From contig CM059432.1 in the NCBI GenBank assembly GCA_030390025.1, positions 19,656,001 through 19,720,000 of the forward strand: DNA of 64,000 nt, written 5' to 3'. The notes beneath the pieces were generated by a model, which saw only the letters and a list, made by a program, of their open reading frames with translations, searched no databases and had not been told where the DNA came from. The DNA is from Squalus acanthias. Its lineage: Eukaryota. The position numbers and the translations under genes are program-made. Below, in pieces: positions 1 through 64,000 of the stretch. Numbering within the stretch: position 1 is the stretch's first letter; every line of letters starts with the position of its first letter.

Positions 1-678
1 AGAAGGTGGCCAGAATTTATGGGTTAGTACCACAGCCTGAAACACTATCTTCAGGGAAGGGAAGGTAAAAATTGAGGCAAAATTTTACCACATCTTTTTC
101 TCTTCTGCTGTGTGCGGGAATTTCAACAGTGCTGTGGAGTTGGGGCTGTTGCCTATTCCATCAACATCAGGATCCGATTCTCACAAATTGCATTTTATAA
201 AATTAGGATTACTTTCACCAACAGCCATTAAAGTATTACTGAAATGTCTTTATCTTGCTGTAATTTTTTTCTGGCATGCTGGCAATTAGACTTCCAGGCA
301 TCTTTGTGTGTCACTGGTGGGAAATAGAAATGGTTGGCAAGGGTTGGCTGCTGAACTAGGAGAGAAAGGGTGAATACTGAGTGGAACATCCAGGGTTAAG
401 AAAAAGAAACAGAAAGAGATCAGTTCTATAAATCGTCTCAACTGTCAGCAGACATAGTCACTGTTTGTTATTGTATGGTATAGATGCAAACAAAAGCTGG
501 GATTTAATATGTTTATTCCATTTTCCTGCCATCCCATCAGGTTGAGTCAGTGGGATTGTTTAAGATGCATGCGAGACTTGCAGTACAGGTACTCCCCCCC
601 TTGAATAATATATTATGTCACTGAGAAAGCAAGGTGCAGCACATCACCATCATTGAAAATAGTAGGAGAAAAGACAAT

Positions 679-1377
679 GGGCCAGAATTCTCCTCACACT
701 TACTCGAACAATTTTTGCCCTACAATTTGCTGGAAATGCGAGTTGATAACGGGGCATCTGGGATCTTAGTGAACAATGGGACCAACAGTCTATCTCCTTA
801 ACCAATGAGGTTTAAGTATAGAGAAAAACACAGAGGAACGACGGCGAGGAAATAGTAAATTAAAGTCAAATTAGGTACTGAAAGAGAATTAAAGAGGGGA
901 AAAGAAAGATTGGATTAAGAGAGCGAGAAAAATGAGAGAAAGGAAAATTAAGAAAAAAAAAAAAAAATTATATTTTAAAAACCTCTAATGTTAATTTACT
1001 ACCTGCAGGAATGAGACTCCACAGTTTTAATTGTTCCCTTTCTGGGCCGGAGAGGTTGAGTGGCATTGCAGGAACATGAATCTCATCATTAAAAAGGTCC
1101 TTATGCTCACTGTTAAGTACAAGCCCGAACTTTCTGCGGCGAGTTTAATTTGTATTTACTGCGCAAAAGCAGCAATTTCTTGAAACTTACAAGGAAGTTC
1201 AGGGTGAGCTGCTGTTTTCGTAAGGCTAACGGTGGAGCGGCGCAAATCGTCCAGCAATTTGTGGTGATTCACAACTCACAGGTTATCTCTTCTTTGCCAT
1301 AAATTGCAGGGTTATTTCCACACTAATAATGGCGTGCACATTAACTGCAACGTTACATTCCCTGCAAATTCTGGGCC
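679..1377. mobile_element. PIF/Harbinger-type MITE
   Basis: Terminal inverted repeats GGGCCAGAATT / AATTCTGGGCC (10 of 11 match). 3-bp direct repeat AAT at 676-678 and 1378-1380. No coding capacity seen. Confidence 0.7.
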
Positions 1378-2250
1378 AATGTAAATTAACAAATCCTGAT
1401 TGGGCAAAGCCAAACTTGGCTTTAAAAATGTGGAGATAGTAGGAGGAAGGAAAGTCTAAGGGAGAAGGATTTTAGCTGCTATAAGTTCCTGGAAAAGAAG
1501 GAGTTACAATAGGTGATCATACAATGAACACTGGTCCCATTCCTTTATTGCCCCAGGCTCATAAGATGTCTTTCCATAATTGACAAATGTTATAGAAATG
1601 TAAGTTGTTGTATTTATTATTTATTAATGCATGTTATGTAGAAGAGTGTAGCTGAAAATAAACTAATAACAAGGACAAGCATCCTATATTGAATCTGGTG
1701 GTTGGATCACATGATTGACTGGGGTGGGAAATGGGAATGATTCAGTGCAAGATGTATTTTGAGTTTGAGATTAACACACATTTTGCGTTTGAAATTGCAC
1801 TGTGTTATTATTAACAAATTGATTAATCTATTCAGAAGACATTCCTTTATTCCCTATTTGAATGAAGGCATGAACCCATTTAAAATAAACAGCTACCAAG
1901 CCATTGGCTACAGGAACCTAAAGCAGTAATGTAGCCTGATTAAAAAACTCTCTACTACACACATGGATATGAGCTAATGTTACTTGAATCATGAACTGCA
2001 CTTCAGGGGGTGATGCCTATTTTGTGAAGCCTGCCTTTGTCTATAATTAACAAAATCACATTTATAACTTGCATGTTTCAAAGCCCCTGTTTCCTTTTAT
2101 TAGCTGATCTTTTTTCATTTTTCATTAAACAATAAAAGAATTTGACCTGGTTTTAAATATTAAAGAGTGTGATTTTCTTAGATGTTGGGTGAGGAAAGGA
2201 TTAGGTTGAGCAGCAGTGGCTCCTCATTATCGTAAAACTCCCTGACACCC

Positions 2251-5181
2251 AGGCTGCGATTTCCCCTACCTCGGCGGGACCGGCGTGGCCGGGGTCGGTG
2301 GCGGGTCCTGACCACGCTGCTGGCTCCAGCCCGCTGTCCAAAGTGATCTTACACTGATTGGGCTTGTTAAGCCTGCCCAGCACGTTTGCTGGCCAATTGA
2401 AGGAAGCGAGTCTGATGACGTTTGATAAGGTTCCCCATGGTCGGCTCATGAAGAAAGTAAGGAGTTGTGGGATAGAGGGAAATTTGGCCGATTGGATAAG
2501 TAACTGGCTATCTCATAGAAGGCAGAGGGTGGTGGTGGATGGAACATTTTCGGACTGGAGACCAGTTACCAGCGGTGTGCCACAGGGGTCGGTGCTGGGT
2601 CCTCTGCTGTTTGTGATTTTTATCAATGACTTGGAGGAGGGGACTGAAGGGTGGATCAGTAAATTTGCTGATGACACCAAGATTGGTGGAGCAGTGGATG
2701 AGGTGGAGGGCTGTTGTAGGCTGCAAAGAGACATTGATAGGATGCAGAGCTGGGCCGAAAAATGGCAGATGGAATTTAACCCTGATAAGTGCGAGGTGAT
2801 TCATTTTGGTAGGGCAAATTTGAATAAGGATTACAGGGTCAACGGCATGGTTCTGAGGAACGTGGAGGAGCAGAGGGATCTGGGGGTTCATATCCACAGA
2901 TCTCTGAAGGTTGCCACTCAAGTGGATAGAGCAGTAAAGAAGGCCTATGGTGTGTTGGCGTTTATTAACAGAGGGTTTGAGTTTAAGAACCGTGAGGTTA
3001 TGCTGCAACTGTACAGGACCTTGGTGAGACCACATTTGGAATATTGTGTGCAGTTCTGGTCACCTCACTATAGGAAGGACGTGGAAGCATTGGAAAGAGT
3101 GCAAAGGAGATTTACCAGGATGCTGCCTGGTTTGGGGGGGAGGTCTTATGAGGAAAGATTGAGGGAGTTGGGGCTTTTCTCTTTAGAGCGGAGGAGGATG
3201 AGAGGCGACTTAATAGAGGTTTATAAGATGATGAGGGGGATAGATAGAGTGGATGTTCAGAGACTATTTCCTCGGGTAGAGGCAGCTGTTACAAGGGGCA
3301 TAACTATAAGGTGCATGGGGGGAGATATAGAAGGGATGTCCGAGGTAGATTCTTTACTCAGAGAGTGGTTGGGGTGTGGAATGGACTGCCTGCTGTGATA
3401 GTGGAGTCGGACACTTTAGGAACTTTCAAGCGGTTATTGGATAAGCACATGGAGCACACCAGAGTGATAGGGAGTGTGATAGCTTGATCTTGGTCTCGGA
3501 CAATGCTCGGCACAACATCGAGGGCCGAAGGGCCTGTACTGTGCTGTACTGTTCTATGTTTCTATGACGTCACTTGATGACCCGTCATCAGCCGATTTCC
3601 TTAAAGGGGCCATGCGCAAATTTATTTTGACATTTGTGCTGTCAGTGTTCTACAGCATTGAGGTGCAGCAAACACTGACAAGCACTGCACAAAGGTGCAG
3701 GACTGAACCCAGGCTCTCTCATGACTCCCTCTATGTGCTTATGGAGGGAGTCACAGCACGCAGGGAGGTCCTCTTCCGTTCCCATGAGCGGAAGACACCT
3801 CCCCAGGAGAGCAACACTGCCTGGTTGCACATTGCACAGGAGGGCACAAGCAGGGATGTCATCAGGAGGACCAGGCTGCAGTGGCGCAAACCTTTCAATG
3901 ATCTCAGTAGTGCACGAAATGTTACTGCAAAGCCACACTCAACCTCATCCTGCTGTGCCACTCATCACATCTCCATCACTCTGCCTTCCCTACCTTACTC
4001 CTGCATACCTTACTCACACCAACTTACCTTGCGCCTCCACCCATCCCTCTCTATCTATATTATCACTTCCCCATCTCACTAGCCCCCTCTCACACTCACC
4101 CTCATCCTAATGCAATCATACCAACTAACAACACACAAGGGTAGGCACTTGTGTGTTTTAGCCAATGCTCATGTGAAGTTTTTGTTAATGTGCTATTAAA
4201 CATTGAAATCTTTATTTTGAACACTTTGCGTTCTTGGACAGATTTGTGTGCACCTTTGGAAGTGGCTTAGTGAGTTGTAGTGAATGGTGAGACATAACGG
4301 TACCCCCCGCAATGGTGACAAGTGTGAAAGGAATGGCTTGGGCATTGTAGGGATGCTTTATGGTGTTGGTGTGGGGTGGTACCAACCTGGCACATCATGT
4401 GGCAGCCAGCGTGTACAGCGTCAAGTGAAGTAAATCTGGCCATGGTGAGGCCATCCCTGGCCTCCCAGGCAGCAGTGTGGTCGGGCGCTGATGCCCTCTG
4501 TCCTATGCAGCACCAGCTGATTGCGGAGAAGGTTGGTGTTGTTGTTGGTGCTGCTGGTGTGCCAGGCGCTAATGGTGTTGGGGCTGATCGTGGTGGGATT
4601 CTGAGGACCAAGGTGAGATAGTTTCAAGGGCACCGATGCTGATGTCATAGATGGCAGGTGACCTTGAGATGACAGAAGCGATCTGTCAATGGTGAGAGAG
4701 GTTGCTCCAATGAGGTAACACTGGATACAGATTTTACTCTAAACACTTGCAACCTGCATAAAGCTCAACCTGTCTTCCAAATGCAGTAAGCAACAGCTTC
4801 TGAGCTTGGAAAGTGAACAGTTGTGAGATGGGAGCTTTTATACCACATTTGCAGCTGTCAAGTAATGATGCTTTCATGGTAACACAACTCCCGACCTGCT
4901 TACCTAACGTGATCCCCGAGCAGTGTGGACCCCATGGGCGACCTTGTAAAATTTAAAGGTGAGCTCAAAATACTTTTTAAATGGCTCTTAACAAGGTCAT
5001 AATGACCTAAATTGCCTTTCCCGCAGTTGCTTGTCGGGTCTGTTCAGCGTCGACAGACCCGACATCTGTGAAAGTCGCGTGGCAGCGGGTTGACAGCGGG
5101 TTCCTGACCCGCTGTCAAAAAAAATTTTCCCACCCGACCCGCCATCAAACGTGCCCGCTGACCCCCCAAAAAATTCTCCCC
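2251..5181. mobile_element. Internally deleted Harbinger element (Myb/SANT exon 1 plus transposase remnant), interrupted by a CR1
   Basis: The + strand at ~3680-3910 encodes PRLSHDSLYVLMEGVTARREVLF...WLHIAQE...RRTRLQWRKPFNDL (Myb/SANT-like). The - strand at ~4430-4650 carries a transposase remnant (AAWEARDGLTMARF). Right end is AAAATTCTCCCC; left boundary approximate. Confidence 0.7.
2422..3566 (+). mobile_element. 5'-truncated CR1 LINE (RT domain and 3' tail)
   Basis: ORF 2358-3398 has GVPQGSVLGP, FADDTK and VRPHLEYCVQFW motifs. 3' tail TTCTATGTTTCTATG. Flanking duplication ATGACGT at 2415-2421 and 3564-3570. Confidence 0.95.
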
Positions 5182-5361
5182 TCACTGTCTGGCTCACACA
5201 TGAAGAACAACCATTTGGGTGTTGAACCAGAGAGCTGTACCTGTAAGAATAAGCCATTTGCTGTAACTTCTGCTGTAATTTAACCAAACTTAAAAATTTG
5301 ACTAAATTTAATATACCAGCATGCATCGGGAGGCTGAGAGGCTGGTTCCTGTGAGAACTAT

Positions 5362-6072
5362 GGGGGAGAAATTGGGTGCCTTCGCGACTCTCATTAGCGC
5401 CGCCAAGGGGCACTAAAGGGGCGCAAATTACTTTGCGACCGGACTCGGCGCTGACATCGAGTCCTGCCATATTCGGCGGGTGTTTCGCGGCAGCACTACG
5501 GTATTGCGCCCCGATCTCCTTCACCTGGAGATCGTGACGTCATCGCCGTGCGCATCGCCCTGGACCTGAAATTGACTTTTGCCCCCTGCAGCAGCGCTTG
5601 CAGAAAACACCGACAGCTGCAGGAGGTGTGCATTGGGTGGCTGGCCGCTTCGGGGCGATAATTAAAGGCGAGGTGGCCGAGGTAAGTAATAAAAAACTTA
5701 TCTTTCCTGTTGGTGTTTTTTCACTTGAGTGCCGGGCTGATCGCACTGGATCGCGGCTGCCTTGGTGGTCCAGGTAGGTAATGTTTCCATTGCAGAGCCT
5801 GTAGCGATAGCCCTTCCCTTTAAGGGAGGGAAGGAGCCTTTGAACGCGGTAGCGCTGCACGGCCCAGTGTGCAGCGCTGCTGAAGTCTCCGCCCCGATAT
5901 TCAGGATTAGCGCTCCAAGAAGGAAGTGGAGTGCTTGATTTAGTGCTCCACCTCCCTCTTGGGGCGCTAAAACTGAATTTCGCGGTCGCCGGCGCTAATT
6001 AGCGCCGGGAGCTAAAGTTTGCGCCCAGGCGATGTTAGCGCCCTAAAATGGTTGATGCCGAATTTTTCCCCC
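5362..6072. mobile_element. Harbinger MITE (GGGGGAGAAATT family)
   Basis: Ends GGGGGAGAAATTGG / CCGAATTTTTCCCCC. Many TAGCGCC/GGCGCTA subterminal motifs. Colinear with the copy at 26218-26986. Confidence 0.8.
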
Positions 6073-6426
6073 TTTGTACGAAAACAGATAAAGAAGACCT
6101 TGGACAGGAACAGAGACTTTCTGCTGAAATGTAAAATAGGCTGCTGCAGTTGTAAGATGTAAAGGCTGCCAGCTGCCTCTTAACAGATAAGGCAAACAGA
6201 CCTTGAGAGTTCTGTGGAGAAGAAGCCATTGAACTGCTAAGCCGTTGCAAAAACAGGAACATCTTCAGACTTTGGAATGTAACCAGCCTTGCGGCCCACA
6301 GACTGATTGACTGACCACTAATAAGAACAAGAGAAAAACAACTACTGACCATTATTCACACAGCTGGGGACACGTATGCAGTGGGAGGGTTGCCAAATTT
6401 TAAGGTATAAAAGATGTTGTAAAAAG

Positions 6427-6512
6427 GTCTCGACCTGAAACGTTAATTCTGTTTCTCTCTCCACGGATGCTGCCTTGCCTGCTGAGTTTTTCCAGCGTTT
6501 TCTGTTGTTATT
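6427..6512 (+). mobile_element. Penelope-like pLTR fragment (3' half of hammerhead motif)
   Basis: GACCTGAAACGTTAATTCTGTTTCTCTCTCCAC matches the 8011-8088 unit. 10-bp TSD TTGTAAAAAG at 6417-6426 and 6513-6522. Confidence 0.8.
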
Positions 6513-7975
6513 TTGTAAAAAGACACTCAGGGCTTTGTTGCCAGTTCAAGTCGTACGTCTCGTCATCGCCGAACCGAGCACTCGCTGGTGTTAGTACCTA
6601 TGTAGTGTTGGCTTACTACCACTTGATTTTAAAGTAAGGGAATAAACCTGTGTATGCTTAAGTATAAATCAGGAGTTGTTATACGCAACAGTTTTGTGTG
6701 AACGTACTTGTAATTTCTTGCTGATTTTAAGTAAAAGAAGTTTTTCACGCATTCATTGAGTTTTGTGTTGTCTGTTCCACGGGCCTGAACTCTATGAATG
6801 GTTGGACGGTGCGAGGGATTATTTCCACACGTCTTACATACCCCACTCGAAGGTGCCTCATTCAGGAAAGGAGAACAAGGAAATTGGAAACAATCAATCA
6901 AAAAAGCAGTGTGATTTTTTTTAAACAGTGAGTGCTCGTGATATCGGGCAAATGAAATATAATTCCTAAGCTGAAAGTACAAGGGAGCTGAATTAAAAGG
7001 AAGCACTTCTAGTGTAAAATACATTTTCACCACAACCAAATAATTAATCAAAAAAATTCCGAACAGGAGCCACCCTGGTTTATTGCTGCGATTCCTAATG
7101 ATTTGAAACCGATAGACATCCCAATATGTATTCAGGGATTATTTAAATGAACAAGTACCCGATTCACAGAATGGACGAATCAACATCCTCTTCTGTTCCT
7201 GTTTCCTAATTAGATGCTGACTTCTAGCATTTATTTCAGCAAGTACGCAAACAGGCGATTTGTAATCATCTTGATTGCACCACACTAAAAGCAATGGCTC
7301 ACAGACCTCTTTCCCTTTTAATCATCAGTCAAGATATAGGTATTAGCCTGTGGTGCTTCAGTCATGTGAGTGTGTCTGTGAGTTCATCTCCAGCATGGTC
7401 AGGTTCAGCCACCCTTTCCTAATGAGATTTTCCCACTGCTCTCATCAGCACTATATTTCAGAAAATCAACAGAAAATGAAAGGCTGTCAAAATGAATTAT
7501 AAATCACGGGGTAGAGTTTCCGCTCTATTGCGTCAGTTATATCAGCGCAATTCGGGCGCAATTGGCCGAATCAGTGCAAAAGATCAGGGCATTCTAAACA
7601 CGAGTTACACCCAAAACCACTTGCGTTCGTATTTTCCGCTGGTTTAAGATTCAACTTACCGGATCAGGCCCCGCCCACAAAACTGGCCACACCTCCGTGT
7701 TGACATTGCGAGATTCCGCTGCTTACGCGGGTTCGGGGAGGCTCGTGAAATTGTGCGCTCCTAGGCACAGGCACGTTTTTAAAGCTTTTCATATCAAAAC
7801 ATATTTAATTTACGAAGAAACTGACTAAGGTGCACCAATGAGAGTAGCAAATGGTGCAGTACAGTTTTTTTTTAATGCAAAAGCAAAGTACTGCAGATGC
7901 TGGAAATCTGAAATAAAAACAGAAAATGCTGGAAATACTCAGCAGGTCAGGCAACATCTGTGGAGAGAGAAACTG

Positions 7976-8012
7976 AGTTAACGTTTCAGGTCGATGACCT
8001 TTCGTCAGTTCT
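7976..8012 (-). ncRNA. Second minimal hammerhead motif (opposite strand)
   Basis: Minus strand reads CUGACGA-A-AGGUC(AUC)GACCU-GAAA-CGUU-AACU. Core intact, but the local stem I pairing is poor. Confidence 0.6.
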
Positions 8013-8043
8013 GATGAAGGGTCATCGACCTGAAACGTTAACT
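8007..8043 (+). ncRNA. Minimal type I hammerhead ribozyme motif
   Basis: AGUU-CUGAUGA-A-GGGUC(AUC)GACCU-GAAA-C-GUU-AACU: conserved core, stem II, palindromic stem III (AACGUU) and a 4-bp stem I, as in Penelope-associated HHRs. Confidence 0.75.
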
Positions 8044-8863
8044 CTGTTTCTCTCTCCACAGATGCTGCCTGACCTGCTGAGTATTTCCTGTAGTTTTTTT
8101 TTAAAGTCGTTTTCAGTGATTTTAAATCAGGTTATTCACAGGTGGAGGACTGGACACCCTTATTAAAAATTCTTATTTTTGGTGATATACCCATTTTCAG
8201 CTGTATTAATAAAATAAAATTAATAAAATTTAACACTCTTAAATACATCCCTGAATGGCCCAGAATTTGCTATAACTGGTCAATGAACGGTGCTCGCCTA
8301 ATAGTGAGGCTTCTTCTTTCAGGGTAAGTTTGATGCCTATTACTTAAAGAAAACTTCCTTTGATATTTTCATTTCTTCTCCAGTGTTGACAAGGTACAGA
8401 TATAGTGCTTCACAGTGGAGGGTATGATGGTGTAGTTAGTACATTGTCTGTGGAAAGAGCAGGCTTGATGGGTTCACACGCTACCTCTCATGTTCCAAAT
8501 ACAGAGTATGTCATCGTGGCAGTGCACACTGATATAAAAAAGGCAAATGAATGTCTTGCACCTCATTATTACACTGGCACTAGCTCAATCTCACTTCGTC
8601 TATTCAAACCATCACCTTGCTGCACTGAGGCAGTCATAACATGGATACGAAATGATTTTAAATTTCAAAGCTTCCATTTTAGAAATCGTAACAAAGCCTC
8701 CAGATACTGATGCCTCTAAAAGGGTGGTGGTGGTGGTGGGCCGAAGCAAGAGGGAAAATGGAAGTCACTTCACTGGCAATTTAAGGACATGATTTACAAT
8801 ATTATGTATTGACGTGATCTTTTCCTCTTGCAGGCTCTTTCCACCCACTACCATGAAATTCAA

Positions 8864-9325
8864 AAAGAAAGAAAGACTTGCATTTATATAGCACCTTTCA
8901 CAATCTCAGGATGTCCCAAAGTGCTTTACAGCCAATTAAGTCCTTTTTTTTTTAAGAGTAATCACTGTTGTAATGTGGGAAACGCGGCAGACTATTTGCG
9001 CACAGCAAGCTCCCACGCATAGCACTGTGATAATGACCAGATAATCTATTTTTGTGATGTTGATTGAGGGATAAATATTGGCCAGGCCACCGGGGATAAC
9101 TCCCCTGCTCTTCTTCGAAATAGTGCCATGGGATCTTTTACGTCCACCTGAGAGAGCAGACGGGGGTCCCAGTTTAATGGCTCATCTGAAAGACGGCACC
9201 TCCAACAGTGCAGCACTCCCTCAGCACTGCACTGCAGTGTCAGCCTAGATTTTTGTGCTCAAGTCTTTGGAGTGGGACTTGAACCCACAATCTTCTGACT
9301 CAGAGGCGAGAGTGCTACCAACTGA
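8864..9325 (-). mobile_element. tRNA-derived Deu-domain SINE (SacSINE1-like)
   Basis: Reverse complement of the 24608-25063 unit: pol III B box GGTTCAAGTCC, central GATCCCATGGCACTATTTCGAAGAAGAGCAGGGG, (CTTT)n tail. Confidence 0.88.
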
Positions 9326-9757
9326 ATTCGCTCGATTTCTTCAGCATAAGGCCATGTAGGAATTTCACGTTTTCCAAATGGACTCATTCCATCCTATTGG
9401 AATCAAGCAAATATTTCTTTCCAACATAGGTGCTGCCGGACAAATCATTCATAACTGGGCCTGAGTTATATGAAATAAAAATTATATGACGAGTAAGTTA
9501 AACAGAGCTTTTGGAAACACACACACTAAAAGAAACTGTCATCACACACTCACCAAGGTGAAAGGCAATTACACTGGGGAATGGAGCAATGGAGCAAAGT
9601 CAAGTACAGCTCCAGCCAGATGCAGAGTAAAACTCTGCCTTAACAGTATACCTTAATCCCAAATCTAAAGGCACACCCTCTCCATACCAGTTTGAATTTT
9701 CCCAGTTCCCACCTTAAAAGTCCCTGTAGTTTTTCTGAGTGAAATTCCCAATTTAAT

Positions 9758-10184
9758 AAAAGAAAGAACTTGAATTTATAGAGTGCCTCTCAGGTTCCTC
9801 AGTTGCTTCATAATTGTGTTTTTGTTTAGTGCAGTCACTGTTCACTCTTGTAATGTAGGTGCAAAGCTAGTTCACACTAGCAGCAATGATAAATGACCAG
9901 ATAATCTGTTTTAGTGGTGTTGATTGAGGGATAAATGTTGACCACGACATCAGGGCAACTCCCCTGCTCTTCTTCAAACAGTGGCCATGGCATCTTTTAC
10001 ATTTATCTGAAAGGGCAGAGTTTAATATCTCATCCAAAAGATGTCACCACCCATAGTGCAGATCAACCTCAGTACTGTACAGTAGTGTCAGTCTAGATTA
10101 CATACTCAAGTCTCTGAAGTGGGGCTTAAACCCCATGACCTCCTGATTTAAAGCAAGAGTGCTACCACTAAGCCATGGCTGACA
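9758..10184 (-). mobile_element. Deu-domain SINE (more diverged copy)
   Basis: Same head, body and tail order as the other copies, with more substitutions. Confidence 0.82.
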
Positions 10185-10203
10185 CCTGGCAAATAAATAG
10201 TAC

Positions 10204-10895
10204 TAGAAACATAGGAAAATAGGAGCAGGAGTAGGCCATTCGGCCTTTCGAGCCTGCTCCACCATTCAATATGATCATGGCTGATCCTCTATCTCAATAC
10301 CATATTCCCGCTCTCTCCCCATACCCCTTGACGCCTTTTGTGTCTAGAAATCTATCTATCTCCTTCTTAAATATATTCAGTGACTTGGCCTCCACAGCCT
10401 TCTGTGGTAGAGAATTTCACAGGTTCACCACCCTCTGAGTGAAGAAATGTCTCCTCATCTCAGTCCTAATTGTCCTACCCCGTATCCTGAGACTGTGACC
10501 CCTCGTTCTAGACCCCCCAGCCAGGGGAAACATCCACCCTGCATCCAGTCTGTCTAGCCCTGTCAGAATTTTATATGTTTCAATGAGATCCCCTCTCATT
10601 CTTCTAAACTCAAGTGAATACAAACCTAGTCGACCCAATCTCTCCTCATACGACAGTCCTGCCATCCCAGGAATCAGTCCGGTGAACCTTCGCTGCACTC
10701 CCTCTATGGCAAGTATATCCTTTCTTAGGTAAGGAGACCAAAACTGCACACAGTACTCCAGGTGTGGTCTCACCAAGGCCCTGTACAACTGTAGTAAGAC
10801 ATCCTTGCTCCTGTACTCAAATCCTCTTGCAATGAAGGCCAACATACCATTTGCCTTCCTAACTGCTTGCTGCACCTGCATGTTTGCTTTCAGTT
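10204..10895 (-). mobile_element. CR1 LINE 3' fragment
   Basis: ORF 10417-10881 (LVRPHLEYCVQFWSP...RRMRGDLIETYKI) plus CR1 3' UTR. Confidence 0.93.
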
Positions 10896-11214
10896 ATGGG
10901 AAGTTTTTTGTGTGGACTCACAACCCACAAACAAGATTAAAGTTGGCCAAGTTCATTTTACTTAGGTACCTTTACAAAGACCTCATTTGATCAGGTTGGG
11001 TTAGATTCAAACCCAGGTTCCAGAGGTGAAAGGGTGCTGCATTATTGAATCCTTGACTACATGGTGTTTACTCACTATTGAAAGTTAATCACAAATATTA
11101 TTGTCAAGATCAGTAATTTTACTTGCAGATTATTGATATTTAATTTGCAGCATTATATTAGTTAAGAAACAACAGCAAACAAGCAGTATGCACCTTTACT
11201 GATTAAGCTCCTTT

Positions 11215-11533
11215 CTTTGACAGCATCTCCCAAGCCCACGACCTCTACCACCTAGAAGGACAAGGGCAGCAGGCGCATGGGAACACCATCACCTGCAAGT
11301 TTTCCTCCAAGTCACACACCATCCTGACTTGGAAGTATATCGCCGATCCTTCATCATCACTGGGTCAAACTCCTGGAACTCCCTCCCTAACAGCACTATG
11401 GGAGGACCTTCACCACAAGGACTGCAGTGGTTCAAGAAGGTGGCTCACCACCACCTTCTCAAGGGCAATTAGATATGGGCAATAAATGCTGGCTTTGCCA
11501 GCGCCGTCCACTTCCCATGAACGAATAAAAAAA
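11215..11533 (+). mobile_element. 3' end of second LINE family (CR1/L2/Jockey group)
   Basis: Matches the 3' part of 40824-41643. Ends CACCACCTTCTCAAGGGCAATTAG...AATAAA...poly-A. Confidence 0.82.
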
Positions 11534-12088
11534 TAGTAAATATTTACATTAAATCTATTTGAGAAGAAAATATGGCCGCAAAATTCAGCTCCTTAGCGCC
11601 CATTTTTTCGATGCTATGAGTGCTGTTTTGGTTCCAAATTGGCGTCCACAGCATGCGCGAACACTTCTGGTATGAACCACATCGGACGCCATCTTGGGTA
11701 GGGCATTAGTGCATGCGCAGGGAGTGTCCGCTGGAAGTATGCAGAGTAGGCACATCGTGACATCAATCAACGTATCACGCTGATTTGACACCAGCGCTGC
11801 CATTTTAGAGCTCAAAGCTCCAACTAATGCCCGCTCTTAAACACGCACAGCTGAACACGCACTCAGTAGCAGGAAGGACCCCCCACCAGCGCTATTTAAA
11901 GGGATCATCAACTACTTGCAGGTTAGTTGCTGATTGATTGCTACTGGCTCTTGCTGAGGTTGTAGAAGTGTTTGGTGGTTTCTAGAGTTGCTTAAAGTTG
12001 TTAAAGTCTACAGGGTGTGGTGTGACATGTGCTGAAGGACTTTGTTCTGACTTCATGGATTCTGCCCACAAACCACTTGCTCCCAGAC

Positions 12089-13080
12089 ATGGGTGCACTA
12101 GTAGGCATTCCCCTTGGACTATAGCATGACAGTGAGAATGAGCAGAGGCGACACAGAGCAGGACAAGCTGCTGGCAGAGGGAGGAGGAGGAGAAAATCTT
12201 TCAGCAGGAGGCCATATCTGCCCAGGTTGTTCAGGGAGCAATTCACCTGCTTGAACCTCAGCAAGGAACAGTGTGTCAGACATCTGCGCTTAAGTAAGGA
12301 TGTCCTCACTGAAATCTGCCACCTGCTGCAGCCACAACTGCAACCTCAGAGCAGGGCGAGGGCTGCATTGCCAGTGGCTGTGAAGGTGAGCGTGGCCATG
12401 ATTGTTATGCGTCGGGATACCTCCAGGCTGGAGCAGGTGATATTTGCAACATCTCCCAGTTTGCTGTCCACTGTTGCATAAGGGAGGTCACTGAGGCTCT
12501 GTATTCCAATAGAGCTAAATACATTTCATTCTCTCTTGCCAGAGAGCAGCAGGTCGAGCAAGCACACGGCTTTGCAAGGATTACAGGCTTCCTCATGGTG
12601 CAGTGTGCCATTGACTGCACGCACGTTGCTTTGCGGGTGCCACATTTCAACTCTGAGATGTACCGCACCCGAAAGGGATTCCACCCCCTCAATGTCCAGC
12701 TGGTGTGCGACCATACTCAGCGAATCATGCAGGTCAATGCCCGGTATCCTGGCAGCAGTCATGACTCTGTTGCACAACCCACGCACACGTGGGCAACATG
12801 CACACAGTGAAAGCCATGCTGCCACACGCAATGTGATAGAGCACACCATTGGCATGCTGAATCAACACTTTCGCTGCCAGAACCGCTCTGGAGGAGCCAT
12901 GCGGTACTCGGCAGAGCGTGTGTCAAGATTCGTGGTGGTCTGCTGCATGCTGCACAACCTCGTCATCATGAGGGCACAGCCCTTGTCACCAGCTATACAA
13001 TGACCAGCTGAGGAGCAGGAGGAGGAGGCAACCTAGACAGCCCCTTTCTGGCCGGGCTGTCCACGAACTGCTATACCAGT
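12089..13080 (+). pseudogene. Harbinger (HARBI1-like) DDE transposase, disrupted
   Basis: Fragments in different frames: [70 protein letters not shown] deletion at ~12765 removes the second catalytic Asp region. Confidence 0.9.
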
Positions 13081-13264
13081 AAACACAACCCCAATTCCCC
13101 ATTCTCCAATAGTTCCACGCCTGACCTTCCCTCTGTTACTAACCATCACAGCGTCCGCTTGGCCACAATGCGAAAATAAAAGCCAACACAAAATAAACAT
13201 TCCAAAGCAAATTTATAAATTGAAGCCTGCCATATTGCATACAAACGTCAACTAATCACCCTTG

Positions 13265-14055
13265 TGCATTCCCTTGGTGCCTGTCTTCTGTGTGCCTTTG
13301 CCTGTCCTAGTGCTCATATGCAGTGCTACCCCAGTGGCTGAAGCATGGATGATGGAAGGCTGCTAACTTTTGTTGAGGGAGACTGAAGATGGCCTTAGAG
13401 GACGACCTCGAGCCGCTCTGGGCCTAGAAGGCCCGGCTTCGGACTGCACCATCTCGGCATGGGCAGCAGCAGTTTGGACTGGGCTGGGTGACAGGCAACA
13501 GTAAGGGCACTGGCAGTGTGGTAGTGGTGGGAAGACGAATGCTGTCATCCTGAGAGAGGACAGCAGGTTCGTACTCCACGGAGCCACTGCCACTCCCCCA
13601 GGGCGGCGCCTCAGCAATCCCAGTAATCTGTTGGAAGACAGATTGCTGGGTTGCTGTGGCACCCTGCAAACCCCTTTGAACACTGGTATCTGCAGCCATG
13701 CTGGCAGCAATGTGAGCTTGCGTGACAGCAAACTGACCTTGCATGACGGAAGTCTGAGCTTCACTGCTGCACCCAGAAGTTGGGTGGCTTCTGCTTGTGC
13801 TGCAATGGAAGCTGAGACATCGGCCATCAGACACTGCATCAAGTGTGCTAATGGAGTTGGCCACTGCTTCCATGTTGGAAAGGATGGGCTCCAACCTCTG
13901 CGCAAAGCCCTGTGCCGAGTTGGTGCTGGACTCCTCCATGCTCTTTGACATTGCACGCAGGCTTTCTGACAGGCCTGCCAATGCACCAAGCATTTCATCG
14001 TGCATACCCATCACACTTCTTCTGTGGCCCGCCCCATCGAAGTGCTCATCTGAGT
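13265..14055 (-). pseudogene. Harbinger ORF2 (Myb/SANT partner) C-terminal coiled-coil part
   Basis: MMGMHDEMLGALAGLSESLRAMSKSMEES aligns by eye with ORF 63207-63524 (MMGMHTEKIGAMARVPESLSAMVRSMEQS). N-terminal exons are absent. Confidence 0.75.
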
Positions 14056-14699
14056 CATGTCATCGTGATCTTCGCTCCTGTTTTCGGGGGCGATTGAATT
14101 TTGCCCCCCCCGTATTGTCACTGCTTTTGTTTCAATACTATTTTGTTCTAATTGTATCTTGCTAAAAGTTTCCTATCGCTTCTACCCCTTTTCTGGAAAA
14201 TTAGCCATAGTTGATGAAGTCATTAAATCGATACTCCCCCCACTTATCCACTTACAGTCTTGCCTGCAGATATAAGTTCGTGTGCTGCTACTCTATGTTA
14301 ATGTAGGGATCTTGAAATATAATGTAGCTCAGAAGAGGTTCGCTAGTTACTTATTAAGACCATATAAGGTATAAAATTGCACTGTGTAATATTGGACAGT
14401 GCAACTTGGCTCCCACATTGAGCAGAGGTGTATAAATTCCTCGAGTTGGCTGAATGACTTCAGCACAGTGATTTCACTAAGACTGCAGTGACAGAAGTGT
14501 GACATTTTTTTTGCAGCTGCACTGTAGGGATTTTTTCACTCGGATTTCAGTGAAGCTGAACGATGGGTGTGTGAAGTTGTCATCCACTTAAACTGTGGAA
14601 AATGCACAACAACACGATTACAGATTTTGTCTTTCCAAACTTTTGTTTGGAGAGACCATTTTTTTTTCAGCCACGCAACAAATAGCATTAAGTACAAGG

Positions 14700-14800
14700 T
14701 CAAAAACAGAAAATTCTGGAAACATCTGCAAGTCAGTCACTGTCTGTGGAGAGAACAGACAGGTTAACGTTTCAGGTGTAACCCTTCATCAGAACTGGAA
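14700..14800 (-). ncRNA. Penelope pLTR fragment with minimal hammerhead motif
   Basis: Minus strand reads GUU-CUGAUGA-A-GGGU(UAC)ACCU-GAAA-CGUU-AAC (core at 14786-14792). Confidence 0.65.
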
Positions 14801-14909
14801 GAAATTACAGATAAATAGCATTTAATTTGAATATACAGATTAAGGTATTAGCATAAAGTACTGAGTTTTCAGGTCGATCACTGATTGTCGTTGTGGTGGA
14901 AGTAATCAC

Positions 14910-15305
14910 AACGCCTCAATTTTAAAATTCTCAACCTTGTTTTCAAATCCTTCCGTGGCCTCGCCCCTCCCTATCTCTGTAACCTCCTCCCGCCCTTCAA
15001 CCCTCCGACATCTCTTCGCTCCTCCAATTCTGGTGTCTTGGGCATCCCCGATTTTAATCGCTCCACCATTGGCGGCTGTGCCTTCAGCTACCTAGGCCCT
15101 AAACTCTAGATTCCCTCCCTAAACCTCTCCACCTCTCTCTCCTCCTTTAAGTCACTCCTGAAAACTTAGCTCTTTGACCATGTTTTTGGTCACCTGTCCT
15201 AATATCTCCTTATGTGGCTCGGTGTCAAATTTTGTTTGATGGTCCTGTGAAGCGCCCTGGGATGTTTTACTATGTTAAAGGCGCTATATAAATGCAATTG
15301 GGGTT
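14910..15305 (+). mobile_element. L2 LINE 3' end
   Basis: Encodes FKILNLVFKSFRGLAPPYLCNLL. The tail AAAGGCGCTATATAAATGCAA is shared with the SINE 3' ends. Confidence 0.8.
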
Positions 15306-15599
15306 GTTAATAAATACAATGAGAATATATCTTATTTTCCTGTAGTTCGTAGGTACCAATATGCTAAACACGCCAAGTGACAACACTGCAGTGAACCTTC
15401 CTCAGCAGCATATGAGCATAAAGGGGTACAATATCCGTGGGAGTCTTCCGATCTCCCACCATAACTACAGCGGAAATGCTGGAGAAATGGCATAAATGGC
15501 AATTTACACCATTTGTTTAGCGTGTTTGCCGAAGTTACAGTGGGAGATTGGAAGATGGTTCAATAAGGCAGCTCACCACCACCTTCTCAAGGGCAATTA

Positions 15600-17199
15600 C
15601 AGAATCATAGAATGGTTACAGCACAGAAGAAGGCCATTCGGCCCGTCGAGCCCGTGCTGGCTCTCTGCAAGAGCACTTCAGCTAGTCCCACTCCCCCGGG
15701 CTTTCCCCGTAGCCCTGCAATTTGTTTTCCTTCAGGTACTTATCCAACTCCCCTTTGAAAGCCATGATTGAGTCTGCCTCCACCACCCTTTCAGGTAGTG
15801 AATTCCAGATGCTAACCACTCGCTGAATAAAAAGTTTTTCCTCATGTCGCCTTTGGTTCTTCTGCCAAACTCCTTGAATCTGTGTCCTCTGGTTCTCGAC
15901 CCTTCTGCCAATGGGAACAGTTTCTCTCTATCTACTCTGTCCAGACCCCTCATGACTTTGAACACCTCTATCAAATCCCCTCTCAACCTTCTCTGTTTCT
16001 AAGGAGAACAACCCCAGCTTCTCCAGTCTATCCACGCAACTGAAGTCCCTCATTCCTGGAATCATTCTCGTAAATCATTTCTGCACGCTCTCTAAGGCCT
16101 TCACATCCTTCCTAACGTGTGGTGCCCAGAATTGGACACAGTGCTCCAGTTGGGGCTAAACAGTGTTTTATACAGGTTCATCATAATTTCCACACTTTTG
16201 TACTATATACCTCTATTCATGAAGCCCAGGATCCTGTATGCTTTTTTAACTGCTTTCTCAACCTGCCCTGGCACCTTCAACGATTTGTGTACATATACCC
16301 CCAGGTCTCTCTGTTCATGCACCCACTTTAGGATTGTACCCTTTAGTTTATATTTCCTCTCCTCATTCTTTCTACTAAAATGTATCACTTGCACATTTTC
16401 TGCGTTAAATTTCATCTGCCACGTGTCCACCCATTCCACCAGCCTGTCTATGTCCTCTTGAAGTCTATCACTGTCCTCCTCACTGTTCACTGTACTTCCA
16501 AGTTTTGTGTCATCTGCAAATTTTGAAATTGTGCCCTGTACACCCACGTCCAAGTCATTAATATATATCAAGAAAAGCAGTGGTCCTAGAACCGACCCCT
16601 GAGGAACACCACTGTATACCTTCCTCCAGTCCAAAAAAGAACCGTTCACCACTACTCTCTGTTTTCTGTCACTTAGCCAATTTCGTATCCATGCTGCCAT
16701 TGTCCCTTTTATTCCATGAGTTTCAACTTTGCTGGCAAGCCTATTATGTGGCACTTTGTCGAACGCCTTTTGGAAGTCCATGTACACCATGTCAACCGCA
16801 CTGCCCTCATCAACCCTCTCTGTTACCTCATCAAAAAATTCGATCAAGTTGGTTAAACACAATTTGCCTTTAACAAATCCGTGCTGGCTTTCCTTAATTG
16901 TTCCACACTTGTCCAAGTGACTGTAAATTTTTCCCCTGATTATTGTTTCTAAAAGCTTCCCCACTACCGAGGTTAAACTGACTGGCCTGCAGTACACCCA
17001 TTTTTGAATAAGGGTCTAACATTTGCAATTCTCCAGTCCTCTGGCACCACCCCCGTATCTAAGGAGGATTGGAAGATTATGGCCAGTACCTCCGTGATTT
17101 CTTGCTTCGCTTCCCTCAGCGTCCAAGGATGCATCCCATCTGGTCCTGGTGACTTATCTACTTTAAGTACAGCCAGCCTTTCTAGTACCTCCTGTCTAT
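15600..17199 (-). mobile_element. CR1 LINE (RT) inserted into the tail of the second LINE family
   Basis: ORF 16203-16997 has YMDFQKAFDKV, GVPQGSVLGP and FADDTK. TSD CAATTA at 15594-15599 and 17200-17205. The host tail continues at ~15553-15599 and 17200-17270. Confidence 0.93.
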
Positions 17200-17283
17200 C
17201 AATTAGGGATGGGCAATAAATGATGGCGTTGCCAGCGACACCCACATTCTGGGAATGAATTAAAAAAATCCTATAGAAATTCC

Positions 17284-17730
17284 AAAGAAAGAAAGAAAGA
17301 CTTGCATTTATATAGCTCCTTTCACGACCACCAGACGTCCCAAAGTGCTTTACAACCAATGGAGTACCTTTTGAAGTGTAGTCACTTGTAATGTAGGAAA
17401 TGCGCAGCCAATTTGCGCACAGCAAGCTCTCACAAACAGCAATATGATAATGACCAGATAATCTGTTTTTTGTTAAGTTGATTGAGCGATAAATATTGGC
17501 CAGGACACGGGGGATATCTCCCCTGCTCTTCCTCGAAATATTGCCATGGGATCTTTTACGTGCACCTGAGAGAGCAGACGGGGCCTCGGTTTAACGTCTC
17601 ATTACACTCACTCAGTACTGCACTGGAGTGTCAGCCTAGATTTTTGTGCTCAAGTTGCTGGAGTGGGACTTAGAACCCACAACCTTCTGACTCAGAGGCA
17701 AGGGTGCTACCCGCTGAGCCACTGGCTGAC
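17284..17730 (-). mobile_element. Deu-domain SINE
   Basis: Reverse-complement copy of the SINE unit with (CTTT)n tail. Confidence 0.88.
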
Positions 17731-19261
17731 ACTGAAAAAGGTGGAAAATGTTAAGGAAAAGGGAAAAGGTCATTAGCCTGACACTTTTTAATAAATATAC
17801 CCCATCTACTGCTTTCTCAACCCCTTCTCCTTCAAAATGCATGTGGTTGCCTCTTGAATACATTTGCATTTCAATCCACTTTCCTGCTACCTTATTCCAC
17901 AAGCCTGTTATCATTTGGGTGCAGAAGTTTCACCTGCCTTCCCTTCTTGCTCCCAGGTTTCTACCTTTTATGTTGTGCCCCTGGTATTTGAACTGTTCAT
18001 CACAGTGAATAATCAATGTTGTCATTTCCCTTCAACTGTATCATCCTGAGTGTTCTCTTTTCTAAACAAAACAAGCCCACTTCCTTATAATGTAAAATCC
18101 AGGTAACTAAAAGAATACTGAACTGACTTGATGCACACAATACTTTATGTGACTGTTCAGTGTTCTGCAATGATGCTAGTGCTTTTCTGAAATGCCATCA
18201 AGTGCAGTGTACTGTACTTAACAGCACTATGCAATCGTCTCTGCAATGGCAATGTACTATCTTAGAAAGTGAATGCCAGTGAGTATGGGCTGCTCCACTT
18301 GAGATCCAGTCAGATTTAACAACAAGTCTGATCAGAGTCAAACCAGAGATGAAAACATGCTACTAACTGGGTACAACTGATTCCTCTGCTGCTTGCATGC
18401 TATCTCAGGGCCAGGCAGTGCCAGATCAGCAGTCAGAACAGTCCAAAGTTGAAGCCCATCAGTGACATTACCGAAGTATCTCTGAACAGTAGGAGAACCA
18501 AAAATAGCAAATCCTCTTGTGCAGCAAGAAGAAAGGTTCTTTCAAAATGATTTTCTCATGCATTTTTTAACATAGACAAGGTGGGAAAGGAATACTTGAA
18601 ACAGAAAACACTTCCACTAGAGCTTCCTTTTACTCTAAGGTCAAGCATGTTCGTTGTCTGGCAATTGCATTAAATTCCTGCTGACAGAGCATTATCCTGG
18701 TAAAATATCTTGATCAATAAGTATTGGGTCTGTAAATGAAAGATTATACACTGATGCAACAAGGGAAACGCATGTGAAATGTTGATTTTGAAAATGATCT
18801 TCAAAACTGCAGCTCAAAGCCAACATTTACAAAGTCAGTGCATGCATTGCGATAGATGCAGCAGCACCTGTGGTCTGACTTCATTGCCTCAGCTGAATTG
18901 TAGCAGAGAGGTCACATGGTATTCTAGAAACTGAGTCTATCCAGGTGGCAAGGGCCGTTGAAAGGAGAATGAAGACCCAAGCGTGCATAATATTCCCTAC
19001 ATATATTATTCAAACTGTCCCTGTGAGTACAGGTTTTTCCCTACGTCAAATGCACCCCAAATTGGTCTTCAGACCAACCTTTGTGCTGACGAATGATATC
19101 ACTGTAGGTGGTACATCGGTTGCCCTGAATACTATGTAATTTCAGTGGATGCCCGATGTGATTGAAGACCTGAAATAGTAGGTTTCCACAGCAGAGAAAA
19201 TACATAACTAAACATGCCTAAGCTCTGTCTATTTCTTTTTCTTATGAACAATACAAAGGGA

Positions 19262-19421
19262 GTTGAGTAAGTACCTGACGGAAAAAAAAATCGCAGGGCT
19301 ATGGGGAAAGGGTTGAGAGTGGGACTAGCTGAAGTGCTCTTGCAGAGAGCCGGCAGGAGCTCAATGGACTGAATGGCCTTCCTCTGTGCTGTAACCATTC
19401 TAGGAGTCTATGATTCTATGA
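19262..19421 (+). mobile_element. CR1 3' UTR fragment
   Basis: GAATGGCCTTCCTCTGTGCTGTAACCATTCTA...TATGATTCTATGA matches the tail at 45660-45815. Confidence 0.8.
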
Positions 19422-19904
19422 ATACAGGGTGTATTAAATTTAGAAGTTACTTTTTCTTCTCTCCTGAAGACAAGGACTATTGGCTCCAATGACACCCGCA
19501 GCCCTTCAGTAGTTTGCCATGTTGCCTATTCTTAATAAGTTAATGAGTTTTAGTAGGCTATTCAGTCACAACCAAGCATGAACCTTTCCTCAGGTACTGT
19601 GCTCACATGCATGTTTTCGAGCAGTGGTCACTGGACTGCAATCAGATATGGGAGTCCTGTCCGAGAGAGAGGAGGGGCTGCACTTTGTACTGAAGCTGTT
19701 ACCCATCCTCAATTTTCCTTTTTAATAATTTAACCATTGACTAACAACAATTTTCATTTATATAGTGCCTTTAGCATTGAAAAATGTCTCAAGGTGCTTC
19801 ACAGATGTAATTTTAAATAAAACAAGTATCAATTAAAGCCCCTGAAGGGCCTTCAGGAAGATTCCGTCTGCCATTTCTTTCTCGGCTGTGTCCCTTCCAG
19901 TGAG

Positions 19905-20742
19905 GAATATAGGAAGAGGAGTAGGCCATTTCGCCCATCGAGTCTGTCAGATAGGTCATGGCTGATCTGTACCTTGAAACCATTTACCTGCTTTTGATCC
20001 ATATCCCTTGATAACCTTACCTAATAAAAATATGTCGATCTCAGTCTCGAAACTATTAATTGACCCAGCATCTATGGCCTTTTGGGGTAGGGAATTCCAG
20101 ATTTCCACTATCCTTTGCGTGAAAAAGTGCTTCCTGATTTCGCTCATAAATGGCCTAGCTTTAATTTTAAGATTGTGCCCCCTTGTACTGGACTCCCCCA
20201 TTACGGAGGAAATAGTATCTCTGTATCTACGCTGTTGAATCTTTTATCCTTTTAAACACCTCAATAGATCACCCCTCAAATTTCTAAACTCATGGGAATA
20301 CAACCCAAGTTTATGCAGCCTGTCCTCATAATTTAACACTTTAAGCTCTGGCATTGTTCTGGTGAATCTGCTCTATACCCCCTCCAAGGCCAAAATATCG
20401 TTGCTGAGGTGTGCTGCCCAAAACTGAACTGTACAACTGAGGCATAACTTCCTCCACTTTGTATTCCCTTGAGATAAAAGACATTAGTCTTTTTGATTAC
20501 ATTTTGCATCGGTGCACTGGCTTTTAGGGATTTTTGTACATGGATACCCAAATCCTTTTGCTCCTCCACAGCTCCTAGTCTCTCTCCATTTAGAAAATAT
20601 TCCGATTTGACTTTCTTGGATTCAAAGTTACACATCCCCAAATTTAACTCTGTTTGTCACAGTTTTTCCCAATCTTATAATCTGTCTATATCCCTTTGTA
20701 ACATCCTGCTCCCATCCACACAACTTGCTGTGCCTCCGAACC
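19905..20742 (-). mobile_element. Diverged CR1 3' fragment
   Basis: TRGHNLKIKARPF...HFFTQRIVEIWNSLP and YFLNGERLGAVEEQKDLG. Confidence 0.85.
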
Positions 20743-21442
20743 TTAGTAGCCATTCAGCGAAGGGAAAAGACATATAATAACATTTTGCTGGCTTGCCATT
20801 TAATTTCTTTAGAAAATAAAGCTCTGATCTATTAAAAACACATGTCAGGTGATATCAGCTAAATACATCCATGGATATGTTCGACGTCTGCATTCAAAGT
20901 GAGCTTAAACTGCCTTTCACGCTGCTAAAACACTCTTTAATGTTTGCTCGCTCCTTTCATTTTTAAATAGGCTCGCAAAAGGATTTTTTTTTTCATCGCA
21001 GCGGCAGGACATCACATCAAAGCAGTGAGGCTTTCACTCCATCCACAGCGCTGTTACTTCTGACACTCGTTTCTTGCCAGACTCTTTCTGAACTGTCTTG
21101 AGATCTTTATCCCAGCAAAGCCTACTGTGAACACACCATCCTCTGAAGAATTTGTAATCTTTATCTTAAATAGGCTACAAAATGATTCTATGATTCTTTG
21201 AAAATCTAACAACTGCATTTTTCCCTTTAAGCTGACAGTTAATTCCGCAGCACTTAGCTCTTAACTTGCCTACTTTCAGACTTAGCTTAATATATTGCAT
21301 CTCATTTGTATTAATGCTCACTGATGTCTCTTGCCCTTCGCAACCCTTTGATCATGCAGCAGAGGCAATTCCACCATCCCTTGCTCCCTGTGAGAAGCCA
21401 CGCACGGAGGAAGCACGGGTCGGAGGTAGAGCTACAATGTTC

Positions 21443-23257
21443 TAGAATCAGAGAATCAGCGCGGAAGGAGGCCATTCAGCCCATTGTGTCTGTGTCGGCC
21501 AACAAAGAGCTATCCAGCCTAATCCCACTTCCCAGCTCTTGGTCCGTAGCCCTGCAGGTTACAGCATCCCAAGTGCACATCCAAGTACTTTTTAAATGTG
21601 GTTAGGGTTCCTTCCTCTACCACCCTTTCAGGCAGTGAGTTCCAGACCCCCACAATCCTCTGGGTGAAGAAATTTCCCCTCAAATCCCCTCTAAACCTTC
21701 CCCCAATTATTTTAAATCTGTGCCCCCTGGTTTTTGACCCCTCTGCTAAGGGAAATAGGTCCTTTCTATCCACTTTATCTATGCCCCTCATAATTTTATA
21801 TACCTCAATAAGGTCTCCCCTCAGCCTCCTCTGTTCCAAGGAAAATAGACCTATCCAGTCTTTCCTCATAGCTAAGATTCTCTACTCTCGGCAACATCCT
21901 TGTAAATCTCCTCTGTACCTTCTCTAGTGCAATCACATCTTTCCTGTAATGTGGTGACCAGAACTGCACGCAGTACTCTAGCTGAGGCCTAACTAGTGTT
22001 TTATACAGTTGAAGCATAACCCCCCTGCTCTTGTATTCTATGCCACGGCTAATAAAGGCAAGCATTCCGTATGCCTTCTTGACCACCTTATCTACCTGGC
22101 CTGCTACCTTCAGGGAAATGTGGACATGCACTCCAAGGTCCCTTTGTACCTCTACACTACTCAGTATCCTACCATTTAATGTGTATTCCCTTTCCTTGTT
22201 AGACCTCCCCAAATACATTACCTCACACTTCTCTGGATTGAATTCCATTTGCCACTGTTCTGCCCACCTGACCAATTTATTGATATCGTCCTGCAGTCTA
22301 CAGCTTCCTTCTTCAGTATCAACCACACAGCCGATTTTAGTATCATCTACAAACTTCTTAATCTTACCCCTTATATTCAAGTCTAGATCATTGATATATA
22401 CCACAAAAAGCAAGGGATCTAGTACTGAGCCCTGCGGAACCCCACTAGAAACAGCCTTCCAGTCACAAAAACACCCATCAACCATTACCCTCTGCTTCCT
22501 GTCTCCGAGCCAGTTTTGAATCCAACTTGACACTTTGCCCTGGATCCCATGGGCTTTTAACTTTGTGACCAGTCTGCCATGTGGAACCTTATCAAAAGCC
22601 TTGCTAAAGTCCATATACACTACATCAAACGCACTACACTCATCGACCCTCCTTGTTACCTCCTCAAAAAATTCAATCAAGTTTGTCAGACACGACCTTC
22701 CCTTAACAAATCCGTGCCGACTATCCTTGATTAATCCGTGTCTTTCTAAATGAAGATTTATCCTGTCCTTCAGAATTCTTTCCAATAATTTTCCCACCAC
22801 CGAGGTTAGGCTGACTGGCCTGTAATTACTCGGTCTATCCTTTTCTCCCTTTTTAAACAAGGGTACCACATTAGCAGTCCTCCAGTCCTCCAGCACCACA
22901 CCTGAAGCCAGAGAGGATTGAAAAATGATGGTCAGGGCCTCTGCTATTTCCTCTTTTGCTTTGCTTAACAGCCTGGGATACATTTCATCCTGGCCTGGGG
23001 ATTTATCCACTTTTAAAGCTGCTAAACCCTTTAATACTTCCTCTCTCACTATGTTTATTTCATCTAATATTTCACACTCCTCCCCCCTGATAGCAATGTC
23101 TGCTTCGCCCCTCTCCTTTGTGAAAACAGACGCAAAGTATTCATTAAGAACCCTACCGACGTCTCCTGCCTCCACACACAGATTACCCTCATGATCTCTA
23201 ATAGGCCCTACCCTTTCTTTAGTTATCCTCTTACTCTTAATATATTTATAAAATATA
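21443..23257 (-). mobile_element. CR1 LINE, 5'-truncated, with a long open RT frame
   Basis: 508-aa ORF 21805-23331 with NYRPVSLTS, YMDFSKAFDKV, GVPQGSVL and KFVDDTK, followed by a frameshifted C-terminus (21519-21869). Confidence 0.95.
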
Positions 23258-23849
23258 GTGCCCATTTTCCGACGAGTTCTCCCACCTAGCCCAGCTCCCA
23301 CTGGGAGAATAGCATCAGTGTAAACATTCAAGATTCATATCAGACTGTGAGCTTCAAAATGCATGTAGTTGTTTTTTTCTAAACAAGTTGGTTTCATTTA
23401 ATTTTTCTTATAATGGGGGCGGGTGAAGGGGCAGAAAGACAAAGAGAAGTCGAGGCATTTTTGCAAGCTGCTGCATAGCCTTCATTTTGGTCCGGTAATT
23501 GTGGTTTCACAGTGACGTAAATCAAAAAAGATCCCGAGCTCAATCAAAATGTTTGGGCTGACAGAATCCTGACAAGACAATCTGAACCTTTCACTTCTTG
23601 ATACAGCTACACATAAAAATGACACAGGAAAAACACGACAATACCTCTAGCGTATCTTTACAAATAAGTTGGCAAGCATCAGACTCAAAATGTGATTCCA
23701 AAAGCTTTTAATTGAAGTTGCTCTGCAGCCTTGCATCTGAAGTGTTAATCCTGTCCTCAGGGGGGTGTTACAAGAAAGAATCTCAATGCATTTTGAATTT
23801 GTTGGTGGTAGAAAATAAGTATTTTAAGAACAGGAACAGGCCCTGGACC

Positions 23850-23960
23850 CAACGGTTCAAGAAGGCGGCTCACCACCACCTTCTCAAGGGCAATTAGGAA
23901 TGGGCAATAAATGCTGGCCTTGCCAGCGACGCCCACATCCCATAAACAAATAAAAAAAAC
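23850..23960 (+). mobile_element. Second LINE family 3' tail
   Basis: CGGTTCAAGAAGGCGGCTCACCACCACCTTCTCAAGGGCAATTAG...poly-A. Confidence 0.8.
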
Positions 23961-24607
23961 AAGCCTGTCCCTCTTCGATAGATTAACCCCACCTATCTAC
24001 ATTCTCTCCATATTCTTCAATGCCTTCTCTTTCCAGAAACACAACTAATGACCTCTCGAACCCATTCATACTGTGCACTTCAAGGTCTCCCCTAATAAAT
24101 TATTCCATGATATTATTTTCCTTTGCAGGTTTGTCAATTCCTTCAGCAATCTTGAAAGTCTGAATGAGGTTGCCTCAGAGCCTTCATTCTAAAGAAAGCA
24201 ATGACCACCTTACCTCATAAATAAAACCCGGCTAGCTGGAATCTTATTTGTTGCTCTCCTCTGTACCCTTTCAGGAGGAATAATACCATTTGTATGATTA
24301 GAACTTTCTAAGAGTCAGCCCAGATATTGCGCTTTTGGTGTGATGTGAACACAGAGGAGGAGATGCTTAACCAACATTCTGTGGTCGCATTCTTGAGGCG
24401 TGAAACATATGTTTTATGCCTTAAATATTCTCCAGCTGAACAATAAAATGGGAGTGGGAAGTCTCCTGAAGATCTGCAAATTTAGTTTGCACAAGGTCAC
24501 TCGAACAAAATGGCAGCAGAATTTGTATGAGCCTCTCAGTTTGGGTAAGAAACTCACAAATGAAGTGACTCCTACCGAGTCTTATTGTGAAGTGATTCTA
24601 AGCCTGT

Positions 24608-25063
24608 GTCAGCTGTGGCTCAGTTGGTAGCACACTTGCCTTTGAATCAGAAGGTTGTGGGTTCAAGTCCCACGCCAGGGACTTGAGCACATAAAGCTAG
24701 GCTGACACTCCAGTGCAGTGCTAAGGGAGTGCTGCACTGTCGGAGATGCCATCTTTTGGATGAGAAGTTAAACCGAGGCCCCGTCTGCTCTCTCAGGTGG
24801 ATGTAAAAGATCCCATGGCACTATTTCAAAGAAGAGCAGAGGAGTTATCCCCAGTGTCCTGGCCAATATTTATCCCTCAATCAATATAGCAAAAACAGAT
24901 TATCTGGTCATTAGTACATTGCTGTGCGCAAGTTGGCTGCAGCATTTCCCACATTACAACAGTGATTCCACTTCATAAGTTCTTCATTGGCTGTAAAGCG
25001 CTTTGAGACGTCTGGTGGTCGTGAAAGGCGCTATATAAATGCAAGTCTTTCTTTCTTTCTTTC
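24608..25063 (+). mobile_element. Deu-domain SINE (SacSINE1-like)
   Basis: A box TGGCTCAGTTGG, B box GGTTCAAGTCC, Deu-like body, L2-type tail and (CTTT)n. Confidence 0.9.
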
Positions 25064-25149
25064 TAAGCTCTGTAAATGTAGAAGGGAAATCTTGTGAAAA
25101 TAGGAGTTCTTTACTTATAGTATGCAGCAACCAAACGCACGTTGTAGCA

Positions 25150-25862
25150 GAAGTCGGGTAGGAGCAACACTGAGGATGGAAGCTGGTGGAAGGGAGGGCA
25201 AAGGGTTGGATATGAAGAGGGAGAGGGAAGGGGTAAATGGTTAGTACTGAATGGAGGTGCAAGGGGGCAGAAGCCAGGACCAATGCTTTGGAGGGGAAGA
25301 GAGGAGAAGCTGGGAGTGTTGCTTCGGGGTGGGTGAGGAAGGAGAGTTCAAGCATTAACTGAGAGAGGAAGAGTGACAGCATGAACTGGGGTGGGGTGGG
25401 GTGTGGAGGGAAGAGGTTGACATGAACTGAGAGGGTTGGAGATGTAAAGAGTGCCGATCTGAGCTGGGAAGGAATGAAGAGTGTCAGTTTGAATGGGAAA
25501 GGGAGGAGGAATAGTTCCATTTTAATAGGGGGTGAAAGAATAGGGCCAACTTGAACTGGGTTAGTGCGGTAGAAGAGTGCCAGGTGGAATTAAAGATAGT
25601 GAGGGAAAAGAGTGTTTCACAAACTGGGGATGGAAGAATTGAGTGGGGGAGGGAGAACAGATTGAATTGAGGGGTGGAGGGGAACACTGCCAGGTTGAAT
25701 TGGGGGAGGGGTGAGAGGCAAATAAGTGACAGCATAAACTAGGAGTGTTGGAGGAGGACTTTGTGTCTCTCTAAAAGTGTAGGCACATCAATGGGGTAGA
25801 GGGCCTTTATGAAATGGTATTGGGAGCGGGGGGGGAGGGGGGCGGGGGTTCGATGTGGGAGA
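25150..25862 (+). repeat. Purine/G-rich low-complexity tract
   Basis: Strong G+A bias with recurring TGAA(C/T)TGRG-like motifs and G runs (25387-25400, 25822-25848). Confidence 0.6.
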
Positions 25863-26217
25863 GTAAGTTGCGGTAACTTTTGAGAAAGTGATGCTCTAGT
25901 TGCTCTGTTGAAGATCCAAAAGCCACTTTACTTTTCATTTCTTTAAGATTAAAAATGTATAAATTGCAGAATGTAAAATTGCTTAAACGTAACCGGAATG
26001 CATAATTTTTAATGCAAAAATTCCAAAGTTTCCAAGCGAGTATTCCCCCAGCTCCATCTAGAAATGCATCACTTTATATCTTCAATATCTGGATGGCCAA
26101 CCCCCCCACCCCATCACCACCCCTCAGATTTTAATGTACTTCTGTTATTTTTTTCTTTAACATAAACGAAGAAATGTAGGACGTACAGCTTGAGTTGAAA
26201 AGCTCATAAAACTGCAT

Positions 26218-26986
26218 GGGCTAGAAATTCGGCTGCTTTGTGCCTCCCGTTAGCGCCTGTGGGGGCGGTAACGGGTCGCTAAGGGGTTACCGACAGGGCG
26301 CGGCGAAATCAGCGACGCCCGCGAACTTCCCTGGCGGTTTTGCGCTGGCACTAACACTTGCCACCTCGGTCTCTAGCGCCCCGTAGAGCACGACGTCATC
26401 AAGTGCGCAGCGCCCCGTTACCGCCCCGGAGGCGAAATTGACTTTCGCCCCCTGCATTATCGCCTCGCGCTGACAACGGCAGCAAGAGGAGGCGTTCCGA
26501 AGTCGGATGGCTGCTTCGGGAGCGGTAATTAAAGGGAATGCACTTCATATCGCTGAACCGTTATTATTTGCACCAGTCTGGTGCCTGCGCAAAGTTTTCA
26601 CTCTTTCATTGTTGCAGGATGTCCAAGCCCTCCACTTGGTGACAGTGTTTGGGGCTGTATTGGCAGTCGCCTTGCAAGACTACAGTGCCGAAAAATAGCT
26701 TCTGGTGTCGGTATTGGCCCTTCCCTTTAAGTGAGGGAAGCAACCTTTGTGATTGAAGAGTGCCGTCTGGAATGCGCTGCAAATTGTCTCGCGCTCTGCC
26801 GGTACCGACCCGCTCTCCAACTTTAGCGCCCTAAGAGAAGTGGTTAGCGACCTGATTTAGCGCTCGACTTCCCTCTTGGAGCGCTACAACTGAATTTCAC
26901 GGGAGCCTATCAACATTAGCGCCTGGTGCTAATTTTTCAGCTTTCGAAGTTTTAGCCCAAACGGGGCTAGAATGAATTTCTCCCCC
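26218..26986. mobile_element. Harbinger MITE
   Basis: Ends GGGCTAGAAATTC / GAATTTCTCCCCC. Flanks CAT/CTT. The left ~300 bp is colinear with the left end of the 60954 element. Confidence 0.82.
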
Positions 26987-28432
26987 CTTGTCTTTACATG
27001 TTAAGTTAAAATCTCCCAGGCCACAAGCTGCTGAACTTGGGACGGTTCGCCGCCCACATTGGCTCATGCCCACCGGGCTCCTGCCTCCAGTTAAAATCAG
27101 GGCTTGGGTCTCTTATGGGAAAAGCAGAAGTCAGCAGCATAAAGCATGCAAACCACTGACGTTTGCTGCCACACGTTAAATATATTTCTTGCTGGTAGAT
27201 GTAGGAAGAAGGCACTGGCACTATGGGCCGAATGGCTTCCTCCTGTGCTGTATAATTCTACAATCTTATGAATAGTTTTACAACATGTCAGCCTCCTCTG
27301 CTCCTATTGTACACTGGGGTGGGGGGAATTATATTTCAATAGGAATGGAAAATGCTTCCAGTAATCACTGCTTGTAGTGATCATTCGGATTGGGGATGGG
27401 CAATAAATGCTGGCCTGCAAGCGACGCTCACATCCTGTGAATGAATAAAAAAAAGTACAAAATCACACTTGCATAATGCGCTTGTATTAATTGTGCATCT
27501 CTCATCTGTTGCGTTGCCCAGTTTTTGTTCCAGACTCCCCCTCCACTGTTTCCCACATTCTGATGTAGTTTCCATCCCATTGCCACCTTCTGATTCAGCT
27601 TCCGAACAACATGGACAAACATGGCAAGGCATCAGGCAGAAGAGGTGGGCAATGCGCCAGGGCTGTTGTACAATTTACTATGAGCTGTTCAAAGTGCTAG
27701 TGAGCGATGCTCAGCTGTTCAACACCACTGTTCGCCGGTCCTCTAAAACTATGCCAGAAGGTGGCAATCCTACTGCCCACTGTCTGATACAGTAATCGTT
27801 TGGCTCTAATGGTCATTTGGGACCTGCCCAAATCTCTATATTGGATTTCACTCTAATGGCAGTGTACTACAGTTCTTCTAAGAATATTTAAAAAATAAAA
27901 CGTTTGGTTCGATGATCAAGCAAACCCAGTGGGAAATTTGCCAAAGTCCAACACAATAAATGCAGAAATTTATTTGTGTCAGATGGGGAGTTTCCATCCA
28001 TTAATTTTAAGGCACGGAAAATCCACAGGCTTCATCCCATGATTCCCCAGGATTTACTCCCTGTGAGCACCGCCCCCGTCCCACTCCCGCTGGGAAGGAT
28101 GGATTGCGGATATCACCCGTAGTATTATTATTTTCTGCCCTTCTGCCTCTAGGTCTTCCTGCAGCGTGCATCATCCCGAGCCTGGAGGACAGGCTGGCAA
28201 TCTGCTCCTTCGTCTCTGCCAATGCCTCTCTATAAACAGCTACTGGGTGGTTCCTTGCGTGGAAACTCCTGGCCTCCACTCGGACAGGGAAGCCGCCTCC
28301 TGTAATGGAGAAAACAGTCCCAAAAGGTGTGGGCCCAGGGAGTGGTTGTTACTCCTCCCCCGCCAAAGGCTGGTAGATTTTGCATTTTCTTTCCTTTTAG
28401 TTCGTTCTTTCCCATCTTCACCTTGTACAAAA

Positions 28433-29029
28433 ACCCTGATTTTAACTCAGGACGGGAGTCCGGCGGGCGAGAGCTGAGGAGGGTGGCAAACTGACCCGAC
28501 CTCGATAGTGTTGAGGCCCGGGAGTTTTGCCTCATCTGCAGGACTGTGGTCAGTTTCCTGCCCGAGCCCGGTGCAATGTCAAGCATAAGGAGTCCAAATC
28601 GCCGGCGACCAAAGAAACAGGCCCCCGGCACTCAGGCAACTTAATTGGGGGGGGCAGGAATTGGCCTAAACTTTCCTTCTGGGGCCTTGGAGGAGGACTC
28701 CTCCTCATTCTAGCTCCACAAGTAAAGTAGAAAAAATTTTGGCCTTCTTCTGGCTCTGATTCCTCTTCCCGCTAGGCTGGCCTGACGGAAAAGCCACAAC
28801 CACTTTCCTCGCTCAGGCCCATGGTTAAAATAACAGTCGAGCCCTGATTATGTCATCGGAGTCCGATTTTTGTATTTAAAGAAGGACCCTTTCGGTTCCT
28901 GGGGGATGTCCTGCTTAGAAGAGCAAGTTAAGTTGCAGTCTGGGGGATTGGTAGGGGGCATTGGCGGATGAGTCCCGTTGGCAATTTTGGCTGCCCGCAC
29001 ACCGAGGGGGGGAGGGTTAAAATCTCCCC
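28433..29029. mobile_element. Harbinger-like MITE (GATTTTAAC ends)
   Basis: Left GATTTTAAC and right GTTAAAATCTCCCC, with a GC-rich interior. Confidence 0.5.
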
Positions 29030-30018
29030 TAAAGTTTCTAGAATTTAAGGAATTAGCTAAGTAAATCTCCTCAGAGGTGTTCTAACTCTGTTAGGTTGTC
29101 ATCAATTTGTATGTCTTTGAAATCTGGTACCAGCCGGATAGATCAAAATAGTCTTTTCCAGTTCTCTATGCCCGGCCCTTTAATTTATTTTCTTTCTTTT
29201 CAAAGCCACGAGTGTCAAATTTATTTAGTCTTCCCAACGTCAATAGCTGTATGTTTGACACAACTTCCAGAAAAGTGTAATGTTCTAATACCCTCAACAG
29301 CCACTCAGTCCCTCAACTGGCTAGCTCCACTTCAGCAGCCCATCTCACAACCACACACTACGTGCATCATCCCGGCTGAAGAATTAGGCCAACAGCGCAT
29401 TGGTATGTTGTGTGTACCTACTTCTCTCAGCCCGCCCAAAAAAATGATTAGCATGATCTCTGACGGAAGGTCATTGACCTGAAATGTTGGGCTCGATTTT
29501 GCCAGGCCCGAGGAAGCGGCTTTGGAGGCGTGTGAGTTGTCAAAATTGCAAAAAATGGCGGGTGGGTCCGATCCCGCCTCCATCCCGCCTCTGAACAATT
29601 TACCCACATTCGTGGTTTCAGACCCCATTTCCATCCCGCCTCCAAGAGGCGGGATAGGCCCTTAAGGCCCTTAACAACCACTTAATTGCCTCTATAATCC
29701 CATTTTGAGAGACCTTTCTGGTTTTAACACATTTCCCCCGTCCTGCACGTCTCCGCTGGAACAAGCCAGTTAGTCCTGGCGGCCTCACAAGTGGATTGCT
29801 TACTAACAGCTGCAGCTCCACCATTAAAAAGGAGTTTTCACCAATGATCATTTGCAGGTGGCAGAACTTTGTTGTCTCAGGGCTGGGGGAACTTTTAGCA
29901 GGCCTACTCATTGTTGTGGAAGTTTGGAGCCTGACACCCATCTCCAGCGTGACCTCCTGGGAAACCCCTCTCCCCACCTTGACTGAGCGCTTCCTCAACT
30001 GAGGTATATGCCAGAAGC

Positions 30019-30246
30019 ATGGGAACCATTAATTTCCTTTCCTCCTGGACATCAGATTCGGACGAAGACCAGCCGCGGCAGCAGCAGAACCCTGAACAAC
30101 AACACCACCAACAGCAGGAGCAACAAAAGGAGAGCCAAGCAGCTGCTCGCCCACCTGAAGCTGCACAGGCCAGAAGGCGCCAGTGCGCGACCACATTGCT
30201 GCCCGGGATGCAAGGGACGCACTCATGTTGGCCAGATTTGCTTAGC
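30019..30246 (+). pseudogene. Transposase remnant (N-terminus fused to C-terminus, DDE core deleted)
   Basis: Gln-rich start MGTINFLSSWTSDSDEDQ followed directly, out of frame, by AARDARDALMLARFA*. This resembles the transposase C-terminus at ~62530-62573 (AVRDRLIRLRFQ*). Confidence 0.6.
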
Positions 30247-30503
30247 CTGCACAATCAAACACTTTTGCCTCGCACCTTCTTACCAGAGCATCGAGAATGG
30301 ACAGGAACCTACGGATTCCTATCACTCTGACCACCATACTGACAATTGCAAGTCGCCCTAAGCCCTCAATGTGGAAGTCCCATTTGCAAAATGACACAGG
30401 CCACAACTTCAACAGTTTGCCATCAAATCTGTTAATCATAACAATTCAAGGATGGCTTGTCAAAAATCAATACAACAGAACAACCAAGTGACTACCCTTG
30501 TGA

Positions 30504-32465
30504 CTACTTGTGCTTTATCTTCCTCTTATGCGTGCTCCTACGTGGTGCTTCCCCTGTGGCTTCAGCAGATGTGGAGGCCCCTTGCTCACTTTCTTGTTGC
30601 TCCTGTCTCAACACCTTTGGCAGCCGTCCTCTGGGGTTGCAAACCTGTGAGGGCTCGGCAACAGTCTGCTGCTCCTGCGGCTGTGCAGGGGCTGAGACGC
30701 CGATCTCAGTTGGGTGAGGACTCTGGTGGGGCTCTGACCGAGGGCTTTGCAGTGGCATGGTCGTGTGAGCGCTTGGAGAGGAGCCCCCACTTCCTTGTTG
30801 TCTGCCACCAACATCCCTCTCATGGGTCAGCCCCACTTCAGAGCTAGCAAGTGGCTTGACAGCACCTTGCTGCACTTCAGGGGGGCCATGAGGACCCGTT
30901 TCTGCACTGGAAGTCCAACTTCAGAGGACTTCCATGAAGGTCTGGTTTGTTTGCTCAATAGCTGACCATCGCTCCTCAAGAGATGTCAGTCTATTCTGAA
31001 CAATGACCATGTTTTCAATACCCTGGCGACTAAGCTCCTTCATGGCCATAGCCATCCTCTCCTCTATTGAAGTCAGCCTTACAATGGAGGTAGCCATCCT
31101 TTCCACGGAGGTTGCCATCCTTTCCGTGGTGATGCGTTCATGCGCCAATGCCTCCACAAAGGCTCTGCTCATGTTCGCGATGGACTCCTCCATTCGCTCC
31201 ACACTCGCAGCGACCCTGGAGACAAAACCTGCCAGAGACTCCTGCACCTGTTCCTGGAGGTCCAGCAGCGCTCTCCTTCTGGATGGACCCGGAGGCACAG
31301 GGTCGACATGCAGCTGAGCCGAACTGGCAGAGTCCCGTGCCCTCCGACGAGGACTCTCAACTGCTGTCCCTGTCTCCACCATCTGCTGATGCTCACTTGT
31401 GATCTGTGATACACCAGGTGACAACACTGCTCTATCTCGCGAAGGTCCCACCGAGGTGTGAGTGTCTGCGCTGGTGCTGGGTGCGCTGAATTCTGCTGAA
31501 GCTGCGCCCTCAGAGGTTGCAGCTTCCTCTGAGGAGTCAGGGGGCTCAGGCTGTTCCTCCTGGACAGTGGGGACAGGGGTTCTCGATGGTCCTGTGGGGG
31601 AGTAAAGGAAAGAGTTAGAGATGTGAGGTCAAGGTTACATGCACATTGAATAGTGCAGATGATCATAAGTCAATCTGTTAGAGCATCAGAATCATCATCA
31701 GTGACTCATGCAATGTCACTGAGAGAGATGCTAAACTATTCTGTCACCAGCTTGCTGTGCTGCGCCCGTCTGTCCATCCCCCACTTACGAATCGTCCTCC
31801 ACTCGATTTCCAGGGCCGCCTCCTCCGAAATGGTGAGCTGGGCTACTGAGGGTGGCCCTCCTCCTGTCCTCGCTCTTTCCCTCTTATTGTGGGCTCTCTT
31901 TTCCTGCAATGAGGGGCACAAGTGGATTTTGAGTGAGAATGAAGGAGTGAGTGTAGAGAATACATAGCCTGGATGCTTAGAAGGAGACAAAGGGCCCTCC
32001 CTGTGTGTTGTAAGTTGTTGTCATTGCATCACAGTGATAGGGAGTGTGAGGGCTGCATGGTCGAATAGTTAAGTGAATGTGACCAGAGAGAGAGAGGGAA
32101 TGGGTAAGGATGCAGGGATATAAGGGTCAAGTGGGATGTGGAGGAAGAGGTTGGCAAAGCAGAGTGCTGGTGATGAGAGGCGATGGGGATCAGATTGAGG
32201 GTGATGGGAAAGTCATACTCACTTTTCCTGTGCGGAGAAGGTCATGAAACCTCTTCCTGCACTGCAGCCAGGTTCTGCGGCTCATAGAAATTGCGTTTAC
32301 CTGTTGGGCCACTTGCAGCCACACAGCTTTAGTCTGCTGGGGAGGCTTTTTCCTCTCTGAGGAAGGGAAGAGCACCTCCTTATTTGCTCTTGCGCCCTCC
32401 ACCAGAGCTTGGAGGGAGGCCTCATCGAATCTTGGAGCACACTTTGGTCTACTGGTGGACATCAT
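30504..32465 (-). CDS. Three-exon Myb/SANT-like DNA-binding protein (Harbinger ORF2) with one in-frame TGA
   Basis: Predicted exons 32465-32223, 31903-31789 and 31591-30504 with GT-AG introns join in frame (1446 nt). PRFDEASLQALVEG...WLQVAQQVN...RTWLQCRKRFHDL, then RTGGGPP. TGA at 30923-30921. Confidence 0.8.
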
Positions 32466-33773
32466 TGCTGAAGGAAGCGCTCAGAACAATGGGCATAAAG
32501 TTTAAAGGCTGAAAAAGAAGCAAGGCTGCTTGCAGGCCTTAAATCCAGCAGCATTGATGACGTCATCGGAGGTGACTTCCTGTATGAAAAGGCTCATTGG
32601 GCCAGGGGTTTCCACACGCTGGAAATCAAGTGCCCAATTAGGGCAAAATCGCACTTTTGTCCCACTTCACATCGGAGTCGGGATCCTGACACGACGACCA
32701 CCTGACACGCCCCCAGCCCAGCCCCAATGGCAAAATCGAGCCCGTTAACTCTGTTTCTCTCTCCACACATGCTGCCTGACCTGCTGAGCATTTCCAGCAT
32801 TTTCTGTTTTTATTAGCAGGAGCATGTTGTCTATTTGTTTGAACCAATTTAACTGGAATATCGCCATATCTAAAGTCAAAATGCTTGCCCACACTTTGTT
32901 GAATTTTAAAAGATGCCCATTTTATTGCCAGTTAAAACCAGACAGGTAGCAACCTCCACACTATGGCTTGGCTCGGATCAAATGCCAGGGTTGCTATTGG
33001 TCAATGTTTGAAGCAGACTGTCCAGCTTTAAGCTTGCAGTCTGGAATCTTGTAAAATGTGAATTGATTTGCCCAGTATCATGCTTACTTATGGTATCGAG
33101 ACATTTGTTGTTAAGATTAAAAAGTCTTCAATGAATTTTTACTGGCAGCATACCAGACCTCCGAGATCATGCCACGGTCCCACTGCTGCACCCTGTTGGG
33201 ATCTGGACTTGAGGACAGGTGGTGAACCTGGCGTTAGCTCCTGACATCGGGAATAGCCTTGCCCGACCACACATGGCACAGCATATTGATGCCCTGTATA
33301 TTATCCATCTACAGGCAGTACCCAAGCACAGTCATTGTTAATCATCCGGATTTTGTTGAGAGAGTTGGAGAATGCAATGTTTTCTCTTAAATCCCCGGTA
33401 TCGTTGTGCCTCTTTTGACTGTTTTCTTACTCGATTCTCTGAACAGCTACAAATTCTTCGAGAACACCTGACACACACTAAGAGCAGTTTAGCGTCAAGT
33501 CTGTTGTCCAGAATCTAATGTCTGGCTGCTCAGTGGGGGAGAAGTCCAGCAAACTAACCCGTGACCATTGTGAGTCACACAACCTGCAGCTTCCCTGATT
33601 GTGCTTCCATATGCTTTTGTATCCTGACATGTCCAACTTTCTCTCTTGGCATAGTTCCTCTATTTTCTGTTCTCATTTTTCTCTGGCTACGATTCAGTGT
33701 GTGTTTATTTTTTGTCTGCTTGGTCTTTACCCATCTGTAATCGCAATGATTTTTCCTCACTCCAGGCTCCAGT

Positions 33774-34230
33774 GTCATCCCTGAGTAGCTCCATTGATTG
33801 TACTCGCCTCTGAGTTCGAAAGTCATGGGTTCAAGCTCCGCTCCAGAGACCTGAACCCAAAATCTAGGCTGACACTTCAGTTCATTACTGAGGGAGTGCG
33901 GCTCTGCCGGAGGTACCGTCTTTCGGATGAGGCCCCGTCTTCCCACTCAGGCAGAGGTAAATGATCCCGTGGCACTATTTTGAAGAACAGCAGGGGAGTT
34001 ATCCCCGGTGTCCTGGCCAATATTTATCTCTCAACTAACATCATTAAAACAGATTATCTGGTCATTATCACACTGCTTTTTGTGGGACCTTGCTGTGCAC
34101 AAATTGACTGTCTCATTTCATACAGTACAACAGTGACTGCACTTCAAAAGTACTTCATTGGCTGTAAAGTGCTTTGGGACGTCCTGAGGTCATGAAAGGC
34201 ACGATATAAATGCAAATCTATTCTTTCTTT
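33774..34230 (+). mobile_element. Deu-domain SINE
   Basis: Same body and tail as 24608-25063, with a diverged head. Confidence 0.85.
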
Positions 34231-34242
34231 AATAGGGACTGT

Positions 34243-35106
34243 GGGGGAGAAATTCGGTATCGCCCTTTTGGGGGCGCAATTATCGGCCGGGCGCAAAGTT
34301 TAGCGCCTGGCGCTAATTATTGCCTCCAACTGCAAACTTGGCTTCTATCGCTCCTGGAGGTGATTGGAGCGCTAAATCAGGCGCTACACACCTCTCTTAA
34401 GGTGCTAACGCCGAGGAGCGAGGCGCTACCTCAGAGCACTGGCGAAGCTCAGGTGATATCAGTTAGCAATGGAACACAGACACACTGGCGCCAGCCAGTT
34501 CTTGAAGGGGAGGGTCAATCTTGCTCTCCATCCACACCCTGCTCATTGCAGCCTTGAATCTCGGCCTGGAGAGACCTGTACATCAATTCTGCTGGAAAGA
34601 ACAATGGAGAGGCCCAGGGAAAGAGCTCAGAGTGCAGCCCCCAAAGTCTCTTCTGAAGGAAGGTCAAATCAAAATGAACCTGCAAAGTGCTGCTCAGTAC
34701 CCAAAACTCCTTCACACAGCACTTAATCTCTCCAGAAGTCTCTCTCTCTCTCTCAGAATGTGTGGTGCAAAAATGTCGCCGACAAAAAAAGGTAGGAAGC
34801 GGCCACCTTTAAATAGCACTCCCCCAGTCCCTTCTCGACTGCAAAACGTTCCCCTCTACCTGTCGTTGCTAGCGGCAGGCAGAAAGGCAGGGGGCGCCAC
34901 TCAATATCCGGTCCGTGGCGCTACCGGGGCGTTGCACGCTCGACTGACGTCATGATCTGCGGGCGCAGGAGATCGTGGCGGTAGTGTTTAGCGCTGCCGC
35001 AAAATATCGGGTCAATTTCGTGAGCGGCGCAAACATCGCCGCGCCCGGGCGCTAGTTGCTTTGCGCCCCATTAGCGGGAGGCGCTAATCAACCGAATTTT
35101 TCCCCC
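34243..35106. mobile_element. Harbinger MITE (twin of 53612-54489)
   Basis: Ends GGGGGAGAAATTCGG / CCGAATTTTTCCCCC. Colinear over its full length with 53612-54489. Confidence 0.88.
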
Positions 35107-37429
35107 ACATTGACTTCAGACCAGGCTAGGAGAACATTGGGAGCTGGGTCAATCTCAGGAACATATACTTCTGTCTGAGCATGCGGCTGGAGGCAAAGAG
35201 CACCAAAGAAGTGGATCCCTGTTTGGATGAAAAATTGAACTCAAACTAGCTGAATTTCTCATTTTCTTTTCCATCAAATGCATCTTTTACTGCTCCACTA
35301 AAATCTCACTCTCAAAAGGTTTAAAGAGCTAGGGCTGAGGAAGCCTAAAGGATGAAGGTCTAGTTTGGGAGGTCAACTTCTGTTGTGATTATTTTAATGT
35401 TTAGGTCTATATATCAGTTCTCCTGCTCAACCTATAATTTAGGCCTTTTCAAACCCAGGCTTTGATGCACCCTGACTATTGCTTCTTGATTTACCTCATC
35501 TTCTCTCCTGTGTTTTTTTAAATTATGGTTGTGCTCCACTCTTTCAACCACGGCTCTCTGACAGCCTCCTTAATAATATAGGGAAGTATCTTTTGCAAAA
35601 CACTTCAGGATCAGGCCATTGTAGGCCACTGTCCTGGAATGATCCTTTACCAGCTCATGCAGGGAAATTTAGGCATAAATAATTATGACAACATTAAAAC
35701 AGAAAGGTCCCACACCAGGTCTCCATTATTGCAGAACAGGTGCCACACTGTTAATGAAACTTTCACAGACAAAAATCTTATTTCAAACCTACACTTTTTG
35801 TGTCCATTCCCATTCTATGCCTTGATTTGCATAATATGGGCAAGGATATGGCAACACAGCTGCATGGCTTCAATATGCACTTATCATGACACTCTTGCTT
35901 GTGAGCTCATCTTGTCCACTTCCACACAGTATTGTCACCTAACTTATTTACAATGCAAATGAGTTTACAGCAGCATTTCAGTCTTTATGAAACCAGACAA
36001 TGACCAGGTTATTCATGAATGCTTATATCTGAATAATACTTCTGAAAGCAGCTTTCCTTGTTTTCTTGGCTCGAATTCAAGCCGAGTTTTAAGGGCAGCG
36101 CGACTACATAAATGATCTGCAAATTACAGGGTGCTTACACCACCGTACATAAATGAATGTCACCAAATATCTCATTACCACATGATGCAAACCTGAGGAA
36201 AGGAGGGCGAGATTGGGACGCGCTTGCTGGGGTTTGCAGCTGTCGCAGACGAGCTGTATCGACCATGGATGACAAAAAGCAGCTCTCCAGTTGAGTGGTC
36301 CTGCCAACGCTGATGTATTAATCTAAAACTTGGAATCTGAGCCAAGTGTAGGAATACGTGGGTATCCACCACTGTGGGTCACAGGGGCTGTTAAAAATCA
36401 GATGACAGCCAGGGCCACCAACAGCAGTGAAAGGTAGGAGCTGTCTGTCATACTGACTAAACACCGAGGAACAAACAGGAGGATACAACTATGCTTTGAT
36501 TTGAAGCCAAAATTGACAGTAAAGGAGAAGCAAGGCAGCAATTGAAGCTGCTGCCCAGTGTTTGCATTAGAATGAACATTTTATCTGGGAAATATCCTGG
36601 CTACAATGCATGAATTGTATGAAAGCACCATTGCGTTCAAACCTTATGAGCCTTGAATGGTAAGTACTGCTGTATTTCAGTTGGCATTGCCTCAACCCAT
36701 CTGTCTGTGGTTTGCAGATACCGCCTCTCCTTGATATATGTAAGACTCCTCAATAAAATGAGGATTGGAGGTATCATCCAAGAGGTCAATTTTGAGACTC
36801 CCCATACCACCTGTGTGGTCTCACATGCAGCCAGTCCATATCGAAACATTGCAGGCAGGGCGCGCGATTTTCTGACATGCGCTGGCTGTATGCGAGGTGC
36901 TGCCAGCAGCACAAAGCCTCACAAAAGTTACCCTTTAGTTCCTAGTCCAAAGCACGTAATGCAGCGCTAATTGGCAAACTCACAGGATGGCTATTGTGGG
37001 GAAACAAAATTGTTCCATTGGTGTAGGAGGAAGTGCTTTTCCGAGGCTGATGATTAAAGCAAGGAAGCTTTGCCCTCGCTTCGAACCAGGGCTCCATCTC
37101 ATCTAAGAGTGTTTGAAGCTACCCCCTGGTTGCAAATATTACGTAAACAAAAATCTCCAATTTCTAAACACTCATTTCTTGCTAAGCAAAAAAATAAATA
37201 AAATTATCAGATATTTTTAAGAAGACTAGAGTAAAAACATGTTTCAGCTTTCAGTTTTAAAAAATAATGAAGAAAAATCTCCTCGCCATGCTGCGGGTTC
37301 TAATTAAGCAACAATAGACGTGCAGGAGTATGGTATTGATATAACTGAGGAAGGTAACCTACGACATGACATACTCTTTCTTTTAATAGGAAGTGCAGAC
37401 AGATGGGGTGATTTTGATTTTGATCTTTG

Positions 37430-38390
37430 ACCGCACCTCCCAAACCCGAGACCGCTAGCTCCGAGAAGGACAAGGGCAGCAGGTGCATGGGTACACCACC
37501 ACCTCCAAGTTCCCCTCCAAGGCACACACCATCCCAATTTGGACATATATCGCCGTTCCTTCATCGTCGCTGGGTCAAACTCCTGGAACTCCCTACCTAA
37601 CAGCGCTGTGGGAGTACCTTCACCACACGGACTGCAGCGGTTCAAGGGGGCTAAATTCGGTTGATTTGCACCCCTAAGAAGGCGCTAACGGGGCACAAAT
37701 CAACTAGCGCCTGGGCGCGTCGCCGCTAACGCCACCCGCAAAATTCAGCGGGAGGTTAGCGGCGGTGCTAACCGTTAGCGCTGCGCGGTGCTGCACCACT
37801 GGTGATGATGTCATCGCCATGCGCAGCGCCCCCGGCTGTAAAATTGGGTGGCGCCCCCCGACTAACCGCCGGACACTATGTCCGCCGGGGTCAGGGGGGC
37901 CTACCTGCGGCCAGGGTGGCACTAGTTAAAGGGGAGGTGGCCATTTTTGTTGCTGGCCGCCTGCCAGCACCTGCCCCCGTTGCTGTTCCCGGCTCCCGTG
38001 AAGACCCCCCGCGGGGTGCCGGCTGCTCTCCGTGAGCCCGGCACTTCCGATCCCTGGTGACTCAGCTGGGCGCCGGGACGTGCTGCGCCAGGCCCCTTCC
38101 CTTTAATAAGGGGAGGAAGGCCGGCAGTACCGCGGTGCGACATGCTGTAGCACATGGCGCTGCGGCACGTAGCACCTGCAATATTGGCTCGCAGCGCCCC
38201 AAGAGGGACGTGGGGCGCTTCCAGTAGCACCCCTCATCCCTCTCGGGGCGCAATGTGGGAAAATTGGCCGCGGGGGTCGCTAACTTTTTCGGGGCGCTAC
38301 CCAATTTTTATCCCCAAGAAGTTTCACCACCATCTTCTCAAGGCAGCTAGGGATGGGCAATAAATCCGGGCCTTGCTAGCGATGTCCATA
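37430..38390 (+). mobile_element. Second LINE family 3' end, split by a MITE
   Basis: ...GCAGCGGTTCAAG | MITE | AAGAAGTTTCACCACCATCTTCTCAAGG. Confidence 0.8.
37647..38315. mobile_element. Harbinger MITE
   Basis: Ends GGGGCTAAATT / AATTTTTATCCCC. TSD AAG at 37644-37646 and 38316-38318. Confidence 0.85.
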
Positions 38391-38795
38391 GCATAGAATC
38401 ATAGAATAATATAGCACAGAAGGAGGCCATTCGGCTCATCGAGTCTGCTCTATCTAAGAGCAATCCAGTTAGTCCTACTCCCCCACTCTTTCCCCACATC
38501 CCTGTAAATTTTTCTCCTTCAAGTATTTATCCAATTCCCTTATGAAGGCTACTATTGAATCTGTTTCCACCACCCTATCAGGCAGTGCATTCCAAATCCT
38601 AACCACTTGTTGCGTAAAAAGTTTTTCATCACGTCGCCTCAGGTTCTTTTGTCAATCGCCTTAAATCTGTGCTCTCTGGTTATCGACCCTTCAGCCATTG
38701 GAAACAGTTTCTCTTTATTTACTCTATCTAAACCCTTCATAATTTTAAACACCTCTATCAAATCTCCTCTTAGCCTTCTCTGCTCTAAGGAGAAG
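38387..38795 (-). mobile_element. CR1 3' fragment
   Basis: (CATAGAAT)n tail in reverse orientation, plus the 3' end of ORF2 matching 15600-16000. Confidence 0.88.
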
Positions 38796-39319
38796 ATCCT
38801 GAGCGTGAATTAAAAAAACGGTGGCAGGGCTTGTGTCTTGTTGGGTGGGGGGATGGGAGGCGGGGGATGGGAGCGGTGGGATGTGGTCTAGCAATTTGCG
38901 ACACCTGGTTTAAATGGGAATCCTTTAGACTGGCCCAGATGCCCAAATGTTGGGAAATGGATTACAGGATATCCCTGCCCCCAAACGCATGTTAATGAAA
39001 TACCTGCCTGTTTGAGGTGGGTGCTTCCTACGTCCCTGTTCACCCCACCCTATCCTCCCCCACAGCACAAAGTGAGCTGAATTCCAGCGGGACAAAGCTT
39101 CTGTCCATCTTTTGCTATTGGCGGCCCCATCAGTGTTGCCATGACGGGCAGGCCAGCAGCAGAACATCCAGGCTTCACTGTCCAGAAACACACATGAAAA
39201 GTAGCTACTGGGATCAGGTGCTGGAGGGTCACTACTGCCCATAAAATGTAACCTAGGAACTAGTTAAGGCCTTCAGGAGAGGCGAGAGAAGAAGTTGGTG
39301 GATAAAGGAGGAGGACTTT

Positions 39320-39952
39320 GGGGGAGAAATTCGTTGCTTTGCGCTTCCCGTTAGCGCCCTAAGAGGGCGCTAATGGGGCGCAAAGCAACTAGCGTCATCG
39401 CCATGCGTAGCGCCCCGCTCACGATCTTCGGTAGCGCCCCCTGACTTACCGCCAGACGTTATGTCTGACAGGGTATGGGGGGCCTACCAGCGGCCGGGGC
39501 GGCGTTAATTAAAGGCGAGGTGCCGAGCGGCCATTTCTGTTGCTGGCCACCTGCCAGCACCTGCCTCCGTTGTCGTCCCCGGCCTCCTGAGCACCCCCCC
39601 CCCTCCCCCCCCGCGGAGTGCCAGCTGCGCTCCATGAGCCCGGCACTTATCTTGAGTGCCGGGCTCGTTTGCCGGCACTCCGATCCCGGTGGCCCAGCTG
39701 GGCCCCAAGTCGCGTTGCGCAAGGCCCCTCCCCTTTAAGAAGGGGAGGAAGGCCTGCAATACCGCGGCGCGACGTGCCACAGCGCCATAGCGCCACGATA
39801 TTCCCTCGCAGTGCCCAAAGAGGGAGGCGGGGTGCTTCCAGTAGCTTACCTCTTGGGGTGCTACCGATGAATTTCGGCCGCGGGGAGCGCTAATTTTTTC
39901 GGGCCCCGGCGAAGTTAGCGCCCCAAAGGTGGCGCGACTCAACTTTTCCCCC
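39320..39952. mobile_element. Harbinger MITE
   Basis: Ends GGGGGAGAAATT / AACTTTTCCCCC. TSD TTT. Interior related to the 37647 and 59125 copies. Confidence 0.85.
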
Positions 39953-40823
39953 TTTGTTTTTAAATGGAAACATTTATGCATCTTGAATGTTGGGGCCACA
40001 GATTCCAGGTTAGAAATGGATGAATGCTCAACACATTGAAGGGATAGTCCTCTCTCTCTTACTTTAACTCAAGTATTCACCTCTTTATTTTAAATGGGTT
40101 AGAGCCTCTCCTAAAATAGCAAAGGATTGTCATATAAGCACATCAAGCGTGCATCTGCTAATACTTCCAGCAAGAATTTCTAGACCTACATTTGTTATCA
40201 AACTCCTGTTTTCAATTAGAACCCACTGTGTGACTGAAGGTTCATTACTGGACTTTTTTTTTAGATGCTATTGATGCTTGATCCATGCTTTTACATGCTG
40301 CTCGGGCTCCGTTACCTTTGCAAGCACTGGGGAAAGCTACTTGCTCATTGCATTCTTGATTCTTCTGCCTTATTTGCCTTATGGTCTAGCTGGTTGACAA
40401 CACTATTGTAAGGTTAATACAGTATGCTGTTCAGATTCATGCCCTTTATCCTTAAGTTGCATCATCTAAGCTGCATTGCCTAAAACAGTAAAAAGAAAAG
40501 AAATATTACAAGGGCTGTGTATTAGACACTTGGGGGTGAAACTCCTTTACTAATGAAAGCGGGAGATAGCGTGTTTATCTCAGTAATTTATGACCCTTTC
40601 ATTAAATCGCGTATAGCATTTCAGAGAATGTAATCTTGGTGGTGGGATGTTAATTATGGGGAACAGGCATTTCTCTTGTTAATTAGAGGAATGTTATTGT
40701 CTCTAATGCTTATTATTTGGGTAGGTCCTATTTCCAAACAAATATTGCCTGTGCAAATTAGTTCTAATCAGAATACTGCAAAACACATCCGCACTTTCAA
40801 AATAACAACTAAACCCTCAAAGC

Positions 40824-41643
40824 TTTTTTTTTATTCGTTCCTGGGATGTGGGCGTCCTAATTGCCCTTGAGAAGGTGGTGGTGAGCCGCTGCCTTGAACC
40901 GCTGCAGTCCTTGTGGTGAAGGTACTCCCACAGTGCTGTTAGGGAGGGAGTTCCAGGATTTTGACCCAGCGACAATGAAGGATCGGCGATATATTTCCAA
41001 GTCAGGATGGTGTGTGACTTGGAGGGAAACTTGGAGGTGGTGGTGTTTCCATGCGCCTGCTGCCCTTGTCCTTCTAGGTGGTAGAGGTCGCAGGTTTGGG
41101 AGGTGCTGCCGAAGAAGCCTTGGTGAGTTGCTGCAGTGCATCTTGTAGATTGTACACACTGCAGCCACGGTACGCCGGTGGTGGAGGGAGTGAATGTTTA
41201 AGGTGGTGGATGGGGTGCCAATCAAGTGGGCTGCTTTGTCCTGGATGGTGTCAAGCTTCTTGAGTGTTGTTGGCGCGGCACTCATCCAGGCAAGTGGAGA
41301 GTATTCCATCACGCTCTTGACTTGTGCCTTGTAGATGGTGGAAAGGCTTTGGGGAGTCAGGAGGTGAGACACTCGCCGCAGAATACCCAGCCTCTGACCT
41401 GCTCTTGCAGCCATTGTATTTATGTGGCTGTTCCAGTTAAGATTCTGGTCAATGATGGCCCCCAGGATGTTGATGGTGGGGGATTCGGCGATGGTAATGC
41501 TGTTGAACGTCAAGGGGTGGTGATTACATTCTCGCTTGTGGGAGATAGTCATTCCCTGGCACTTGTGTTACTTGCCACTTATCAGCCCAAGCCTGAATGT
41601 CATCCAGGTCTTGCTGCATTTGGGCATGGACTGCTTCATTATC
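40824..41643 (-). mobile_element. Second LINE family, ORF2 C-terminus and tail
   Basis: 231-aa ORF with ILGAIIDQNLNWNSHI and TIYKAQVKSVMEYSPLAW (post-RT region of CR1/L2/Jockey-group LINEs). Poly-T at the left end. Confidence 0.88.
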
Positions 41644-41970
41644 ATGTAGCTAAGAACTATATACTGTCTTTAAAGTTATTGTGGAATGTTTATTATCCAA
41701 TTAACAAAATTAGAAGATGCAATTTTGGTCTCAGTCACGTATTATGCTATCCCTATGAATGACAATAGCCTCATGTTTTACAGTTTATGAATTATTACTA
41801 TTTAAAAGGAACATTTATGACAGTTTCGCTTCTTTCCACTCAGACCTTATCTTGCTGCAAAGGCATAACAGAAACCTTTTTTCAACCTTCATGGCTTAAA
41901 AACTTTTCATAATTAGAACTTTTATATGACTGATGTCTCACAGGCTTGTTATCTTTTTCCTCTGAACTCG

Positions 41971-44900
41971 TGTGGTAAATAAGGTTGGTGAGCTGCAGGC
42001 GCAAATAGACACATGGGAATATGATATCATGGCGATAATGGAGACCTGGCTCAAAAAAGGGCAAGATTGTATACTAAATATTCCTGGAAATAAGGTGTTC
42101 AGGAAAGATAGGTAAGGAAAGAAAGGAGGTGCGGTGGCAATATTGATTAAGGAGAATATTACAGTGCTGGAGAGAGAGGATGTCCTGGAGGGGTCAAGGA
42201 CAGAATCTATTTGGTTAATAGAGGTGCCATTACATTACTAGGTGTATTCTATAGGCCGCCAACTAGTGGGAAGGATATAGAGGAGCAAATTTGCAGGGAA
42301 ATTACAGAGAGGTGCAAGAACTATAGAGTAGTGATAATGGGGGACTTCAACTATCCTAATATAGACTGGGATAGTAATAGTGTAAAGGGCAGAGAGGGGG
42401 AAGAATTTCTGAAGTGTGTTCAGGAGAGCTTTCTTGATCAGTACGTTTCTGGCCCAACGAGGAAGGAGGCATTGCTGGATCTGGTTCTGGGGAATGAGGT
42501 GGGTCAAGTAGAGCAAGTGTTAGTAGGGGAACATTTAGGGAACAGTGATCACAGTATCATAAGGTTTAGACTAGCTATGGAAAAGAACAGGGAGCAATCT
42601 AGAGTAAAAATACTTAATTGGAAGAAAGCCAAATTCAGTGGGTTGAGAATGGATCTGGCTTGAGTAACTTGGAATCAAATATTGGCAGGCAAAACTGTAA
42701 TCGAACAATGGACTGCCTTTAAAGAGGAGATGGTTCGGGTACAGTCGAGGTACATTTCCACGAGGGGGAAAGGTAGGGCAACCAAAGCCAGAGCTCCCTG
42801 GATGATGAAAGAGATAGAGAGTAAGATGAAGCAGAAAAAGGGGGCGTATGACAGATGTCAGGTTGAGAATACAGGTGAGAACCAGGCTGAATATAGAAAG
42901 TTCAGAGGGGAAGTGAAAAAGGAAATAAGAGGGGCAAAGAGAGAGTATGAGAATAGATTGGCAGCTAACATAAAAGGGAATCCAAAAGTCTTCTATAGGC
43001 ATATAAATAGTAAACGAGTAGTAAGAGGAGGGGTGGGGCCAATTAGGGACTAAAATGGAGACCTACGCATGGAGGCAGAGGGCATGGCTAAAGTACTAAA
43101 TGAGTACTTTGCATCTGTCTTTACCAAGGAAGAAGATGCCAAAGTCATAGTGAAAGAGGAGATAGTTGAGATACTGGATTGATAAGGAGGAGGTACTAGA
43201 AAGGCTGGCTGTGCTTAAAGTAGATAAATCACCAGGACTAGATGGGATGCATCCTAGGACGCTGAGGGAAGTAAAGGTGGAAATTGCGGAGGTACAGGCC
43301 ATAATCTTCCAATCCTTCCTGGATACGGGGGGTGCTGCCAGAGGACTGGAGAATTGCAAATGTTACACCCTGTTCAAAAAAGGGTGTAAGGATAAACCCA
43401 GCAACTACAGATCAGTCTTCCCCACTCGGAAGTGGGGAAGCTTTTAGAAATGATAATCTGGGACAAAATTAACAGTCACTTGGACAAGTGTGCATTAACT
43501 AAGGAAAGCCAGCACAGATTTGTTAAAGCCAAATCATGTTTAACTAACTTGATTGAGTTTTTTGATGAGGTAGCAGAGAGGGTTGATGAGGGAAATGCGG
43601 TTGACATGGTTTACATGGACTTCCAAAAGGCGTTTGATAAAGTGCCACATAATAGGCTTGCCAGCAAAGGTGAAGCCCATTGAATAAAATGGACAGCGGC
43701 AGCATGGATACGAAATTGGCTAAGTGACAGAAAATAGAGAATTGTGGTGAACGGTTGTTTTTTGGACTAGAGGAAGGTATACAGTGGTGTTCCCCAGGCG
43801 TCGGTCTAGGACCACTGCTTTTCTTGATATATATTAATGACTTAGACTTGGGTGTACAGGGCACAATTTCAAAATTTGCAGATGACACAAAACTTGGAAG
43901 TATAGTGAACAGTGAGGAGGATAGTGATAGACTTCAAGAAGACATAGACAGGCTGGTGGAATGGTCGGACACGTGGCAGATGAAATTTAAAGCAGAAAAG
44001 TGCGAAGTGATACATTTTGGTAGGAAGAACAAGAAGAGGCAATATAAAATAAAGGGTACAATTCTAAAGTGGGTGTATGAACAGAGAGACCTGGGGGTAT
44101 ATGTGCACAAATCACTGAAGGTGGCAGGTGTAGCCATCGGCGCAGACTCCGTGGATTTTTTAGATTATGAACATATACCCTTATTAAAAACTGGACAGGC
44201 TGTTTGGGGGGAAGCAGTGGAAAACCACTCAAGCTGAAGGTGGCTGACGTAACCAGGTTGCATTCGTATGGTAACGGACTGTCCTTGGAAACAATGGCCC
44301 AAGAGGCCCACTCCCAAGTCATGAATAACGAGGCTGGTGACTCATTGTTTCTGGAGAAGATGAGCTCGTTAAGTTAATCGGCTGGGAGATCGAAACGAGA
44401 TCTAAACCATCCAAACCTGGGAGGAGGCCTGGAAACCATTTCCCTGCGGCCATGTGTCCATTAAAACCACAGACAGCGGTCTGTGTATTGGGGGGGTGTA
44501 TCAGAGAGCAGTTTGGATAGCTCTCTCTCTCTCTCTCCTGCCCTCCACACAATGGAACGTCAAGAGGAGCTGAGCCTTGCTATTCCAACCGAAACAGACT
44601 TCGACTCAGACTGGGACTCGCATGCCGCAAGGCCGGTACGGAACCAGGTAGCCGAGATGTACGGGAGGAAGCTACAAGCAAGATCAAGGGCAATCTAGGT
44701 GAGCATTGCCAAGCCTGCACACCCACAAGATCACTTAGCTGTGTGAGGGGGTGCCTGTATGTTCCTACCAAACCAGAGGGGGTTTAGCGTTGGAAGGGTC
44801 CTGTGATAGTTTAGTTCACGGGAGGGTGTTTTTAGGCCGTGGTAAGTCAGCACGGGGGCTTGTTGGACAAGTCAGGGTTGTACTGTTTTAAACTGTACTG

Positions 44901-45815
44901 TTGTGTTCACGCCGCTCGTACTGTACGCGAGTGGAGTGGTTTTGTCAACCTTAATAAACACTGTACGGGTGAGCCCGAAAACGCTGTCCCTGTTCCAATC
45001 TGTCCTCAGTAATCCCTATAGTCCAGAACTTGTAGGAAGGGGGTTTGCGTGCTCGCTACGGGCGGGGCGAAACCACTTACAATAATTGGCGATTGCGACA
45101 GGGCCCATAGGAAATTGGCCACCGCAGAAACCGATTACACAGGGCAGGTTGAGAAAGAGGTTAAAAAAGCATATGGGATCCTGGGCTTCATAAATAGAGG
45201 CATAAAGTACAAAAGCAAGGAAGTTATGATGAAACTTTATAAAACACTGGTTCGGCCTCAGCTGGAGTATTGTGTCCAATTCTGGGCACCGCACTTTAGG
45301 AAGGATGTGAAGGCCTTAGAGAGGGTGCAGAAAAGATTTACAAGAATGGTTCCAGGGATGAGGGACTTCAGTTATGTGGATAGACTGGAGAAGCTGGGGT
45401 TGTTCTCCTTAGAGAAAGAAGGTTGAGAGGAGATTTGATAGAGGTGTTCAAAATCATGTGGGGTCTAGATAGAGTAGATAGAGAGAAACTGTTCCCATTG
45501 GCAGAAGTGTCGAGAACCAGAGGACACAGATTTAAGGTGATTGGCAAAAGAACTAAAGGTGACATGAGGAAAAACATTTTGATGCAGCGAGTGGTTAGCA
45601 TCTGGAATTCACCACCTGAAAGGGTGGTGGAGGCAGATTCAAGCGTGGCTTTCAAAAGGTAATTGGATAAGTACCTGAAGGAAATAAATTTGCAGGGCTA
45701 CGGGGAAAGGGCGGGGGAGTGGGATTGGCTGCAGTGCTCTTGCAGAGAGCCAGCATGGGCTCGATGGGCTGAATGGCCTCCTTCTGTGCTGTAACCATTT
45801 TATGATATTATGATT
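41971..45815 (+). mobile_element. CR1 LINE ORF2 (APE endonuclease plus RT), disrupted and split by a solo LTR
   Basis: GVFYRPP, MGDFNYP, LDLVL, GNSDH; YMDFQKAFDKV, FADDTK; 3' tail at ~45770-45815. Confidence 0.95.
44129..45139 (+). mobile_element. Solo LTR (Gypsy- or ERV-type)
   Basis: TGTA...TACA ends, 4-bp TSD CAGG (44125-44128, 45140-45143), AATAAA at 44953. Removing it restores the CR1 reading KVAGQVEK. Confidence 0.88.
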
Positions 45816-46048
45816 CGTTATGTCCAGTAATCACTCAAATTGGTGTGGTAATGTAAAGGGTGTTTTTATTTCAGACTCTCTAGAACATTCTCTTTAGATA
45901 CAACATACACTGTAAGAGGAGATCTTGGAGTGTTATTGCTGCAGTATGTTGCTTCCATCAACGGACCCGCAAGTGTTCAGTTACGCAATATGTAAGTAAA
46001 ATACACATCAGAACTGTTCTTACTTGGTAAGCATTGATTCGAAGAGGA

Positions 46049-46368
46049 TTTTTTTTTTAATTTATTCGTTCATGGAATGTGGGCGTCGCTGGCATGGCCA
46101 GCATTTATTGCCCATCCCTAATTGCCCTTGAGAAGGCGGTGGGGGAGCCACCTTCCTGAATCGCTGCAGTCCGTGTGGTGAAGGTACTCCCACAGTGCTG
46201 CTAGGGAGGGAGTTCCAGGATTTTGACCCAGCGGCGATGGTGTGTGACTTGAAGGGGAACTGGGAGGTGGTGGTGTTCCCATGCGTCTGCTGCCCTTGTC
46301 TTTCTAGGTGGCAGAGGTCGCGGGTTTGTGAGGTGCTGTCGAAGAAGCCTTGGCGAGCTGCTGCAGTG
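46049..46368 (-). mobile_element. Second LINE family 3' fragment
   Basis: Matches 40824-41140. Confidence 0.85.
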
Positions 46369-47934
46369 TATTCGTCAAAGGCCTATTAGTCACTACTTAA
46401 CACTCTGTAATCAATTAACTGTTTTGGATGTTATTTACCTCAATTGGGGAAAATAAAAAGCATGATTCTGGTAAAAATGTGTCGGAATATTTCCTTCAAT
46501 TATCGAGTGCTCCAGTCAATTAAAGCCCTAGCTGTTAATAGTTCAAACAAGCAATTAAAATGTTTCCTAAAGGACTTCCTGAAAGTAACTTTTATAACAA
46601 GAGGTCAGCACACAAGAGATTCCTGAATACGATACTCATGTTTGTACAATTGAGCTTAAACTGTAAGATCTATGCCAGCGAATATATGAAATATAGTAAA
46701 GACAGTCTAAGATGTCTATATTCTTGTAGAAAAATGAAGTCCTGGGTTGTATTAGCAGAGAGCTTATTGAGAACAGGAGGTGCAACATTAATTTGATAAT
46801 AAAGCTGAAGATGTAAGTCTCTGAATATTAAAATTTTAATAAGGCAATCCTTTACTAGCAGTATTTTTTTGTTAAATTGCGGTTAGCAATTTTATTTGGG
46901 GATTTAGTTCAGTGATTGAAAAGAAGATTGTGTCCACATTGAAACGGCTTACTCAGCCTGTTATAACCTTTAAGAGATGCCAATTTTCAAAGAATTAAAA
47001 AAAATCCTTGCAAATGTTTAAAACAAAATACTAATCTAGCATTAACCTTGTGAGTACAGATTGCGGGGGCTACAGATGATGGCTTTCGTCTTACAAATGT
47101 TTAACTGAAAGAAATTGCATGTCATCCAAAATTGGATGTCAGAAGTCTAACATCACAGAGGCAGTGGACTGGTCAAGAGAGGTGGTGAGAGGTAGAGCTA
47201 GCGTACATGTGGAAGCTGATCCCACACCTGCGGATGATGTTGCCAAGGGGCAGCATGTAGATGAGGAAGAGATGAGGGCTAAGGAAAATCCTTGGGGGTG
47301 TGCAGATGTAACGGTGCAGGGGCAGGAAGGAATGCCACTGATGGAGATGCTCTGGCTATGATTGGTTAGGCAAGAGTAGAACCAAGTGAGGACAGTCCCA
47401 TTGAGCAATGGAGAAAAGGCATTTTTGGAGGGTGATGTGAAGGCTGCAGAGAGGTAAGGAGGATAAGGAAGGATAGTGCACCACAGTCACAGACTTTGAT
47501 CAGTGCTGTGCAGGGCGGAAACCTAATTGGAGAGGTTCAACCATGGAGTTGCAGGAAAGATGGGCACAGATTTTGGAACTAACAACATGTTCAAGGACTT
47601 GGAGAGAAGAGCTTGATTGGAGATGATATGGTAGTTTGCAAGAAGAGAGGGATTGAGGATGGGTTTTTTGAGGAGCGGGTGATAATGGTGGTTTTGCAAG
47701 AGAAGGAGACAGTACCTGAGGAGAGAGAACCATTTACAATGTCAGCTAGCATGGCAGCCAGGAAGGGACATTGGGTGGGAATGGGGTCAAAGGAACAAAA
47801 GGTGGGTCACAGAGACAAGATGAACTTGGAGGGGGCATGATAGGAGAGAAACTAGAGAGAGCGAGAGAGGTTCAGCATTAAAGTGGGGCGAAGACTGGGT
47901 GGAGGTTTGGATTGGCGTGTAAGTAGCAGAGGCA

Positions 47935-48839
47935 GCTCCTCCTGCACTATGTGGGAAATCCCTGACGACCATGTGTGTGGGAAGTGTATCCAGCTGCAGC
48001 TAATGGCAGACCGCATTGCGGCGCTGGAGCTGCGAATGGATGCATACTGGAGCATTCGCGATGCTGAGGACATTGTGGATAGCACGTTTAGGGAGTTGGT
48101 CACACTGCAGGTAAAGGCTGCACAGGCAGGAAGGGAATGGGTGACCGCCAGGCAGAGTAGTAGGCGCAAGCAGGTAGTGCAGGGGTCCCCTGTGGCCATC
48201 CCCCTCTCAAACAGATATACCGCTTTGGATATTGTTGAGGGGGATGACTTATCAGGGGAAGGCAGGAGCAGCCAACGTCCTGGCACCATGGGTGGTTCTG
48301 CTGCACAGGACGGGAGGAAAAAGAGCGGGAGAGCTATAGTGATAGGGGATTCTATTGTAAGGGGAATAGATAGGCGTTTCCGCGGCTGCAAACGAGACTC
48401 CAGGATGGTATGTTGCCTCCCTGGTGCAAGGGTCAAGGATGTCTCGGAGCGGCTGCAGGGCATTCTGGAGGGGGAGGGAAAACAGCCAGTTGTCATGGTG
48501 CATATAGGTACCAACGATATAGGTAAAAAATGGGATGAGGTCCTAAAAGCTGAATATAGGGAGTTAGGAGGTAAATTAAAAGATAGGACCTCAAATGTAG
48601 TAATCTCAGGATTGCTACCAGTGCCACGTACTAGTCAGAGTAGAAATAGAAGGATATTTCAGATGAATACGTAGCTAGAGGAATGGTGCAAGGGGGAGGG
48701 ATTCAAATTCCTGGGACATTGGAACTGGTTCTGGGGGAGGTGGGACCAGTACAAACTGGACGGTCTGCACCTGGGCAGGACCGAGACCGATGTCCTAGGG
48801 GGAGTGTTTGTGAGTGCTCTTGGGGAGGGTTTAAACTAA
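47935..48839 (+). pseudogene. CR1 ORF1p: Cys knuckle, coiled coil and SGNH/GDSL esterase
   Basis: CTMWE...VCGKC; esterase blocks IGDS, LPGA, GTND, DGLH. One internal TAG at 48672-48674. 5'-truncated. Confidence 0.9.
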
Positions 48840-51790
48840 AATGGAAGGGGGTTGGGAACCTATGCAGGGAGACAGAGGAAAGGGAAGCAAGGATAGAAGC
48901 AAAAGACAGGAAGGAGAAAAGCAAAAGTGGAAGGCAGAGAAATCAAGGGTGTAAATCAAACAGGGCCACAGTAAATAATAATTCTAAAAGGACTAAGAGT
49001 GTTAAAAAAACAAGCCTGAAGGCTTTGTGTCTTAATGCAAGAAGCATTCGTAAAAAGGTGGATGAATTAGCTGCACAAATGGATGTAAATGGATATGATA
49101 TAATTGGGATTACGGAGGCATGGCTCCAGAGTGACCAAGGCTGGGAATTCAACATCCAGGGGTATTCAATATTCAGGAAGGACAGGAAAAAAGGAAAAGG
49201 AGGTGGGGTAGCATTGCTGGTTAAAGAGGAGATTAACACAATAGTAAGGAAGGATATTAGCTCTGATGATGTGGAATCTGTATGGGTGGAGCTGAGAAAT
49301 ACCAAGGGGCAGAAAATGTTAGTCGGAGTTGTATACAGACCCCCAAACAGTAATGCTGAGGTTGGGGATGGCATTAAACAGGAAATTAGAGATGCGTGCA
49401 ATAAGGGCACAGCAGTCATCATGGGTGACTTCAATCTACATATAGATTGGGCTAACCAAGTTAGTAACAATACTATGGAGGAGGAATTCCTAGAGTGTAT
49501 ACGGGATGGTTTCCTGGACCAATATGTCGAGGAACCAACTAGAGATCAGGCCATCTTAGACTGGGTATTATGTAATGAGAAAGGATTAATTAGCAATGTT
49601 GTTGTGTGAGGACCCTTGGGGAGGAGTGATCATAATATGATAGAATTCTTCATTAAGATGGAGAGTGAAGTAGTTGACTCAGAGACTGCGGTCCTGAATT
49701 TAAATAAAGGAAACTACGATGGTATGAGGCGCGAGTTGGCTAGGATGGATTGGGGAGCGTTACTTAAAGGGTTGACGGTGGATAGGCAATGGCAAACATT
49801 TAAAGATCACATGGATGAACTACAGAATTTGTTCATCCCTGTTTGGCATAAAAATAAAACAAAAAAGGTGACTCAACCGTGGCTAACAAAGGAAATTAGG
49901 GATAGCATAAGATCCAAGGAGAACACATATAAATTGGCCAGAAAAAGCAGCAAACCTGAGGATTGGGAACAGTTTAGGATTCAGCAAAGGAGGACAAAGG
50001 GATTAATTAAGAGGGGGGAAATAGAATATGAGAGTAAGCTTGCAGGGAACTGACTGTAAAAGCTTCTATAGATATGCGAAGAGAAAAAGATTGGTGAAGT
50101 CAAGCGTAGGTCCCTTGCAGTCAGAATCAGGGGAATTTATAATGGGGAACAAAGAAATGGCAGACCAATTAAATACATACTTTGGTTCTGTCTTCACAAA
50201 GGAGGACACAAATAACCTCCCAGAGATGTCGGGGAACATAGGGTCTAATGAGAGGGAGGAATTGAATGAAATCAGTATTTGTAGGGAAATGGTGTTAGGG
50301 AAATTGATGGGATTGAAGGCCGATAAATCCCCAGGGCCTGATAATCTACATCCTAGGGTACTTAAGGAAGTGGCCCGAGAAATAGTAGATGCATTGCTGG
50401 TCATCTTCCAAAATTCTATAGACTCTGGAACAGTTCCCATGGATTGGAGGGTAGCTAATGTAACCCTACTATTTAAAAAAGGTGGTAGAGAGAAAACGGG
50501 GAATTATTGACTGGTAAGCCTGACATCGGTAGTGGGGAAAATGCTAGAGTCCATTATAAAAGATGTAATAGCAGAGCACTTGGAAAACAGTGACAGGATC
50601 GGACAAAGTCAACATGGATTTACAAAAGGTAAATCATGCTTGACTAATCTACTGGAATTTTTTGAGGATGTAATTGGTAGAATAGATAAGGGAGAACCAG
50701 TGGATGTGGTGTATTTGGACTTTCAGAAGGCTTTTGATAAGGTCCCGCATGAGAGATTGGCGTGCAAAGTTAAAGCACATTGGATAGAGAACTGGTTGGC
50801 AGACAGGAAGCAAAGAGTTGGAATAAACGGGTCTTTTTCCGAGTGGCAGGCAGTGACTAGTGAGGTACCGCAGGGATCGGTGCTAGGACCCCAGTTATTC
50901 ACAATATATATTAATGATCTAGACGAGGGAACTAGATGTAATATTTCCAAGTTTGCAGACGACACAAAGCTGGGTGGGCGTGTGTGCTGTGAGGAGGATG
51001 CCGAGAAACTCCAGTATGATTTGGACAGGTTGGGTGATTGGGCAGATGCATGGCAGATGCAGTATAATGTGGATAAATGCGAGGTTATCCACTTTGGTGG
51101 CAAAAACAGGAAGACAGATTATTATCTGAACGGCAATAGATTGGGAAAAGGGGAAGTGCAACGAGACCTGGGTGTCCTTGTGCACCAGTGGCTGAAGTTA
51201 AGTATGCAGGTGCAGCAGGCGGTTAAGAAGGCAAATGGTATGTTGGCCTTCATAGCGAGACGATTCGAGTACAGGAGCAAGGATGTCTTGCTGCAGTTGT
51301 ACAGGGCCTTGGTGAGACCACACCTTGAGTATTGTTTGCAGTTTTGGTCGCCTTATCTGAGAAAGGATGTTCTTGCCATGGAGGGAGTGCAGCGAAGATT
51401 CACCAGACTGATACCTGGGATGGCAGGAATGACGTATGAAGAGAGATTGGGTCGATTAGGCATATATTCGCTAGAGTTTAGAAGAATGAGAGGGGATCTC
51501 ATTGAAACTTATAAAATTCTAACAGGCTAGACAGACTAGATGCAGGAAGGATGTTCCCGATGGCGGGGGAGTCCAGAACCAGAGGTCACAGTCTAAGGAT
51601 AAGGGATAAGCCATTTAGGACAGAGATGAGGAAGAATTTCTTCACCCAGAGAGTGGTGAACCTGTGGAATTCTCTACCACAGAAGGCAGTTGAGGCCAAT
51701 TCATTAAATATATTCAAGAAGGAGATAGATATATTTCTTAAGGCTAAAGGGACCAAGGGATACGGGGAGAAAGCAGGGACAGGGTACTGA
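48840..51790 (+). pseudogene. CR1 ORF2p (endonuclease and reverse transcriptase) with stops and frameshifts
   Basis: Consecutive ORFs 48683-49609, 49616-50053, 50028-50510, 50532-51530 and 51551-51790. Confidence 0.93.
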
Positions 51791-51960
51791 ATTTGGATGA
51801 TCAGCCATGATCTCATTGAATGGCGGAGCAGGCTCGAGGGGCCGAATGGCCTACTCCTGCTCCTATCTTCTATGTTTCTATGAACAGATGATGCCAACCT
51901 TAGTGACAAAGAAGTCCATGAGTTCCTCACAATTGTTGTTGGAGTTGAGCGTGGAGGGGG

Positions 51961-53205
51961 CATAAGAAGAAATAGGAGCAAGGGTAGGCCATTCAGCCAC
52001 TCGAGTCTGCTCCGCCATTCAATAAGAGCATGGCTGATCTTCTACCTCAACTCCACTTTCCTGCACTATCCCCATATCCCTGATTCCCTTAATATCCAAA
52101 AATCAATCGATCTCCATCTTGAATATACTCAACGACTGAGCCTCCACAGCCCTCTGGGGTAGAGAATTACAAAGATTCACTGCCCTCTGAATGAAGAAAT
52201 TTCTCCTCATCTCAGTCCTAAATGGCCGACCCTTATTCTGAGACTGTGACCCCTGCCTGGTTCCAGACTCCCCAGCCAGGGGAACCATCCTCCCTGCATC
52301 TACCCTGTCAAGCCCTGTAAGAATTTTGTATGTTTCAATGAGATCACCTCTCATTCTAAACTGTAGAGAATATAGGCCTAGTCTACTCAATCTCTCCCCA
52401 TAGGACAATCCCGCCATTCCAGGAATCAATCTCGTGAACCTTCGTTGCACTTCCTCTGTGGCAAGTATATCCTTCCTTAGGTAAGGAGACCAAAACTGTA
52501 CACAATACTCCAGGTGTGGTCTCACCAGGGCACTATATACAGGAAACTCTTTCGTATCTGGCATCGACGGGACCGAGATGGTGCCGGTTGATTAAAAATT
52601 CCGGATAACGGAGAGGTATATCTACCGAGGCTATTTTTAACAAACAAAAATTAAAAAATCAAGAAATGTGCAGTATAATTGGGTACTCCCCTACAGAATG
52701 TTGTGTTAAATGGATGGTGGAAGATGCTTGATTAAGTACAGTAATGCCAGTTGAGGGTAATCCATAACTCTTTAATTACTTAACAGTAAAACAAAACTTA
52801 TAAACGACTGTATACTGTAGTTTTCGGAGTATAAATTCTGCCGGTTATTAGAGAATTCAGGATATTTAGGTGCCATTTAAACGAGAATTTCCTGTAATTG
52901 CAGTAAGACATCTTTACTCATTTACTCAAATCCTCTTGTAATAAAGGCCAACATACCATTTGCTTCCTAATTGCTTGCTGTACCTGCATGTTAACTTTCA
53001 GTGATTCGTGTACAAGGACACCTCTGAACACCAACATTTCCCAATCTCTCACCATTTAAAAAATATTCTGCTTTTCTATTTTTCCTACCAAAGTGGATAA
53101 CTTCACATTTCTCCACATTATATTCCATTTGCCATGTTCTTGCCCACTCACTTAGCCTTGAAGCCTCTTTGCATCCTCCTCACAACTTGCATTCCCACCT
53201 AGGTT
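51961..53205 (-). mobile_element. CR1 3' fragment, interrupted by a Tigger-like MITE
   Basis: ORF 52103-52564 (ALVRPHLEYCVQFW). CR1 sequence resumes at 52895. Confidence 0.9.
52540..52894. mobile_element. Tc1/mariner-pogo (Tigger-like) MITE
   Basis: TA | CAGGAAACTCT ... AGAATTTCCTG | TA. Confidence 0.8.
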
Positions 53206-53611
53206 TGCAGTAGAGAACGATTCACCACCGTCTGGTCCTGTACAGACCGTATGTGTCTCCATGTCAACTCCTGTACATGTAAAGTACACAGCAGGTAAAA
53301 GGGAATGATTCTCTTCCCTATGGTACCGTACAGACTGTGTATAGGGCAGGGCAGAGAGATTTAAAAAGACAGTTTTTAGTGGAGAAAAGAATCTGGGAGT
53401 TAATTTTGCTCTCCAGGATGATCCTGGAGTAGTGGATGGTTTTGGAAGAGGAGAGTGAGACCCGATAAGTACTTGATGTGGTGCAGCCAGATCTGATGAC
53501 GGAGAGCTAAACCAGTTGTGCGCCAGACATGCTCAAGTCTGTGCCCCTTGGACTTGAGGGAGAGGAGATGGCAGCCACACCAGGAGGGGCGATCGAGACA
53601 GGAGAGATCAA

Positions 53612-54489
53612 GGGGGAGAAATTCAGTATTGCCCCGTTTGGGGCGCAATTATCGGCCGGGCGCAAAGTTTAGCGCCTGGCGCTGATTATCGCCTCCGATT
53701 GCAAACTTGGCTTCTATCGCCTCTGGAGGTGATTGGAGCGCTAAATCAGGCGCTACATGCCTCTCTTAAGGCGCTAACGCCGAGGAGCAAGGCGCTACCT
53801 CAGAGCGCTGGCGAAGCTCATGTGATGTCAGTCAGCAATGGAACACAGACACACTGGCCCCGGCCAGTTCTTAAAGGGGAGGGTTGATCTTGCTCTCCAT
53901 CCACACCCTGCTCATTGCAGCCTTGACTCTCGGCCTGGAGAGACCTGCACATCAAATCTGTTGGAAAGAACAATGGAGAGGCCCAGGGAAAGATGTCAGA
54001 GTGTAGCCCCCATAGTCTCTTCTAAATCGATGCAAGGAAGGTCAAATCAAACTAAACCTGCAAAGTGCTGCTCAGTACCCAAAACTCCTTCACACAGCGT
54101 TGAATATCCCCAGAAGTCTCTCTCTCTCTCTCTCTCAGAATGCGTGGTGCAAAAATGTCGCCGACAAAAAAAGGCAGGAAGCGGTCGCCTTTAAATAGCA
54201 CTCCCCCAGTCCCTTCCCGACTGCAAAACGCTCCCCCAACTTGTCATTGCTAGCGGCAGGCGGTAAGGCAGGGGGTGCCACTCAATATCCAGCCTGGGGC
54301 GCTGCTGGGGCGTTGCATGCTCGACTGACGTCACGATCTGCGGGCACAGGAGATTGTGGCGGTAGTGTTTAGCGTCGCCCCAAATTGTCTGGTCAATTTC
54401 GCGAGCGGCGCAAACAGCGCTGCGCCCAGGCGCTAGTTGCTTTGCGCCCCGCGCTGACGGGAGGCGCAAAGCAACTGAATTTCTCCCCC
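53612..54489. mobile_element. Harbinger MITE
   Basis: TIR GGGGGAGAAATTCAG / CTGAATTTCTCCCCC. TSD CAA. Confidence 0.9.
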
Positions 54490-54744
54490 CAAATGTTTTG
54501 CTAGGGATAAGGGGCATCAAAGGTGGAAGTGAGCGAGTGGGAGGAAGATTCTTTTCTCAACATTAAGTTTCTCCACTTGCAAATGATTCCCCTTTTGCAC
54601 AAATGCCAAATACCAGCGACAGAATGTCATTGTCCATCTTGAAGTCCTTAGGTACACAATTCTCCTGACTGATGGCGCCAGCGGCTACCAGTTTAAAAAA
54701 CGGAACATACACCACCAAATGAATATGCTGCCCTGCTCTTTGGT

Positions 54745-55220
54745 GTCAGCCGTGGCTCAGTTAGTAGCACTCTCACCTCTGAGTCAGAAGGTTGTTGGTT
54801 CAAGTCCCACTCCAGAGACTTGAACACAAAAATCTAGGCTGACACTGCAGTGCAGTACTGAGGGAATGCTGCACTGTTGGAGGTGCCATCTTTCAGATGA
54901 GACGTTAAACTGAGGTCCCATCTGTGCTCTCAGATGGATATAAAAGATCCCATGGCACTATTTCGAAGAAGAGCAGGGGAGTTGTCCCCAGTGTCCTGGC
55001 CAATATTTATCCCTCAAACAAAAACACTACGAAATAGATGATCTGGTCATTATCACATTGCTGTTTGTGAGAGCTTGCTGTGCACAAATTGGCTGCTGCA
55101 TTTCCTACATTACAACAGTGACTTCACTTCAAAAAGTACTTCACTGGCTGTAAAGTGCTTTGGGACGTCCTGAGGTTGTGAAAGGTGCTATAGAAATGCA
55201 AGTCTAGCTTTCTTTCTTTC
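54745..55220 (+). mobile_element. Deu-domain SINE
   Basis: A and B boxes, Deu-like body, (CTTT)n tail. Confidence 0.9.
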
Positions 55221-55749
55221 CTTGCAGCTGCTGATAGTCTCACGAGCTTTTCTGCATTGACTAATGCTGGTGCTACACTAAAAACCCTCAACAAAATACT
55301 AGACAGCACGTTCAGCCATCATTTTGTTTGCATCTAACAGCCCATTATTTGGTCTCTGAAAGAAATGCCAAGTGCCAAAAGTTGCCCAAGTGCAACGTTC
55401 TGCAGGCCAGATTGGCTGAGATAATTCTAGCGAATGACAAGCCTTTTTTTGTAATAAAAGAATACTTCCCCACCCATCTCCACAGTGGTTAATGGAGCAG
55501 ACTGGCAGAAGGATAAAGGTTAAAGAAAGCTTTAAAGTTAAAAAAAATGTTAAATGTGTTAAAATAGTTAGAATGTCTTACATTTAGGGTAATTTTACGA
55601 GGCTGTGCTTCTGATCTCCAGGGAGTATATCTCGGGGAATTGGGCGCAGTTAATAGACAGAAAATTGCAGGGAACGTGCTCCCAAACAGGAGCACAAGTT
55701 CATAAAAATACGCCAGTAATTAAAGGTTACAAATAGAGAGAGGAGGTAG

Positions 55750-56226
55750 GAAGAAGAGGCCAATAGGCTGTGTGCCAGGGGGGATTCCGATCGCCGACTC
55801 CGGGGCTGAAGGTAGTCCGATCCCCGACCCGGGGGTGGGGGTTCCAATCAATCCGGGGGGGGAGGGGGGTGGCGATCCCGGGGTTGGGGTGGGTGCTGAT
55901 GGTGGTGGAGCTTGGATGGCTGGGTGGAAGCACTCCTGCTCCTCCCGGCCCACAAGGATTGCTCCCCCGAGGCGTTCCTCGGATCCCCGGCCGGCCACAG
56001 TTGAACCTGCACAGCCTATTAAATCCGAGGCTTTCAGCCTCATTCTAATATTTGAAGTGCCAACCCGTCTCCTGAGTGAGGGTTGGCTGCTCGCCCCCTG
56101 TCCTGCCTCCGTTAAAACCAGAAGTGGGCGGGTTGGAAACGGGTTGTGGTCAGGATTCAGATTTTTAACCCTTTAACCTCCCACCCGACCCCAACCAACC
56201 TGTTTTTTGGGGGTTAAAATCCCCCC
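55750..56226. mobile_element. Harbinger-like MITE, right half
   Basis: GC-rich, ending GGTTAAAATCCCCCC like the end at 29029. Left end not found. Confidence 0.5.
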
Positions 56227-56231
56227 TCATA

Positions 56232-57041
56232 GGGCTGGATTTTGATACTGGGGACGTGATGGAGGCGGGACTCCCACTTTTTGGGTTGCAGTCCCGCCTC
56301 CATCGACTTGTGGCCAACCCACTGCATTTTCACTTGATTGACATTGTTGAGCCCGCCCAGTGAGCTCAGCAGGCCAACTAAGGGCCACCTGGCAACAGGT
56401 GACGACAGATGAAATATCAGCGTTTGACAGCTCTGTGAAGCTGTCAAACACTGACAATCTGTCTTCTAACTTAAGTCCTTCCTCTCAGGCTGAGTTAGAA
56501 ATCATTCCAGCACAGAAAGCAGAAGGCTGCAGTTTTTGACAGCACCACGGCCATTGTGCTTTCTGTGCCGGTGAGATTTCTGACTCCCGAGACCTGAAGG
56601 GCTGACACCTGCAGGAGGAAGTTAAGGTAAGTAAAACTTTTTCCCATACTTTACACTTACCTTACACACTTACCTCTGCACACATGCACCCATCACTCAC
56701 CTGCCCTCCGGACATATCGACCCCTCCAACCCCTGCAGACCCACGGTCCACCTCGCTAAAACGGCGTGGTTCGGACCTGTCGGGAAGCCCACATTTCACC
56801 TTTTAAAATAGGGATTAGGCAAAAAACTGCCTGTTAACTACCTGTTAACAGGCAGTTAATTGTCACTAATCCCCTTCTCGCCTCGGGGAGGCGGGTCCCA
56901 GCACAGGTCGGGTACCCGCCTCCAGCAAAACTGGCATGGAGGCGGGTTGGGGGCGGGATGGGTTCGGGACCCCCGAATCTGCAACTTTAACCCCCCACAC
57001 GCCTCCAAACCCGCCTCCACGGGTCAATGAAAATCCAGCCC
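56232..57041. mobile_element. Harbinger MITE
   Basis: Perfect 12-bp TIR GGGCTGGATTTT. TSD ATA. Repeated GAGGCGGG/CCCGCCTC motifs like the left end of the 29489 element. Confidence 0.85.
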
Positions 57042-57585
57042 ATAGAGTCAGAACTCCAAAAGAAACAAAACCAGCCAGAGAAAACAGTTTCCCTGAATCT
57101 GCTTACAGTCTAAGGATTTAAAACTGAACACCGACCTAACTATTAGCAGTTAGCCATCACAAGCAGGTTGCGAGTAGAAAAGCCTGATAAATTTGCCCAT
57201 TAAAAGTTCGTTTTACACAGGAGCTGTTGCCATTACTCGCTAAGATGATCTATAACATACGGGACGGACCCTTAAGAGATCCGTCAGCAATAAAAGTGCA
57301 GTTTTCTGCAGCATTCTTCCCTTGTTAATTCTGTCACTAGTAAAATGCAGGGAGTGCAGTTACAATAAATGTCACGAAACAGGCTGAGAGAATCTCATAT
57401 CGGCCAGTGTGTTCCCTGCAGGAGCTTCTCTTATTTATTTGTTTCTTTGCCTTTAGGGCTCAAAAAGAGCCCACAACATTCTAGTTAACGTGCCATTCAT
57501 TTTGACAGCACAATTGCTTTTTTATGTCAAGTCACTTGTAGCGAGCTGCCACAGAGTAAACTGTTCCATTAGGTCCTTACATAAT

Positions 57586-58263
57586 GGGCCGTAATCTGCG
57601 GCCCCTACGGGTGCGTAGGAGTTGTGAACGTGCCCGTAAGGGCCGCGCAAGCTCCGGGTTTAGGCATGCGCTGCGCACGCACTAAAACCCGGAATGTGCG
57701 ATCTGTCATCCGCATCCCTGGGAAAAGGGCCTCCGCGGGCAGAGAGTTGGGCTTTATGCCCGTGAAAAGGCCTGCTTTTACCAGTGTAAGAGTTTTAAAA
57801 AACAAAAAATAAATACATTTAAAAAACCTGTGAAATAAGGTAAGTTTATTTTTAGACCCTGTAAAACATGTAAATTTATTTTTCAAAAAATTAAATTTTT
57901 GTTTTAAATATTTAAGTGCCATTTTAATTAATTTTAAATATGTAAAGGTTTTTTTTTCATTTGCAGTGTAGAGGTATTTTTTGGGGTATTCCCATTCATA
58001 CTTATGGGGTTTCCGTACATACGGAATCCCCATAAGCATGAATGGGGATTCCCTTCTGTCATTCGTTGGGCCGGCCAACGTGATCCCAGGGGCGCTTGCG
58101 AACCACCTGCGCCCCTGAGATACATGGGCCTCTTCCCACGGGTACCCATAAAGGCCAAGAAGCGCAAGTCTCCGTACTTCCCAGACCACCAGGTAGGCGC
58201 GGATTTTATTTGCAAATCGGAGGCATTTCCTCGCTGGAAGCCTCCGACCGCAAATTCAAGGCC
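57586..58263. mobile_element. Harbinger-type MITE with internal hairpin
   Basis: Ends GGGCCGTAATCTGCGG / CCGCAAATTCAAGGCC. TSD AAT. Confidence 0.75.
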
Positions 58264-58265
58264 AA

Positions 58266-58700
58266 TAAGAACATAAGAACATAAGAAATAGGAGCAGGAG
58301 TAGGCCATTCAGCCCTTCAAGCCTGCACCACCATTCAATAAGATCATGGCTGATCTTCTACCTCAACTCCACCTTCTCGCACTATCCCCATATCCCTTGA
58401 TTCCCTTATTATCCAAAAATCTATCGATCTCTATCTTGAATATACTTAATGACTGACCATCCACAGCCCTCTGGGGTAGAGAATTCCAAAGATTCACCAC
58501 CCTCTGAGTGAAGACATTTCTCCTCATCGCAGTCCTAAATGGCTGACCCCTTATTCTGTGACTGTGACCCCTGGTTCTAGACTCCCCAGCCAGGGGAAAC
58601 ATCCTCCCTGCATCTACCTTGTCAAGCCCCGTAAGAATTTTATATGTTTCTATGAGATCACCTCTCATTCTTCTAAATTCTCGGGAATATAGGCCTATTC
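58266..58700 (-). mobile_element. CR1 3' fragment
   Basis: ORF 58363-58668 (MRGDLIETYKIL) and a reversed (CATAAGAA)n tail. Confidence 0.92.
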
Positions 58701-59124
58701 CCTAGAATAGGAAAGTGTGCACACACAAACCAACAATAGAAGGGCACTGACAGCTCATATACACAGAGAAGACCCCAGATATAAACTGGAAACTCTGGGT
58801 GCAGACTGCAACTCAAGCGGTCGGCATGTGCAACCTGTTGCAGGGATGTCAAAGAAGCAGTAGGCATGTATAGGGATTTATTTTTAACATGTATTTTAAT
58901 ACAAAGAAGTATTTTTGTATTTGGTTTTGTGAGCAGCAGGTGTCCTGCAATATAATTGCCAGAACACTGTCACGGAATCATCGTACCCATTCAGCACCAA
59001 CATGCCCGTGCTAGTTTCTCAATTGACGCTGTCTATTCCAGTCCAATTTTCCTGCGCTTTTCAGCATATACTTTTATATTAATCCTTCACAAATACTTAC
59101 ACCATTCCAGTTTCAATGACATTT

Positions 59125-59575
59125 GGAGGAAAAATTGGGTTGCTTTGCGCCTCCCGTAAGGGGCGCTAATGGGGAGCAAAGCACCTAGCGCCCGGGCGCG
59201 GTATCGCTAACGCCTCCCACGAAATTCAGCGGGAGGTTAGCAGCGACAGTGGCCGGTAGCACCCCACGGCGCTGCGCCTCCGGCAAAGACATCATCGCCG
59301 TGCGCAGCGCCCCGCTCGCGTCCCGGCCGCAAACTCCGCTCGCGCCCCCTGACCTACCTCCGGACACTATGTCCGACAGGGTCAGGGTGCCGTGTTTGCA
59401 GCCGGGGCGGCCCAAATTAAAGGGCAGGTGCCGGGCGGCCATTTTCTTTGGGCCGCCTGCCAGCACCTGCCCCCTTTCGCCTCCTCCTGCTTCCAGTAGA
59501 GCCCTGCCTCCTGCTTGGGGCGCTACCATTCAATTTCGGGCGCGGGGGTGCTAACGCTTTTGGGGCGCTAAAAGT
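59125..59575. mobile_element. Harbinger MITE, partial
   Basis: GGAGGAAAAATTGGG start. Interior colinear with the 37647 and 39320 copies. Confidence 0.7.
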
Positions 59576-60049
59576 AGGCGCTATATAAATGCAAGTCTTT
59601 TCTTTTTGTACCAACCAGTGGGAAATAATCTTTCACTAATCACACTCTCAAAAGCTTTCCTAATATATTGCAACATTGGTACAGTATATAAATGGAACCC
59701 TCACTTAAGGATTAATGGTTTCCACGTAATAGCTGCAAGGCTATGGAGTGGTAATCTGAAACTGATTACCAGAAATAACATAAGAAGTAAAATGCAAGCA
59801 GTAAGCTGTTGCACAGCACCAACCTGGTCTACTTACAAATGCTTCCCCAAAACAGGTGAAGTCAGGCCTTTATCAAAAGATAGGAGTTGGAGACTCCGAA
59901 TTGTTTTTCTTTAATCAAGAGGGAAAGACCTCAGGCTGCCATTTTAGATTGGCAACAAGGCAGAAGCCACCACAGCCAGCCTGAGCCCGAGGTCACCTCC
60001 CAATTCACCGCATGAGTCGGGCGGTGTCATTCACGCCACTCCATAAGTA

Positions 60050-60953
60050 CAGAAATTTCTTCTGAATTCCTTATTGGATTTATTAGTGACTATCTTATAT
60101 TTCTAGCCTCCCCCCAAATGGAAACATCTTCTCTACCCCTTCATAATTTTAAAGACCTCTATCAGGTTACCACTCAGTCTTCTCTTTTCTAGAGAAAAGA
60201 GCCCCAGCCTGTTCAGTCTTTCCTGATAGTTGTATCCTCTCAGTCCTGGTATCATCCTTGTAATTTTTTTTTGCACTGTCAACAGTGCGTCTCTATCATT
60301 TTTGTAATATTGAGCCAGAACTGTGCACAGTATTCTAAGTGTAGTCTAACTGAGGTTCTAGACTGGTTTAACATAACTTCCCTGCTGTAGAATTCCATTC
60401 CTCTAGAAATGAAACCCAGTGCTTTGTTTACACTTTTTATGGCCTTGTTAACCTGCGTTGCTATTTTTAATGATTTGTGAATCTGTACCCCTAGATCCCT
60501 TTGCACCTCTACCTCATTTAGGCTATTTTCCATGGAGTAGGTGGCCTCCTTATTCCTCCTACCAAGATGTACCACCTCACAGTTACCTATATTGAAATTC
60601 ATTTGCCATTTACACAACCATTCTGCAAGTTTGTGAATGTCTTCTTGCATTTTGTCGCAGTCCTCCTCAGTATTAACTGTACCCTTCAATTTAGTGTCAT
60701 CCACAAATGTTGATATTGTACTTCTGATTCCCAAGTCCTAATCATTTATATAAATGGCCCCAGCACCGATCCCTGTGGAACACCACTTCCCACCTTCCGC
60801 CAGTCGGAGTAACTACCTTGAACCCCTACTTTCTCTTTTCTCTTTTATAGCCAGTTTGCTATCCATTCTGCTACTTGTCATCTGACTCCACATGCTCTGA
60901 CCTTAGTCACGAGTTTACTGAGATACCTTATTGAAGGTCTTCTGAAAGTCCAT
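60050..60953 (-). mobile_element. Diverged CR1 RT fragment, cut at its MDFQK motif by a Harbinger
   Basis: ORF 60279-60734 (FVDDTK, RDLGVQI, HLEYCAQFW). Confidence 0.88.
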
Positions 60954-61101
60954 GGGGGAGAAATTGGGCACTTAGCGCCTCCCGTTGGCGCTAACGACTT
61001 TGCGACCGGGCGCAGCAACAGTACTGACGCCCGCGAAATTGAGGTGGAAGTTTGCGGCGGCGGTAACCACTAGCGCCACGATCCCCTGCGCCCGGAGATT
61101 G

Positions 61102-61233
61102 TGACGTCATCCGGCTGCGCAGCGCCCCAGCTCTGAAATTCACTCTCGCCCCTGCCTGAGCGCCTGCCGTTAGCAACGACAGGCACAGGAGGCGGTATGC
61201 AGTCGGATGAGCGCTGGAGGAGCGCTATATAAA
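61102..61233 (+). promoter_or_regulatory. Putative transposase promoter (CRE plus TATA)
   Basis: TGACGTCA at 61102-61109 and TATATAAA at 61226-61233, upstream of the ATG at 61410. Confidence 0.45.
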
Positions 61234-61409
61234 GGCATCAACTTCTGTTTTTTTTTAGTCTGCAAAGAATGCGGCCTTGTCAGTTTGACAAAAGCAAACA
61301 GGCATTTTGAGCGATTTGAGCATTCTCAACTTGAAGGAGTATTCTGGCTGAGAAAACTTTATCACTTTCATTTGGGTTACATTTGATAGTGCAACATTTC
61401 CATCATTTA

Positions 61410-62573
61410 ATGGGGGCTGTACTGGCACTGGACTCGCCCTCCAGCTTCACAGTTGGAGGCAGCGGAGGCAGAGAGAAAGATTGCAAAATATGGCCAGAGG
61501 GAGGAGGGCCAACAGGGTTCTCAACAGGAGGCCTGACCTTCCCAGTGTATTCCGGCAGCATTTCTCCTACATCAATCTCACTGAGGAGCAGTGCCTTAGA
61601 AGGCTCCGCTTCACCAAGGAAGTGGTCACAGAGCTCTGCCACCTCCTGCAGCCAGACCTCGAGCCTCACATCAGGACCACCACGTCTCTCTCAGTGGCAG
61701 TCAAGGTCACCGTCGCCCTCAATTTCTACGCCAGCGGATCCTTCCAGTGTGCAACATGAGACCTATCTAACATATCGCAGTTCGCCGTCCATTGCTGCAT
61801 CTGCGAGGTCACAGGTACTCTCTACAGAAGGAGAAGCGATACATTTCCTTCCCCATGACCAGAGAGAAGCAGCGCGAATGTGCATGTGACTTTGCCAGGA
61901 TAGCGGGCTTCCCCAAGGTGCAGGGTGCCATTGACTGCACCCACGTCGCTTTGTGGGATCCTCATAACAATCCTGAGGTATTCTGTAACCGCAAAGGCTA
62001 CCATTCATTTAATGTGCAGTTGGTGTGCAACCATACACAGCGCATCCTCACCATCAATGCCCGCTATCCTGGCAGCAGCCATGATACCTTCATCCTGTAC
62101 CAGCTCTGTTCCAGCCACCACATCAAGCTAGCGGCCGGCTGCTGGGAGACAGGGGCTATCCTCTCCCCGCCTGGCTCATGACTCCCCTCCGCAACCCCAG
62201 CACGCGTGCCCAGCACTCATACAATGAGAGCCATGCTGCCACCAGGAACATCATTGAGCAGACCATCGGAGTGCTCAAGCAACGTTTCTGCTGCCTTGAC
62301 CATTCGGGAGGAGCCCTCCAGTACTCGGCAGAGCGGGTGTCCCTTTTCGTCATCGTCTGCTGCATGCTGCTCAACTTGGCCATCATGAGGGCGCAGCCAT
62401 TGCCACCAGGCATAGCCGCACCACCTCAGGAGGAGGAAGTAGGGGACGAGGAGGAGGAGGAGGAGGACAAGGAGGAACAGGAGCATGAACAGCAGTGATG
62501 GAGGATTCAGCCACTCCATCGGTCTTGTGGAAGTGCGGTCCGTGACCGCCTCATCAGACTGCGGTTCCAATGA
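61410..62573 (+). pseudogene. Harbinger (HARBI1-like) DDE transposase, disrupted
   Basis: EQCLRRLRF, VALNFYASGSFQ, GFPKVQGAIDCTH (D), RKGYHSFNVQLVC, LLGDRGY (D), RNIIEQTIG (E), acidic tail. Contains stops and frameshifts. Confidence 0.93.
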
Positions 62574-62760
62574 ATTCGAGGCCACTTCCCGGTTGCTCAG
62601 CCCGTCCCCATCATTCCAGCAATTTCTCATTCCATACCACACCCCAAAGCTGAAATGAGACACAGCACCATTTCTGCAAGATTCCAATAATAAATTTATA
62701 CACAATCAGTAACCATATATATACAAAAACAATATTAACTAATGACCCTTGTGCAAACCC

Positions 62761-63811
62761 TTACTTGCTCTCTTTACAGTGCCTTTTCCTAATCTAGTGC
62801 TCCTACGTAGTGTCGCCCCAGTGGCTGCAGCAGGGCTGGTAGAAGGCTGCTGAGTGTCAGTGCCAGAAACTACAGATGGCCTTGCAGGACGCCCTCGGCC
62901 AGCTCTGGGTCAAGAAGGCCTGGCTGTACACTGCGCCACCTCAGGCTGGGCGGTTGCAGTCTGGGCTGGCTGGATCACAGGCAACGGCAAGGGCAATGGC
63001 AGAGTGGCAACAGGAATGCTGTCCTGAGAGAGGACAGCAGGTTCCTGCTCCACTGACCCGCTCCCACTCCCCCGAGGCAGCACCTCAGCATCCCTACCAA
63101 TCTACTGCATCACAGATTGCTGGGCTGCTGTGACATCGTCAGATCCCCAGTGGACTGTGGTGGTCCCAGCGACTATGGCAGCAGTCAGAGCTTTCGTGGC
63201 TTCAAGCTAAAACTGCATGAGAGCAGTCTGAGACTCGATGGCAGCAACCATAGACTGCATTACAGCACTAAGACGTTGCGTGGCTTCTGCCTGTGCTGCA
63301 ATGGATGCTGCCACATCGCCCATGACACGTAGCATGAGGTCTGGGTCCCCACGGTCTCTCAGGGAGTCCACCATCCTTAGCTGACAGCCAATGATGGGCT
63401 CCATGTTGTGCGCAGAGCTCTGAGCAATGTTGGAGGTGGACTGCTCCATGCTCCTTACCATTGCCGACAGGCTCTCAGGCACCCTTGCCATTGCACCTAT
63501 CTTCTCGGTGTGCATGCCCATCACCCTTTTTGTGAACGCCTACCCATCGAGGTCCTCATCTGAGTCCTGTGCAGCAGAACTCGCGCGCGAAATCACCCCC
63601 TGGCCTTGCTGCAGCCCGCTCATCCCCGGTCCCTCACCTAGTGCAGAACCCTCTACTAAACGTGCCTCTAAAGATCGCGCAGTGCCAGTATCTGAGCTGG
63701 TGCCTGCGGGTGAGAGATGCAGTGACGCGGTCCTTTGCTCCCCCTCCTCTTCGCCTTCCTCACTCTCAGTGGGAGGCTCACGGATAGGCTGGTTATGTGG
63801 TTGCTGATTAT
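62761..63811 (-). pseudogene. Harbinger ORF2 last exon, disrupted
   Basis: Acceptor TTTCAG at 63817-63812. An acidic/Ser-rich then coiled-coil segment resembles exon 3 at 31591-30504 and the region 13265-14055. Confidence 0.75.
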
Positions 63812-64000
63812 CTGAAAGCATAAAGGCACAAGACTCGCGTTCAGGTGAGGGCAGGAGGGCAGGAAGGGAGCAAGGAATGCAGACATTCTCAGGAGCTGGA
63901 AAGTGGGAAAGGCTTGTGGTATGAGGGGGAAGTGGGATGAGAGAAGGAGAGGGGCTGAAGATACCGTTGTTGCCCCCAAGGGGGTTGACGTTGCCGTGGG

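Follow-up and report, generated by a model that had tools for sequence, protein, structure and literature searches.

Autonomous Harbinger transposons carry two genes. Zebrafish Harbinger3_DR, as cited in PMC9710019 and PMC9179366, encodes a transposase together with a Myb/SANT protein between short terminal inverted repeats (TIRs) and is flanked by a 3-bp target site duplication (TSD); its Myb-like protein reportedly binds subterminal motifs and carries the transposase to the nucleus. Harbingers that keep only a DNA-binding gene have also been published. In the accessible sections of the respective papers, Harbinger-Snek of sea kraits (Laticauda) has solo-ORF variants within one young family (PMC8437027), and Caenorhabditis inopinata contains MADF-only PIF/Harbinger elements, Harbinger-1M_cIno and Harbinger-2M_cIno, that underwent expansion, with DDE-bearing copies being rare; that study describes a new insertion as well as intact MADF genes that are expressed, and it suggests, as an idea its authors term hypothetical, that transposase is provided in trans (PMC13668399). 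Microhomology-mediated miniaturisation is documented for Tc1/mariner, where the excerpted account derives the Gnome, Elf and Goblin MITEs from Ozma (PMC3814204). As far as the available text goes, no Harbinger was detected in the elephant shark, and checks of other cartilaginous fish were called for (PMC9179366).

The window, here meaning the whole 64,000-nt stretch of Squalus acanthias DNA that was analysed, contains two Harbinger derivatives, E1 and E2 (Table 1). E2 is bounded by perfect 16-bp TIRs (29489-29504 and 32728-32743) and a 3-bp TSD, GTT, and its target site is a short dispersed repeat; some contigs join both flanks without the element. All three Myb exons are present in E2, the gene being broken by one frameshift and two stops. 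E1 is older and was not picked up by a TIR-pair scan; its right end is clear, while the left end is uncertain, with a degenerate TIR, and the TSD is also uncertain. The LINE fragment inside E1 is presumably CR1-like. Myb exons 2 and 3, about 1.5 kb in E2, are absent from E1, and no in-frame start codon was seen adjoining its Myb exon 1.

Table 1. Features of the two Harbinger derivatives, in coordinates of the window.
Feature	Position	Strand	Remarks
E1, old Harbinger derivative	2252..5181	(-), transposase sense	left limit about 2252
LINE fragment inside E1	2422..3564	(+)	6-bp duplication TGACGT at 2416-2421 and 3565-3570
E1 Myb exon 1, SANT domain	3684..3905	(+)	46% amino acid identity to E2 exon 1
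E1 Myb intron 1	3920..4154	(+)	fused at 4134-4154 to the Myb 3' end via an imperfect repeat
E1 transposase C-terminal motif and stretch after it	4345..4479	(-)	motif out of frame
E1 deletion junction	4480..4500	(-)	fits N side and C side of undeleted relatives alike
E1 transposase N-terminal remnant, acidic and Gln-rich	4501..4637	(-)	two stops, start codon decayed
E2, complete transposase-less Harbinger, 3255 bp	29489..32743	(+)	
E2 transposase N-terminal remnant	30019..30170	(+)	frame open until stop 30328-30330
E2 deletion junction	30171..30186	(+)	C-side homology from 30171; undeleted N-side allele matches up to 30183
E2 transposase C-terminal motif and stop	30192..30245	(+)	out of frame relative to N part
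E2 Myb exon 3	30504..31591	(-)	in-frame stop 30921-30923
E2 Myb exon 2	31748..31903	(-)	frameshift near 31803, then a stop downstream
E2 Myb exon 1, SANT domain PF13873	32223..32465	(-)	

E2 thus resembles Harbinger3_DR in its TIRs, 3-bp TSD and Myb/SANT gene, but its DDE core is gone, and its TSD differs from the usual Harbinger TWA, the consensus also given in the available text for the nematode family (PMC13668399). Since Myb-only Harbingers are already known, what the window contributes is an example from a shark rather than a new architecture, and the E2 family may already have a name in Repbase. In contrast to the single young Harbinger-Snek family, E1 and E2 show one junction in two subfamilies with saturating synonymous divergence, and the window copies are decayed. 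Unlike the C. inopinata elements, they keep both transposase ends fused, and they are known here from sequence alone. The Ozma-derived families likewise arose by internal deletion between short repeats; as described in the accessible part of that report, however, those repeats are 6-8 bp long and one parent gave differing junctions (PMC3814204), whereas here two subfamilies have one junction. We lean towards the reading that E1 and E2 are non-autonomous members of two diverged shark subfamilies, each of which separately lost about 1 kb of the transposase gene through the same inferred 13-16-base imperfect repeat. They would then serve as a test case: if deletion is guided by a built-in repeat, subfamilies that have diverged can show an identical junction without having inherited it from a common ancestor.

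The Gln-rich and C-terminal peptides reported in the initial annotation were found in both elements, and self-BLAST of the window confirmed that they are colinear across the N/C joint (gapless, 77.2% over 92 bp, E=1e-12). Each transposase retains about 51-56 codons of the N-terminus and 18 of the C-terminus, with an out-of-frame joint that is identical to the nucleotide, and a 20-mer of the C-terminal motif matched just these two places at up to 3 mismatches (0 of 100 shuffles gave two matches). The Gln-rich frame of E1 (minus strand, 4637-4432) contains two TAG stops that the initial annotation did not show. That the DDE core is missing was borne out, with no core match in either element from 143 transposases (E<=1e-3). 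The remnants do align to full transposases: they match the ends of DDE-bearing shark proteins, the N part of E1 with the N-terminus of P0022 (E=2e-11), that of E2 with P0033 (E=4e-7), and the C motif of both with the C-termini of P0044, P0080, P0022 and P0033. These shark proteins carry PF13359, which gives the remnants a HARBI1-type DDE transposase descent. The Myb/SANT gene is convergent to the transposase in both, as had been proposed (PF13873, 45 bits in E2 and 27 bits in E1; cut-off 21.7 bits). An autonomous Harbinger was ruled out for both elements, which lack the DDE core and have broken Myb genes.

A Pristiophorus gene model contains the junction a third time, in a copy of E1 type. This copy, and the gapless agreement of both breakpoints across the core of ~1 kb, make it very improbable that two unrelated breakpoints coincided without a guiding repeat, even though internal deletions are frequent in the family and other joints are seen.

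Divergence within the remnants bears on when the deletion occurred. Over the first 20 codons, gapless from the start codon, E1 and E2 differ at 9 first, 2 second and 14 third codon positions (P=0.0035 for a second-position count this low), with pN 0.32 and pS 0.74, compared with 0.33 and 0.65 in the SANT exon. Because a neutral remnant would show no codon-position bias, this pattern counts for recurrent deletion; divergence of the kind seen in protein-coding DNA suggests that the lineages split while the transposase was intact. The last 15 N codons, gapless from the junction, speak against this, with 7, 4 and 4 differences and no bias. One ancient deletion could instead have founded a Myb-only lineage whose ends and Myb diversified under selection while transposase was borrowed, an account we regard as unlikely. 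It would need the N-terminal peptide to have been under selection too, perhaps acting as a decoy or regulator, and no protein like this mini-ORF was found in any of the protein searches. For the open 103-codon frame of E2 (30019-30330), which itself favours the single deletion, 0 of 3 candidate homologues were significant, the two phmmer matches (one to a repeat protein, the other to a short tandem peptide) were both judged chance, and the Atlas gave zero matches.

A single origin may nevertheless explain the junction, whose sameness in length and register is what one deletion would leave. An Asp codon before the His is common to E1 and E2 and present in 0 of 8 undeleted proteins. The two are sisters in the best tree of 24 residues, at a support (36/77) too low to resolve them, and a one-clade tree was kept at p-AU 0.136 in an analysis with at least two misanchored outgroup rows. 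Synonymous divergence in the C motif is low (pS 0.28, 3.5 of 12.3 sites), a value that does not tell the two frames apart, and E2 is as close to the P0033 N-terminus as E1; both observations count against recurrent deletion. On the opposite side, E1 resembles the DDE-bearing P0044, P0080 and P0022 both in its residues and in its 3' sequence. At the places where the C-terminal frame of E2 reads D, A, L and A, that of E1 has E, G, M and T, as does undeleted P0080; P0022 has the E and G and P0044 the M and T, and the E2-type D and A are found again in other undeleted proteins. Beyond the C motif E1 tracks P0044 for ~30 residues, and the stretch there matches this protein at 65% over 49 aa, while E1 and E2 gave no significant match to each other past the motif (82% of 300 shuffles score equally well).

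It also appears improbable that the deletion occurred once and the junction then reached a second subfamily when gap repair involved template switching or gene conversion, in which case ends and Myb would have histories apart from the junction. Identity between E1 and E2 is 76-79% around the junction and 58-62% on either side, and their Myb intron 1 sequences can, unexpectedly, be aligned (score 120, shuffled maximum 55), both as a transfer might leave. The identity peak, however, needs no transfer, because the C motif is conserved among undeleted proteins too, and over 24 junction-side residues E1 and E2 have 13 identical, against 15 for E1 and P0080 and 14 for E1 and P0044.

Recurrent deletion is further suggested by overlapping homology at the joint. 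In both elements the match to undeleted C-termini starts 7 codons ahead of the His; mismatches per codon to P0044, P0080 and P0022 number 0.57-1.0 in this stretch and 2.0-2.4 upstream of it, and so good a fit was equalled by 0.03-1.5% of 20,000 random 21-mers. An undeleted N-side allele matches E2 up to 30183 and then continues as RMEARRRRRY (14 contigs). N-side and C-side homology therefore overlap by 13-16 nt, which suggests a repeat-guided deletion that recurred. The imperfect direct repeat of 13-16 nt at the breakpoints is reconstructed from back-translated proteins and from one loose end of another organism, which may not belong to the E2 subfamily. The loss of about 1.0 kb in E2 is an estimate from P0036 spacing. 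An imperfect repeat also lies at the E1 Myb deletion, which favours recurrence, but of the 8 undeleted C-termini just 3 back the 7-codon overlap, to which P0036 adds a weak fit with E1.

The initial annotation had proposed an old Myb-only lineage that borrows its transposase. Part of this held: both elements are non-autonomous and have the same junction, the E2 family is multi-copy with the whole Myb region, and an undeleted allele exists. The loss of Myb exons 2 and 3 from E1 does not fit such a lineage. For Myb exon 1, dN/dS between E1 and E2 is 0.29, as selection on a Myb-only lineage would predict; it is not creditable to a Myb-only phase, because the remnant start shows equal coding constraint, a sign that the lineages diverged first and the deletion came later. 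Other family copies differ from E2 at two of its Myb lesions and have 4 more bases at its exon-2 frameshift, the latter in favour of one old lineage. Against it, E2 differs from the family majority by 4 synonymous and 12 non-synonymous changes among the 16 sites listed (40 of 643 rows), as neutral decay would also give. We are a shade more doubtful still about the fuller proposal that a single-origin lineage had its Myb adaptor and ends selected to borrow transposases of other subfamilies, with the N-terminal peptide constrained as a decoy or regulator. If a single lineage did exist, it would show that a two-gene transposon is able to survive over long periods in the form of a Myb adaptor borrowing its enzyme, the question left hypothetical for C. 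inopinata in the accessible text (PMC13668399). A domesticated Harbinger Myb gene of NAIF1/MSANTD type was ruled out, since the Myb sequence is multi-copy, TIR-flanked and broken.

Under recurrent deletion, gap repair after excision would anneal two repeat copies near the ends of the transposase gene, and annealing of the same copies would give an identical junction each time. The E2 master would have kept its ends and Myb because the deletion did not reach them, and the transposase of undeleted relatives then likely amplified it; copy number and the undeleted allele, whose loose end at 30183 in contigs marks a form that could supply transposase, suggest such mobilisation in trans. The E2 Myb could have aided amplification, by analogy with Harbinger3_DR. 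In E1 a second repeat-guided deletion may have taken most of the Myb gene. The window copies of E1 and E2 are now dead relics.

DDE-bearing Harbingers at about 12090-13060 and 61350-62575 of the window were rejected as partners, as they match other transposases; Myb exon-3 sequence beside them has 22-26% identity to that of E2. Scans of metagenomes with the junction pattern and with Myb exon 3 gave no match, and raw-read run X21 contained 77 reads, all partial, from distant relatives only. E2 words occurred in 20 of 24 runs listed (8 organisms, 9 studies). In two runs guessed to be RNA, the introns and ends of E2 were covered as well as exons, and among 15 of 55 joints listed none matched a Myb intron. 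In run X7, 37,229 contigs covered E2, including its junction, in each of 30 bins. Other internal-deletion joints are visible among the family contigs, and such deletions are common in the family.

The window is repeat-rich vertebrate DNA and probably chondrichthyan, as the named proteins closest to one of its transposase fragments were shark ones (Pristiophorus japonicus models, 78-80% identity). As the initial annotation had claimed, two transposase remnants are present, one in each of two diverged Harbinger derivatives, E1 and E2, and they are colinear across the junction at which an N-terminal remnant meets an out-of-frame C-terminal motif (C motif), with a gap-free E1/E2 alignment (77.2% over 92 bp, E=1e-12). 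A 20-mer from the C motif matched only two sites in the window, in E1 and E2, and 0/100 shuffles gave a double match. In a comparison with 143 HARBI1-like transposases, the N parts of both remnants matched the N-termini of P0033 and P0022, and the C motifs matched the C-termini of P0044, P0080, P0022 and P0033, all DDE-bearing shark proteins. Searches with the 143 transposases gave no core matches within either element, confirming absence of the DDE core, and spacing in P0036, another HARBI1-like protein, suggests that ~1.0 kb of transposase gene was lost. No homologue of the 103-codon fusion frame of the E2 remnant was found in protein searches.

Transposable elements and related features in the window
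Feature	Position	Details
E1	~2252-5181	left end degenerate
E1 Myb join	4134-4154	exon 1 + intron 1, joined here to Myb 3' end
E2	29489-32743	3255 bp; perfect 16-bp TIRs; GTT duplication
E2 Myb gene	32465-32223, 31903-31748, 31591-30504	three exons; minus strand
E2 host repeat (short dispersed repeat)	29460-29488 and 32744-32814	flanks E2
Further copies of host repeat	6423-6513, 7911-8102, 14702-14797	
Harbinger	~11570-14105	DDE transposase broken (PF13359, frameshifts, apparent internal gap); Myb exon 3 fragment only
Two-gene Harbinger	60955-64000	both genes broken; extends past window edge
Pair of MITE-like Harbinger derivatives	34243-35106 and 53612-54489	89% identical
MITE-like element	56232-57041	810 bp; E2-like TIRs; ATA duplication
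Further short elements	5353-6074, 26217-26986, 37646-38299, 39317-39903, 59122-59570	related ends
Long LINE	47856-51530	several ORF pieces in a row; seemingly close to full length

Of the Myb retention claimed for both elements, E2 shows all three exons, in a gene that is broken in this copy, and E1 only exon 1 and intron 1. Exons 2-3 are missing from E1, which is thus not Myb-retaining in any functional sense; the sequence at its Myb join aligns to both intron 1 and the 3' end of E2, and E1 also contains an inserted LINE fragment, flanked by a 6-bp duplication. In E2, exon 2 carries a frameshift and a stop, with a further stop at 30921-30923. In other copies of the family the sequence is 4 bases longer at 31803 and also departs from E2 at 30921-30924, so at least two of these lesions look private. 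On the hypothetical retention of the Myb by selection, among the 40 listed of 643 variants, 16 were Myb coding differences between E2 and other copies (4 synonymous, 12 not), which is what neutral decay of the E2 copy predicts and has little bearing on family masters.

E2's words occurred in 20 of the 24 listed runs (8 coded organisms, 9 studies), and E2 was compared in detail with four runs. In the sequencing run X7, 37,229 contigs together covered all 30 E2 bins, with no break in coverage at the junction; the family is 'abundant' there, summed depth not being a copy number. Other internal deletions are also present in the family in X7, for instance from 31528 to 32021 (492 bases) and from 29510 to 31416 (1905 bases), each in a single contig. 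Fourteen X7 contigs depart from E2 after 30183 and continue, in translation, as RMEARRRRRY, the basic run ahead of the YP..VYR motif in undeleted transposases, so an undeleted allele exists, possibly in a subfamily other than E2's. In P0044, residues 1-62 read a further junction copy, of E1 type, in antisense (63%, E=2e-17, no junction gap), and the end of the DDE-bearing part of this gene model is 65% identical to E1 over 49 residues. Shark proteins listed publicly as HARBI1 frequently come from degraded or chimeric copies of transposons: P0044 has an antisense exon, P0022 an N-terminus read off frame, and P0023 a fusion of Myb and transposase.

Had a single deletion preceded the E1/E2 split, the remnant should show neutral drift. 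Instead, its first 20 codons diverged with a coding-type bias (pS 0.74, pN 0.32; differences by codon position 9/2/14, P=0.0035); the corresponding values for Myb exon 1 were pS 0.65, pN 0.33 and dN/dS 0.29. Over the whole N part pN/pS was 0.64 (bootstrap 0.43-0.99), and the last 15 N codons, anchored gap-free on the junction, had no codon-position bias (7/4/4). Among C-frame residue states opposed to E2, E1 has four in common with undeleted P0080 and two each with P0022 and P0044, and past the C motif E1 still tracks P0044, while the E1/E2 match ends. Remnant divergence, residue states and 3' sequence fit two lineages that would have diverged while intact elements. Against separate deletions in the two lineages stand an Asp codon common to E1 and E2 and absent from 8/8 undeleted proteins, a C motif pS of only 0.28, a 24-column tree placing E1 with E2 without support (36/77), and an earlier tree with misanchored outgroups, in which one clade was not rejected (p-AU 0.136). 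One lineage founded by a single deletion appears improbable.

If E1 and E2 diverged as intact elements, something must account for their identical junction. For 3/8 undeleted proteins, C-terminal homology begins 7 codons ahead of the His (E1 4500, E2 30171), and the undeleted N allele matches E2 up to 30183; this 13-16-nt overlap reads as a putative imperfect direct repeat. Deletion between short repeats is known in other DNA transposons (PMC3814204), and we propose that it would yield an identical product every time, hence the same junction in E1 and E2. We lean towards such recurrent deletion, guided by a putative repeat deduced from undeleted protein C-termini and the undeleted N allele. 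Myb intron 1 of E1 and E2 (3920-4145 vs 31990-32222) is still alignable (141/196 ungapped columns; score 120, shuffled maximum 55) beside an exon with 65% of synonymous sites different, which may reflect constraint or exchange; transfer of the junction between subfamilies by recombination is an unlikely source of the shared junction.

Passages of PMC9710019 state that Harbinger transposition requires both proteins, and that in Harbinger3_DR the Myb protein attaches to the transposase as well as to a 9-bp subterminal motif; nuclear colocalisation of the two proteins depends on it. A repeat-guided deletion in the course of gap repair could have been followed by amplification via transposase supplied in trans, with the Myb passively carried along. 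In its many copies without a transposase core the E2 family resembles the Harbinger-Snek variants, which are multi-copy and DNA-binding-protein-only (452 intact in Laticauda colubrina; excerpts of PMC8437027). MADF-only families, with trans supply proposed, are described for C. inopinata in part of PMC13668399. PMC9179366 detected neither single-ORF Harbingers in teleosts nor any Harbinger in elephant shark, and the relevant sections of PMC5741667 and PMC9392472 describe no Myb-only lineage. In the main texts searched, we found no report of this shark family or of a junction common to subfamilies. The observation is real and mostly ordinary, a shark case of already known transposase-less, DNA-binding-gene-only Harbingers; the remaining testable question is why two subfamilies have one junction in common.

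Harbinger derivatives are dense in the window. The Harbinger at ~11570-14105 falls outside the subfamilies of E1 and E2; the two-gene element at the window edge is 69-74% identical to it in blocks. In the second of the paired MITE-like derivatives the 14-bp ends match each other and CAA is duplicated, and a 106-bp stretch of the 810-bp element is 74% identical to the 5' end of E2. The long LINE may be CR1-like. The GTT duplication flanking E2 is non-canonical; the uninterrupted form of its host repeat appears as joints in three runs, and at 7917-8102 two of its copies lie next to each other in inverted orientation.
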